A stretch of 32,000 nucleotides of DNA from Candidatus Saccharimonadota bacterium (GTDB lineage Archaea; Nanohalarchaeota; Nanosalinia; Nanosalinales; Nanosalinaceae), in assembly GCA_001761425.1 (NCBI GenBank), contig CP012986.1:1050001-1082000 (forward strand). The letters run 5' to 3'. Each line of letters begins with the position of its first letter. The stretch's first letter is position 1. The notes under the pieces were generated by a model. It ran no database searches. It had not been told where the DNA came from and saw nothing but the letters and a program-made list of their open reading frames with translations. Below, piece after piece: positions 1-32,000 of this stretch. Position numbers and translations under genes: made by a program.

Positions 1-593
1 GTTACAGTTTTGATGAGGCCTCTAATAAGCTAGAAGACGGTGACAGTATTGTTGCCAAGCCGCGGAAAGATACCTGTCAGGGCGACTGTGTTGAGCTTGT
101 GGAATCTGAGGACGAGCTTGAGAGTTATATTGACCGTGTTCTGGGAGATTCTTCGAGGGATGAGATAGAGGAGCATCTTCTGTTTGAGGAATATTTTGAG
201 ACAGGTGCCGAAGCTGATAACTCTGATATGAGGATGATCCTTCTGGACGGGGAAATCTACAGGAAGGAACGTTCAGGCGGAGATGGGATCGCGAACAACC
301 TTGATAACAATGGCAAATACGTCGAGGCCCCGGAAGCAAGTGAGGAGGAGAAGAGGCTCGCTGAGAAGACTGAAGAAATCTTCGGAGACGGTTTTTATGC
401 CGTAGATTACATAAGAGATGAAAAGGGAGATGTCAAAGTCCTGGAGAATAACGCGACACCAGGTACGAAAATAGGCGACGAGCTAGAGATTGACCTTGAT
501 AAGGCTATCGCTGGAGAGGCCTACAGCGGGAAGATGTCAGCAGAAAATGGCCTAGAGGAGTATCAAGGCCTTCAAGATGGTGTAATTATTTAA
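1..593 (+). CDS. ATP-grasp family ligase (RimK/glutathione-synthetase-like), C-terminal part; 5' end lies outside the window
   Basis: The frame is open from nt 3 to the stop at 591-593; the GTG at 99 used by the ORF track is internal. The translation shows ATP-grasp hallmarks: 'VAKPRKDTCQGDCVELV', 'DMRMILLDGEI' and 'GDGFYAVDYIRDEKGDVKVLENNATPG' (E-N metal/ATP loop followed by PG). Confidence 0.6.
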   Translation, partial: YSFDEASNKLEDGDSIVAKPRKDTCQGDCVELVESEDELESYIDRVLGDSSRDEIEEHLLFEEYFETGAEADNSDMRMILLDGEIYRKERSGGDGIANNLDNNGKYVEAPEASEEEKRLAEKTEEIFGDGFYAVDYIRDEKGDVKVLENNATPGTKIGDELEIDLDKAIAGEAYSGKMSAENGLEEYQGLQDGVII

Positions 594-629
594 ATAAGGA
601 GTAACTTGTATCATTTAGAGGTCATTAAA

Positions 630-767
630 ATGCAGTTGACAGTACAGAGCATAATGAACAGGTCTATGGAGAATCCCGACCTACTTGTGATCGGATTAGC
701 AGTAGGTTACGTACTTGCTAAAATTCAGGCTAGAAGAAGTGGAATGGGAGGCATGGGAGGCCTCTAG
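630..767 (+). CDS. small (45 aa) single-pass membrane protein, below the ORF-track size cut-off
   Basis: ATG at 630 is preceded by GAGGT (about 11 nt upstream). The translation is MQLTVQSIMNRSMENPDLLVIGLAVGYVLAKIQARRSGMGGMGGL, with one hydrophobic helix. Its stop (765-767) lies within the SD-like AGGTGAT (764-770) of the next gene (ATG 777). Confidence 0.35.
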   Translation: MQLTVQSIMNRSMENPDLLVIGLAVGYVLAKIQARRSGMGGMGGL

Positions 768-776
768 GTGATAAAA

Positions 777-1043
777 ATGGGAAAGTTTTTCACAGACCAG
801 TTCGAGCATTATATGGACAATATTGAGAACACTGTAAACGAGTTCGTATTGGTTGTCCTGTCGTTCGGAGCGATCATGGCGACACTCTACACAGTTACTA
901 ACGGCGCACAGTATGACTGGGTAAGCTTTGGACGTATACTCTTCCCATGGGTCTCGATGCTGGCACTGATGATCATAGCGAGAGAGCTCTGGCTCCTAAA
1001 CAACAAAGTCGAACACTACATTAGACAGCAGTCAGGTGAATAA
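777..1043 (+). CDS. small membrane protein (88 aa), unknown function
   Basis: The ORF track starts at GTG 768, but an SD-like AGGTGAT (764-770) sits 6 nt before ATG 777. There are two hydrophobic helices (LVVLSFGAIMATLYTV; ILFPWVSMLALMIIA). Confidence 0.55.
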   Translation: MGKFFTDQFEHYMDNIENTVNEFVLVVLSFGAIMATLYTVTNGAQYDWVSFGRILFPWVSMLALMIIARELWLLNNKVEHYIRQQSGE

Positions 1044-1048
1044 GTAGA

Positions 1049-1630
1049 GTGGCTCCAACCCCACCAGGATTCGAAGAGTTACTCGCAAGCGGAGGAGAAA
1101 TAGGCCTCTTCTCCGGGATTCTACCCTTCATTATAACCTATACGATATTCTTCTTCCTGATAAGAAGAATAGGCCTTCTGGAAGAAAACAATGACACATT
1201 TGCAGCTATCCTGGCGATCGCATTCGCATTTTACACATCAAGATTCATCATTATGAATCCGGGATATCAGCAGTTCATGCTGGATTATGTCAGCCGTATA
1301 GCCTTGATAACAATAGGCCTACTAGGACTCTTGGTAGTACTTGCGTTCGTAGGCCTGGATCTCAGCAGCGATGTTCAGGGCCTTGGATATATCATGGCCT
1401 TGATAGTCATCGTAGCGTTCACGGTCTCAGGAGGCATACCCGTCATCGCCGGTGACGGTGCACTTGGACAGGTCCAGGAGATTATCAACTGGATGATAAA
1501 CAGCGGGACGATCTGGATACTGGCAGTGCTAGGCCTGCTCGGCTGGACATTGAGAGACAGCGATGACAGTGACAGCAATGGAGGCCTTCCAGAGATCTTC
1601 AGTGCTCTTGGAAACAACAGCGAGGGATAG
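1049..1630 (+). CDS. polytopic membrane protein, unknown function
   Basis: GTG start with AGGTGA (1034-1039) 9 nt upstream. Several hydrophobic helices and an acidic C-terminal tail (DSDDSDSNGG). The N-terminal half is alignable by eye with the next ORF. Confidence 0.6.
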   Translation: MAPTPPGFEELLASGGEIGLFSGILPFIITYTIFFFLIRRIGLLEENNDTFAAILAIAFAFYTSRFIIMNPGYQQFMLDYVSRIALITIGLLGLLVVLAFVGLDLSSDVQGLGYIMALIVIVAFTVSGGIPVIAGDGALGQVQEIINWMINSGTIWILAVLGLLGWTLRDSDDSDSNGGLPEIFSALGNNSEG

Positions 1631-1636
1631 ATCAGT

Positions 1637-2128
1637 ATGGGCGCATTCGACCAGATACTGACAATCATGTGGGATATGGGGTTAAACCTCTTTTTCCCAT
1701 GGCTTGTCATCCTCGCAGTAACCTACGGCCTACTTAACAAGTACGAGGTCATCAGCGAGGAGGATGGAGTCAACGGAGCCATAGCTATCGGAGTAGCATT
1801 CCTCGGTGTTCTAGGCCTTTCAGGAACCTCAGGAATATTCACCAGCTTTGCAGCTGCCATAACTTTCGGTGTTTTCGGAGTCCTAGGCCTGATGGTCCTC
1901 ATGGCTGTCGCAGGATACGATATCACAGAACACGCTGAAGACTCGACTTCAGGATTCGCAGTATTTGCAGCCCTTATAGGACTTATCTCATTCATGGCTG
2001 TCGTTTTCAACTTTGTAGACTTCCAGCAGTGGATACCTTCAGACGCGTCAGTCTTCCAGGATGCGATAATGCCTGTACTGATACTGGTATTCCTGTTCCT
2101 GGTGATAGCAGTAACAGTCAGAGAGTAA
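1637..2128 (+). CDS. polytopic membrane protein, likely paralog of 1049-1630
   Basis: ATG lies 6 nt after the previous stop, with GAGGGA upstream. Its helix/loop layout resembles the preceding gene (FPWLVILAVTYGLLNKYEVISEEDGVNGAIAIGVAFL versus LPFIITYTIFFFLIRRIGLLEENNDTFAAILAIAFAF). Confidence 0.6.
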   Translation: MGAFDQILTIMWDMGLNLFFPWLVILAVTYGLLNKYEVISEEDGVNGAIAIGVAFLGVLGLSGTSGIFTSFAAAITFGVFGVLGLMVLMAVAGYDITEHAEDSTSGFAVFAALIGLISFMAVVFNFVDFQQWIPSDASVFQDAIMPVLILVFLFLVIAVTVRE

Positions 2129-2163
2129 AAAAGTAGATAAAAAGGAAAACATTTCCTCCACTA

Positions 2164-2169
2164 TTTTTT
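2164..2169 (+). terminator. oligo-T run downstream of the 630-2128 membrane-protein genes
   Basis: T6 run lies 36 nt after the stop at 2128, in the spacer between convergent genes. Archaeal RNA polymerase terminates at oligo-T tracts. Confidence 0.35.
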
Positions 2170-2200
2170 CTATCTTGAAAGAAGGCAGAAGAACGAAATT

Positions 2201-2210
2201 AAAGAAAAAA
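2201..2210 (-). terminator. oligo-T run (minus strand) just after the stop of the Q/N-rich gene
   Basis: The plus strand reads AAAGAAAAAA, so the minus strand reads TTTTTTCTTT, beginning 10 nt past the stop codon at 2221-2223. Confidence 0.35.
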
Positions 2211-2220
2211 CTAGAGAGGT

Positions 2221-3144
2221 TTACCAGTCTTCCATGTCCATCTCGTCCATATCATCCTGGGAAACACTGGCATCGGTCTCGATACCTCTCTCCTGTTTGA
2301 TCTCCTGGACAAGACCTGTCAGATCCCTGACATTGTCCACCAGAGATGGAAGAACCTGCTGGAAGGCCTTTTCCAGGCCTCCGATCCTTGATTCATAGTC
2401 ATCGATGTGCTGTTCGATCTCGTCCATTTTCTCTATAAACTGCTGTTGGTCCTCGTCATCTCTGACTTCCAGATCGTGTACTCTCTGCTCCAGATCCTCA
2501 AGCTCATCTTCTATAGTATCTAGCTCCATGTAAACGTTCTGGAACTCGGTTTTAACTCTCTGGAAGTTCTCGGCTACAATAGTTTCGATTAACTCCTCTA
2601 CTGCAGGGTCAACTTCTCCTGATCCTCCGCCTGCGGAATTCTCCTGTCCCTGCTGCTGGATAGGTTGCTGAACCTGCTGTTGCTGTGTCTGCTGAGGCTG
2701 TTGCTGCATACCCTGATCCTGCTGAAAGGCCTGATTATTGTTCTGAAAGTTTTGCTGCTGATTCTGCTGTTGCTGAGACTGGTTATTGTTCTGTTCGTAT
2801 CCTTGGTCCATCGGGCTTACCGCCTCCTGTTCCTGATCTGAACTGTACTGCGTAAGTGGTTGAGGCCCGTCATCCTGCTGGCCTCCTGTTGCAGAGCTTG
2901 TTACTGCGTTGTTCATCGCTCTCTGTATTTCCTGTTGGGAGTACTGTCCCTGGAGTTCCTGCATTATATCTTCGTCTGAGTATCCCTGCTGGGACATGTT
3001 CTTTACTGTGCGTTCCAGACTTCCACCGGATAGCACACTGTTGTTTTCCGAACGGCCTGACTGCTGTTGCTGATTTGCTCCTAGCGAACCTCCTCCAGAA
3101 CCGTCTTCATCGTCCTTCATTCTTCCAAACAGTTTGAACTCCAT
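2221..3144 (-). CDS. Q/N-rich low-complexity protein with acidic C-terminal coiled coil
   Basis: 307 aa ORF. GGTGAGG lies about 13 nt upstream of the ATG. Residues ~113-168 are almost pure Q/N (QNNNQSQQQQNQQQNFQNNNQAFQQDQGMQQQPQQTQQQQVQQPIQQQGQ). The C-terminal ~120 aa have heptad-like acidic repeats (ELDTIEDELEDLEQRVHDLE...). No enzymatic motif recognised. Confidence 0.7.
   Translation of the reverse strand: MEFKLFGRMKDDEDGSGGGSLGANQQQQSGRSENNSVLSGGSLERTVKNMSQQGYSDEDIMQELQGQYSQQEIQRAMNNAVTSSATGGQQDDGPQPLTQYSSDQEQEAVSPMDQGYEQNNNQSQQQQNQQQNFQNNNQAFQQDQGMQQQPQQTQQQQVQQPIQQQGQENSAGGGSGEVDPAVEELIETIVAENFQRVKTEFQNVYMELDTIEDELEDLEQRVHDLEVRDDEDQQQFIEKMDEIEQHIDDYESRIGGLEKAFQQVLPSLVDNVRDLTGLVQEIKQERGIETDASVSQDDMDEMDMEDW
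2641..2808 (-). repeat. CAG/CAA (plus strand CTG/TTG) trinucleotide-rich low-complexity tract encoding the Q/N domain
   Basis: Direct reading shows ctgctgctgg...ctgctgttgctgtgtctgctgaggctgttgctgc...ttgctgctgattctgctgttgctg. Confidence 0.8.
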
Positions 3145-3197
3145 AAAGTTTCTACCTCACCTTCCTATCGAAACTGTAGGTTTTCGAAAACATATTG

Positions 3198-3629
3198 TTA
3201 TCTTTCCTCTTCTTGCTTTTTTATCTTTCTGTCGACCATTTTTTCGATTTCCTGCTTGCTCGGACCTGTATTTTCCTGTAACATCTCTTTGGCCTCTTTT
3301 TTTGTGACGAAAGAGGAGTGAATCGGGTTCATGAGATCCATGTAGTTCTCGATCTCCTCGATCTCCTGAGATGTGACGAACTTTCTCTTCTCTCTGTTTA
3401 TCTCTTTGATATCTACTTCCATGTTGGCGACTCTATCTCTAAGATCGCTCATATCATCGTTCAGGTCCTGAAGCTCGCTGTTGATATCTTTTGTCTTATC
3501 GAGGAGAGTATCATCCAGAGTATTGACCCTGGCGTTCATGTTCCTGATCTTCTCCTCAAGGTCTCTAACCCTCCTATTGAAGTCGTTCACCCTGTCAACG
3601 AGCTTATTTACAACTTGTTGGTCCGCCAT
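3198..3629 (-). CDS. coiled-coil protein (143 aa), unknown function; first gene of the unit transcribed divergently from the pilus ATPase
   Basis: The ORF has a continuous heptad-like charged pattern (VNDFNRRVRDLEEKIRNMNARVNTLDDTLLDKTKDINSELQDLNDDMSDLRDRVANMEVDIKEI). Its start lies 33 bp from the ATPase start. No TM segment or signal peptide. Confidence 0.65.
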   Translation of the reverse strand: MADQQVVNKLVDRVNDFNRRVRDLEEKIRNMNARVNTLDDTLLDKTKDINSELQDLNDDMSDLRDRVANMEVDIKEINREKRKFVTSQEIEEIENYMDLMNPIHSSFVTKKEAKEMLQENTGPSKQEIEKMVDRKIKKQEEER

Positions 3630-3635
3630 CCTATC

Positions 3636-3645
3636 TTTTAATTTA
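3636..3645 (+). promoter_or_regulatory. TATA-like element for the pilus operon, within a 33-bp divergent spacer
   Basis: TTTTAATTTA is centred about 23 nt upstream of ATG 3663, consistent with a leaderless transcript. A second AT-rich element (AATAATAA, 3656-3663) could serve the divergent minus-strand gene. Confidence 0.35.
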
Positions 3646-3662
3646 GAAACCCCCGAATAATA

Positions 3663-5954
3663 ATGCTGGGTGTAAAGAAAGAGATGGTCGATAGAGGTCA
3701 GGGAGATCAGGGTGTATTCGAATACGAATATGATGAAGAGACATCAACCGTAAGAGTCAACACACTCGGCTCAATGTACGGAGCAAGCATAGAGGACTAC
3801 CCAGAAGTCATGGCCCGTGTCATAAACATCCTACAGGAGGTACCCAACGCAGAATCCGTTATACTAGCTGAATCAAGAGAATACGAATACGGAGAGGACC
3901 AGGTAAAGCTCCTAAGAGAAATAGCCAACGCTATACAGGAAATCTCCCGCCAGGGATACATCTCACAGGACGTCAAGACAGAAAAATGCGACCAGATCTA
4001 CAGCGAACACCTGCCAGAAGTCCAGAAAATGGTTTTCAACAAACTCCGAATGGACCCTGTAGGAGCATACGTACAGATCAAAAGAAAGGAACGCCACCTC
4101 AGACAGAAGATGGAAGATGGCTACCCACAGCAACAGAGATGCTGTAAATACTTTCTTCAGGACGTGGTCAAACCTGTCAAAGAAAGAATAGAACAATGTA
4201 AATTTATCCAGCAAGCCCAAGACCAGATCACAGGCCACCACGTCGGAGAAAGAGAGATCTACAGAGAATACTTCCACCCTCTGGTAAGGCCTAACTTCAT
4301 GCTTACCAAGTTCATGTCCCTTCCTCCAGAAAGAGGAGAGGAGATGGAACGCTACGAAATGGATAACATAGACGCAGAAGTCACAGTATACGATGTTCCT
4401 CACAAGACAAGGCCTGTCTACCACATCGATCCACCGGAATTCAATCTTTCAGAAGAAAAATACAACATTCTGGACGCAGCGAGACGTTTTATGGCTTCAC
4501 ACGATCCTCAGGAAGGAGAGTTCGCGGAGCCTGACAAGATGCGTGATGTCTTCCAAAACATTGGACGCGATATGCTGAGAGATGTCGCAAACCAGATGGG
4601 GGTAAGACTGGAAAACGATGAGATGGAACAGCTTGCAAATATACTGAACAGATACACTTCAGGCCTTGGAGTACTGGAACTTTTACTCTCCGATCCGAAG
4701 ATCCAGGACGTCTACATCAACTCCCCGATCGGTGACTCGCCTATCTTCATCTCACATCAGGACTACGAAGAATGTGAGACTAACCTGATACCCACGAAAG
4801 AAGAGGCAGAGTCATGGGCTACACGTTTCAGGATCCAGTCAGGAAGGCCTCTAGATGAAGCGAATCCGGTACTGGACACAGAGACTGAGGTTGAAGGAGG
4901 TAGAGCTCGTGTAGCTGTTATACAGGAAAATCTTTCGCCTGAAGGCCTTGCATTCGCTTTTCGTAGACATCGTTCACGTGCCTGGACTCTGCCTCTGTTC
5001 ATCAACAATGGGATGCTTTCGCCGCTTGCAGCAGCTTTGATATCGTTTATTGTGGATGGTAACCGTTCTGTCCTGTTTGCAGGTACAAGAGGCGCAGGTA
5101 AGTCATCGCTTCTGTCTGCTTCGATGCTCGAGATCATGAAGAGCCACAGAATTGTAACTGTAGAAGATACCCTGGAGTTGCCTGTGCCCCAGATGAATGA
5201 TCTTGGTTACAATATTGAAAGGATGAAGTCCCGTTCTGTTATTACACAGGTGGAAAACGAGATGGGAGCGGATGACGCGATCCGTACCTCTCTCAGATTG
5301 GGTGACTCTGCCCTTGTCATTGGAGAGGTTCGTTCCGAAGAAGCCCAGGCCCTTTACGAGGCAATGCGTGTTGGAGCCGTTGCTAACTTCGTCGGAGGTA
5401 CTATCCACGGCGAAGACGCTTACTCTGTATTCGACCGTGTTGTCAACGACCTGGGAGTTCCTCGTACCTCCTTCAAGGCGACAGATATTGTTGTACAGGT
5501 TAACAAGATTGAAAGTCCTGGAGGTATGGAAACATACCGTCGTGTAACCGGTATCACCGAAGTTCGCAAGGAATGGGAAGACGACCCGCAGGAGGAAAAT
5601 GCTTTCGTGGACCTGATGCGGTACGACAGCAATAAAGACAAGCTTGTGCCGACAGATACTCTGATCAACGGAGAATCTCTCATACTCGGCAGGATCGCCG
5701 AAAACATCAAGGAATGGAAGAACAACTGGGAGGCAGTCTGGAACAATATCCAGTTGAGAAAAGACACAAAAAAGGCGATAGTCGATAAATACAAAGAAAC
5801 AGGAAATGATGAACTGCTTGAAGCAGAATTCGCAGTTAAGGCAAACCAGCAATTCCACATCATAGCTGAAAAAGTCAACGAAGAATACGGGGAACAGGAT
5901 AGAGAAAGGATATACAACAGATGGACGGAATGGTTGGATCAACAGGTGAAGTAA
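3663..5954 (+). CDS. type IV pilus/archaellum-family secretion ATPase (FlaI/PilB/GspE/VirB11 superfamily) with a long N-terminal region
   Basis: 763 aa. Walker A 'FAGTRGAGKSSLLSA' (nt ~5082-5105), Asp box 'IVTVEDTLEL', Walker B 'SALVIGEVRSEEAQA' and His box 'GGTIHGED' appear in the canonical order of secretion ATPases. It is followed immediately by a polytopic platform gene. Confidence 0.9.
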   Translation: MLGVKKEMVDRGQGDQGVFEYEYDEETSTVRVNTLGSMYGASIEDYPEVMARVINILQEVPNAESVILAESREYEYGEDQVKLLREIANAIQEISRQGYISQDVKTEKCDQIYSEHLPEVQKMVFNKLRMDPVGAYVQIKRKERHLRQKMEDGYPQQQRCCKYFLQDVVKPVKERIEQCKFIQQAQDQITGHHVGEREIYREYFHPLVRPNFMLTKFMSLPPERGEEMERYEMDNIDAEVTVYDVPHKTRPVYHIDPPEFNLSEEKYNILDAARRFMASHDPQEGEFAEPDKMRDVFQNIGRDMLRDVANQMGVRLENDEMEQLANILNRYTSGLGVLELLLSDPKIQDVYINSPIGDSPIFISHQDYEECETNLIPTKEEAESWATRFRIQSGRPLDEANPVLDTETEVEGGRARVAVIQENLSPEGLAFAFRRHRSRAWTLPLFINNGMLSPLAAALISFIVDGNRSVLFAGTRGAGKSSLLSASMLEIMKSHRIVTVEDTLELPVPQMNDLGYNIERMKSRSVITQVENEMGADDAIRTSLRLGDSALVIGEVRSEEAQALYEAMRVGAVANFVGGTIHGEDAYSVFDRVVNDLGVPRTSFKATDIVVQVNKIESPGGMETYRRVTGITEVRKEWEDDPQEENAFVDLMRYDSNKDKLVPTDTLINGESLILGRIAENIKEWKNNWEAVWNNIQLRKDTKKAIVDKYKETGNDELLEAEFAVKANQQFHIIAEKVNEEYGEQDRERIYNRWTEWLDQQVK

Positions 5955-8144
5955 ATGCCAGAAAACCCAGAAGATTCTAAAGGAGGCCTGAATGAAAAAG
6001 AAAAGGAAAGGCTTCAGGACGTAATAAACGAGATAAACGAAGACGTCCAGAGGCCTCCCTACGACACAAACGATAACAAAGAAGGTTATTCTCGACAGTA
6101 CAAAGAGTTCAGAAAGGAAGAAGAACAATCTCAAGATCTAACACAGTATGAAACTCTTTGCTACCGGATGGCAGGCCTATTTAATCTAAGTGCTGAAAAA
6201 AGCACCAAGAAAAAACTCCAGCCTTCCATAGATCTTCTCGACTGGGAGATCACTCCCGGCATGGTAGTGTCAGCAACGGCGGGAGTAGGCCTCTTTTCGT
6301 TCATGGCCTGGTTTGTGATCTTCATGCTGAACCTACTGGTCCTGCCTATTATCCCTGTTTCATTACTTGCTATAAGCGTCTTGGCGCCAGTAGGAGCTAC
6401 AGCTTATACGTTCTATCTCCCTATCTTTGCTGCAAAGAACAAGGTTATCCGCTCAAGTGGAGAGATGATACTTTCAATTCTGTACATGGTCATTTACATG
6501 CGTACATCAGCAAACCTGGAGGGAGCGATAAGGTTCGCTGCTCTCAACTTGAAAGGCCCTATCTCAGACGACTTAAAGGGTGTTCTATGGGATGTCGAGT
6601 CAGGTAAGTACAATGAGATCAACAAATCTCTTGAAAACTACACTCAGAAATGGAAGGACTTCAACGAGGATTACCTGGAGTCTCTCAACCTGCTCATAGC
6701 ATCACTGAACGAGCCGAACAAAAAAAGGAGGGACAGACTGATGCAGGATGCTATAGACAACATCCTGGACGGGACAAAGGAAAAGATGAAACACTACGCA
6801 CAGAACCTGGAGACTCCTGTAATGATAATAAACGCTGTCGGAGCCATGCTCCCGGTACTAGGCATGATAATGCTACCACTTATCTCAGCATTCATGGGAG
6901 GAGTCATAACACCTCTGCACCTTCTCATAATGTTCAATATAATGCTCCCGACCTTCCTCTGGATCTTTATGCAGAGAACACTTAGCTCAAGGCCTCCAAC
7001 AGTTTCTTCAAAGCCTTCAAAGAAAGGAAATCTGCCAGACAGAGGAAAATACACGATCAAAGCCATGGACCGGAAAATCTCCGTCCCTACATGGCCTATA
7101 GGCCTCGGAATCTTCTTTATCGTAGGACTCTACGGAATGGCCGGTTACCTTGTCTATCCTCACTTCTACCCTGTTGAAAATATCAATCCTGCTAATGTAC
7201 CAGCAATTTTCCTTGACGGTTCACAGCTCAATGCCTTCCCTATGCTCATGAGAAGCGTTTCAATAGTACTAGGTTTAGGCCTCGGCATAGGCGTGAGCAA
7301 GACTCTTGGTAACAAAGCACGACAGCAAGCAGAAGAAGAGATCCAGAAAATTGAACAGCAGTTCCCTAACGCCCTCTTCGAGCTAGGAAACAATATTTCA
7401 GGAGGAACACCGATAGAACTTGCCTTACAGGACGCTGGACAATCGACAAAAGACCTGGAGATTTCCAACCTGTTTGTTGAGGCCTCTAATAACATCAAAA
7501 ACATGGGTATGACGTTTGAGCAGTCTATCTTTGATGAAGATTACGGTGCTTTGAAGCATTATCCTAGCCAGACTATTGAGACTGTTATGCGTGCTATACT
7601 GTCTTCTTCAAACAAAGGTACAAAGATGGCTTCCACTGCGATGATGACAATTTCGCGGTATCTAGAGAACATCCATGACACCCAGGAACAGCTTAACGAC
7701 CTGATGGAAGATACTACCACTACCATTCAGATGCTTGCATACATGCTGGCTCCGGTGATCTCCGGTGTCGCAGTAGGAATGTCCCAGACCATCATCTCAG
7801 CACTTTACTCACTTGGAGAATCTTTCAGCTCCACACAGCAGAATCTTCCTGATGGAGGAGGCGGAGCAGGAGGAGGCCTCGGCGGTACCGGTATACTTGA
7901 TAACCTGCAGTCCGCTATACCGCCAGAGATGCTTCAGTTCGTAGTTGGAGCATATCTAATCCAGCTACTTTATATACTAGGAACGTTTTACACCAAGATA
8001 ACGCAGGGAGAGGACAAAACCTACAAGAATATGTTCATCGGAAAGATAATGATGTCAGGCCTGTTCTTCTACACAATGACAGTGGTAATCATCAGTCTGA
8101 TGTTCGGAAGCCTCGTAGGAAGTGTAGGATCTAACCTGGGATAG
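5955..8144 (+). CDS. FlaJ/TadC/PilC-like polytopic membrane platform protein
   Basis: 729 aa. ATG directly follows the ATPase stop, with AGGTGA at 5944-5949. An acidic cytoplasmic N-terminus is followed by two blocks of TM helices separated by soluble segments. The family call rests on topology and its obligatory position next to the ATPase, not on a signature motif. Confidence 0.72.
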   Translation: MPENPEDSKGGLNEKEKERLQDVINEINEDVQRPPYDTNDNKEGYSRQYKEFRKEEEQSQDLTQYETLCYRMAGLFNLSAEKSTKKKLQPSIDLLDWEITPGMVVSATAGVGLFSFMAWFVIFMLNLLVLPIIPVSLLAISVLAPVGATAYTFYLPIFAAKNKVIRSSGEMILSILYMVIYMRTSANLEGAIRFAALNLKGPISDDLKGVLWDVESGKYNEINKSLENYTQKWKDFNEDYLESLNLLIASLNEPNKKRRDRLMQDAIDNILDGTKEKMKHYAQNLETPVMIINAVGAMLPVLGMIMLPLISAFMGGVITPLHLLIMFNIMLPTFLWIFMQRTLSSRPPTVSSKPSKKGNLPDRGKYTIKAMDRKISVPTWPIGLGIFFIVGLYGMAGYLVYPHFYPVENINPANVPAIFLDGSQLNAFPMLMRSVSIVLGLGLGIGVSKTLGNKARQQAEEEIQKIEQQFPNALFELGNNISGGTPIELALQDAGQSTKDLEISNLFVEASNNIKNMGMTFEQSIFDEDYGALKHYPSQTIETVMRAILSSSNKGTKMASTAMMTISRYLENIHDTQEQLNDLMEDTTTTIQMLAYMLAPVISGVAVGMSQTIISALYSLGESFSSTQQNLPDGGGGAGGGLGGTGILDNLQSAIPPEMLQFVVGAYLIQLLYILGTFYTKITQGEDKTYKNMFIGKIMMSGLFFYTMTVVIISLMFGSLVGSVGSNLG

Positions 8145-8148
8145 AAAG

Positions 8149-8328
8149 ATGAACGACTGGATACTCGAAAAGATAGCGGACGAATGGAGCAAAGGAGGAA
8201 TCACAGCCAGGAAACTGGTCCTGATAGTCATCGGTGTATCCGTAACTGCAATAGTCATAATGACCATAAGAAGCGGGATAGAAAGCGCCTACACTGAAGG
8301 CCTCGAGAACGCACTGGAGAACCATTAA
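8149..8328 (+). CDS. small (59 aa) pilin-like/single-pass protein, below the ORF-track cut-off
   Basis: ATG lies 4 nt after the platform gene stop. Translation is MNDWILEKIADEWSKGGITARKLVLIVIGVSVTAIVIMTIRSGIESAYTEGLENALENH, with KGG followed by a ~20-aa hydrophobic helix. Confidence 0.45.
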   Translation: MNDWILEKIADEWSKGGITARKLVLIVIGVSVTAIVIMTIRSGIESAYTEGLENALENH

Positions 8329-8355
8329 AAACAATCGAGAACAAGTTGGTTATCA

Positions 8356-9462
8356 ATGACAATCAGGGAGAAACTGCTATCCATCCTCTCAAGGATTATC
8401 AGAGGAGTAGACAGCAAACTCCCTGATAACTGGAAATACTACACAGAGACGTTTACAGGCCTTATACTTCTCCTCGCGTCTTTTGGAAGCCTTATACTCG
8501 CTCCAAGATCCTACGTTTCAGGCCTAGCTTTTCTTCTGACAGGTCTTTACATTGTTCCAGATATCCGGTTCAGAGTCCTCTTCAGGTTGAACGTGAGGCC
8601 TCCAAGGTATTCCGTGCCTGTCGTTCTTCTGCTGGGACTGATGGTTGCTGGATTATTCAGCCCTCAGACAGCAGGCGGACTTCTAGGTCCAACATTTGAT
8701 TCTGATGCCGAGATTGATGTTGAAGAACGGCAACCTGTGAAAGCAGTGTCTGGAATCGCAGAGGTAAGGAACAACGGTGCTCAGGACCGTAACTATACTG
8801 TGGGGATCGCGAAAGACGGAGAGCTTGTGGAGAGCAAGACATCTCTGATCGGGTCGAAGGATTCAGAGAAGTTCAACATTACGGTAGAGGTCCAGGATGA
8901 AGGTGAACACAGTGTAAGATTCTATTCAAGCAAGTCAAATGTTTTAACAGAATCAAATAATTCGGGTTTCAGCCTGGAGGAATCAGTTACTCTCCCAAAC
9001 TATCTCAACGAGGAAAATATCAAAAGTTCAGTTCAGCAGTACTCGCCGATACCTCAGAAAGACCTAAGCATTATCCAGAACGTGGAAGTCAACGCAACAG
9101 GAGATGGAAGAAAAATCAGCCTCAGGAACAAGGCAGAAAACACCTACGGAATCTTCGACCTGATGAAGACCGCCACAGCCAACTCCTTCCACACAAGCAA
9201 GCAAATATTCCAGGATTTCCAGGATATAAGCCATGTCAGCGTATCCACTGCAGCCGACTACACATACAGGAACGGCACAGTTCAGGAAAGAGTGATACTT
9301 GAAACAGATCTCTCAGAAGAAGACGCAGAAAACATAAACTGGCAGACCAGGACAGATCAGATAAGAGACGACTACGAATACTGGCTGAACACAACAACCA
9401 GCTATACAATCGAAGAAAACCTCTGCGAAGGCCTCTCAAAAGAGATAAACTGCAGCAGGTAA
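8356..9462 (+). CDS. membrane-anchored surface protein with a CARDB/Ig-like beta-sandwich-type segment
   Basis: 368 aa. About three N-terminal TM helices. It continues with 'VSGIAEVRNNGAQDRNYTVGIAKDGELVESKTSLIGSKDSEKFNITVEVQDEGEHSVRFY', which resembles CARDB-type adhesion domains. Several N-x-S/T sequons. Confidence 0.55.
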   Translation: MTIREKLLSILSRIIRGVDSKLPDNWKYYTETFTGLILLLASFGSLILAPRSYVSGLAFLLTGLYIVPDIRFRVLFRLNVRPPRYSVPVVLLLGLMVAGLFSPQTAGGLLGPTFDSDAEIDVEERQPVKAVSGIAEVRNNGAQDRNYTVGIAKDGELVESKTSLIGSKDSEKFNITVEVQDEGEHSVRFYSSKSNVLTESNNSGFSLEESVTLPNYLNEENIKSSVQQYSPIPQKDLSIIQNVEVNATGDGRKISLRNKAENTYGIFDLMKTATANSFHTSKQIFQDFQDISHVSVSTAADYTYRNGTVQERVILETDLSEEDAENINWQTRTDQIRDDYEYWLNTTTSYTIEENLCEGLSKEINCSR

Positions 9463-9527
9463 AAAAACATGTCAGAAACTCTAAAAACAATTACTAACAG
9501 CAGAAAAGGCCTTCCAGGTGCTTTACC

Positions 9528-12035
9528 TTGAGTTCGAAAGGTATGGGCATCGGCGGGATACTGAAGCTTACACTGGCCCTGATGACCGCCTCACTTTTTA
9601 TCTCCGTTTCTACCGTAGGCGATCTTGCAGAACAGATAGAAGACCAGATGAAGAAGATCCAGAACGCTACAGACTATACCGTGGAAGTAAATGACGTTGA
9701 GACGCTTTCTCAGGCCTCGAAATTCGTAAGACAGAGAGCCGGAAACGATGGTTGTAAAGAAGAAAATGATGGCGCGGTGGATAACTTCAATACTGTGCCC
9801 CAGCAGAATGATGAGGGAGGTTATCCCGCTCTAAGCGATTCTTATCTAGGCAGATATCCTAACTGTCTGGGCACCGCTTCTACTCTGGTGAGAGGCACAG
9901 GTGTTGTTGACAGTGCACAGTCCCAGCTTTACGAGGAAGGACAGGATATGGAGGGAATCTATTCGAGGGTGAGGTTCGAGGTAACTGAGCCTATCGCGAT
10001 AGAGACTTCCGAGGAGTCGGGAAGTCCAAATACCTGGCTTGAGGACAGGATAGTCGGCGTCTCAAAACAGGGATTTACTGAAAACATCATGAACCATGAA
10101 GAATGCCTCACTCATGGGGAAAATAATAAACCAGATTACTTTGCAGCCTATCTGGGCATGGGAGATCACTATGTAATGTACTTCCAGCCTGAACAGGCAA
10201 GCAAGGAACCATACAGAGCAGATAAATTTATGCAGGAGTTTGCCGACAGACTCAAAGACAGAGCTTACTGCCATCCAGAAGGTGAACTCTACGAGTTCCA
10301 GGAGATCGTCATTTCCGAATTTGACCAACATCCTGTTACCAGTGCGACCAGAAGACTGGAGAACAAAATCGTACTATGTCCTGGAGACAGAGGTTATATC
10401 CAGATGAACAAACACACCCCAGTAAGTGGAGCAGAGGTTGGAGAAACCTGGGCGGGTACATCAGCCAACTTCCCTCATATACAGATAGAGAATCTTGGAA
10501 CCAGTACCAACAGCACCTGTCTGCCAGCGGAGATGGAGCCGGCCGCAGTCTTCGAGGAAGTAGAAAACATCGAAAGAATCGAGCTTCCGAACGAGATGGA
10601 TGATCAGCTGGCAGCAATGGTGCCTGACAAGATCGAAAACGCCTACGAAGGATTCATAGAAGACGAATGGGAGGACAGCTACGCAGACAAACGCCTTGAA
10701 TGGCTTGAAGATCAGGCCTCTGCAGCAGCAGGATATATAGCAAGCGGTGTAGAGACGGTCGCAGATAGTATTAGCGATATCGGAGATACTCTCACAGACC
10801 TTATAGGCCTTGATGACGGTCCGGATGACGTGGCCGAGTTCCTGGAAGAGGAAGGTATAGACCCGATCGAAGACATGTTCAGTACTGCAGTAGATGCTGT
10901 AGCGGAGGCATTAGACGGTCAGATGAAGGATTCGCTCCATATAGAGTTGAGCTTTACGAACCAGCACGTGGATATGAATGATGATGCATTCCCTGCAGAC
11001 TTCAGAGGAGGCTTCAGAATACTCTTCTGGGAAGGAGGCGACGATGAAGAAGTAAACGGAAAATTCGAGATAGAGCCTGCTGGAGGCCTCTACGATGAGG
11101 ATGTTCCTCAGGGAGTAGAGGGTGCAGGAGAACTTGATGCACTACAGGCAGGATGGCTCGACGGAAACGGCGGAATCGGCGAACTGGGATGTTATGTGAA
11201 AGCAGAATTACTGATGGAGCAGAAGAGAGATAGTGATATGGATTATCCTGAAAGATCTGAACAGGTCTGGGACATATACATCGGAGATCTGGAGGATGCT
11301 GACAGTTCTTCAAGCACGAAATCCGACTGCAGCGGCAGAGACGGAAGGATAGACAATGAAAGAGCAGGTATTGCATGGGGAGGCCTCTCCACACTTGGAA
11401 GTCTTGACGTAGAGGCTAAGAATTACTACCCGGATGAGGAAAAACTCGAGGTCACAGCTACCGCTTCTCCCAACGACGAAGGAGATGGTAGCCTAGATGG
11501 CGGAAGACTGGAGCTAGGAAGAAATATCAATTACGAGTTCCAGATGAATGAGTTCGCGAACTGCGGAGACGATTCCTGTAGTTTCACAACAAACTTCTCA
11601 GGTATAGCTTCAGATACTACACCAGAAATAGAGGCCAGATTCCAGAGGAACGACGAAACTCAGACCGAGACCATCAATCCTGAACTCTCGGAGTTCTACC
11701 CTGCTGAAGATATACTTGGTCCTGAAGAATGGAGCTGGGATACAGCCTACAACTCCACTACAGGCCTTTACAACGTGACAGTTAGCTTCGGAGATGAACC
11801 GGATGAAGGAAGAAACACTGACCTTGAAAGCGGAACTATGGAAGTAATAAACATCAGCGGGTCAACGGACGAAACTGTAAGAAACGTGGACTGTGACAGC
11901 TCTGAATGGTACACTGAATGCGTCACAGACCTCAACGAGATAGCCCCAGCAGCAGGAGGAGAACTGGAACTCAACACCACAATCTCTATGGACGGAGCAA
12001 TGCTCTGGGACTCAAGAACCCTCACACCGCCCTGA
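9528..12035 (+). CDS. giant pilin-like surface protein (835 aa) with a class III signal-peptide-like N-terminus; paralog of 12317-14068
   Basis: TTG start is supported by AGGTG (9516-9520) 7 nt upstream and by the paralog's N-terminus. 'MSSKG|MGIGGILKLTLALMTASLFISV' is followed by a very acidic, Cys-containing extracellular region with many N-x-S/T sequons. Confidence 0.8.
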   Translation: MSSKGMGIGGILKLTLALMTASLFISVSTVGDLAEQIEDQMKKIQNATDYTVEVNDVETLSQASKFVRQRAGNDGCKEENDGAVDNFNTVPQQNDEGGYPALSDSYLGRYPNCLGTASTLVRGTGVVDSAQSQLYEEGQDMEGIYSRVRFEVTEPIAIETSEESGSPNTWLEDRIVGVSKQGFTENIMNHEECLTHGENNKPDYFAAYLGMGDHYVMYFQPEQASKEPYRADKFMQEFADRLKDRAYCHPEGELYEFQEIVISEFDQHPVTSATRRLENKIVLCPGDRGYIQMNKHTPVSGAEVGETWAGTSANFPHIQIENLGTSTNSTCLPAEMEPAAVFEEVENIERIELPNEMDDQLAAMVPDKIENAYEGFIEDEWEDSYADKRLEWLEDQASAAAGYIASGVETVADSISDIGDTLTDLIGLDDGPDDVAEFLEEEGIDPIEDMFSTAVDAVAEALDGQMKDSLHIELSFTNQHVDMNDDAFPADFRGGFRILFWEGGDDEEVNGKFEIEPAGGLYDEDVPQGVEGAGELDALQAGWLDGNGGIGELGCYVKAELLMEQKRDSDMDYPERSEQVWDIYIGDLEDADSSSSTKSDCSGRDGRIDNERAGIAWGGLSTLGSLDVEAKNYYPDEEKLEVTATASPNDEGDGSLDGGRLELGRNINYEFQMNEFANCGDDSCSFTTNFSGIASDTTPEIEARFQRNDETQTETINPELSEFYPAEDILGPEEWSWDTAYNSTTGLYNVTVSFGDEPDEGRNTDLESGTMEVINISGSTDETVRNVDCDSSEWYTECVTDLNEIAPAAGGELELNTTISMDGAMLWDSRTLTPP

Positions 12036-12110
12036 AAGGCCTTGAAGGCAGCGGTAGAAAACACTTAAATTAGAGAAAAGCGTAATGAATATTCAGAGAA
12101 GGATTACAAG

Positions 12111-12323
12111 GTGATTTCTTCGAACTGGAAAAAGTCAAAGGGACAGGGCGGTATGCCTGTCAAGATCATAGTAGGCCTTCTAATCGCAATTATAATCGGC
12201 GTATTCATGCTTATGTTCCTCCTACCTACGATCAGGGCACAGGAACAGGCAGCTAGCTGTACAGGTATCCTGAGAAGTCTGGGAACTATACTGGCGGACA
12301 TGACCGGTGTATCACTATGCTGA
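12111..12323 (+). CDS. small pilin-like protein (70 aa)
   Basis: GTG start, with ATG 12153 as an alternative. 'KSKGQ|GGMPVKIIVGLLIAIIIGVFMLMFLL' matches the [KR]G[Q] plus hydrophobic-helix pattern of archaeal class III signal peptides. It overlaps the next gene by 7 nt. Confidence 0.6.
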   Translation: MISSNWKKSKGQGGMPVKIIVGLLIAIIIGVFMLMFLLPTIRAQEQAASCTGILRSLGTILADMTGVSLC

Positions 12324-14068
12324 AGACGAGGAAAGGTATCGGTACCGGAACGATAATGAAGCTGGTTCTCGCTCTGATGACTGCCTCACTTTTCATTGGA
12401 GCAGGTACAGTAGGAGACCTTGGATCAGCTTTAGGAGAGGGATTTTCCAGCTTGGGAGAGAGCACAGACTACAGAATTGACCTAGGAGATAATGGAGCAG
12501 AAAAGCTATCCCAAGCAGCTAGATTTGTGAGGATGAGAGCTGGCAATGATGGATGTGCTGAAGATTCCAACTCAGGCCCTTATTCCAGTGTACCGAGTTA
12601 CATAGAGGACGAAGGTTTTTCTGCACTCAGAGATAGCTACATAGGAGAATATCCTACATGTGAGTCCTCGACATCTACCCTTTCAAGAGGTATACAGGGA
12701 GGAATTCAGGAACTGGGACAGGATCAGGAAGGAATATATTCCAGAGTTGCTTTTGAGGTTAAGGAAGAGTTTACTATAACTTCTAACGGAGACACTTGGC
12801 TTGAAGGTGCAGGAGATGACAGCAAGGGAATAAGAGCCGTCGCAGAAGGATCACTAGAATCAAACACTCTTGATAGCTGTGGCGTGGATGCCTTGGATCG
12901 AGCAATTCAGACCGGAGCTGCAGGAGCAGTCCTAGGGGCCAGTACAGGAATAGGGGTAGGAGCGGTTGGAGGAGCAACGATAGGTTTCGTATCTGGAGGT
13001 GTTGGTAATGCAATAGCTGGAGCGGAATTCGTTGGGACAGATGATAAATATGTAATATTTGTTAGACCCGACCAGATGGATCAGAGAACAAACGGCTGGA
13101 TTAACGACGCTGAAAGAGCTAACGGGGACAGTTTCGGATATGGAAACAGATTATACTGCCATGGATTGGGTGATGAAATCAATCTAGATGGACTTCTTAG
13201 TGAAGAACATTTAACCAGATCCCCACTAAGAGCCGCCTATATAGAGTATTACGGTAGTGATGTGCGTTTCCAGTTCTGCCCCGGAGATGAAGGATATATT
13301 CAGATGAACAAAGGAAAGCCTCAGAACGATGCTGAAGCAGGAGAAGACTTACTTGGAGGTGCTCACAAGTTCCCATTTATCGTCATCACTGATAAAGGAG
13401 ACAACTGTGGGGATACGAGCGCTAATGTAGAGGAAAACGTGGCAGACGATGTCAGTCCAACAGGAAACATGTTCTTTGTAGCGATAGACAGCAGTAGCAG
13501 TTACGTTGACTCCAATCCAAACTCCTGGAGTCTGCATGACGACAGTGAAGGCGCAAACGTTGATGGAGCCGTGAGCGAAGGAGGTGCGACAGACGACATT
13601 GAAGCACCTTATGACAACCTTTGCAGAGTAGGTCTGCTTGAAGAAGACGGTAATATCGGAGATGATGGCGATGGCTATGTCGATTATGTAAAGGGAACTG
13701 TTATAGAGAAAGACGGTACTTTCCCTGAGTTAGGAAGCAGTTCAATTCAGTATCGTGCAGAAGAAGTCGCTGTAGAAGAGGAAGGAGGTAATCCAGTAAA
13801 TGATCCTGAAAACACCTATCACGTATACCAGCATCTTGTTAACGACGGATTTGATGGACAGAGCATTAGTGGCGACTACTCTTACCTGCAAGGAGCACAG
13901 TCACCTCACAACCTTGAGCTTAAAGGAGATATGCTCTGTGCGAACACAGCAGGCTTTTCATACTCCAAATGGGTCATGTGTGATCCATCTGCGCCTACAA
14001 AGGAAATCACCGCAGACGGAACCACATACGAATGTAACGAAGGAGAAGGTGACTGGAGAATACAATGA
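12317..14068 (+). CDS. giant pilin-like surface protein (583 aa); paralog of 9528-12035
   Basis: 'MLKTRKG|IGTGTIMKLVLALMTASLFIGA'. Blocks shared with the 835-aa protein include 'FVR.RAGNDGC', 'DSY.G.YP.C', 'EGIYSRV.FEV', 'TWLE', 'CPGD.GYIQMNK' and 'FP.I.I'. It has an internal Gly/Ala-rich insertion and a divergent acidic C-terminal half. Confidence 0.8.
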   Translation: MLKTRKGIGTGTIMKLVLALMTASLFIGAGTVGDLGSALGEGFSSLGESTDYRIDLGDNGAEKLSQAARFVRMRAGNDGCAEDSNSGPYSSVPSYIEDEGFSALRDSYIGEYPTCESSTSTLSRGIQGGIQELGQDQEGIYSRVAFEVKEEFTITSNGDTWLEGAGDDSKGIRAVAEGSLESNTLDSCGVDALDRAIQTGAAGAVLGASTGIGVGAVGGATIGFVSGGVGNAIAGAEFVGTDDKYVIFVRPDQMDQRTNGWINDAERANGDSFGYGNRLYCHGLGDEINLDGLLSEEHLTRSPLRAAYIEYYGSDVRFQFCPGDEGYIQMNKGKPQNDAEAGEDLLGGAHKFPFIVITDKGDNCGDTSANVEENVADDVSPTGNMFFVAIDSSSSYVDSNPNSWSLHDDSEGANVDGAVSEGGATDDIEAPYDNLCRVGLLEEDGNIGDDGDGYVDYVKGTVIEKDGTFPELGSSSIQYRAEEVAVEEEGGNPVNDPENTYHVYQHLVNDGFDGQSISGDYSYLQGAQSPHNLELKGDMLCANTAGFSYSKWVMCDPSAPTKEITADGTTYECNEGEGDWRIQ

Positions 14069-14310
14069 GACTAGTAAAAACCCTGAAATCATCTCTAGAG
14101 AAGAATATTAAAACAGTAAAAAATGTCACAAAATCTATGAAAACAATCGGCAGGACGTTCAAAGGACAGAACTTTTCGATCAAAACCATGGCACTGATAG
14201 TCCTGGGAATAATGGTGGTTGTACTGGTCTACGGAGCCTTCAGCGGATGGTTCGACAACGTTGTGAACAACTTCACCGGGAATATAAACTACCCACAACC
14301 GAGAAGTTAG
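14065..14310 (+). CDS. pilin-like protein (81 aa)
   Basis: ATGA start/stop overlap with the previous gene. '...GRTFKGQ|NFSIKTMALIVLGIMVVVLVYGAF'. An internal ATG at 14137 would give a more typical short leader. Confidence 0.6.
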   Translation: MRLVKTLKSSLEKNIKTVKNVTKSMKTIGRTFKGQNFSIKTMALIVLGIMVVVLVYGAFSGWFDNVVNNFTGNINYPQPRS

Positions 14311-14323
14311 AGGAGGAAAAAGT

Positions 14324-14500
14324 ATGATAGAAGACAGGAAAGGTATAAACTCGACGATCGCCCTCATTATTACGATAGCGGTAGGCCTCATGGTTGTGGT
14401 GATAATAATCTCGATACTTAATACAAACACCGGGTTCCTGGAGAGCTTTGCAAAGGATGGAGTTGACGTGAGCCTTTGGGGCGGGGGCGGAGGATCATGA
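14324..14500 (+). CDS. small pilin-like protein (58 aa), below the ORF-track cut-off
   Basis: Strong SD GAGGAGG lies 7 nt upstream. 'MIEDRKG|INSTIALIITIAVGLMVVVIIISIL...', ending in GGGGGS. Its stop overlaps the next ATG (ATGA). Confidence 0.55.
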   Translation: MIEDRKGINSTIALIITIAVGLMVVVIIISILNTNTGFLESFAKDGVDVSLWGGGGGS

Positions 14501-14730
14501 GGACTTCGATCCAGGCCTTGATAGCGCTTGTATTGGTTCTCATGGTTGTTGTAGGGATTTATGCAGCTGGTTCAGGCGTCTTCGGCGCTGCCGGTTCGAA
14601 CATCGAAAATGAGGGAAACGAATCCGGTAACCGTCTGGAGTGTATATTCGCTAACCCTGAAAGCTCGGACAGTGCCTGTAGAACCCAGTCAGGCCTGGAG
14701 GTGAATGAGAGAGATGTTTTCGAGGCTTAG
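14497..14730 (+). CDS. small pilin-like/N-terminal-helix protein (77 aa)
   Basis: The ORF track starts at TTG 14476, but GGAGGATC immediately precedes ATG 14497, which also overlaps the upstream stop. 'MRTSIQALIALVLVLMVVVGIYAAG'; two Cys in the C-terminal part. Confidence 0.55.
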   Translation: MRTSIQALIALVLVLMVVVGIYAAGSGVFGAAGSNIENEGNESGNRLECIFANPESSDSACRTQSGLEVNERDVFEA

Positions 14731-15199
14731 AAAAGGTACCAACTCCGGTATGCCAATAATCGCAGTTGTAGCTGTAATAGGTTCCCTGGCCGGTATGGGA
14801 GTGATTTTCCAGGTTATCGGCGGGGTAGGGACTGAAACCGGACAGGATCATGATAGAAGGGAATTAAATGACATTGGCTCTGCAATCGAGAACAAATGCA
14901 CCGATGTGGCAGGGAATAGTGACACATCTTCAGTTACTTCTATAGACGTAAGCGTTGATTTAAAGACAGACAGTGAACTAGGATCGGCATCTGGAGAAAG
15001 TGGAGAAGGAGAATACATCAGTGAACTGGAGCTAAGTTTCTCTGACAGTACGGAAACATATGATCTTCCTTCAGATAGCTGTGATATCGAATGGATGAAC
15101 GATACTCTTGGAACCGGACAGTATCAGTTCACTGTATCTCAGGATGGCTACAGCGACAGTGATAATGATGTACCTATCATAAGGGTGGAAGCTAACTGA
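14714..15199 (+). CDS. pilin-like protein (161 aa)
   Basis: GGAGGTGA (14697-14704) abuts ATG 14705, so ATG 14714 has the better spacing of 9 nt. 'MFSRLRKG|TNSGMPIIAVVAVIGSLAGMGVIF'; acidic C-terminal domain. Confidence 0.65.
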   Translation: MFSRLRKGTNSGMPIIAVVAVIGSLAGMGVIFQVIGGVGTETGQDHDRRELNDIGSAIENKCTDVAGNSDTSSVTSIDVSVDLKTDSELGSASGESGEGEYISELELSFSDSTETYDLPSDSCDIEWMNDTLGTGQYQFTVSQDGYSDSDNDVPIIRVEAN

Positions 15200-15603
15200 T
15201 GAAGAATAAGGGCCAGACCACCATTCCCTTCACAGTGATTGAAGCTGCAACCACAATGCTGATGATCCTGATGATAGTCTACGGGAACCAGGCACACACA
15301 AACGACTTTGTCAAGCAGGAAACGCTCAATCTCCAAGTTGATCGTGTGACAAATGCAGCACTGGCCCTGAACTCAATGCATCAGGGATACGTTGAGATAG
15401 ATATGTCCGGATACGAGTTCAAATACGGGAACGGTAACGTAACAATGAGATACAATGACAAGCAATATACTTCTGAGATAGATCAGAACATGATCAATTA
15501 CAATGATATCAACGGGCCTTCAGAGTTTGAACAGGTAAACGGCACCATGTGCTTGCGAAAAACAGAGGCAAACCATCTAGATATTGCAGCGAGTGAATGC
15601 TAG
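15199..15603 (+). CDS. pilin-like protein (134 aa)
   Basis: TGATG stop/start overlap. 'MKNKGQ|TTIPFTVIEAATTMLMILMIVYG' is a textbook class III signal-peptide-like N-terminus. Confidence 0.7.
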   Translation: MKNKGQTTIPFTVIEAATTMLMILMIVYGNQAHTNDFVKQETLNLQVDRVTNAALALNSMHQGYVEIDMSGYEFKYGNGNVTMRYNDKQYTSEIDQNMINYNDINGPSEFEQVNGTMCLRKTEANHLDIAASEC

Positions 15604-16107
15604 ATGGACCTCTACAACCTGGTGATGAAGATTCCGTACATACTGATGATCCTGGTAGGGATAACCTTCATCATACAGCTCTACGTAGGAGGCCTCAACA
15701 ACCTCTCCATAGATATAGACAACTACAACGAGGGAGAGTACAGAAGCACCATCGTGCTCGAGAATGCTCTTTCAGTTGAGGAAAACGCCACCGAAAACCT
15801 CGACTACAGTTACGATCACAGGAGAGGCGTCATACCAATAGAGTTCTTCACCCAGAAACTGGAGGATGTAGACAACGAACCAGGCTACAAGAAAAACGGA
15901 GATCACTGCTATATACCACGGGTCGGAGGCCTTGACGGCGAAAACTTTGCGTTCTATATCATTAACCTGGATGCTGATGACATGTCGCCAGGCCTCGAAT
16001 GCAGCAGTGATGAGTCAGGAGACAGGTTAAAAACTGTGTTCAGTCCTGTTCTTCTTGTCCAAGACGGTGACCCGGTGCCAGCGAGGTTGTATATCTATGA
16101 AAGATAG
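15604..16107 (+). CDS. N-terminally anchored surface protein (167 aa), pilus-operon member
   Basis: ATG directly follows the previous stop. 'MDLYNLVMKIPYILMILVGITFIIQLYVGG' is a hydrophobic helix without an obvious KG cleavage motif. Confidence 0.6.
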   Translation: MDLYNLVMKIPYILMILVGITFIIQLYVGGLNNLSIDIDNYNEGEYRSTIVLENALSVEENATENLDYSYDHRRGVIPIEFFTQKLEDVDNEPGYKKNGDHCYIPRVGGLDGENFAFYIINLDADDMSPGLECSSDESGDRLKTVFSPVLLVQDGDPVPARLYIYER

Positions 16108-16690
16108 AAAAGGCCAAGGAATAATTATCGAAGTCCTGGCATTCGCAATGTCAATGATGCTAGCTATAATTGTATTCTACGTTATGCTCAGCACCGGAGG
16201 AGTCACCGAACAGAAAGCCGAAGAGTCAATAAGCTATGAACTTGGAGAACTGAAGAAACGTTCAGCTATAAGCGCAACTATGAACGATCACATCTGGAGG
16301 ATTGACAGTGTAGACAAAGGCAAGTACGCTGAATGGCCAGCATACAAAGTAATCTCCCACTACCTGTCAACACCAGGCGATACAATGCACATATACGATG
16401 AAGAAATAGACATGGATGAAGCCGAAGAAGACTTACTGAACTACCTCGAACACAAGATGAACAAATACTGGCAGGAAGGACCCAACAACGTAGACTACCA
16501 ATTAGATGCTGTCTACGCTGAGGCCTCTTCAAGGCCTGAAAACCTGTCAGTCGGAACTTATGAGCCGACAGGCGAAGGAGGAAGGATATCATACCCTCTC
16601 AGCCTCACAGACGGAAGAGAAGCAGAAATAGGCCTCTGGACATCAAACACACAGAGCATTCAGACAGTAGGTGGTGCAGATCAGTCTTAA
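16097..16690 (+). CDS. pilin-like protein (197 aa)
   Basis: The track start (16055) is a non-ATG codon. ATG 16097 gives 'MKDRKGQ|GIIIEVLAFAMSMMLAIIVFYVML', a classical class III signal-peptide-like N-terminus. It overlaps the previous gene by 11 nt. Confidence 0.7.
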   Translation: MKDRKGQGIIIEVLAFAMSMMLAIIVFYVMLSTGGVTEQKAEESISYELGELKKRSAISATMNDHIWRIDSVDKGKYAEWPAYKVISHYLSTPGDTMHIYDEEIDMDEAEEDLLNYLEHKMNKYWQEGPNNVDYQLDAVYAEASSRPENLSVGTYEPTGEGGRISYPLSLTDGREAEIGLWTSNTQSIQTVGGADQS

Positions 16691-17999
16691 GAAAAAACTG
16701 AAGAAAGGCACATTCTCTGGAGTAATCCCGATGATGGGTATGTTCATCATGGCAGCACTCATGGCATTCCAGTCCGTACCGATAGGTCAAGCGGTAGGAA
16801 ACGAACTGACAGCCTCATTTTCAGATCTCAGCCGTATAGCAGAGACCAAATCCTACGGAGACCTCTACTTCTTCAACTTCGTCCCTAACGGCGCAGAACA
16901 CTCTCTAAACAATGTAAGTCACTCTCTCGCAAAGAACGGGGGCGACGTCTCCTGGAGCTACAACGACTTCGATGCTGAAAACGATATAAGGCCTGAAGTA
17001 GAGAGCAAGCTCAGCACTATAATCGGAGACAAACTCGAACCGATGACGGAAAACTACTTCAACGAAAAATACGGCGGTGTTTCACAGGGAAGCGGCTGCA
17101 CAATATACGAAATCAACTACACTACAATACCCCTGCCCGACTCAGATAATAACTACGTCCAAGGCGTTCAGAACAACCCTGAAGACATACCAATGATCGT
17201 CAGATCACAGGTCGAGACTAGCGGCTACTTCAACGTAGATGCTGCACCGATGGAGGTCGAATGCGCCAATGACCAGGGAGCCACAAAATACATCGGAGAC
17301 ACACAGACAGACTCAGATACCACTTCAACGACCTCTACAGGAGTAGGAACAGGAGGCCTTGGACTGGGAAGCTTTGGATTCGGAGGCCTCGGAATCGGGT
17401 TCTTACCAGGAGACTGGACCAGCGTAGGCTATACCAACAAAGTTGAAGCGACAGCAAACAGATTTCATGTACTGGCCAACAGGACGACATACATCTACAA
17501 GAGAGTCCATGACAACTGGGTAAACAACGTAGAAGAGGTTTCCAACACGGAAGAAGACGTGTGTGATCCCAGCGACAGCGACTGGCAGTCCGTCGAATCA
17601 GAAACGGTAAACGACGTGAACTCTGACGTAACAGACCAGTTCAACAACGTAGTCAACAGTGAAGTAGATATCGAAGGAGTCTCAGGACAGTTCGACCTAG
17701 AAACCTACGCCTTAAACTTCGACTATGACGACTACACTAAGAACTACCTTGGAGAAGCCAGTTACAGCACCAGCGACCACGAAGACTGTGACTGCGATAC
17801 CTGTTACGATAGTGACGGTGATCCTTACGACTGCAACTGCGATACAGAAAAAGATCTGACCGTCACAGTGACCCCAAACGCCTCGATAATGAGGTCAAAC
17901 ATCACCGACGACGATTTCAAAGTTAACACCGCTGAAGGATGGAAGAACCTTAAGTTCACCGTAGAAAACTACAATCACGACTTCCAGGACGACGACTGA
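16671..17999 (+). CDS. large pilin-like surface protein (442 aa) with a Gly-rich segment and a Cys/Asp-rich Ca-binding-like motif
   Basis: GTG start. 'KKLKKG|TFSGVIPMMGMFIMAALMAF'. Internal 'GVGTGGLGLGSFGFGGLGIGFLPG'. Near the C-terminus, 'CDCDTCYDSDGDPYDCNCD'. Last gene of the operon. Confidence 0.7.
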   Translation: MVQISLKKKLKKGTFSGVIPMMGMFIMAALMAFQSVPIGQAVGNELTASFSDLSRIAETKSYGDLYFFNFVPNGAEHSLNNVSHSLAKNGGDVSWSYNDFDAENDIRPEVESKLSTIIGDKLEPMTENYFNEKYGGVSQGSGCTIYEINYTTIPLPDSDNNYVQGVQNNPEDIPMIVRSQVETSGYFNVDAAPMEVECANDQGATKYIGDTQTDSDTTSTTSTGVGTGGLGLGSFGFGGLGIGFLPGDWTSVGYTNKVEATANRFHVLANRTTYIYKRVHDNWVNNVEEVSNTEEDVCDPSDSDWQSVESETVNDVNSDVTDQFNNVVNSEVDIEGVSGQFDLETYALNFDYDDYTKNYLGEASYSTSDHEDCDCDTCYDSDGDPYDCNCDTEKDLTVTVTPNASIMRSNITDDDFKVNTAEGWKNLKFTVENYNHDFQDDD

Positions 18000-18011
18000 A
18001 AGACTCTAACC

Positions 18012-18020
18012 TATAAAAAA
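18012..18020 (+). promoter_or_regulatory. TATA box upstream of the Alba gene
   Basis: TATAAAAAA lies 34 nt upstream of GTG 18055. A short leader carries AGTGAT (SD-like). Confidence 0.45.
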
Positions 18021-18054
18021 TTCGACGAAAAAAGCCTAGAATAAGTGATAACCA

Positions 18055-18342
18055 GTGCCCGAAGAACAAGAAGACGACAACACAGTATATGTCGGATCCA
18101 AACCAGCAATGAGCTACGTTCTAGCAGTAGTCACACAATTTAGCGAAGGACAAGACCTAGTGCACGTCAAAGCAAGAGGAAAAGCAATCAGCCGTGCAGT
18201 AGACGTCGCAGAAATCGTAAAAGACAGATTCGTCGAAGAGGCAACAGTCGACGACATCAGCATCGGAACCGATCAGATCGAGACCGATGAAGGCGACAAG
18301 ATCAACGTTTCCTCAATCCAGATAGACCTCGAAAAACCATAA
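18055..18342 (+). CDS. albA: Alba (Sso10b) chromatin/DNA-RNA-binding protein
   Basis: '[21 protein letters not shown]...[24 protein letters not shown]...[10 protein letters not shown]' matches the conserved Alba core. GTG 18055 is the only start after the in-frame stop at 18049. Confidence 0.9.
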
Positions 18343-18373
18343 ACAATTCGAGGCCTACCATCTTACTTCTTTA

Positions 18374-18378
18374 TTTTT
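18374..18378 (+). terminator. oligo-T tract after the Alba gene
   Basis: CTTTATTTTTCC lies about 30 nt after the stop. Confidence 0.35.
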
Positions 18379-18393
18379 CCCGAAGAGGAAGGA

Positions 18394-18401
18394 TTTTTAT
18401 A
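18394..18401 (+). promoter_or_regulatory. TATA box for the stand-alone pilin genes
   Basis: TTTTTATA lies 22 nt upstream of ATG 18424, the same geometry as other leaderless genes in this window. Confidence 0.5.
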
Positions 18402-18423
18402 CCATCAGAGAAATAATTGCTAT

Positions 18424-18753
18424 ATGACACAAAGAAAGGGCCTCTCACAGATCCTATACCTCATAATCGCAGCATCCGTACTGATGATGGTCGCACTATC
18501 ACTAATCTTCATGTTCAACGACTCAGTCAGCGGAAGCACAGGCGATACACAAGCATGCAATACAGCAGTAGAGACCCAGTGCTCAGTGGCAGGAGCAAAC
18601 AACATTCCCCCGCCCCCCAACTGTGTAACCGAAGACGGACAGGGTAATAAACAGCTCATTAACGGACTCAGCTATCAACATACGGGCGAGTTCGGAGGAA
18701 GTGGAGAAGATGCAAAGGTAATTGTGTGTCCAGGTAACTCAGCCAATAACTGA
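18424..18753 (+). CDS. pilin-like protein (109 aa), Cys-containing; candidate major subunit
   Basis: 'MTQRKG|LSQILYLIIAASVLMMVALSLIFMF' is class III signal-peptide-like. Four Cys and a PPPP turn lie in the short extracellular part. It has its own TATA box. Confidence 0.7.
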   Translation: MTQRKGLSQILYLIIAASVLMMVALSLIFMFNDSVSGSTGDTQACNTAVETQCSVAGANNIPPPPNCVTEDGQGNKQLINGLSYQHTGEFGGSGEDAKVIVCPGNSANN

Positions 18754-18761
18754 TGATATAA

Positions 18762-19043
18762 ATGGACAAGACCCTTGAGATCATAATCGCCGCAACAGTC
18801 ATCCTGCTTACAGCCGGACTGATAATGTTCATGGTCAGCGGTCAGAGCGGAGACTTCCAAAGCTGGCTGAACAACACCCAAGGCGACGCCGAATGCAGCC
18901 TCAAAAAGACACAATACGAGAATGCATGTGACTGCGGGTCGGACAATCCAGGTAATCAGGAAGCCCAAAACATCAAATCAAATGTCCAAAATCAGTGTGA
19001 CTGGACTGACCAAATAAACGACTGCGAAGCGGCCTGTAATTAA
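18762..19043 (+). CDS. Cys-rich pilin-like/N-terminal-helix protein (93 aa)
   Basis: 'MDKTLEIIIAATVILLTAGLIMFMVSGQ' is followed by seven Cys in 50 aa (ECSLKK...ACDCG...CDW...CEAACN). It starts 8 nt after the previous stop. Confidence 0.6.
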   Translation: MDKTLEIIIAATVILLTAGLIMFMVSGQSGDFQSWLNNTQGDAECSLKKTQYENACDCGSDNPGNQEAQNIKSNVQNQCDWTDQINDCEAACN

Positions 19044-20062
19044 ATTTTTGGTACAGAAAACTGTAAAAAACCGCCATTATTCATTTCATTGAACTCATAG
19101 TTTCCCCCTGACGCAGTAACAGTGTTCCCCTGTAATTCTAGTTGGTCATATCCATACCTGACATCTTTATTCTCCAGTAAAGTCAAAGCATTATCTGCAG
19201 TCTGCCTATCTTCAAAAGGCCAAGCACCAAATTTCTCGCCCTCAGAAAAATCTACGGAAGAAATCCCCAATTGAGGCTGATGATTCGAAGTATCTGTAGA
19301 AGGCATATAGACACCTCCTGGACCCTTCTGTACTGTTAAAGAATCTCCTACATTTAACGCTTCGAAGCCCTGGCTAATAAGTTCTGAAATCTGATACCTG
19401 TTCTCATTGGTCTCCTCCAGCACTCTAAACATCAAATCTCTCTGTTGAGAAATAGACGCAATATCGCCTTCTAAAACCACAACGTGCCTGTCATTTCCAA
19501 CTGCATGGAAACCGCCCTCACCACGGTAAACTTCAAAGTCTCCTCTTTCATGCTGTTTTGAATATCCAGCATCCTCTAGCTGCTGTGCCACATCTTCTTC
19601 AGATACATTTCCTGGTAGCTGATCAACCTTATACAAAGATTCCCATGGCTCCATGGCCTTCTGAACATATGTTTCAGGTATATCGAAATGTGAGAACTCG
19701 AACATTCCATACTCATCGTCAGCGCCTATATCCTCACTGAAAGAGGCATCATAGTTTTCTGAAAGCTTTGAAGGACTCATGGCTACTGCTTCAAGATCGT
19801 CTCCTTGATCGTCTGGGAAGATCATCCATTCTGTCGCCATATCCACAGGATTTACGTGTTCGGATTCAGGAAGACTGTAATCTGGCTCAGGGGTGGAAGT
19901 GTCCTCCGGAGTAGAGTCAGTTTCTGTACCATCTTCAGGATCTTCAGAACTGTCGGAACTATCTCCGCCCAAACAGCCGGCGAGGCCTCCAGTACCTAAT
20001 GCACCTAAAGTTTGAAGCACGTATCTACGGGGAACGTCGTCCTGATCCGATTCCATATCCAA
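19040..20062 (-). CDS. Tat-secreted lipoprotein, unknown function
   Basis: 'PRRYVLQTLGALGTGGLAGC' combines a twin-arginine motif, a hydrophobic core and a lipobox Cys. It is followed by a Ser/Asp/Glu/Thr/Pro-rich linker typical of haloarchaeal lipoproteins. 340 aa. Confidence 0.75.
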   Translation of the reverse strand: MDMESDQDDVPRRYVLQTLGALGTGGLAGCLGGDSSDSSEDPEDGTETDSTPEDTSTPEPDYSLPESEHVNPVDMATEWMIFPDDQGDDLEAVAMSPSKLSENYDASFSEDIGADDEYGMFEFSHFDIPETYVQKAMEPWESLYKVDQLPGNVSEEDVAQQLEDAGYSKQHERGDFEVYRGEGGFHAVGNDRHVVVLEGDIASISQQRDLMFRVLEETNENRYQISELISQGFEALNVGDSLTVQKGPGGVYMPSTDTSNHQPQLGISSVDFSEGEKFGAWPFEDRQTADNALTLLENKDVRYGYDQLELQGNTVTASGGNYEFNEMNNGGFLQFSVPKI

Positions 20063-20149
20063 AACTAGAAAAACCAGTTTTAAAAATGTTGTCCCTGAAA
20101 GGAAGTAAAAGAAATCTGTGAGAGAAGATTCTGTAGAGGCCTTTCCACT

Positions 20150-21616
20150 CTATGGTTCTTCAAGCCCGAGAATATCGCTGATAAGGCCTTCTATCTCCCA
20201 GATCTCGTTTTCCTCAAAGCTGAATTCCTGATCTACGTTAATCTGTATTAGAGGGACTGGGTTCAGGGTATGGGAAGTATTTGGACTATCTTTTTTTCCC
20301 ATGTCTTCGCAGTTACCGTGGTCAGATGTTACAAGCATGGAGTAATCTGTTTCCCGTATTTTCTCGGTTAGACGGCCGATGTTTCTGTCCACGGCCTCTA
20401 CAGCTTCGATAGTAGCTTCTATCTCTCCTGTATGTCCGACGAGATCGCAGTTAGCGAAGTTTAACATTATTAAATCTTTTTCTCCCTTTTCCAGGGCTTC
20501 AAGCACTACTTCACAGATGTCATCGGCATGCATCTCCGGTTTCTGATCGTAGGCCTTGATCTTGTCGCTTTTAACGAAGTGACGTTGTTCGTGTTCGAAT
20601 TCAAGTTCTCTCTGGCCGTTGAAGAAGAATGTGACGTGAGGCCTTTTCTGGCTCTCCGCAACGCGTAACTGGCTGAGGCCTTTGTCCTCTATTTTTTCTC
20701 CTAAAGTGTTTTTTACTATTTGTTTTTCGAATATGGCAGGGTTTTCGATTTCGTGTTCGTATCGGAACATTGAGGTGAATTTAGGATGTACTGGTTCCTC
20801 GTATTTGTCCGGATCGACTTCTTCCACCAGTTCTTCTTCTATCTGTCTTTCCCTGTCTGCCCGGAAGTTGTAGAAGATGACTTCGTCTTCATCAGTCATT
20901 CCTTCGTATCCTTCAGCGACCGACGGCTGTATGAAGTAATCGTAATCGCCTTCTTCATAGGTTTTCTCTACTGCTTCTCCTGGATCAGAGAATTCGAAGC
21001 CTTCTCCTCTCGCCATCGCCCTGTAGGCCTTGTACGTCCGGTCCCAGTTATGGTCTCTGTCCATCGAGTAGTAACGGCCCATAACCGTTGCGATCTCACC
21101 GCCGAACTCTTCCGTCCATTCCTCGATCTGATCCAGAAACTTCTCCGCACTCTTCGGAGAAACATCTCTGCCATCCGTGAAGCAGTGGATCTTCACGTCC
21201 ACATCGTACTCTGAAGAGGTTTCAAGCAAGGCCTTTAAATGGTTGATATGGCCGTGAATCCCTCCATCAGAGATTATCCCGGCGAGATGAACCTTAGTAC
21301 CGTTTTCCTCCGCTCTCTCAAGTGCTTCTCTCAAGGCCTTTTTTTCGCTTAGTTCACTGTTTTCTATGGCTTGGTTTATTCTGGTTAGTCGCTGTGGTAT
21401 TCTTCGTCCTGCTCCTAAGTGGAGATGGCCGACCTCTGAGTTACCTGTGTATCCTTCGGGAAGGCCTACCGCGTTTCCGGAAGCGTCTAACTTGGCGAAC
21501 CCGTTTCTGGCCATGAGTTTCCCAAGGTTGGGTGTGTCTGCCTGCTTGAATGCGTTGCCTTCGTTTTCCTCTCTTAATCCGACGCCGTCCATCACTACTA
21601 GAAGTACCGGTTTCAT
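20150..21616 (-). CDS. gpmI: 2,3-bisphosphoglycerate-independent phosphoglycerate mutase
   Basis: 'MKPVLLVVMDGVGL...GNAF..ADTPNL...LDASGNAVGLPEGYTGNSEVGHLHLGAGR' and 'VTSDHGNCE' match the iPGM family. The track start at 21652 is GTG, whereas homologs begin at the MKP start (ATG 21616). Confidence 0.9.
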   Translation of the reverse strand: MKPVLLVVMDGVGLREENEGNAFKQADTPNLGKLMARNGFAKLDASGNAVGLPEGYTGNSEVGHLHLGAGRRIPQRLTRINQAIENSELSEKKALREALERAEENGTKVHLAGIISDGGIHGHINHLKALLETSSEYDVDVKIHCFTDGRDVSPKSAEKFLDQIEEWTEEFGGEIATVMGRYYSMDRDHNWDRTYKAYRAMARGEGFEFSDPGEAVEKTYEEGDYDYFIQPSVAEGYEGMTDEDEVIFYNFRADRERQIEEELVEEVDPDKYEEPVHPKFTSMFRYEHEIENPAIFEKQIVKNTLGEKIEDKGLSQLRVAESQKRPHVTFFFNGQRELEFEHEQRHFVKSDKIKAYDQKPEMHADDICEVVLEALEKGEKDLIMLNFANCDLVGHTGEIEATIEAVEAVDRNIGRLTEKIRETDYSMLVTSDHGNCEDMGKKDSPNTSHTLNPVPLIQINVDQEFSFEENEIWEIEGLISDILGLEEP

Positions 21617-21640
21617 AACAAGTAGTTGGGTTTTGGGACA

Positions 21641-21649
21641 TTTTATTAA
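21641..21649. promoter_or_regulatory. shared AT-rich TATA-like element between divergent gpmI and the coiled-coil gene
   Basis: TTTTATTAA lies 24 nt from the gpmI ATG (21616, minus) and 22 nt from ATG 21672 (plus). Confidence 0.45.
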
Positions 21650-21671
21650 CACAGCCCTGTAATTCTCAGTT

Positions 21672-22532
21672 ATGAGTTCTGTAGATCAAATCGAGGAGAA
21701 TCTGAAAAGTGTCGAACAGAGAATTCAGGAAGCGGAAAAAGAGGATTCAGAGCTCAAGGAACTTGTCCAGGAGTACAGAGAGGAAAAAGCCGACCTTGAA
21801 TCCAAGATACAGGACTTAGAGGAAAGACTGGAAAAACTGGAGGTCGACAGCCAGAACGAACAGATCCACAGCAAGGCCTTGAGAAACAGGCTTGAAGATA
21901 TGGAGGAAAGAATAGAAGACCTTGAGTCCGACGACGAACTTGAAGAAAAGATCGAGGTACTGGAGGATAAAGTTACAGATGTCTCGAAAAGCATCTCCAA
22001 CGTGAAAGATGATCTCTCAACAGAACTGAACAGTATCGAGGCCTGGGACGAGGACCGTGTCAGCGATCTTGAGGAGAAAGCCTCCGAACTGGAATCAGGC
22101 CAGGAGGAAAAGCTGGAAAAGGTTCACGAAGAGATAGATGATCTTCAGTCTGAGCTGGATGAAGGCCTCAAAGAGGCTGAAAACTCGAAAAGCGTCGAGG
22201 AAGACGACCTGGAGGAAGTCAGAAACGAGGTTGATAGCCTTGAATCCGAGCTGAAGGATTTCGAGAACAATGTCGTGGCAGTAGAGGAAAATGTCAAAGA
22301 TCTCCAGGAGAAAAATGATGATGAGGCCTCCAGTGAGTTTAACAGGATCGCGGAGAGAGTTGAAGAACTTGAAGAGATGAGAGAAAGAATTGACGAGCTT
22401 GAGAATTCAGACGAATCAGACGAAGTTGAGGACCTGAAAGAGCAGTTGGAGGAAAACACCGAGCAGATAGAGAAGCTTTTCTCACATTTCTCCGATTTGA
22501 CGGAAGCAGTGAAGAAAGGCCTTCAGGACTGA
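21672..22532 (+). CDS. hyper-acidic coiled-coil protein (286 aa)
   Basis: Continuous heptad-like pattern rich in E/D/L/K (EERLEKLEVDSQNEQ..., LEDMEERIEDLESDDELEEKIEVLEDKV). No TM segment, signal peptide or NTPase motif. Confidence 0.7.
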   Translation: MSSVDQIEENLKSVEQRIQEAEKEDSELKELVQEYREEKADLESKIQDLEERLEKLEVDSQNEQIHSKALRNRLEDMEERIEDLESDDELEEKIEVLEDKVTDVSKSISNVKDDLSTELNSIEAWDEDRVSDLEEKASELESGQEEKLEKVHEEIDDLQSELDEGLKEAENSKSVEEDDLEEVRNEVDSLESELKDFENNVVAVEENVKDLQEKNDDEASSEFNRIAERVEELEEMRERIDELENSDESDEVEDLKEQLEENTEQIEKLFSHFSDLTEAVKKGLQD

Positions 22533-22551
22533 TCTAACCCGCAGTTAACGG

Positions 22552-22557
22552 TTTTTT
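22552..22557 (+). terminator. oligo-T tract after the first coiled-coil gene
   Basis: GGTTTTTTACC lies 20 nt after the stop at 22532. Confidence 0.4.
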
Positions 22558-22628
22558 ACCTATCGGTAAACAAAGACTTTTAACAGTTTGAAGAATATTT
22601 TTTTCCTGAAGGACCTGGTGAATAATCT

Positions 22629-24401
22629 ATGGCAGAAGATGTGATTTTCGGCGGCGAGAGCGAGGAAGAAGAGGAGGAAAACGATAATCAGGAGACACTC
22701 TTCTCCAGCGAAGAAGAAAAAGATTCACAGAGCCAGGCCTCCGAAGACGTTCTCATGGACGAACAGAAAAACGATACAGAGGAGAAAGAATCCGAGAACG
22801 AAGCTGAAGAAGAAAAAGAAGATGAAGAACAGGAAAAGACTCTTTTCAGCGGAGAAGACAAACAGGAAGAATCAGAAGTGACGGAAGATGAAGAACCTGA
22901 AGATATAGAGGAGAAGGATGAACCAGAAGACAGTTCAGGAAAGGATTTCTCAGAAGAAATTGAAGAACTCCAGGCCTCTATACAGGAGCTCAGAGACCAG
23001 GTAAACAGCAACCAGCCAGAAGAAGAGCTGGATGAAAGAATAGAAGAGCTGGAGGAAAAGATCGAGTCCAAAGACAGAGGCCCTGAAGTTGGTTCCCTAG
23101 GCGACGAGATAAAAGATCTGAAAAAAGACGTCAAAGAACTGAAAGACCTCGAGGACAGGGTGAACGATGAACAGGCCTCGGAAGAACTCGAAGGCCTTGA
23201 AGAAGAACTTGAAGAGACAAAAAACCGGCTGGAAGATATCAGAGAGAACCAGGGATCAGGAAGCCTGGAGAAAGAGCTCAACGAACTGAAAGACAGGATA
23301 GCAGAGAAGACTGACCTGATAAAAGATGTAAGAAACAATACTAACGAAAGAATCGAAGGCCTTGAGGAAAGAATCGAGGAGAGACAGGAAGAGATAGAGG
23401 AACTTGAAGAGGAAAGAGAAGGCCTGCGCGAAGAGCTGGATGGCCTCTTGAAGTCTGTAGAGGAAAATGATACGGAAGATGTAGAGGATGTCCTTGAAAG
23501 AGTTGCTGAGACCGAGGAGTTGATTGAAGATACTGAATCAGATCTTCTGGACGAGATCCAGAGCCTTGAAGAAGACATAGAGGAGCTAAGATCTCAGGAA
23601 GCCGAGGTAGATGTTGAAGAGTTCGAGGAAGAACATGAAGACATCCGGGATGAGATCCAGTCGTTGAGAAGCGATCTTGAGAACGCGCAGAAGAACCTGG
23701 ACAATAACGCCGAGGTCGATGAACTTTACGAGAAACATGAAAAGTTCAAGTCCGAGATCAGCGGGCTTGAAGATAAGATCGAAGGCCTTGACTCTGAAGA
23801 CAGTGCTGAACGTCTTGAGGACGAAGTTGAAGGCCTCCGGGAGAGGGTTGAGATCGTTGAGGATCAGGCTATCGGAGAGTTGAAGGTCGATATTGAGAAT
23901 CTTGAGAACCGCATGGAATCTCTTGAAGATGATTATGATGAGAGTGATGTCTCTGATCTGCGTGAGGAGCTGGATCAGATTGAAGGCGTTGTTTCCGATT
24001 TTCAGTGGCTTTTCAACGACTTTGACGATCTTGCGGACCTGAAACTGCTGTCCAGAGATGAATACAGGGAGTTGAAGGAGAAAGCAGAGTCTGAAGATAA
24101 AGATAAGGATGAGGCTACAGAGAAAGCCATCAAACAGCTTCAGGAGAACATGGAAAAAATCGCTGAGAAACAGGCTCAGGCCCGCAACCAGGAAGTGAAG
24201 AAGTTAAGGCAGAGGATCAAGAAGCTTGAAGCAAACGAGACTTCAAATGTAGAGGAAGACGACATTCAGACGATACTGAGCGAGATCGACCGCCAGGACG
24301 AAGAGATCGAAGAGATAAGAGAAGGCTACCAGGAGATGGGAGAGATGATGAAACTGGTCCTCGACGAGCTAAGGGAAGTAAAAAAGACAAGAGGAAACTA
24401 G
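22629..24401 (+). CDS. hyper-acidic long coiled-coil protein (590 aa)
   Basis: GGTGA lies 7 nt upstream of the ATG. An N-terminal ~110 aa E/D/S low-complexity region is followed by ~450 aa of coiled-coil repeats with recurring '.EGLEE..EE' units. No Walker motifs. Confidence 0.7.
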   Translation: MAEDVIFGGESEEEEEENDNQETLFSSEEEKDSQSQASEDVLMDEQKNDTEEKESENEAEEEKEDEEQEKTLFSGEDKQEESEVTEDEEPEDIEEKDEPEDSSGKDFSEEIEELQASIQELRDQVNSNQPEEELDERIEELEEKIESKDRGPEVGSLGDEIKDLKKDVKELKDLEDRVNDEQASEELEGLEEELEETKNRLEDIRENQGSGSLEKELNELKDRIAEKTDLIKDVRNNTNERIEGLEERIEERQEEIEELEEEREGLREELDGLLKSVEENDTEDVEDVLERVAETEELIEDTESDLLDEIQSLEEDIEELRSQEAEVDVEEFEEEHEDIRDEIQSLRSDLENAQKNLDNNAEVDELYEKHEKFKSEISGLEDKIEGLDSEDSAERLEDEVEGLRERVEIVEDQAIGELKVDIENLENRMESLEDDYDESDVSDLREELDQIEGVVSDFQWLFNDFDDLADLKLLSRDEYRELKEKAESEDKDKDEATEKAIKQLQENMEKIAEKQAQARNQEVKKLRQRIKKLEANETSNVEEDDIQTILSEIDRQDEEIEEIREGYQEMGEMMKLVLDELREVKKTRGN

Positions 24402-24419
24402 AGGCCTTCCTGAAAAATT

Positions 24420-25442
24420 CTAGACGAAGCTGTCCAGGCCTGACTGTCTTGACTCCAGGGCTTTTTCCAGGTCTTCAAGACCTGATTCTACTCTTTCCTC
24501 GGAGAAATCATGGTCAGTGACAAGGATTTCCTTTACTTTCTCGCTGTCCAGTTCTCCTTCTTCGTATTCCGGATCCATCACCGGCGGATTCTTGAAGAAT
24601 TCCAGGATCGCTTCTGGATCAGCCTGAGACTCCCACTCAACTTTCTCATCACCGATCAAGGCCTGAAAATTATCGTATTCTTTAACCAGTTTCAGCGCTG
24701 TCTTGGGGCCTATCCCATGGATTCCATCGGGGTTGAAGTCTGTTCCCATCAGGATGCCCATCCAGACAAGTTTCTCATGAGTTATCTCCAGGTCGCCAAC
24801 GACTTCTTCCAGAGTTATACGCTCCTGTGAAACTTCTTTCCTTCCGCCTCCAGAAGTCTTTCTTGTTTTCCGCGTGGTAAGGTTCCTGACCATCGTATCA
24901 GCACCGAACAAAAGACAGTCCCAGTCCTGAGAACCAACAGCATAAACTTCCCCCTGAGAGGCCATATAAGCTGCCTGAGCCTCTCCCTCACTCGGCGCCT
25001 GAACATAGGAGATACCCATCGCATCCAGAAGTCTCTTCGACTCCTCAATCATGTCCCCAGTCAGCTTTGAACTCTGGGTAGCCTTCGAATAGGCCTCAGA
25101 GATCTTTCCCTCTTCCTTCAGTTCCTTCCATTTCTCACGTGCCTCCTCACGCTTCTTCCTTCTCTTCGTCGTTTCCTTTTCCTTCAGTTCAGGTGCTTCA
25201 CCGTCAAAAACATATACAGGCCTGATATTATTCTCCAGAAGATTGATGTTGCGGTAGAAAAGGCCTGAAAGATGAGAAGTGATCTCTCCGGAAGAATCTT
25301 TCAAAGGCGTTCCATCTCTCTGCCGGATAATACTCAGGAACTGGTAGAGTGTATTCATCGCGTCGACAGCGACTTCTTTATCGTTTAAGTCTTCAAAGCT
25401 TATCTCTTCTGGCTCGACGAGTTCCCCAAGGTTTACTCCCAT
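24420..25442 (-). CDS. fen: flap endonuclease 1 (FEN-1)
   Basis: 'MGVNLGELV....DLNDKEVAVDAMNTLYQFLSIIRQRDGTPLKDSSGEITSHLSGLFYRNINLLENNIRPVYVFDGEAPELK' and 'GILMGTDFNP.GI.GIGPKTALKLV' match the family. C-terminal PIP-box-like 'QSGLDSFV'. Confidence 0.92.
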   Translation of the reverse strand: MGVNLGELVEPEEISFEDLNDKEVAVDAMNTLYQFLSIIRQRDGTPLKDSSGEITSHLSGLFYRNINLLENNIRPVYVFDGEAPELKEKETTKRRKKREEAREKWKELKEEGKISEAYSKATQSSKLTGDMIEESKRLLDAMGISYVQAPSEGEAQAAYMASQGEVYAVGSQDWDCLLFGADTMVRNLTTRKTRKTSGGGRKEVSQERITLEEVVGDLEITHEKLVWMGILMGTDFNPDGIHGIGPKTALKLVKEYDNFQALIGDEKVEWESQADPEAILEFFKNPPVMDPEYEEGELDSEKVKEILVTDHDFSEERVESGLEDLEKALESRQSGLDSFV

Positions 25443-25465
25443 ACAAAGTTGTTAAGGCCTTGAAA

Positions 25466-25473
25466 TGTTTAAA
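25466..25473 (-). promoter_or_regulatory. TATA box of the FEN-1 gene
   Basis: The minus strand reads TTTAAACA, 23 nt upstream of the ATG at 25442. Confidence 0.45.
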
Positions 25474-25563
25474 CCCGTTTACATACTGGGTAAAAATGAT
25501 TACTTTCTAGCCTGTGCTGCAGGACATTAAAAGATATTAGATTTCAGCACCTAGATAGACAGT

Positions 25564-25701
25564 ATGGAAGAGAAAATATGTGAATACTGTAAGGAGCGAA
25601 AGGCAACGACCAACTGCGATGTCTGCGGTACCATGGTCTGCTCCAGCTGCAAACTGGAACACGGATGCAAGGCCTGTAACGGCGGTGAGCTAAGTTTTTG
25701 A
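25564..25701 (+). CDS. 8-Cys zinc-finger micro-protein (45 aa), below the ORF-track cut-off
   Basis: MEEKICEYCKERKATTNCDVCGTMVCSSCKLEHGCKACNGGELSF has four CxxC pairs spaced C-x2-C-x7-C-x2-C-x4-C-x2-C-x5-C-x2-C. Its TGA (25699-25701) overlaps the TTG start of the sulfatase gene. Confidence 0.5.
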   Translation: MEEKICEYCKERKATTNCDVCGTMVCSSCKLEHGCKACNGGELSF

Positions 25702-27017
25702 AGACGATACTTATAGATATCGATAGTTTAAGGCCTGACCACCTGGGATGCTACGGCTATTTCAAAAATCTCAGTCCTGGTATTGACTCTCTAGCTGAAG
25801 ACGGCACTGTCTTTGAGAATGCCTATGCATGTGCCTCGCCTTCGCTTCCCTCACGTGCAGCGATGATCTCCGGCAGATGGCCTGAAAGCAACCAGGTGGT
25901 TACACACGGGCCTTCAGGTCAGACCATGAATTCTCCGTATAACTGGAGTTACGAGAGAAAAAACGACTGGGACGGAGACCTTAGAAACTGGTGGAACCTT
26001 CCAGAACTTTTCTTCCAGGAAGGAATTAAATCCTGCGGAATCTCATCTTTCGCCCGTTACCCAGTCCCCTGGCTCCTGAGAACATGGGACGAATTCATAC
26101 AGCCCAGATCCTCAATCGACCAGAGTACCCACGCCACCGTGGACGGAGAAAAAGTCCGAGAGAAGGCCTTAAACTGGCTTGAAGACAGTAGTGAAGGAGA
26201 TTTTTTCCTTTACATCCAGTTCTGGGATCCTCACGTACCGTGTATGAGAGAAGAAAAAGAGATCGAACAGATTGATGACCAGCTTCCAGAATACCTGAAA
26301 AACGTTGATTTAGAAACTGAAGGACAGAGATCAGCAGATAAAAAAGACATAAACGGGGAGAAGGATCTGAAGAGGATGGTTCAGGAGTACGATGCCGAGA
26401 TAAGACATGTAGACAAACAGATAGAGGCCATAACCAGTTTCCTGAAGAGAAAAGGCCTTTACGAGGAAACAAACATAATATTGACCGGTGATCACGGCGA
26501 GGAACTTGGAGAGAAAGGAGTGGTTCGCGAACACTGGAGTAGCTTTGAGGGAACACAGAGAATACCGTTGATAGTCAAATCAACCGGGGAGGATCCAGAC
26601 AGAGTAGAAGATAGAGTTTCGAACATAGATATAGCACCGACAGTCGCCGACCTACATAACCTGGAGAAACCCGGAAAATGGTCTGGAAAATCTCTGAGGA
26701 AGAGAATAGAAAATTCTGACTGGGAGAAAACCATTCTTACAATGCACGGTCTTTATACAGTACAGAGAGCCTTAATCGGAGAACGCTACAAGTACATAAG
26801 AACACTTCACCCCGGTATCAGGCCTGATCTTCCAGAGGAACAGCTCTTCGATCTGGAAAAAGATCCTTACGAAACCAAGGATATTTCAAATAAGAGAGAA
26901 GGCCTTCTCAAAGATTTCAGGACTCTTATGGATGAAAAAGTTGATGAAAGAAGTAGTGAGGACCCTGTCTCCGCTCTGGGAGAGGAAGGGCCTTATGGAT
27001 GGAAGTGGAACCGCTAG
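25698..27017 (+). CDS. sulfatase-family (alkaline phosphatase superfamily) enzyme, no signal peptide
   Basis: 'ILIDIDSLRPDHLGCYGY' is the metal-binding N-terminus. 'SPSLPSRAAMISGRW' matches the [CS]-x-P-x-R...G-R formylglycine signature with Ser at the modified position. 'ILTGDHGEELGEKG' is also present. TTG 25698 is the only start after the in-frame stop at 25686. Confidence 0.85.
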   Translation: MKTILIDIDSLRPDHLGCYGYFKNLSPGIDSLAEDGTVFENAYACASPSLPSRAAMISGRWPESNQVVTHGPSGQTMNSPYNWSYERKNDWDGDLRNWWNLPELFFQEGIKSCGISSFARYPVPWLLRTWDEFIQPRSSIDQSTHATVDGEKVREKALNWLEDSSEGDFFLYIQFWDPHVPCMREEKEIEQIDDQLPEYLKNVDLETEGQRSADKKDINGEKDLKRMVQEYDAEIRHVDKQIEAITSFLKRKGLYEETNIILTGDHGEELGEKGVVREHWSSFEGTQRIPLIVKSTGEDPDRVEDRVSNIDIAPTVADLHNLEKPGKWSGKSLRKRIENSDWEKTILTMHGLYTVQRALIGERYKYIRTLHPGIRPDLPEEQLFDLEKDPYETKDISNKREGLLKDFRTLMDEKVDERSSEDPVSALGEEGPYGWKWNR

Positions 27018-27268
27018 AGTTTGTCGAAATGTTCGAGTTCGACGCTCTGTACGTTTTCCAAGTCCTGGAGTTTTTCTTCTACGGCGTCTGTTCCTCCTTC
27101 CTCATCTGTTGTGATGCATGAGAACTTGACTGCTTTGAGGCCGAAGGCAACGTTCTCTTCACCCATATCCTGTACGTCCAGTTTCTCTTCAATCTGTTCT
27201 TTGATGCTTTCCAAGTCTGTTTCAGAGTCTTCCGGCATTACTTTGTATACACAAGAAATTTCTCCCAT
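27014..27268 (-). CDS. ef1b: translation elongation factor aEF-1 beta
   Basis: 84 aa. 'VYKVMPEDSETDLESIKEQIEEKL......ENVAFGLKAVKFSCITTDEEGGTDAVEEKLQDLENVQSVE' fits the aEF-1beta family pattern. GGTGA lies 9 nt upstream. Confidence 0.85.
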   Translation of the reverse strand: MGEISCVYKVMPEDSETDLESIKEQIEEKLDVQDMGEENVAFGLKAVKFSCITTDEEGGTDAVEEKLQDLENVQSVELEHFDKL

Positions 27269-27431
27269 ATTTTAGTTCACCTTGAGAAATGATGAGAAAA
27301 TAAAATTTAAAACGTGGTAGGCGGGTCCCACTCCTTTTTTTACTGAAGGCCTAGCTTCTTCTTGATCTTATCGATTAATTCCATGATTCAACTCACTTCA
27401 TCTTCCCAGTTCTCTCGATTGGTTAAAAAGT

Positions 27432-27596
27432 CTATGGGCCTTCAAAACCGCATTCCGGACATTCATAGTCGTTAGACAGTTTCTTACACCTGTCACAACG
27501 GGCGATCGATGTCTCGCAGTCCGGACAGTTGAAAATCACGAAGGTATCCGCAGCATCAAGGTTTCTACCGCAACTTGTACATTCTTCTACTTCCAT
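27432..27596 (-). CDS. Zn-ribbon protein (COG2888/DUF1610-like) usually found next to aEF-1beta; below the ORF-track cut-off
   Basis: MEVEECTSCGRNLDAADTFVIFNCPDCETSIARCDRCKKLSNDYECPECGFEGP (54 aa) has four CxxC pairs. Pairing of this gene with aEF-1beta is conserved in archaea. Confidence 0.65.
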   Translation of the reverse strand: MEVEECTSCGRNLDAADTFVIFNCPDCETSIARCDRCKKLSNDYECPECGFEGP

Positions 27597-27617
27597 AAAC
27601 AGTTTTCCAGCTACAAG

Positions 27618-27626
27618 AAATAAAAA
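27618..27626 (-). promoter_or_regulatory. TATA box of the Zn-ribbon/aEF-1beta unit
   Basis: The minus strand reads TTTTTATTT, 21 nt upstream of the ATG at 27596. Confidence 0.4.
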
Positions 27627-27649
27627 CCATTCCCAGCAGCGATAACCAA

Positions 27650-27657
27650 TTTTTAAA
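27650..27657 (+). promoter_or_regulatory. TATA box of tRNA-Arg
   Basis: TTTTTAAA ends 26 nt upstream of the mature tRNA 5' end (27684). Confidence 0.55.
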
Positions 27658-27683
27658 GCTCACCAAGAACTTTCCCCTTTACA

Positions 27684-27755
27684 GCCCGCATGGTCTAGTG
27701 GAAAGACGGCACCCTGCGGAGGTGCAGATCCTGGGTTCGAATCCCAGTGCGGGCG
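27684..27755 (+). tRNA. tRNA-Arg (anticodon GCG)
   Basis: Hand-folded cloverleaf. Acceptor GCCCGCA/TGCGGGC. D arm GTCT-AGTGGAA-AGAC. Anticodon arm GCACC-CTGCGGA-GGTGC (anticodon GCG). Variable loop AGATC. T arm CTGGG-TTCGAAT-CCCAG. Discriminator G. CCA is not encoded. A T5 tract follows at 27764-27768. Confidence 0.9.
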
Positions 27756-27763
27756 AGACACTC

Positions 27764-27768
27764 TTTTT
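27764..27768 (+). terminator. oligo-T tract after tRNA-Arg
   Basis: CTCTTTTTAG lies 6 nt after the discriminator base. Confidence 0.45.
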
Positions 27769-27801
27769 AGATTTAACTTACAGGCCTTTCTTAGAAGTGC
27801 T

Positions 27802-28191
27802 ATGGATAGACGTGAAGCTCTTGGTATTATAGGTTCTGCTTCTGCTGGTTTTCTGGGTCTGAAAGGCCTTTTACCTGATGACTGGTCGGATGAGGTTGTC
27901 CTGAATACTGATTACGATCGCATGGAGGTTGGTAACGCTGTCTATGTCACAGCTTACACTGAATCCGGCGAAGAACTGACTGTCGAGTACCAGGGACCTG
28001 AAATGAGTTCCTGGGAAACTGTTGATTCTGTTGAGGATTCAGGTGAGAAGGCCTTGAGTTATGGTTTCCATGAGGAAGTCGATGGGCCAGGAGATTATCA
28101 TTTCCGTGGCACTGTCTACGGGGAAGGCCTCGAAGCGATGTCTGATGAGGAAGTTGTGGAGTTTGTAGATGAGATTAAGCCAGGCCTCTAG
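27802..28191 (+). CDS. small secreted acidic protein with a Tat-like signal (129 aa)
   Basis: 'MDRREALGIIGSASAGFLGL' has a twin arginine and a hydrophobic core. An AT-rich element (ATTTAACT, 27771-27778) lies 23 nt upstream of the ATG. Confidence 0.6.
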   Translation: MDRREALGIIGSASAGFLGLKGLLPDDWSDEVVLNTDYDRMEVGNAVYVTAYTESGEELTVEYQGPEMSSWETVDSVEDSGEKALSYGFHEEVDGPGDYHFRGTVYGEGLEAMSDEEVVEFVDEIKPGL

Positions 28192-28200
28192 AAACAACTA

Positions 28201-28208
28201 TTTAATTT
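28201..28208 (+). promoter_or_regulatory. TATA-like element upstream of 28230
   Basis: TTTAATTT lies 21 nt upstream of ATG 28230. Confidence 0.4.
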
Positions 28209-28229
28209 TTACCACCGTAATGCAACAAC

Positions 28230-28772
28230 ATGAGTTTAGGCGGTTATCTGGAGAAGGTCGATAACGGGGAGGATATCACAGTTACAGATATGTTCCGTGA
28301 TGGCGAGTACCAGGCTATCGTGGAGACTGTGGAGTACGGAAGCTTCCGTGGTGCCGACCTCGAGATCGACAGAGACGATGCCGATGACTTCATGAGTTCT
28401 GGAGGCCTTTCCGGCGTCAGAAATCTTCTGGAATCCGGTATTTCCGGTTTCTGGGACAGCAATTACGACAGAGGGTTCAGGAAAGGCAAGGAAGCCCTTG
28501 AGGATGAAGATGACAATGACTTGATGTCGCAGAAGGCCCGGAAGAAGGATTCGAAAGCGAAGTGGGCAGATGTTGGATTCACAGGCGGTACAGGCCTTGG
28601 AGCACTGGGTCTTTCAGCAGGTTCTGTAGAACTTATGGCCGGAGGAGCAGGCCTTGGAATTTTATCAGGCTACAAGAGCGCAGGATACCAGGGAATGAGA
28701 GACGCCGAGATGAAAGAAGCTGCAGAAGGCCTTGAATCAGCTTACGGCGGATACAAACTTTCTATCAACTAA
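28230..28772 (+). CDS. acidic protein with a C-terminal glycine-zipper (Gly-zipper_2TM-like) hairpin
   Basis: 180 aa with no signal peptide. The C-terminal 'GFTGGTGLGALGLSAGSVELMAGGAGLGILSGY' has repeated small-xxx-small spacing. Confidence 0.6.
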   Translation: MSLGGYLEKVDNGEDITVTDMFRDGEYQAIVETVEYGSFRGADLEIDRDDADDFMSSGGLSGVRNLLESGISGFWDSNYDRGFRKGKEALEDEDDNDLMSQKARKKDSKAKWADVGFTGGTGLGALGLSAGSVELMAGGAGLGILSGYKSAGYQGMRDAEMKEAAEGLESAYGGYKLSIN

Positions 28773-28791
28773 TTTCAGAGAATTCTTATAC

Positions 28792-29166
28792 ATGGAGAAC
28801 CTACTACGAACTGTGAAGACCGAAAAAATCAGTTTCAAAAATAAAGAGTACAGCGTCGAGGTCGCAGATAATTTTTTCACCCGTGCTAAAGGTCTCTCTC
28901 TAAGGAGCGAGGGGAAGATGCTGTTCAAGTTTTCTCGAAACTCCTCTGCGAAGATCGATATGATGCTTCTGTCCAGGCCTCTCTACCTCTATTTCATGGA
29001 CCCTGATGGAAAGATAATTGACGTTCAAGAGGCAGAACCATGGAGCTTTGATCCACGAACCTGGAGACTTTACAGCCCGGGAAGGCCTTACAGATATCTT
29101 CTTGAAAGTTTTGAGGAACTGGATCTGGAGGAAGGCGACTCTGTACAGTTTTCCGGAGCTGAATGA
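28792..29166 (+). CDS. DUF192 (COG1430) family protein
   Basis: 'VEVADNFFTRAKGLSLRS...MLFKF......IDMMLLSRPLYLYFMDPDGKIIDV......P......YLLESF......EGDSVQF' fits the DUF192 pattern. ATG 28792 is preferred over the track start at 28732, which overlaps the previous gene by 41 nt. Confidence 0.7.
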   Translation: MENLLRTVKTEKISFKNKEYSVEVADNFFTRAKGLSLRSEGKMLFKFSRNSSAKIDMMLLSRPLYLYFMDPDGKIIDVQEAEPWSFDPRTWRLYSPGRPYRYLLESFEELDLEEGDSVQFSGAE

Positions 29167-29207
29167 TTTTTGAGGCCTTTCCGTTTTCAGGTTCCAGGTT
29201 TTTCTGC

Positions 29208-29214
29208 TTTATAA
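29208..29214 (+). promoter_or_regulatory. TATA box of the NMD3-like gene
   Basis: TTTATAA lies 23 nt upstream of ATG 29238. Confidence 0.5.
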
Positions 29215-29237
29215 GTTTTTGATCCGATCTTTCTATT

Positions 29238-29921
29238 ATGGAACTTTCAAAATTTTGTCCTCGGTGCGGTAAGGAGACTGATGAGCTTTTCGGGGATAAG
29301 AAACAGTTGTGTGCTGACTGTTATCCGGATAAGCATGATTTGCTGGAGATCCCAGATAAAGTCGAGATCAATGTGTGCAGTGTCTGTGGCCGTATGAGGA
29401 AACAGGGTGACTGGATCGAGGAGTATACTGTTCAGGACCAGCTTGGTGCGAAGTTCGCCGAGTTTTCGGAACCCGATGTCGACATGGAGCTTCAGTTCTG
29501 GGAAGATGAAGAGGAGCAGATGTGGGTCCGTGTCCATGCGTTCAAGAAAGATATGAGTGACAGTTACGATACCCGGGTCGTATTCGAGCAGCAGCAGTGT
29601 GAGGACTGTGCACGTTTCAACGGCAGTTTCTTCAAGGTGAAGTTACAGCTCAGAGGAGAAAAAGATCTTGAAAACATCGCCGACCAGATAGCTGACAAAG
29701 CTGCGGAAATCACAAACAGAGACAGGACAAGTTTCCTGGCGAACATTGAGAAAAACGATCACGGTATTGACTTCTTCATGTCGACCGAGAAGATGGCGAA
29801 AGAGATCCTCAACATGATCAAGTCTACAAGGAACCCTGAAGTCCAGAGAAGTTACGAACTTGTAGGCGAGGAAAACGGAGAAAAAGTATACAGGAACGTC
29901 ATCTCTGTCAGACTGGAATAA
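29238..29921 (+). CDS. NMD3-family (ribosomal large-subunit biogenesis/export factor homolog) protein
   Basis: The N-terminal Cys clusters 'FCPRCG....LCADC....(I)NVCSVCGRMRKQGDW' match the NMD3 N-terminal zinc-binding domain. 227 aa. Confidence 0.7.
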   Translation: MELSKFCPRCGKETDELFGDKKQLCADCYPDKHDLLEIPDKVEINVCSVCGRMRKQGDWIEEYTVQDQLGAKFAEFSEPDVDMELQFWEDEEEQMWVRVHAFKKDMSDSYDTRVVFEQQQCEDCARFNGSFFKVKLQLRGEKDLENIADQIADKAAEITNRDRTSFLANIEKNDHGIDFFMSTEKMAKEILNMIKSTRNPEVQRSYELVGEENGEKVYRNVISVRLE

Positions 29922-29968
29922 AACACCCCCGGTTCCAGCAAACAATTTAAATAGAGAGGCAGAACGTT

Positions 29969-30280
29969 ATGATACGAATTATGGATTTACAACTCTTGAT
30001 ACTTGGACTTACAGGCGGAGGCCTACTGGCACTGTTTTACGGCTTTTTCACGGCCTTCGAATTCAGAAACACGCTTGGGAAAGGTAAACTGGCAGAGGCC
30101 TGGGACAAACTGATAGGAATGATCGCCCTTTTCATACTGGGATACATAGCATTCGCCGCACAGATAATAAGCAGCAAGCAGTTCCTCGACCCCAAGCTGA
30201 TCAGCGCACTAATATTCTTCGCAGGAGCAATCTTCGTCGCAGCAGTCGCAAAACTGAACTATGACGTATACAAGGTGTAA
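29969..30280 (+). CDS. small membrane protein (three TM helices)
   Basis: Hydrophobic helices (LLILGLTGGGLLALFYGFF; IGMIALFILGYIAFAAQII; LISALIFFAGAIFVAAVA). ATG 29981 is an alternative start, given AATTTAAATA at ~29946-29955. Confidence 0.55.
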   Translation: MIRIMDLQLLILGLTGGGLLALFYGFFTAFEFRNTLGKGKLAEAWDKLIGMIALFILGYIAFAAQIISSKQFLDPKLISALIFFAGAIFVAAVAKLNYDVYKV

Positions 30281-30289
30281 AGAAAGAAA

Positions 30290-30757
30290 ATGACTTTATC
30301 CAAAGGCCTAAGAAAAAGACTTGATACACAGGGATTCCTAGACGTTGAAACCAAAAGTACAGCACGCTGGCTGAAATTCTCCCCACTGATGTGCGCTATA
30401 GGTTTTGCACTGGGAACATATCTGCAGAGCCCTGCCCTGCTATTCACAATGGCACTTTTCGCCGTAGCAGGCCTTTCATTCCACCATACTCCTTTTGACT
30501 GGCTTTACCTTTACGCCGTAAAGCCTGTGATCAATGGACCAGAACTTCCCAAGAGGCCTGCACCCGCGAGATTCGCCTGCTTCGTAGCTGTTGTCTGGGG
30601 TTCAGTCACTGCTTCAGCCTTCCTCATCGAATACAACACGATAGCCACGGTACTCGGTATCGCTTTGACCGGCGCGGCGACCTTGATGGGCACAGTTAAC
30701 TACTGCATAGCCTCCAGGTTCTGGAGAATAATTTACGGATGGCCCGACCAAGAATGA
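30290..30757 (+). CDS. membrane protein, possibly DUF4395-like
   Basis: Four hydrophobic segments. 'PKRPAPARFACFVAVVWG' and the C-terminal 'NYCIASRFW' resemble the DUF4395 layout from memory. Weak call. Confidence 0.45.
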   Translation: MTLSKGLRKRLDTQGFLDVETKSTARWLKFSPLMCAIGFALGTYLQSPALLFTMALFAVAGLSFHHTPFDWLYLYAVKPVINGPELPKRPAPARFACFVAVVWGSVTASAFLIEYNTIATVLGIALTGAATLMGTVNYCIASRFWRIIYGWPDQE

Positions 30758-30776
30758 TGGACAAAGAATCAAGGAG

Positions 30777-30784
30777 TTTAAAAA
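30777..30784 (+). promoter_or_regulatory. TATA box of aIF-1A
   Basis: TTTAAAAA lies 23 nt upstream of ATG 30808. Confidence 0.5.
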
Positions 30785-30807
30785 CTTCATCCGTCTAAAC
30801 CTTTCCT

Positions 30808-31122
30808 ATGAGCGAAGATAATGAAGAACAGGAAGTAGGAAGGGTAAGGAAGCCGAACAACGATGAAGTACTGGGCGTAGTCCTCAGAAAGGAAGGAGGC
30901 GGAAAATACCGTATCTACTGTACAGACGGCGAAGAAAGAATCTGCCGCATCCCAGGATCAAAGAAAAGAGGCCTATGGGTCAAAAGAGACAACGTAGTAC
31001 TCGTAGAACCATGGGACATCCAGGGCGACGAAAAAGGAGACATCGTCGAAAGCTACAGCAACGCAGAGACCCGCTGGCTTGAAGACCACGACTTCCTGGA
31101 CGAAATCAAGGAATTCCTGTAA
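30808..31122 (+). CDS. eif1a: translation initiation factor aIF-1A
   Basis: 'VRKPNNDEVLGVVLRKEGGGKYRIYCTDGEERICRIPGSKKRGLWVKRDNVVLVEPWDIQGDEKGDIVESY' matches the S1-like OB fold of aIF-1A/eIF1A. Confidence 0.9.
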   Translation: MSEDNEEQEVGRVRKPNNDEVLGVVLRKEGGGKYRIYCTDGEERICRIPGSKKRGLWVKRDNVVLVEPWDIQGDEKGDIVESYSNAETRWLEDHDFLDEIKEFL

Positions 31123-31173
31123 AAATTCTAAAGGCCTTCAAGTCCTCAAATCCACCATATTCTGCTCAAACGT

Positions 31174-32000
31174 TTACACAAAGTCGGGGACAGCTGAGGA
31201 ATCAGAACCGTTTTCAAACACTTCTAAATACACTTCAGGACCTGAAACCTTTTCCCCGGCCATAAGAGAAGCAGCAACTAGATCATAACCTCTGCTCTCG
31301 TCTGAATCTACGTTCTCTACAGCTTCAGAGGCCTTCTGATCGGAAAGACCTATCTCACGCATATCCTGCTCTGAAACGCCCGAAGTCTCTGAAAGAGCCT
31401 GCGCATAACCGTTTACAACGGTACTCGCCGCCCTCATATCATGAAGCTCTTCCCAGTCAAGGCCTCTGAAATCCTGTTCGGCGAAATTCTCCAGAGCACT
31501 GATCTTCGAAGCCCTTTCAAGGCCTTCTGTCATCGGAGGGACATTCTTTACTCTCTGGTTCGTCCAGGTCGGAGATTCAGACTCATGCTGGTACCTGTGG
31601 AATAGCTCAGACGCAAGAGTATCATAGGCCTGTCTCTCGGGAAGTCTATCCTTGCTGACACCTATCTTTCTAGAATAAGGATTGTAACCGGCTTCTGCGT
31701 TCGAGGCCGTCGCCTTCGAGTTAAAATATTCACAGGCCAGGGCGCTGGCAGCGAGAGCTTCACCAGCAACCGAAGGTTCGAAAGCAGCGACGACCGAAGG
31801 AGCTATCAGGCCTGAACCAAAAATCTTTACAGCCTGTCTATCAGCTCTGGGAGTAAGGACTTCACGTATCGACATATCGTAGAGAATGTCATCCTTAAAC
31901 TCCTCACGTACGTCTCCAGTATCCTGATCCAGGAGATCATCGTAAAAATCCATTAAGAAATCAGCTGCCTCATAGATATCATCTTTCGAAGCCTCAACCC
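31174..32000 (-). CDS. acidic hypothetical protein; may extend beyond the window
   Basis: The ORF track starts at the ATG at 31953, but the same frame stays open to nt 32000 (..VEASKDDIYEAADFL-MDFYDD..). No family recognised. Confidence 0.5.
   Translation of the reverse strand, partial: VEASKDDIYEAADFLMDFYDDLLDQDTGDVREEFKDDILYDMSIREVLTPRADRQAVKIFGSGLIAPSVVAAFEPSVAGEALAASALACEYFNSKATASNAEAGYNPYSRKIGVSKDRLPERQAYDTLASELFHRYQHESESPTWTNQRVKNVPPMTEGLERASKISALENFAEQDFRGLDWEELHDMRAASTVVNGYAQALSETSGVSEQDMREIGLSDQKASEAVENVDSDESRGYDLVAASLMAGEKVSGPEVYLEVFENGSDSSAVPDFV

Follow-up and report, generated by a model that had tools for sequence, protein, structure and literature searches.

AGGCCT, a putative highly iterated palindrome of HIP type with an on/off distribution among sister clades of nanohaloarchaea

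The hexamer AGGCCT occurs 118 times in the window, by which we mean the whole stretch of 32,000 nucleotides that was analysed and that comes from a nanohaloarchaeon (DPANN). The copies are dispersed over positions 1..32000 at a density of 3.7 per kb. An initial annotation had counted about 118 by eye, and the exact count and coordinates agree with it, as do the example positions 4287, 517, 566, 24402, 12037, 18351, 29173 and 31132. The copies start at the following positions:

16, 517, 566, 758, 1102, 1171, 1315, 1351, 1531, 1582, 1813, 1885, 2364, 2375, 2727, 4287, 4410, 4661, 4845, 4943, 5984, 6051, 6173, 6287, 6990, 7100, 7277, 7480, 7874, 8057,
8298, 8457, 8520, 8596, 9429, 9507, 9712, 10714, 10805, 11084, 11381, 11762, 12037, 12173, 14383, 14513, 14691, 15690, 15927, 15990, 16521, 16532, 16630, 16989, 17354, 17384, 18351, 19983, 20137, 20184,
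20551, 20639, 20676, 21025, 21229, 21334, 21462, 21874, 22039, 22163, 22324, 22517, 22735, 22972, 23173, 23192, 23357, 23420, 23783, 23831, 24402, 24436, 24659, 25091, 25218, 25261, 25455, 25670, 25731, 26164,
26453, 26820, 26900, 27347, 27782, 27864, 28049, 28125, 28182, 28403, 28592, 28649, 28727, 28975, 29083, 29173, 30019, 30096, 30304, 30469, 30554, 30969, 31132, 31329, 31460, 31520, 31626, 31808

Individual copies and genes referred to below are these:

517..522, plus strand: phase 1 example (xAG GCC Txx), in gene 99-593
566..571, plus strand: phase 2 example (xxA GGC CTx, X-Gly-Leu)
2364..2380, unstranded: closest pair, starts 11 bp apart; further close pairs at 16521/16532 and 23173/23192
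4287..4292, plus strand: phase 0 example (AGG CCT = Arg-Pro), in the pilus ATPase gene 3663-5954
12037..12042, unstranded: post-stop copy, 1 nt past the stop of an 835-aa gene
12173..12178, plus strand: seemingly intergenic copy, in a V-G-L context of an uncalled 70-aa ORF (12111-12323) for a hydrophobic peptide
12179..14382: longest stretch free of AGGCCT, 2.2 kb, covering a 583-aa ORF (12317-14068)
14383: copy in an uncalled 58-aa ORF (14324-14500)
20150..21652, minus strand: iPGM gene (8 copies), in which orthologous sites are best compared
24402..24407, unstranded: copy in the 18-bp spacer of convergent genes, abutting the stop codon of 22629-24401
24420..25442, minus strand: FEN-1 gene with 5 copies
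12037, 18351, 20137, 24402, 29173 and 31132: starts of the post-stop copies

The annotation put the expectation at 5 to 8 copies and the excess above tenfold, and about 7.5 copies are indeed expected; its G+C estimate of about 45% was close to the measured 46.5%. Dinucleotide-preserving shuffles of the window (n=100) contain 7.67 +/- 2.67 copies (maximum 14). AGGCCT ranks first among the 4096 hexamers in the window, ahead of GAAGAA (69), and the second most common hexamer palindrome is TTCGAA (19). A maximal-order Markov model expects 105.6 copies, an observed/expected ratio (O/E) near 1 (1.1), but this test is circular, because AGGCC (136) and GGCCT (139) are almost wholly made up of AGGCCT; when motif copies are masked, models of orders 1-3 expect 6.1, 7.8 and 7.5, which upholds the excess. 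Most GGCC tetramers sit in AGGCCT, as had been noted (118 of 179). GGCC outside AGGCCT is not enriched (271 versus about 254 expected), and nothing therefore points to an inner core with flanks, such as CGATCG forms within HIP1. In the window the copies share no conserved flank apart from a weak preference for R at -1 and for Y at +1, and there are no tandem repeats.

Copies occur in all three codon phases, which the annotation had also claimed: 15 are read as AGG CCT, 25 as xAG GCC Txx and 62 as xxA GGC CTx. Synonymous-codon shuffles yield 1.7, 4.6 and 10.7, respectively (total 17.0 +/- 3.8, maximum 33), so the excess is not confined to one phase or dipeptide, each phase being 5-9 fold over the shuffles. 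Codon-order shuffles yield 7.4 +/- 2.7. Among genic contexts that could synonymously be written as AGGCCT, 102 of 141 (72%) are so written, including 15 of 16 Arg-Pro dipeptides, 25 of 40 [KEQ]-Ala-[FSYCLW] contexts and 62 of 85 X-Gly-Leu contexts. The 583-aa ORF within the longest motif-free stretch offers just two such contexts, and uses neither (0/2). Outside the CDS model there are 16 copies (5.5/kb versus 3.5/kb in genes), two of which (12173, 14383) fall within the small uncalled ORFs, whereas 25455 and 25670 lie in the promoter regions of divergent genes, ahead of the start codons. In six of 36 genes the stop is followed by a copy no more than about 10 nt away (expected 1.6, P = 0.006). 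A DNA-level process has thus put AGGCCT at about three-quarters of the positions that proteins permit, and also into non-coding DNA, especially just after stop codons.

Relatives were fetched with FEN-1 as the marker, and are called "have" if motif-rich and "have-not" if motif-poor. We compared nine have loci (133 kb) with thirty have-not nanohaloarchaeal loci (412 kb) and with outgroups, and the pooled O/E for AGGCCT is 15.9, 1.10 and 0.83, respectively. Within matching orthologous segments, a fraction of 0.74 of the contexts is realised in have loci and 0.08 in have-not loci. Permissive peptides are also more frequent in the same genes (1.89 versus 1.30 per 100 aa), and this surplus is consistent with a process that also alters amino acids. 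Where peptides are conserved, have-nots draw on every synonymous codon, whereas the three have clades have all arrived at AGGCCT. For example, conserved V-G-L, K-A-L, K-A-Y and R-P of iPGM are spelled with AGGCCT in all three have clades and with AGGACT, AGGCGT, AAGCCT and similar words in have-nots; the S-G-L, R-P and E-A-Y contexts of FEN-1 show the same contrast. The post-stop tendency recurs in other have genomes (8/50) versus have-nots (2/202). The annotation's view that the force acts on DNA, not on protein, stands on these observations: all phases are used, non-coding DNA is enriched, contexts are 72% saturated, and relatives encode the same peptides without the motif. The mechanism that it listed first did not fare as well, as described below.

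The three have clades are each well supported in the tree (bootstrap 200/200, 182/200 and 200/200). Monophyly of all have genomes is found in 0/200 replicates, and in 181/200 a have-not clade is the sister group of one of the three have clades. MAGs assembled in unrelated studies show the trait as well, and another archaeal genome of this type (L184) carries 63 copies in 14.9 kb of a housekeeping region unrelated to the FEN-1 neighbourhood. The process is genome-wide and lineage-specific: some clades of nanohaloarchaea have it switched on, and their sister clades have it switched off. Such a patchy distribution is typical of mobile restriction-modification (R-M) or methyltransferase genes. Palindrome counts also differ sharply among lineages (ACGT 0 versus 50, CTAG 2 versus 70, GATC 11 versus 77, GGCC 2 versus 11), and palindrome-specific R-M pressure in this group is demonstrably intense and fast-changing. 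Type II restriction-site avoidance likewise concerns 4-6 bp palindromes in a patchy, lineage-specific manner, and several relatives avoid ACGT, CTAG, GATC or GGCC to an extreme degree, but AGGCCT has the opposite sign, being enriched 15-fold where restriction would predict avoidance.

Spacing in the window is slightly clumped rather than even (CV 1.22); neither regular spacing nor a long-range spacing rule was detected there. Contexts 50 to 400 bp from the next site are converted at a steady 80-91% at any distance. At 6-49 bp from another site, 20 of 38 window contexts are converted, versus 82 of 97 at 50-399 bp (p = 2.5e-4), and the same distance classes at other loci give 63/95 versus 225/283 (p = 0.012); close pairs are scarcer than independent conversion predicts. 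The density is well over the ceiling of roughly 1/kb in range-limited models. The process acts site by site. It also acts on all alternative bases: at N in A-GGN-CT, have loci carry C121/A6/G4/T8 versus 16/21/19/19 (C/A/G/T) in have-nots, and at N in AG-GCN-T they carry C79/A5/T1/G0 versus 14/25/11/21 (C/A/T/G). At degenerate positions A, G and T are thus lost about equally, transversions included. Variants one base off the motif are over-represented only at its two outer positions (39 versus 25.9, P = 0.01).

By analogy, AGGCCT appears to be a highly iterated palindrome of HIP type, comparable to HIP1 (GCGATCGC) and the "alternate HIPs" of cyanobacteria (Elhai 2015, PMC4390886; Xu, Lawrence and Durand 2018, PMC5861425). 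Both HIP1 and AGGCCT are short G+C-rich palindromes, at least 15-fold over-represented, that occupy every reading frame and non-coding DNA without conserved flanks, are common to genomes above background at individual sites, and are sporadically present or absent among related genomes; HIP1 variants one base off are likewise in excess at outer positions (PMC4390886). However, HIP1 is an octamer of Bacteria, occurs roughly once per kb and is near-universal in its phylum, whereas AGGCCT is a hexamer of Archaea, reaches about 3.7/kb, lacks an enriched inner core and has a patchy distribution inside a single order-level group. Over-represented short words tied to DNA repair or recombination also include Chi sites and similar skewed, orientation-dependent oligomers, but Chi-type words are asymmetric, strand-biased and found roughly once per 5 kb, while AGGCCT is symmetric and exceeds that density more than tenfold. 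No description of the AGGCCT array turned up in the literature searched. In Archaea, AGGCCT would be the equivalent of cyanobacterial HIP1, which still awaits an explanation, and its on/off sister lineages offer a setting in which the cause can be sought.

The reading that we favour, tentatively and at somewhat less than an even chance, is a HIP-like element kept by a mobile AGGCCT-specific recogniser, putatively methyltransferase-linked, that fixes and retains sites singly. The switch would be a horizontally mobile gene or gene pair for a dimeric AGGCCT-reading protein, for which an orphan or R-M-derived DNA methyltransferase is the likeliest candidate. Coupled to local methyl-directed correction, the putative enzyme would have a mismatched or damaged site restored to the methylated parental sequence. 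Sites would be born by ordinary mutation and almost never lost, in a one-way ratchet or "lock-in", and therefore contexts with four to five of six bases fixed by the protein code would fill first; a roughly 20-fold lower loss rate would suffice for an occupancy of about 87% at single degenerate positions. The mild interference below 50 bp counts against pure lock-in, and fits the footprint of a bound protein or functional redundancy. DPANN genomes are poor in repair genes, and we know of no site-directed "lock-in" repair enzyme in archaea. The leading idea is a methyltransferase-linked process broader than the Vsr type. Cyanobacterial alternate HIPs co-occur with a methyltransferase of matching specificity (PMC4390886), whereas searches for a methyltransferase, restriction enzyme or Vsr-like gene found none in about 150 kb of have-type DNA, nor any match among the window's unannotated proteins.

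It seems doubtful that AGGCCT serves as a tag by which DNA is recognised as self in uptake or recombination, as with Neisseria DUS and Pasteurellaceae USS and in the role proposed for methylated HIP1. In that case DNA with AGGCCT, possibly methylated, would have an advantage in binding, import or recombination from one nanohaloarchaeal cell to another, and site-creating alleles would spread by molecular drive. DUS and USS are also dense (one per kb or more), genome-wide and lineage-specific, accumulate at permissive coding positions and after genes, alter peptide content, and are explained by molecular drive rather than per-site fitness. Biased-uptake drive removes alternatives equally, fills permissive contexts and reshapes the proteome, as observed here, and the preference for unconstrained DNA right after genes agrees with it; the on/off distribution could track receptor specificity. 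Natural transformation of Synechococcus 7002 increases more than 100-fold with methylated HIP1 (preprint), and HIP1 abundance co-varies with DNA-transfer genes (preprint), both of which count in favour of a tag. Among the genes of the window are those for a type IV pilus-like ATPase and platform protein, but several genes of this locus have homologues in motif-poor as well as motif-rich relatives, and its proximity is therefore no evidence. The clumped spacing also counts against a tag, as does conversion undiminished by other sites 50-400 bp off, since a per-fragment benefit should saturate. Known uptake sequences are asymmetric, 9-12 nt long and more evenly spaced, and a 6-bp palindrome discriminates weakly by comparison. 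To our knowledge, neither an uptake sequence nor an uptake bias is known from archaea, which weighs against this proposal.

Unlikely, too, is an array of binding sites for a dimeric protein of nucleoid organisation, segregation, or replication/repair loading, held at a selected density and with the protein present in have lineages only. A palindrome suits a symmetric dimer, and the short-range interference fits a footprint or local redundancy. Orthologous sites are shared between have clades above background (31-71% versus 12-20%), which is expected equally under selection. HIP1 was interpreted in a similar way by Xu et al., who argued for selection rather than repair bias (PMC5861425). However, a symbiont with small populations could hardly sustain about 4,000 sites per 1.1-Mb genome, each with its own advantage, sister lineages manage without the enrichment, and no candidate protein was found in the window. 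Near-complete filling of permissive contexts, including pairs 11 bp apart, resembles drive more than a dosage optimum.

The mechanism listed first in the annotation, classical very-short-patch repair, is very unlikely. An m5C methyltransferase at (A)GGCC(T) would act with a Vsr-type endonuclease that turns T:G to C:G in near-cognate sites; the target contains methylatable cytosines, and a precedent exists in E. coli, where Dcm methylates the palindrome CCWGG and Vsr, a repair enzyme directed to that site, shapes how often it occurs. That system corrects T:G mismatches only, at the expense of CTWGG and CCWAG, and changes CCWGG abundance little, whereas the effect here is 15-fold. Because all alternative bases drop about equally, transversions being favoured as much as transitions, and C-to-T neighbours are not depleted (AGGTCT/AGACCT O/E 0.90, AGGCTT/AAGCCT O/E 0.98), T:G repair is not supported. 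Leftover variants one base off need a transition rather than a transversion more often in have loci (24:17) than in have-nots (76:112), the opposite of its prediction.

It is highly improbable that AGGCCU, which a palindromic motif places in every mRNA irrespective of the coding strand, works as the target of an RNA-binding or RNA-processing factor. Strand independence is compatible with such a role, because the motif is palindromic, and the post-stop copies lie in probable 3' UTRs, but RNA function does not require a palindrome, the two divergent promoter copies precede start codons, and all codon phases and gene positions are used without positional pattern. Finally, the dominance of phase 2 (Gly-Leu, 62 of 102 genic copies) and the maximal-order Markov ratio are what an ordinary excess would have in its favour, be it a by-product of codon or dipeptide preference, of base composition, of a dispersed repeat family or of faulty assembly. 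Its probability is negligible: every phase exceeds the synonymous-codon shuffles, non-coding DNA is enriched, relatives encode the same peptides motif-free, conserved flanks and tandem repeats are lacking, two independent assemblies are identical, MAGs of unrelated studies share the trait, and the Markov ratio is circular.

The 32,000-base window (G+C content 46.5%) contains exactly 118 copies of AGGCCT, which makes it the most frequent of all 4096 hexamers; the second, GAAGAA, occurs 69 times, and the next palindromic hexamer, TTCGAA, 19 times against an expectation of ~12 to 17. Dinucleotide-preserving shuffles (n = 100) yielded 7.67 ± 2.67 copies, with a maximum of 14. The estimate in the initial annotation of ~118 copies and a more than 10-fold excess is confirmed by the exact count, against ~7.5 expected, and all coordinates quoted there were correct when checked. 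Most GGCC tetramers (118 of 179) do lie within AGGCCT, as it had stated. The Markov comparison that it proposed had a divided outcome. A maximal-order model expects 105.6 copies (O/E 1.1), but its pentamer predictors, AGGCC (136 copies) and GGCCT (139 copies), derive almost wholly from the hexamer itself, and we therefore rejected this background as circular. With the AGGCCT copies masked, backgrounds of order 1, 2 and 3 expect 6.1, 7.8 and 7.5 copies, and the excess stands.

Our gene model comprises 36 genes covering 91% of the window, with an ORF cut-off of 80 amino acids. The 102 genic copies use all three codon phases, as first claimed: 15 are read as AGG CCT, 25 as xAG GCC Txx and 62 as xxA GGC CTx. 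Every phase exceeds the number obtained by shuffling synonymous codons within each gene, a check suggested in the initial annotation that preserves protein and codon usage; these shuffles gave 1.7, 4.6 and 10.7 copies, respectively, and 17.0 ± 3.8 in total (maximum 33). Codon-order shuffles gave 7.4. The most telling statistic is the saturation of permissive contexts, which are peptide positions where AGGCCT can be written synonymously. Arg-Pro dipeptides are written AGG CCT in 15 of 16 cases, and the hexamer is present in 62 of 85 X-Gly-Leu contexts and 25 of 40 [KEQ]-Ala-[FSYCLW] contexts, so that 102 of the window's 141 permissive positions carry it. Stretches free of AGGCCT (e.g., 12179-14382, Alba and NMD3) are mostly genes without a permissive context. 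Outside the gene model there are 16 further copies, at a density of 5.5/kb versus 3.5/kb in genes, of which two represent V-G-L contexts of small uncalled ORFs.

A large type IV pilus-like locus occupies positions 3663-17999 and includes the following genes:
3663-5954, T2SSE-type ATPase
5955-8144, T2SSF-like platform protein
After position 8144 it continues with ~10 kb of genes without a family match, among them genes for 835-aa and 583-aa proteins, and it is partly conserved in motif-rich and motif-poor relatives alike. Two ORFs within this locus, at 12111-12323 (+; 70 aa) and 14324-14500 (+; 58 aa), fall below the 80-aa cut-off. Each encodes one strongly hydrophobic, pilin-like helix and holds one AGGCCT in a V-G-L context.

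Genes in the window include Alba, aIF-1A, aEF-1beta, FEN-1, NMD3, iPGM, tRNA-Arg, and the pilus-like ATPase and platform protein. Relatives retrieved with FEN-1 from a collection of species-representative genomes are Nanohaloarchaeota, and AGGCCT density among them is bimodal, at 2.8 to 5.1/kb in loci L003-L006, L033, L036 and L037, and at most 0.9/kb elsewhere. Pooled, the nine motif-rich loci, which include L184 (see below), carry 507 copies against 31.9 expected (O/E 15.9), whereas thirty nanohaloarchaeal loci without an excess, termed motif-poor here, carry 105 against 95.7 (O/E 1.10); a comparison with related genomes had been recommended initially, and it sustains the observation. Outgroup loci have an O/E of 0.83. 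The two independent assemblies of the window's locus, L001 and L002, do not differ and hence offered no polymorphism to compare. In motif-poor lineages, we looked for another hyper-abundant palindrome, and none exceeded ~5-fold. Viral and metagenome collections were also scanned for triple-AGGCCT clusters. The matches listed were mostly chance occurrences or tandem arrays, and the sole genuine further case among them is L184, a contig from a hypersaline assembly, with 63 copies in 14.9 kb and 29 of 30 500-bp bins occupied. Its genes (MetRS, another class-I aaRS, aRF1 and SufB/D) are unrelated to the FEN-1 neighbourhood, and the trait thus reaches another chromosomal region in another genome of this type.

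A tree was built from concatenated proteins (up to 2,084 residues; 200 bootstrap replicates), and a single-gene tree was also made. Motif-rich genomes fall into three clades (bootstrap 200/200, 182/200 and 200/200) whose joint monophyly was recovered in 0 of 200 replicates, and one of these clades is sister to a motif-poor clade in 181 of 200. The trait has been gained or lost repeatedly.

Codon alignment of the window's sites with other motif-rich genomes, including a distant clade, revealed AGGCCT at 31 to 71% of them, against a background hexamer identity of 12 to 20%; the figure is 0 to 15% in motif-poor loci for which five or more sites could be aligned. At conserved V-G-L, S-G-L, K-A-Y, E-A-Y, R-P and R-G-L peptides, motif-rich clades converge on AGGCCT, and the codons of motif-poor relatives cover the whole synonymous range (e.g., AGGACT, AGGGCT, AGGTCT, AGGCGT, AGGCAT, CGGCCT and AAGCCT). 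Within the same orthologous segments, motif-rich genomes carry AGGCCT at a fraction of 0.74 of their permissive contexts (0.64 to 0.84 in each) versus 0.08 in motif-poor ones, and permissive peptides number 1.89 versus 1.30 per 100 aa. This surplus is consistent with a pressure that also alters some amino acids; iPGM has Arg-Pro in the window versus Ile/Lys-Pro in most motif-poor relatives.

The base changes themselves are informative about the process. At the degenerate position of A-GGN-CT, the counts are C121/A6/G4/T8 in motif-rich genomes versus 16/21/19/19 in motif-poor ones, and at that of AG-GCN-T they are C79/A5/T1/G0 versus 14/25/11/21. A, G and T are removed alike, and motif-poor orthologues differ from AGGCCT by transversion as often as by transition. 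The very-short-patch repair considered in the initial annotation would, in its classical T:G form, deplete C-to-T derivatives and favour T-to-C (A-to-G) changes exclusively. Across the whole window, one-mismatch neighbours of AGGCCT are not depleted, and the deamination products AGGTCT/AGACCT and AGGCTT/AAGCCT have O/E values of 0.90 and 0.98. Together with the equal loss of the three bases, this is a strong argument against this form of repair. One-off variants at the outer positions that keep GGCC are weakly enriched (39 versus 25.9, P = 0.01); variants at the inner positions occur as often as expected.

Bases flanking AGGCCT exhibit no consensus except a weak preference for a purine at -1 and a pyrimidine at +1, and frequencies at -8 to -2 and +2 to +8 are close to background. 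No tandem repeats were found in the window, and with such flat flanks we rejected a dispersed (REP or MITE-like) repeat family. Spacing is slightly clumped rather than regular (CV 1.22 versus 0.98 ± 0.09 for random placement in the 32-kb window). Permissive contexts whose next site is 50 to 400 bp away are converted in 80 to 91% of cases at any such distance, and this falls to 53% at 6 to 49 bp (20/38 versus 82/97, p = 2.5e-4); the drop below 50 bp recurs more weakly in eight other motif-rich loci (63/95 versus 225/283, p = 0.012). An impression that isolated contexts are never converted (0 of 6 in the window) was dropped when other loci gave 13 of 21. The first ~10 nucleotides after a stop codon are favoured, with copies at 6 of 36 window genes (expected 1.6, P = 0.006), and 8/50 in other motif-rich loci, against 2/202 in motif-poor ones. 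Because the post-stop copies of different motif-rich loci are not at the same genes, they seem to fill unconstrained DNA and not to mark a conserved element.

The process is therefore one that acts on DNA, genome-wide and site-autonomously, that can be switched between lineages, and that reads the full hexamer without regard to the type of base change. These properties exclude codon or dipeptide effects, repeats and artefacts; a force on DNA and not on protein, as originally proposed, is upheld by both the shuffles and the relatives.

Among described phenomena, HIP1 and the alternate HIPs, the highly iterated palindromes of cyanobacteria, come closest. Hyper-abundant palindromes of this type were recognised three decades ago, and repair bias, selection on chromosome structure and a DNA-uptake signal are still debated as their cause. 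AGGCCT shares their hyper-abundance, frame independence and conservation. HIPs are G+C-rich palindromes over-represented at least ~15-fold, comparable to 118 versus 7.5 in the window; they occur in any frame and in non-coding DNA without a longer repeat, as does AGGCCT (all phases, 14 to 16 non-coding copies, flat flanks). Orthologous sites are likewise conserved above background, although here convergent filling is inseparable from inheritance. In HIPs, one-off variants depart from expectation chiefly at the two outermost bases (PMC4390886); AGGCCT tends in this direction, but the effect is weak. Alternate HIPs co-occur with a DNA methyltransferase of matching specificity (PMC4390886), and Xu et al. 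(2018, PMC5861425) describe a periodic distribution of HIP1 with a scale of 10-90 kb. Compared with HIP1, AGGCCT is denser, is a shorter word and occurs in another domain of life. Our literature search found no AGGCCT in nanohaloarchaea, no archaeal HIP-like word and no AGGCCT over-representation.

The symmetry of the 6-bp word and its switching between sister clades suggest that the sequence reader is dimeric and horizontally mobile; R-M-type methyltransferases are the obvious class. We infer as the preferred model a methyl-directed local correction, in which a damaged or mismatched site would be returned to the methylated parental sequence. Sites would originate through ordinary mutation and then be locked in. 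Gain at mu/3 with loss reduced ~20-fold would yield the ~87% occupancy observed at a single degenerate position, and contexts with four or five of the six bases fixed by the protein would fill first. Elhai's ratchet for HIPs (PMC4390886) is close to this lock-in model, but AGGCCT has no enriched inner core, and its density of 3.7/kb is above that model's ceiling of ~1/kb.

One main rival explanation is that AGGCCT is an uptake or recombination tag, a role now suggested for HIP1 in its methylated form. Such a tag would be in keeping with the loss of all alternative bases alike and with the altered proteome, and AGGCCT resembles uptake sequences as a dense word that fills permissive positions (72-74%) and shifts peptides (1.89 versus 1.30). 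However, uptake sequences are asymmetric words of 9-12 nt that are spaced more evenly than random, whereas AGGCCT is a 6-bp palindrome without an extended consensus, is clumped (CV 1.22) and exhibits no saturation by neighbouring sites. Homologues of the neighbouring pilus-like locus occur in motif-rich relatives as well as in motif-poor ones. The palindrome and the interference below 50 bp would also suit the other main rival, a putative array of selected binding sites, yet thousands of sites would then be under selection while sister lineages do without them.

A more far-reaching reading, which we regard as improbable, is that a previously unrecognised archaeal system on a mobile module entered at least two to three clades. 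AGGCCT could then serve in DNA uptake or self-recognition, as the first such sequence in archaea, and be read in methylated form when nanohaloarchaeal cells exchange DNA; alternatively, it could reflect a new kind of site-directed lock-in repair, with a methyltransferase-marked hexamer being restored after any mismatch. Restriction-site avoidance is contradicted by a 15-fold enrichment.

The ~150 kb of motif-rich DNA analysed yielded no DNA methyltransferase and no restriction enzyme or Vsr-like nuclease. Phmmer and a motif scan of all ORFs in the compared loci had a sole match, the m5C methyltransferase in a provirus-like block (L015:190-3677) of a motif-poor nanohaloarchaeal MAG:
L015:190-1746 (-), terminase-like gene
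L015:2191-3183 (-), m5C DNA methyltransferase
L015:3165-3677 (-), ParB-like gene
No relatives of this terminase were found in the viral collection. A search of the protein collection with M.HaeIII, whose sequence was verified against PDB 3UBT, had only bacterial homologues (73-99% identical) among its best 120 matches. PADLOC and NCBIfam, applied to the window's unannotated proteins, gave coiled-coil matches only. For published nanohaloarchaeal methylomes, GDGCHC is the sole motif reported.

Several motif-rich and motif-poor loci avoid particular 4-mer palindromes: ACGT (0 versus 49.7 expected in L008; 2 versus 49.6 in L025), CTAG (2 versus 70 in L033; 5 versus 49 in L020), GATC (11 versus 77 in L017) and GGCC (2 versus 11 in L024; 20 versus 51 in L035, where AGGCCT is at 0 versus 4.8). 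Avoidance this extreme and lineage-specific suggests that restriction pressure in nanohaloarchaea is intense and shifts quickly.

AGGCCT represents an independent HIP-like occurrence in another domain of life, and since it fills about three quarters of codon-permitted positions, the effect surpasses that of HIP1. The genomes are only ~1 Mb, and because clades rich in the motif have motif-free sister clades, the determinant should be findable by simple gene-content comparison; population data could exploit the same contrast to separate drive from selection. The main value of the system is that such sister clades open the long-standing HIP question to direct testing. AGGCCT is also a strong marker for binning nanohaloarchaeal contigs, may help to link viruses or plasmids to nanohaloarchaeal hosts, and distorts the codon-usage and amino-acid statistics of motif-rich genomes.

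Other elements were encountered in the window and the scans. A 590-aa coiled-coil protein adjoining FEN-1 (22629-24401, +) is conserved in relatives and has weak, sub-threshold matches to models of SMC, an archaea-specific SMC-related protein, Rad50 and JetC/LmuB. No family match was obtained for a 340-aa ORF (19040-20062, -) that separates the Alba neighbourhood from iPGM, and it has no detectable homologue in related loci, including close relatives that cover the interval; as it also carries a single AGGCCT, it may be a recent acquisition.

Three matches from the cluster scans were rejected as further cases. L109 (IMGVR_UViG_2791354938_000002, 1-11862) is a tailed HK97-type prophage with terminase, portal, protease, capsid and tape measure genes; its 26 dispersed AGGCCT and 86 GGCC in 11.9 kb (G+C 42.6%) reflect a general GGCC enrichment. 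L153, an IMG/VR "viral" contig, carries at 6700-8480 a telomere-like TTAGGG satellite whose 73-bp unit includes AGGCCTAGGCCT and which dominates cluster-pattern searches, and L159 is a 90-bp tandem array. Among the relatives, the record of L007 (JBLGBK010000001.1) bears the name of a bacterium, "MAG: Colwellia polaris". It contains ~20 syntenic nanohaloarchaeal genes, including FEN-1 (75% identical), Alba, iPGM, NMD3, aIF-1A and the pilus-like locus, and appears to be mislabelled or mis-binned.

Follow-up and report, generated by a model that had tools for sequence, protein, structure and literature searches.

DPANN archaea spend their lives attached to host cells; to our knowledge, few of the molecules that make and specify this contact have been described. 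Bacterial competence (ComG) and type II secretion pseudopili consist of one major and several distinct minor pilins, and the Epd pili of Methanococcus maripaludis (TFF 'system 1') have varied pilins with KG/Q leaders (slash, cleavage point) encoded beside an ATPase/platform pair, with the major pilin encoded apart. In the cluster-2 DPANN CCP locus (Hamm et al. 2019/2024), two CCP genes stand beside a CpaF/FlaI-like ATPase and a TadC-like platform. The available text of Hamm et al. 2024 (Nat Commun, PMC11291902) reports this ATPase/TadC/coiled-coil core without filament genes, assigns FlaF and PilA to one of two loci and none to the locus with CCP, ATPase and TadC only, and draws a parallel between the CCPs and sigma-1, a viral attachment protein. 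The same studies also describe proteins of these loci in the Ca. Nanohaloarchaeum antarcticus proteome and propose a role in host interaction (PMC6642349, PMC11291902). In the haloarchaeal pili of subsystem 4F/4C, a coiled-coil protein of the cytoplasm, arCOG07564, serves as an accessory (Makarova, Koonin and Albers 2016, PMC4858521), and the ATPase clade also occurs in 'nanoarchaea', where pilins could not be identified (PMC4858521). Bacterial modular pilins are large subunits with an adhesin module grafted on the pilin N-terminus (PMC8179133, PMC9934059).

The window analysed here is a 32,000-nucleotide stretch from Ca. Nanopetramus SG9 (Nanohaloarchaea archaeon SG9), a tiny, halophilic archaeon. 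Positions 3663-19043 hold a type IV pilus-like cluster of one secretion ATPase of the hexameric type, one platform protein and 16 further plus-strand genes (Table 1), and the conserved unit also takes in Alba and two divergently transcribed coiled-coil proteins. An earlier note on this DNA had counted one ATPase, one platform and about 13-15 pilin-like subunits; all were located, with the pilin-like products numbering about 14. It had also ascribed leaders to nearly all products. At the pattern level the class III signal is present in 11 of the 16 downstream products, which combine a short basic leader ending in [KR]G with a single hydrophobic N-terminal helix directly behind it (59, 835, 70, 583, 81, 58, 164, 134, 211, 442 and 109 aa); the others are three leaderless helix-bearing products (84/77, 167 and 93 aa), one multi-TM protein and Alba. 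The trait shared by the ~14 small-to-large products is thus the pilin-type N-terminus alone, and the leader is missing in some. We consider it likely that the region encodes a pilus-like type IV filament machine whose design is specific to DPANN archaea, known here from its genes. This reading, which agrees with the type IV pilus-like apparatus first suggested, is based on the ATPase/platform pair, the enriched and conserved KG-plus-helix N-termini, the leaderless paralogues that start at the +1 residue, and the preservation of the arrangement across phyla.

Table 1. Features of the SG9 locus (window coordinates; a slash marks the predicted cleavage point).
Feature	Coordinates	Strand	Description	Basis or remark
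u91	768-1043	+	Small membrane protein	Synteny with cluster
u193	1049-1630	+	Small membrane protein, 5-TM, paralogue of u163	Synteny with cluster
u163	1637-2128	+	Small membrane protein, 5-TM, paralogue of u193	Synteny with cluster
CCP307	2221..3144	-	Coiled-coil protein	Near-threshold Pfam FlaC_arch, synteny
CCP143	3198..3629	-	Coiled-coil protein	Divergent from ATPase gene, 33-nt spacer
ATPase	3663..5954	+	Secretion ATPase, FlaI/GspE/CpaF superfamily, 763 aa	T2SSE, PDB relatives
Platform	5955..8144	+	Long-form platform protein, TadC/FlaJ/PilC family, 729 aa	T2SSF, orthologues PF00482
s59	8149..8328	+	Tiny pilin-like, ...EWSKG/GITARKLVLIVIG	KG + single TM segment
m368	8356..9462	+	2-3 TM segments, 368 aa, no KG, not pilin-like	
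L835	9528..12035	+	Large acidic pilin-like, SSKG/MGIGGILKLTLALM, 12 Cys	Paralogue of L583
s70	12111..12323	+	Small pilin-like, KKSKG/QGGMPVKIIVGLL	KG + helix
L583	12317..14068	+	Large variable pilin-like, MLKTRKG/IGTGTIMKLVLALM	KG + helix
s81	14065..14310	+	Small pilin-like, ...RTFKG/QNFSIKTMALIVLG	KG + helix
s58	14324..14500	+	Small pilin-like, MIEDRKG/INSTIALIITIAVG	KG + helix; GGAGG site upstream
s84	14476..14730	+	Small, N-terminal helix, leaderless	Likely ATG 14497, MRTSIQALIALV
p164	14705..15199	+	Mid-size pilin-like, FSRLRKG/TNSGMPIIAVVAVIG	KG + helix; GGAGGTGA upstream
p134	15199..15603	+	Mid-size pilin-like, MKNKG/QTTIPFTVIEAATTML	Strict FlaFind-type core
p167	15604..16107	+	N-terminal helix, never KG, MDLYNLVMKIPYILMILVG	Orthologues start MDLYN consistently
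p211	16055..16690	+	Mid-size pilin-like, MKDRKG/QGIIIEVLAF	Likely ATG 16097
L442	16671..17999	+	Large pilin-like, KKLKKG/TFSGVIPMMGMFIM, 8 Cys	KG + helix
Alba	18055..18342	+	DNA/RNA-binding chromatin protein	Pfam Alba E = 1.7e-20
TATA-like box	18394..18402	+	TTTTTATAC, archaeal TATA-like box	~22 nt upstream of p109 ATG
p109	18424..18753	+	109 aa, MTQRKG/LSQILYLIIAASVLMM + small Cys-containing C-terminal domain	First gene after Alba
p93	18762..19043	+	Leaderless paralogue of p109, MDKTLEIIIAATVIL, 6 Cys	BLASTP with p109

Of the components expected in the type IV filament (TFF) superfamily, a PilB/GspE/FlaI-family ATPase and a PilC/TadC/FlaJ-family polytopic platform are both present. The ATPase matches Pfam T2SSE over the curated cut-off (E = 1.1e-16), and the boxes on which its identification as a FlaI/PilB-type ATPase had been founded are legible in the translation (Walker A GTRGAGKS, Asp box VTVEDTLE, Walker B ALVIGEVR, His box GTIHGE). 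Matches in the PDB comprise 2OAP, 4II7 and 8RKD, the closest solved relatives being afGspE (2OAP; 4e-27, residues 322-663), FlaI and CpaF; the N-terminal ~300 aa are without any match. Identity among ATPase orthologues is 75-83% inside the phylum and 44-57% between DPANN phyla. The platform protein, rightly recognised before as FlaJ/TadC-like, aligns with T2SSF over two stretches for a total of 22.3 bits, slightly below the cut-off of 25.2, and PF00482 is precomputed on most of its orthologues (60-66% identical). A search with the platform returned 370 cluster representatives with E < 1e-30, and among the matches listed the best were mostly full-length.

CCP307 has a Q-rich N-terminal half and a C-terminal half that forms a FlaC-like coiled coil (Pfam FlaC_arch, E = 4.5e-6; 27.4 bits, where the cut-off is 27.8), and homologues occupy the equal position in loci L053, L062, L063 and L079; neither a TM segment nor a signal peptide was found in it. 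CCP143 gave only matches of the coiled-coil type in Pfam, and a partner of 125-150 aa stands at its position in every locus examined. As far as the available text of Hamm et al. 2024 (PMC11291902) describes them, the two correspond to its CCP genes. With no export signal in either and one of them FlaC-like, the two proteins probably act on the cytoplasmic side as a scaffold for the motor, judging from their sequences. The resemblance to FlaI and FlaC raises the alternative of a reduced archaellum, a rotary swimming organelle of the kind implied by the original SG9 genome paper, in which motility was inferred from 'archaeal flagellar protein' annotations (10.1101/029934). FlaI is the best NCBIfam match of the ATPase, and CCP307 falls just short of the FlaC family threshold. 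However, the FlaI match reaches 135 bits against an equivalog cut-off of 550, and profile searches detected neither archaellin nor FlaF/G/H (ArlF/G/H) in the 32-kb window, in line with the earlier note; the equal point has been made for Ca. Nha. antarcticus (Hamm et al. 2019, PMC6642349). We therefore regard an archaellum as very improbable.

Further upstream, the positions of u91, u193 and u163 are kept in 35-44 loci, some outside Nanohaloarchaeota, their tie to the cluster being one of synteny only. Pfam was searched with all three and no family matched. None has an invariant Asp, so they were ruled out as aspartyl prepilin peptidases.

The evidence that the downstream products are pilin-like comes from their N-termini as a class. 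In 27 nanohaloarchaeal loci, 333 proteins inside the cluster and 119 outside it begin with a helix; [KR]G was located <=14 residues from the first TM segment in 184 of the former and 3 of the latter (Fisher p = 1e-28). Across these loci, orthologues in at least eight families retain the KG motif, and at the pattern level this supports the proposal of class III prepilin-type leaders followed by a ~20-aa helix. The h-regions of these helices span 20-25 residues, and several N-termini carry 4-8 mixed residues between the Gly and the hydrophobic core. Leaderless members (p93 and members of the s81, s58 and s84 families) start exactly at the +1 residue predicted from KG-bearing relatives. Cleavage, which had been drawn behind the Gln of KGQ, should fall behind Gly (KG/Q). 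A FlaFind/PilFind-type check gave a divided result: the strict FlaFind-type core is matched by one of 14 N-termini (p134), and the looser [KR]G plus helix by 11.

Pilin and class III signal HMMs from Pfam and NCBIfam matched no product of the 32-kb window. Class_IIIsignal/DUF361, Pilin_N and the NCBIfam archaeal flagellin/pilin N-terminal models likewise matched 0 of 132 orthologues, and the same pilin HMM families matched none of the cross-phylum proteins adjoining Alba; a Tad/Flp check yielded one platform gene in place of separate TadB and TadC proteins, no TadE match and two weak Flp1_like matches among 132 proteins, and so gave no sign of a Tad/Flp pilus. A24 prepilin peptidases were found neither in the window, where the earlier note had also reported none, nor along ~57 kb of contig from the 1.125-Mb SG9 genome, nor beside the clusters of the other loci. 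The sole A24-like gene found, in L075, scores 25.6 bits against a cut-off of 26.5 and lies beside a related platform in a differently organised cluster. The lack of a pilin HMM or structural match and of a nearby peptidase would suit N-terminal helices that are ordinary signal anchors or Sec signals, their prepilin likeness being coincidental. That reading, already disfavoured, is hardly credible in view of the motif enrichment, the tight linkage with a secretion ATPase and platform across phyla, h-regions too long for Sec signals, and paralogues that begin at the predicted +1 residue.

The small and mid-size subunits recur at fixed positions. In nearly all loci a KG protein of 37-83 aa follows the platform in the s59 slot, and s70 orthologues (58-79 aa, KG present) stand directly ahead of the large variable gene. 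Orthologues of s81 have either an RKG leader or a direct start at MEVSIKT or MELSIKT; those of p134 keep KG and those of p211 a K[GA] motif. The s84 product is 77 aa in the JGI call, and its true start is probably ATG 14497, as its orthologues begin M-[RND]-x-S-[IV] with no KG. For m368, BLAST finds no counterpart in any other locus and Pfam no family, and it is, on this comparison, specific to the SG9 lineage.

Three subunits are much larger. L835 and L583 are 30% identical (E = 5e-50); L835 retains its SSKG leader only if translation begins at TTG 9528, a start backed by the alignment of the two paralogues. L583 combines a conserved ~360 aa N-terminal domain containing four invariant Cys with a variable C-terminal part, and only 17 homologues were found. 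In a comparison of AlphaFold models of the kind proposed in the earlier note, the L583 model, too poor to be usable (AF2 pLDDT 41.6), had no fold match. The L442 slot holds a KG protein of 313-513 aa directly before Alba in nanohaloarchaeal loci, in a family with a mean pairwise identity of 20%. Large extracellular proteins with class III-like leaders adjoining an ATPase/platform pair could represent, in place of fibre subunits, surface proteins tethered by their pilin-type helix and arranged by that pair, as has been proposed for the Sulfolobus Bas system and for SPIII-bearing binding proteins, and a 2026 preprint argues for archaeal TFF machines being often functionalised with SPIII-bearing proteins (10.64898/2026.04.22.720090). 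Yet a substrate-binding or enzyme domain occurs in none of the products, seven of the 14 are 58-109 aa and extend barely beyond the helix and a short tail, and the invariant helix of p109 (see below) is as expected of a polymerising subunit. An arrangement of this bindosome-like kind is accordingly improbable.

Gene order is common to all Nanohaloarchaeota, and together with 'MKG' leaders it extends to Aenigmatarchaeota, Nanoarchaeota and Asbonarchaeaceae, so that the synteny check suggested beforehand came out positive both within the phylum and in other DPANN phyla. A dozen or more pilins in one locus had been called unusual; the large number is real, but it is the norm for this DPANN system and not a peculiarity of SG9. 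Within the phylum, identity is 64-78% for the motor proteins and only 17-21% for the exported ones, a divergence expected for surface-exposed parts. Cys residues are conserved in the p109 and L583 families.

Starts and stops of several genes overlap or abut, with GGAGG/GGTGA-type sites, as had been described. The accompanying claim of a single translationally coupled unit does not hold for the run: TATA-like boxes precede Alba and the 109-aa gene, and for this reason it probably comprises three transcription units. A T-run after Alba stands just ahead of the TTTTTATAC box, which in 19 of 20 aligned loci precedes the ATG of the orthologous gene by 22-31 nt and is usually present once per ~20-kb locus.

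The gene behind this box is the best candidate for the major pilin. The p109 N-terminus, KGLSQILYLIIAA, is invariant at K5 and L7-A17 in 42 sequences, and the AF2 model (pLDDT 71) has a long kinked N-terminal helix (7-35, 39-56) and four short strands. Foldseek returned no match with E < 1 for this model, and the family profile had no match among PDB sequences; hhalign aligned p109 with the small MKG proteins adjoining Alba in other phyla (probability 85%, E = 6.5e-6). The invariant helix, the gene's own consensus TATA box, the helix-plus-sheet model and the cross-phylum relatives make p109 most likely the bulk subunit, although the assignment is a guess; proteins of 45-80 aa could alternatively be the major subunit, by analogy with Flp in Tad pili. 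In p93, M1 aligns with p109 L7 (BLASTP, E = 8e-6), an in-frame TAA lies directly 5' of the ATG, and orthologues begin MDKT.

The Alba gene inside the cluster was overlooked in the earlier note. Alba adjacency is found in most nanohaloarchaeal loci and in six loci in other DPANN phyla, and Alba is no pilus component by any known logic. Retention of a nucleic-acid-binding protein gene inside the cluster across phyla, the ComG-like order of ATPase, platform and pilins, and the many distinct, positionally conserved minor-pilin-like families in place of tandem copies of one pilin would fit a short pseudopilus that works like a piston and takes up or exports macromolecules (for example host DNA, nucleotides or lipids) instead of a long adhesive pilus. 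Nucleotide and lipid synthesis are missing in DPANN archaea, for which an import by way of pili has been suggested (PMC9563170). On the other hand, a ComEA/ComEC-like channel, a secretin analogue and a substrate gene were not found in the cluster, Alba is a general chromatin protein whose adjacency may merely reflect conserved gene order, and the hypervariable giant subunits suit adhesins better than piston parts. A pseudopilus is thus unlikely, though less so than the other alternatives.

We therefore favor a type IV filament that works as follows. Precursors would insert into the membrane, and a signal peptidase of class III (A24), whose gene would lie elsewhere, would cut behind the Gly of the leader. 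The ATPase/platform pair, with the coiled-coil proteins as its putative cytoplasmic scaffold, would then pull the helices out of the membrane and stack them into a surface filament in which p109 would be the bulk subunit. The remaining families, distinct, positionally conserved and fast-evolving, may be minor pilins that prime or cap the fibre, and the 442-835 aa members may be modular pilins displaying variable, disulfide-containing adhesin domains. Since Nanohaloarchaeota depend on haloarchaeal hosts, we infer that attachment to the haloarchaeal host cell is the most likely role of the fibre, in agreement with the proposal of Hamm et al. (PMC6642349, PMC11291902), and the cluster is probably a cell-contact organelle of Nanohaloarchaeota and other DPANN archaea. 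More tentatively, and with the odds against it, the cluster might be an ancestral DPANN host-contact organelle of 10-16 distinct subunits, more than in any characterised pilus or pseudopilus, built from families invisible to pilin models, some of them made with no leader and thereby bypassing the prepilin peptidase; the hypervariable, modular giants would set host specificity, the fibre might even assist in breaching the host envelope, and the conserved Alba gene would mark chromatin or RNA co-regulation with host engagement.

Few surface machines are kept universally by the reduced DPANN genomes, and this cluster is among them. Current pilin HMMs and FlaFind-type rules overlook whole families of its subunits, which explains statements that DPANN archaea 'lack annotated pilins'.

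With respect to known systems, the locus shares with the archaellum a FlaI-like ATPase, a FlaJ-like platform and a FlaC-like coiled-coil protein, and differs in having no ArlH, ArlF/G or archaellins and an ATPase far under the FlaI equivalog threshold. The ComG operon, T2SS pseudopilins and Streptococcus sanguinis PilB/PilC follow the same logic of ATPase, platform, and major plus distinct minor pilins; these bacterial sets belong to another domain of life, have no sequence relation to the SG9 proteins and number 5-7 subunits compared with 14, and in SG9 some subunits are leaderless and there is no conserved Glu5. The coiled-coil proteins, putatively cytoplasmic, recall by description the accessory of 4F/4C pili; the SG9 platform is much longer, and the SG9 pilins show no sequence relationship with the PilA/arCOG02911 families. 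As in Epd pili, several different class III-leader proteins are encoded beside the ATPase and platform, and the gene of the candidate major pilin stands separate from those of the minor pilins. Two platform genes, a peptidase of its own (EppA) and pilins of a recognised family mark the Epd locus, whereas in SG9 the platform is single and long, a peptidase was not found nearby, the subunits match no pilin HMM, and they are about twice as numerous.

The cluster-2 CCP locus is of the same type, its arrangement being met in SG9 and in other Nanohaloarchaeota, Aenigmatarchaeota and Nanoarchaeota loci; in Ca. Nha. antarcticus the ATPase orthologue Halo_Nar1_01710 (1249 aa, intein) is two gene numbers from the CCP NAR1_01690. 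In contrast to the sigma-1 likeness given in the available text of Hamm et al. 2024, SG9 CCPs without export signal, one of them FlaC-like, suggest a cytoplasmic role. The ~14 KG-leader genes, leaderless paralogues, Alba linkage, 5-TM genes and p109 promoter are additions to what that text describes. Taken together, they extend the ATPase, TadC and CCP locus to a full parts list of a candidate major pilin, a dozen putative minor pilins and variable adhesin-like giants, which are concrete targets in the cultivated Nanohaloarchaeum-Halorubrum and Nanohalobium systems.

The type IV pilus-like operon described in the earlier note was confirmed: a secretion ATPase, a platform protein and 14 pilin-like products are encoded in the cluster (see table). 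Eleven of the 16 products downstream of the platform (59, 835, 70, 583, 81, 58, 164, 134, 211, 442 and 109 aa) begin with a KG leader, a short charged stretch ending in [KR]G directly before a single N-terminal hydrophobic helix, and three more (84/77, 167 and 93 aa) have the helix with no leader. The earlier count of 13-15 pilin-like products thus stands, but that inventory had overlooked the Alba gene and a 368-aa protein. KGQ, the pattern of EppA-dependent Methanococcus pilins, is present in four products. The motif was then counted in 27 nanohaloarchaeal loci, taking as in-cluster all ORFs other than Alba from the platform to ~750 nt past the Alba gene end. An N-terminal TM segment is present in 333 of 346 in-cluster ORFs, and [KR]G lies no more than 14 residues upstream of it in 184 of these 333. 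Outside the cluster, the same loci have it in 3 of 119 proteins with an N-terminal TM segment (Fisher p = 1e-28, for loci that are related and hence not independent). The position of the motif is kept among orthologues otherwise only 17-21% identical. The [KR]G motif in the cluster exceeds chance, and its enrichment, together with a conserved gene order, supports the pilus-like interpretation.

Several families occur in two forms, with and without the leader, such as KG/LDMSIKT and MEVSIKT (the slash precedes the residue predicted to follow cleavage). The candidate major pilin, p109, reads RKG/LSQILYL, and its paralogue p93 reads MDKTLEII; the Met of p93 aligns with L7 of p109, and a TAA directly 5' of the p93 ATG means that no upstream extension is possible. 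The first residue of the leaderless forms is precisely the one expected after cleavage, which is good indirect evidence that KG leaders would be cleaved after Gly. Pfam and NCBIfam scans found no pilin family in any cluster product, in 132 orthologues or in cross-phylum proteins adjoining Alba, and no curated HMM or solved structure recognised any subunit.

No A24 prepilin peptidase was found in the window, as the earlier note had stated, nor on the contig between ~1,050 and 1,098 kb (which includes a walk to 10 kb past the window end), nor flanking any orthologous cluster. Scanning all multi-TM ORFs of 85 loci and the window for the G.GD motif gave nothing convincing. When 29 multi-TM ORFs of unexplained identity were scanned with Pfam, there was a single near-threshold A24 match, in locus L075 from a deep-sea 'Nanohalarchaeota' MAG. 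No other prepilin-peptidase-like gene turned up near any homologue; its cluster is differently laid out, and a metagenome scan with it returned no match but itself. None of the three upstream membrane proteins has a family match or an invariant acidic residue. Two of them, the 5-TM paralogues u193 and u163, were considered as a divergent aspartyl peptidase and rejected because they have no invariant Asp.

Features of the window and of homologous loci (TM, transmembrane)
Feature	Sequence	Coordinates	Strand	Remarks
Three membrane protein genes	Window	768-2128		91 aa; 193- and 163-aa 5-TM paralogues; adjoin coiled-coil genes in 35-44 loci, other DPANN phyla included
Cluster	Window	3663-19043	+	18 genes, almost gapless
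Gene 1, secretion ATPase	Window		+	Pfam T2SSE, E = 1.1e-16
Gene 2, platform	Window		+	729 aa; two weak T2SSF stretches; most orthologues carry PF00482
Glycine-rich insert of platform	Window	7800-7850		Residues ~620-640, DGGGGAGGGLGGTG, between predicted TM segments
Start of 835-aa gene	Window	9528-9545		TTG start at 9528 backed by alignment with 583-aa paralogue; public call begins at ATG 9543 (830 aa), losing the SSKG leader
368-aa product	Window		+	2-3 TM segments
Second copy of 8-mer	Window	18012-18019	-	Spacer before Alba
Alba	Window	18055-18342	+	Among the 16 downstream products
p109 box	Window	18394-18402		TTTTTATAC
340-aa acidic protein	Window	19040-20062	-	Twin-arginine and lipobox-like N-terminus RRYVLQTLGALGTGGLAGC; between last pilin-like gene and iPGM; absent from this position in L003-L005
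Two extremely acidic coiled-coil proteins	Window	21672-24401		286 and 590 aa, just past iPGM; L003-L005 have similar-size genes there (491-533 aa)
A24-like region	L075	4556-8738		Related long platform, then 360-aa gene, then 8-TM protein near Peptidase_A24 (25.6 vs 26.5 bits)
Intein-bearing ATPase orthologues (~1250-1470 aa)	L006; L063; L026	6223-9969; 6245-9976; 1148-5563 (LAGLIDADG homing endonuclease Pfam-confirmed)		

Adjoining or overlapping genes (gaps of -53 to +75 nt) extend from the ATPase as far as the 442-aa gene, and GGAGG/GGTGA sites stand upstream of several, in agreement with the overlapping starts and stops and Shine-Dalgarno-type sites reported earlier. A TATA-like box stands before each of the ATPase, Alba and p109 genes, however, and the cluster therefore probably comprises three transcription units rather than the single one proposed. 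In 19 of 20 aligned nanohaloarchaeal loci, the p109-type ATG has the TTTTTATAC box 22-31 nt upstream. The box is preceded by a T-run after Alba and is usually present as a single copy per ~20 kb; the 8-mer TTTTTATA has only two copies in the 32-kb window. This pattern would fit a separately transcribed, strongly expressed p109 gene whose leader is short or lacking.

The start of the p109 family, K-G-L-S-Q-I-L-Y-L-I-I-A-A, is invariant in 42 sequences, three Cys are conserved, and p109 is the best-conserved exported protein (mean identity 39%). In an AF2 model (pLDDT 71), the N-terminal helix is long and kinked, and there are four short strands. The family profile had no match among PDB sequences, and a Foldseek search of PDB with the model returned nothing under E = 3. 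Profile comparison related p109 to the 'MKG/MSIPIN' proteins (~100 aa) that neighbour Alba in other phyla, at 85% probability and E = 6.5e-6. By analogy with Flp, the very small subunits (45-80 aa) may alternatively provide the major subunit; p109 is the candidate put forward here.

Eighty genome loci were collected, and a conserved gene order, for which the earlier note had suggested a check, was found throughout Nanohaloarchaeota and, for most of the plan, in other DPANN phyla. In Nanohaloarchaeota, three small membrane proteins and two opposite-strand coiled-coil genes are followed by the ATPase and platform, one or two tiny KG proteins, one or two large variable proteins (320-890 aa), three small proteins of 40-80 aa, four mid-size ones of 125-220 aa and a single large one of 313-513 aa; after these come Alba, a p109-type gene, one or two of the p93 type, and iPGM on the opposite strand. 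SG9, the source of the window, departs from this order by a duplicated small-plus-large pair and the extra 368-aa gene. Most of the plan recurs in Aenigmatarchaeota (L047, L057, L065, L078, L079), Nanoarchaeota (L062, L063), Asbonarchaeaceae (L038) and L053, as 5-TM genes, the coiled-coil pair, ATPase, platform and 10-16 proteins whose leaders are a minimal MKG/MKKG, some of them giants of 500-1200 aa; in individual loci some flanking genes are absent or out of reach. Alba follows the last large pilin-like gene and precedes the gene of the candidate major pilin. This adjacency is kept in Nanohaloarchaeota and in six loci of other DPANN phyla (L038, L047, L057, L063, L065, L078), in which Alba ends the series. 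It is a standard Alba and was rejected as a pilus component. Contig JBLGBK010000001.1 (L080), assigned to a 'Colwellia polaris' MAG, carries a typical nanohaloarchaeal cluster, with Alba, the p109 type and a 67% identical platform, and is almost certainly mis-binned.

Nanohaloarchaea archaeon SG9 bears the name Ca. Nanopetramus SG9, and its genome (1.1 Mb) was recovered from Atacama halite (10.1101/029934). The GC content is ~46%, and most predicted products are strongly acidic, small hydrophobic ones excepted. AQV86_05790 matches the 109-aa product at 100% identity, and the ATPase gene lies on the 1,125,078-bp JGI contig Ga0136257_100001. The nearest solved relatives of the ATPase are A. fulgidus GspE (2OAP), FlaI and CpaF, matched over residues ~300-706; no match was found for the first ~300 residues. 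Its identity is 75-83% inside the phylum and 44-57% between phyla. The platform is 59-66% identical across more than 100 nanohaloarchaeal proteins, and its relatives at E < 1e-30 comprise 370 cluster representatives (25-43% identity among the matches listed, mostly full-length). A LAGLIDADG intein is present in the ATPase of many lineages, including the 1249-aa copy of Ca. Nha. antarcticus, and length suggests one in L010, L020, L022, L034, L038, L047, L072 and L055; the SG9 copy is intein-free.

The divergently transcribed coiled-coil proteins CCP307 and CCP143 have no TM segment and no signal peptide, and CCP307 scores 27.4 bits against FlaC_arch (threshold 27.8). For both, we therefore prefer a cytoplasmic, motor-associated role to the one that Hamm et al. 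(PMC11291902) suggested, sigma-1-like attachment from an exposed position.

In the duplicated small-plus-large pair of SG9 (59 + 835 aa and 70 + 583 aa), the 835- and 583-aa proteins are paralogues (E = 5e-50). The 583-aa subunit has only 17 detectable homologues, which share a conserved N-terminal domain of ~360 aa with four invariant Cys and motifs such as CPGDEGYIQMNK; the C-terminal part is variable, and length and sequence at this position differ widely between genomes. An AF2 model from an 18-sequence alignment reached pLDDT 41.6, and the fold search with it gave only noise and no assignable fold. The pattern agrees with a variable adhesin joined to a pilin N-terminus, a design seen in bacterial modular pilins.

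Taken together, these results support reading the cluster as a variant type IV filament machine specific to DPANN, with either adhesion to a host or uptake as candidate functions; an archaellum reading was rejected. Hamm et al. 2019 (PMC6642349) detected FlaI, FlaJ and an 'archaellin' by proteomics of Ca. Nha. antarcticus and interpreted them as a pilus. Hamm et al. 2024 (PMC11291902) reported that two pilus-like loci containing coiled-coil proteins are conserved in cluster-2 DPANN, filament genes being given for one only in the accessible part of that paper. Makarova et al. 2016 (PMC4858521) placed an ATPase clade in 'nanoarchaea' whose pilins were not findable, pilins were not annotated in related MAGs (PMC9563170), and this gene arrangement is not described in a 2026 TFF survey (10.64898/2026.04.22.720090). 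The core of the locus is therefore already known from earlier papers, whereas the set of filament genes, like the remaining features given here, appears to be new.

Follow-up and report, generated by a model that had tools for sequence, protein, structure and literature searches.

Large or modular minor type IV pilins that sit at the pilus tip include CofB and TcpB of type IVb pili and PilB and PilC of Streptococcus sanguinis. The substrates of the Sulfolobus bindosome (Bas) are large globular proteins with class III-type signals, and a PilB/PilC-like pair is needed for their placement on the cell surface. Where archaeal type IV pilus loci encode large class III-signal proteins, these are usually interpreted as minor pilins or adhesins, an example being the DUF2341 proteins of arCOG02911 (Makarova, Koonin & Albers 2016, PMC4858521). 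In cluster-2 DPANN, conserved loci combine genes for coiled-coil proteins, CpaF and TadC, and a role in host interaction has been proposed for them (Hamm et al., bioRxiv 10.1101/2023.02.24.529834); a study of cultivated nanohaloarchaea refers to 'archaella-like operons with up to 22 hypothetical proteins' (PMC10266531).

The 32-kb stretch of DNA analyzed here, referred to as the window, is part of the chromosome of a member of the Nanohaloarchaeota (DPANN); the source organism is a tiny, halophilic, parasitic archaeon. The window encodes two paralogues, A and B, that we read, with a probability of about one half, as large modular minor-pilin-like adhesins of a conserved nanohaloarchaeal type IV pilus-like system, that is, as pilin-like surface proteins with class III-type signals that would be cleaved, incorporated into a filament, positioned at its tip and bound to a ligand there. 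Like CofB/TcpB and PilB/PilC, they have a short leader and hydrophobic helix, a conserved base and extra C-terminal modules, which in A and B would likewise bind a target, and they lie in a pilus operon with small pilins at one to a few copies per locus. Unlike those proteins, A and B are archaeal, are encoded with a FlaI/TadA-like ATPase, lack Glu5, resemble none of the solved pilins or adhesins in sequence or by Foldseek, and have a base of 290–330 aa with six cysteines in place of a canonical pilin domain of ~120 aa.

Locus organization and synteny

Both ORFs were found on the plus strand where the earlier note had placed them, in the following gene order:

2221..3629, minus strand: two divergently transcribed coiled-coil proteins, 307 aa (weak FlaC-like match) and 143 aa
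3663..5954, plus strand: secretion/assembly ATPase, 763 aa, FlaI/TadA/CpaF-like (Pfam T2SSE, 1e-16)
5955..8144, plus strand: polytopic membrane platform protein, 729 aa, TadC/FlaJ-like (weak Pfam T2SSF match)
8149..8328, plus strand: small pilin-like ORF, 59 aa (orthologue called in L002 and L018)
8356..9462, plus strand: 368-aa membrane protein, p368 (close relatives only)
9528..12035, plus strand: gene A, ORF of 835 aa with a TTG start; long, lineage-specific paralogue
12111..12323, plus strand: small pilin-like ORF, 70 aa, KSKG followed by QGGMPVKIIVGLL..., between A and B
12317..14068, plus strand: gene B, ORF of 583 aa; typical family architecture, module plus X domain
14065..18753, plus strand: row of pilin-like ORFs of 81, 58, 84, 164, 134, 167, 211 and 442 aa, then Alba, then 109 aa

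The ATPase matches the NCBIfam models for FlaI (3e-39) and TadA (1e-35), in each case far short of the equivalog cut-off, and is 74–96% identical across nanohaloarchaeal loci. The platform protein, 60–91% conserved across loci, is syntenic and has multiple transmembrane segments, and its T2SSF match (E = 1.3e-4) scores 22.3 bits against a gathering threshold of 25.2. The coiled-coil pair is conserved beside the ATPase in all loci and corresponds to the 'CCP' genes of the DPANN loci in the preprint (10.1101/2023.02.24.529834). This pair, the ATPase gene and the TadC-like gene stand immediately before A and B, and the locus is of the same kind as those in the preprint and in PMC10266531. In the sections considered here, the two papers speak of coiled-coil proteins, an ATPase and TadC, and of no large pilin-like module family, C-terminal shuffling or paralogues.

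For p368 there was no Pfam or NCBIfam match, and its tblastn matches were limited to L001, L002 and L018. The 70-aa ORF between A and B, which the earlier note passed over, has called orthologues of 70–77 aa in L018 (100% identity) and L002 (93%). The row downstream of B, whose members have K/R-G and hydrophobic N-termini, is syntenic across the Nanohaloarchaeota; 12 plus-strand ORFs with such N-termini cluster at 8149–18753, and elsewhere in the window this pattern was seen in four spurious-looking ORFs only. In every syntenic nanohaloarchaeal locus, the platform gene is closely followed by one or two module genes, separated from it at most by small ORFs or p368. The ATPase and platform genes upstream, which are expected alongside archaeal type IV pilin-like proteins, and the block of 12 ORFs fit the pilin-like interpretation offered by the earlier note. 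The loci surveyed in PMC4858521 likewise place large secreted or pilin-like proteins beside an ATPase, TadC and many small pilins, and those proteins resemble A and B in having conserved cysteines and in being prone to duplication and length variation. The survey mentions neither DPANN nor Nanohaloarchaeota, and the A/B module has no Pfam or NCBIfam match, DUF2341 included.

Pairwise comparison of A and B

The two proteins divide into the following parts, all on the plus strand:

9528..9626, plus strand: A leader MSSKG and hydrophobic helix, aa 1–33 (K-G, then M-G, 18–24 aa hydrophobic stretch)
9663..10532, plus strand: A conserved module, aa 46–335, six Cys (BLASTP against B, profile boundaries, invariant columns)
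10533..12032, plus strand: A-specific acidic C-terminal part, aa 336–835 (unique to eight A-type orthologues)
12317..12421, plus strand: B leader MLKTRKG and hydrophobic helix, aa 1–35
12446..13429, plus strand: B conserved module, aa 44–371 (BLASTP, profile; core high-confidence in AF2)
12881..13033, plus strand: Gly/Ala-rich, near-uncharged GxxxG-repeat insert, B aa 189–239, absent from A
13430..14065, plus strand: B C-terminal X domain, aa 372–583, Cys-rich and beta-rich, common to many family members

BLASTP aligned A 2–335 with B 4–372 at 127/386 identities (33%, E = 1e-51), with 69% identity in the hydrophobic helix and 30–46% in the module, so the likeness reaches far beyond the helix, to which the earlier note had cautioned it might be confined. 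The near-identical prepilin-like N-terminal pattern quoted there is present in both proteins: across leader and helix, 22 of 30 residues are identical, and 11 of these are specified by different codons. Because half of the identical residues differ in codon, the identity of the helix is kept by purifying selection rather than by gene conversion. Orthologues of A are 826–941 aa long and 50–96% identical, and the upstream 'SKG' codons are kept in L001 and L002, including cases in which gene calling began at an internal ATG; a protein nearly identical to B over its full length (P0010) was also detected.

N-terminal features

Both leaders are short and basic, with K/R at −2 and G/A at −1 (MSSKG followed by M in A, MLKTRKG followed by I in B), and a hydrophobic stretch of ~20 aa follows the putative cleavage site (Kyte–Doolittle; A 6–35, B 8–36), with a Lys at +8 after that site in both proteins. 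The sequence K-G, then [ILM][GA], then a hydrophobic stretch was found in 79 of 108 family members, and the remaining members without K-G mostly look as if they were called from an internal ATG. The AF2 model of B has a mean pLDDT of 77.8, rising above 90 in the last ~50 residues; it places a helix at residues 10–29 with low confidence, and residues 1–50 score 45–62, too low for the model to establish a pilin fold, in which the C-terminal half of helix alpha-1 packs on an antiparallel beta-sheet. We detected no gene for an A24-family prepilin peptidase (PibD/FlaK/EppA) within the 32-kb window.

Neither protein has a C-terminal anchor (A ends in TLTPP, B in DWRIQ). An S-layer/PGF-CTERM glycoprotein was rejected, as there was no C-terminal hydrophobic segment, no S-layer family match and no sequon enrichment: A contains 7 N-x-S/T sequons where shuffling gives a mean of 5.4 (P = 0.29), and B contains 0 against 3.9 expected. 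The sequon richness claimed by the earlier note, and with it the glycosylation argument, was thus wrong. A PilY1/DUF2341-type tip adhesin was also rejected, with neither the PilY1 C-terminal beta-propeller nor DUF2341 homology detected by Pfam or Foldseek.

The conserved module

A profile search with the module recovered 116 clusters (50% identity), of which 97 have E ≤ 1e-10, and genomic matches were almost all from Nanohaloarchaeota. The module is N-terminal in every family member, starting at about residue 40–50. The sequence blocks that the earlier note quoted from A and B (FVR.RAGNDGC, DSY.G.YP.C, QD.EGIYSRV.FEV, TWLE, YCH, CPGD.GYIQMNK and FP.I.I) are all present, as is YV...P.Q, though with four residues rather than three between YV and P. 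A stand-alone subfamily (L008, L019) sits outside any pilus locus, so the module can exist without adjoining machinery genes. A stand-alone homologue lies in a genomic island of Halobium.

All six module cysteines align between the two proteins (A C76/C113/C193/C248/C284/C331 with B C80/C115/C188/C281/C321/C364), bearing out the positional conservation noted earlier. Across 67 family members (B numbering), C80, C115 and C321 never vary and 60 members have C364, whereas C188 and C281 come and go together (both present in 46, both absent in 19, mixed in 2; Fisher p = 9e-15), a co-occurrence that supports a predicted disulfide between them. Cysteines that are invariant or co-vary, together with the lack of a C-terminal anchor, suggest that the module is extracellular and rigid.

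The module had no counterpart in Pfam, NCBIfam, PHROGs or the PDB sequences, and A, B and the 67 family members gave no match to any Pfam family, DUF2341 included. Foldseek comparison of the B model with PDB and BFVD gave no match, and neither the module nor the X domain resembled a known pilin or adhesin; a known enzyme or S-layer domain, which the earlier note had said would count against its reading, was not encountered in any of these sources. We consider the module previously undescribed, and pilin-like surface proteins that join it to different outer domains are candidates for gripping the host.

The module also carries four invariant polar residues, R74, R143, R257 and D324 (B numbering), which might together make up a binding site, a possibility that would suit display of the kind seen in the bindosome. 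In that case the class III-type signal and the ATPase/platform pair would serve only to bring A and B to the cell surface and keep them there, either on a short pseudopilus or with the N-terminal helix as anchor, as for the Sulfolobus Bas sugar-binding proteins, and the two would work as binding proteins or enzymes instead of building an extended pilus. Such display accounts for the same N-terminal features and locus context, the ATPase has a weak match to BasE (E = 8e-19, far below cut-off), and globular domains of 500–800 aa fit a surface raft more easily than a filament. We nevertheless find it doubtful: A and B, unlike Bas substrates, lack a solute-binding fold and similarity to solute-binding proteins or enzyme families, there are no ABC transporter genes within the window, and at least five very small pilin-like genes (58–84 aa) plus a conserved mid-sized set commonly accompany a genuine filament with minor pilins.

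The insert in B, of ~45–50 aa, is confined to the B clade and a few other members; the earlier note passed over it. If A and B were effectors secreted or displayed against the host, with the module a new enzyme or membrane-active domain delivered by the pilus-like system, this near-uncharged GxxxG-repeat segment could be a membrane-inserting hairpin, and host cells are breached or lysed by cultivated nanohaloarchaea (10.1101/2023.02.24.529834). A weak Bacteriocin_IIc match (E = 0.011) came from one family member, and ADP-ribosyltransferase matches recur in both Foldseek libraries, but at E = 2–3 and probability 0.01–0.03 they are insignificant, as is every other structural and profile match of this kind. 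An R-S-E ADP-ribosyltransferase toxin was rejected on its motifs, the invariant R74 lying in helix 60–75 rather than in a strand and the STS-like stretch being unconserved. With the insert missing from A and most family members and modeled without confidence in B (AF2 pLDDT ~40–46), we regard an effector function as very improbable.

C-terminal domains and divergence

Beyond the module the two proteins are unrelated (nothing below E ~1 by BLASTP; hhalign probability of 0.4% between C-terminal alignments) and very acidic (D+E 24.8% in A, 20.8% in B), in agreement with the earlier note, although its term 'giant' is too strong for products of 835 and 583 aa. Its proposal of a conserved N-terminal module fused to variable distal domains is strongly supported family-wide: the C-terminal domains are combinatorial, occurring as X, Y, X+Y, Xx3 and the type unique to A. 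The C-terminal part of A has no profile similarity to those of the short group, and its last domain of ~155 aa is repeated in a longer orthologue (P0007). In the close relative L002, the positional orthologue of B (P0012) has 58% module identity and Y in place of X, against an ATPase that is still 96% identical; L001 lacks B. On our reading, B has the ancestral and typical architecture of module plus X, and A is a duplicate restricted to its lineage whose 500-aa distal part is new.

Compared with a strain whose ATPase is 99.7% identical, gene A is the most diverged of the genes from the ATPase to p442, with a pairwise dN/dS of 0.30 versus 0.02–0.04 for machinery genes; the pairwise values for module genes are below 1 and give no evidence of positive selection. 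This divergence bears on whether A and B might be uncleaved signal-anchor proteins that belong to the envelope or the assembly machinery, in the manner of the FlaF/FlaG stator or of alignment proteins, with the helix a plain membrane anchor and the module contacting the S-layer or the platform protein. Their fixed place after the platform gene in all syntenic loci, the family-wide conservation of the module, and a +2 Gly and +8 Lys that are unusual among the pilin-like ORFs of the locus would be consistent with this. Domain swapping, a copy number varying between 1 and 2, and a dN/dS 10–15 times that of the ATPase and platform genes are unexpected for core machinery, and the conserved K-G motif is needless for a plain anchor, so we think a machinery role distinctly unlikely.

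Proposed mechanism and implications

As minor-pilin-like adhesins, A and B would have their short basic leaders cut after K-G by a prepilin-type peptidase, the conserved hydrophobic N-terminal helix would be handled by the adjoining ATPase/platform machinery, and that helix may dock the proteins among the small pilins of the same operon. The module of ~290–330 aa, probably held by three disulfides, would form a rigid base from which the interchangeable acidic C-terminal domains point outward to bind something external, most likely the envelope of a haloarchaeal host. A and B may serve as tip adhesins or specificity determinants, as the earlier note also proposed.

A more speculative extension, which we think unlikely to hold as a whole, is that the module is a new fold and a universal pilus-tip adaptor for swappable host-recognition cassettes. 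If true, cassettes of the X, Y or A type would set which haloarchaeon a nanohaloarchaeon attaches to, the glycine-zipper-like insert of the B clade would insert into the membrane of the host once the cells touch and assist in opening a cytoplasmic bridge or entry site, and the homologue in the Halobium genomic island would be a captured copy on the host side.

Two paralogous pilin-like proteins with unrelated C-termini

Two large open reading frames lie on the forward strand at the coordinates that the earlier note had claimed for them:

9528–12035, + strand: protein A, 835 aa, with a TTG start
12317–14068, + strand: protein B, 583 aa

BLASTP aligned A and B at 33% identity over 386 alignment columns (E = 1e-51), spanning residues 2–335 of A and 4–372 of B, and therefore their similarity reaches far past the hydrophobic helix. 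The N-terminal module proposed for both is thus not an effect of shared helices, and every conserved block quoted for it was found in A and in B. Beyond the module, BLASTP gave no match between them below E ~1, and hhalign of the A-type and B-type C-terminal alignments returned a probability of 0.4%, showing no homology, so the divergence reported for the C-terminal halves is complete. MAFFT does align the two types of C-terminus, but in light of the hhalign result this alignment is only apparent and not meaningful. These parts are as acidic as had been described (D+E of 24.8% in A and 20.8% in B), but the richness in N-x-S/T sequons also ascribed to them did not hold, as there is no enrichment over expectation (7 in A versus a shuffle mean of 5.4; 0 in B versus 3.9 expected).

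Identity between A and B is 69% in the hydrophobic helix, 30–46% in the module, and 12% in the linker. Half of the identical helix residues (11 of 22) are encoded by different codons, which rules out recent gene conversion and points instead to purifying selection in both paralogues. This conservation argues for a sequence-specific role of the helix, in which the same machinery would recognise it or the same partners would pack against it, rather than for a generic membrane anchor.

The module family

A word-index homologue search retrieved only 18 relatives, eight long A-type and ten short B-type, and its repetition with alignment A3 added no further ones; the same search with B's C-terminal domain alone gave zero matches and missed even a near-identical family member (P0010), so it is uninformative. 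An HMMER profile search with the module found 116 cluster representatives (50% identity), 97 of them at E ≤ 1e-10 and 40 at E ≤ 1e-30. In members at E ≤ 1e-10, the module starts around residue 40–50, behind a hydrophobic N-terminus, and is followed by a C-terminal extension of mostly 185–260 aa that can reach ~800 aa. Of 108 Met-starting members, 79 have K-G, then [ILM][GA] and a hydrophobic stretch, and for several of the remainder an internal ATG was evidently taken as the start, given the conserved SKG codons upstream in the loci of two relatives (L001 and L002). Members are mostly acidic (median pI 4.35). The family is restricted almost entirely to Nanohaloarchaeota, and a search of viral contigs found no relatives.

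Six cysteines mark the module. In B numbering, C80, C115, and C321 occur in all 67 aligned members and C364 in 60, while C188 (48/67) and C281 (46/67) are each present in roughly 70%; family-wide invariance extends to R257 and to the G323-D324-x-G326 turn in the LCPGDxGYIQxNK motif. C188 and C281 occur together in 46 members, are jointly missing from 19, and are mixed in only 2 (Fisher p = 9e-15). This co-occurrence matches the pattern predicted for a disulfide pair, and of the two roles suggested earlier for the conserved cysteines, disulfides or metal sites, it favours the first. With six cysteines the module likely holds three disulfides, the four other than C188 and C281 presumably pairing as C80–C115 and C321–C364.

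The AlphaFold2 model of B, built from a 67-sequence alignment, has a mean pLDDT of 77.8 and a pTM of 0.66, with 240 residues at pLDDT of at least 90; the A module, modelled from 16 sequences, reached a pLDDT of only 58. The B module is predicted to be mixed alpha/beta, with a confident helix at residues 60–75 and strands at 144–177, 243–249, 317–332, and 351–359, and the C-terminal domain of B is predicted to be beta-rich. Low confidence in B is limited to residues 1–50, the loop at ~120–124, a Gly-rich insert, the inter-domain linker, and a few short loops of the C-terminal domain. That insert, ~50 aa between C188 and G240, occurs in B and its clade, is Gly/Ala-rich and nearly uncharged with GxxxG repeats throughout, and is absent from A and most other members. 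One speculative reading takes it for a membrane-active Gly zipper and the proteins for host-directed effectors, which we consider very improbable.

Searches of A and B against Pfam, NCBIfam, and PHROGs, and of the 67 aligned members against Pfam, returned nothing consistent, and a sequence-profile search of the PDB gave one insignificant match. Foldseek found no match below E = 0.5 for the B model against PDB and BFVD or for the A-module model against PDB. The module, which the earlier note could not assign to a named domain, accordingly lacks a counterpart in all of these databases. Weak Foldseek matches to ADP-ribosyltransferases appeared in both libraries (E = 2–3), and this identity was rejected, as the invariant Arg falls within a helix and the S-T-S-like stretch lacks family-wide conservation.

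A conserved type IV pilus-like locus

The window carries genes for FEN1, NMD3, iPGM, and Alba and so represents archaeal chromosome. The genes around A and B include the following, the three small ORFs being absent from the earlier note:

Upstream of the ATPase gene, divergently transcribed: two coiled-coil proteins, one with a weak FlaC-like match
3663–5954, + strand, upstream of A: 763-aa ATPase; Pfam T2SSE 1e-16, NCBIfam FlaI 3e-39 and TadA 1e-35, both NCBIfam matches far below the equivalog cut-offs
5955–8144, + strand, upstream of A: 729-aa polytopic platform protein with a weak T2SSF match
8149–8328, + strand: 59-aa ORF with K-G and a hydrophobic N-terminus
12111–12323, + strand, between A and B: 70-aa ORF with K-G and a hydrophobic N-terminus, overlapping the start of B by 7 nt
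14324–14500, + strand: 58-aa ORF with K-G and a hydrophobic N-terminus

A mechanical scan for [KR][GA] ahead of a hydrophobic stretch, covering all 158 window ORFs of 45 aa or more, gave 16 matches, of which 12 are + strand ORFs packed within 8149–18753, A and B among them; the other four resemble spurious antisense ORFs. The three small ORFs are candidates for Flp-like major pilins.

Several neighbouring proteins have features of their own. A 368-aa membrane protein between the platform gene and A (8356–9462, +) has two to three N-terminal transmembrane segments, was found only in the closest relatives (L001, L002, and L018), and evolves fast, with 50–68% identity where the ATPase has 92–96%. 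A second large pilin-like protein (16671–17999, +; 442 aa, KKG|T leader, eight cysteines) closes the row of pilin genes in every nanohaloarchaeal locus, conserved at 25–66% identity, and has no match to known families. The 307-aa protein at 2221–3144 (-) combines a long Gln/Asn-rich low-complexity N-terminal half with a C-terminal coiled coil and a weak FlaC_arch match, and it adjoins the ATPase, conserved, in all loci. A 340-aa protein (19040–20062, -) with a Tat/lipobox-like N-terminus (RRYVLQTLGALGTGGLAGC) has 80.6% identity and a dS of 0.90 to its orthologue in the very close strain L018, where most neighbours have 96–100%; this suggests either a surface lipoprotein that is hypervariable among strains or a recombination hot spot.

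Searching genome contigs with the module alignment identified 11 loci, nine labelled Nanohaloarchaea or uncultured archaeon (the complete genome CP046106.1 among them), one on a Colwellia-binned contig, and one in Halobium salinum. Tblastn with all locus proteins of the window revealed one syntenic arrangement across these genomes and metagenome contigs: two membrane proteins, two coiled-coil proteins, the ATPase (74–96% identity), the platform (60–91%), the module protein, small pilins, five conserved mid-sized or large pilin-like proteins, and then Alba. This arrangement agrees with the coiled-coil-protein/CpaF/TadC loci of cluster-2 DPANN (bioRxiv 10.1101/2023.02.24.529834) and with the "archaella-like operons with up to 22 hypothetical proteins" of cultivated nanohaloarchaea (PMC10266531). 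The portions consulted of these two sources contain no description of the large module proteins.

The Colwellia-binned contig (JBLGBK010000001.1, 129.6 kb, labelled Colwellia polaris MAG) carries the nanohaloarchaeal pilus-like locus in full, its ATPase sharing 78% identity with that of the window, and so is almost certainly archaeal DNA misbinned into a bacterial MAG. In some nanohaloarchaeal relatives (L010, ~5173–6644; L014, 1–910) the locus ATPase is interrupted by an intein, seen as a ~490-aa tblastn gap with a Pfam Intein_splicing match. A less acidic, stand-alone subfamily of module proteins lies outside any pilus locus, in Halobium salinum YJ-8-S (L008, 9983–11719 of a 1.63-Mb contig) and in L019 (1648–3372), with a conserved convergent neighbour of 384–388 aa whose L008 copy has a TAT signal. 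The Halobium region has ~49% GC and carries two Orc1/Cdc6 genes, a HerA-like ATPase, and an Mrr nuclease; this subfamily may reflect symbiont–host transfer or carriage on a mobile element.

C-terminal shuffling and rapid divergence

All-against-all BLASTP of the C-terminal extensions separated five arrangements. B's type, the X domain, is Cys-rich (consensus YGDxLC...W..C....C....W), the Y domain spans ~184 aa, and the two also occur in tandem; one 1128-aa member (P0054) has three X copies. The A-type C-terminal part, 500–620 aa, was found only in eight A orthologues. In L002, whose ATPase is 96% identical to that of the window, the positional orthologue of B has a module 58% identical to B's and carries Y in place of X. 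Most genomes have a single, B-like module gene; two are present in the window, L002, L018, and L007, and L001 has the long one only. The A clade is sister to the B clade in a rough neighbour-joining tree calculated without support values, which suggests that A and B arose by duplication within the window's lineage.

Between the window and L018 (ATPase 99.7% identical), A is the most diverged gene from the ATPase to the 442-aa pilin-like protein, with 96.2% amino-acid identity and a dN/dS of 0.30, whereas the ATPase and platform have 0.02–0.04. The C-terminal part of A evolves more quickly than its module. Positive selection was not demonstrated: pairwise pN/pS was 0.16–0.46 in every partition and comparison, which therefore indicates relaxed constraint or diversifying selection at a subset of sites.

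On the architecture, genomic context, and evolutionary pattern observed here, we read A and B as large modular pilin-like subunits of a conserved nanohaloarchaeal type IV pilus-like system, with a disulfide-bonded rigid base and interchangeable outward domains, at a probability of about 0.5. Their leaders would be cleaved and the proteins incorporated into the filament, at its tip, making them functionally equivalent to a modular minor pilin or tip adhesin; the outward-facing domains would bind a ligand, with the host envelope as the likely target. Large proteins with class III signals in archaeal type IV pilus loci are regarded as minor pilins or adhesins (PMC4858521). A bindosome-like surface display of A and B, in which no long filament forms, is an unlikely alternative reading of the same subunits. 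Somewhat less likely still is that A and B are an uncleaved anchor protein of the machinery or envelope, a role that poorly fits their domain swapping, copy-number variation, and fast evolution.

Implications for host recognition

The DPANN pilus-like locus itself has already been noted (10.1101/2023.02.24.529834). The module family, its near-restriction to Nanohaloarchaeota, and its fixed locus position appear to be undescribed, as do the co-varying disulfide, the shuffling of C-terminal cassettes, and the A/B duplication. Having no counterpart in Pfam, NCBIfam, PDB, or BFVD, the module would be a sensible choice for structure determination. DPANN archaea, Nanohaloarchaeota among them, need to attach to specific hosts, and this family is a concrete, testable candidate for the molecules that recognise them: it is nearly confined to one phylum, holds a fixed position in a conserved locus, appears to be extracellular with disulfide bonds, and joins a conserved base to outer domains shuffled between close relatives. 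Should the module protein be the subunit that binds the host, the type of C-terminal cassette would be expected to vary with host range.
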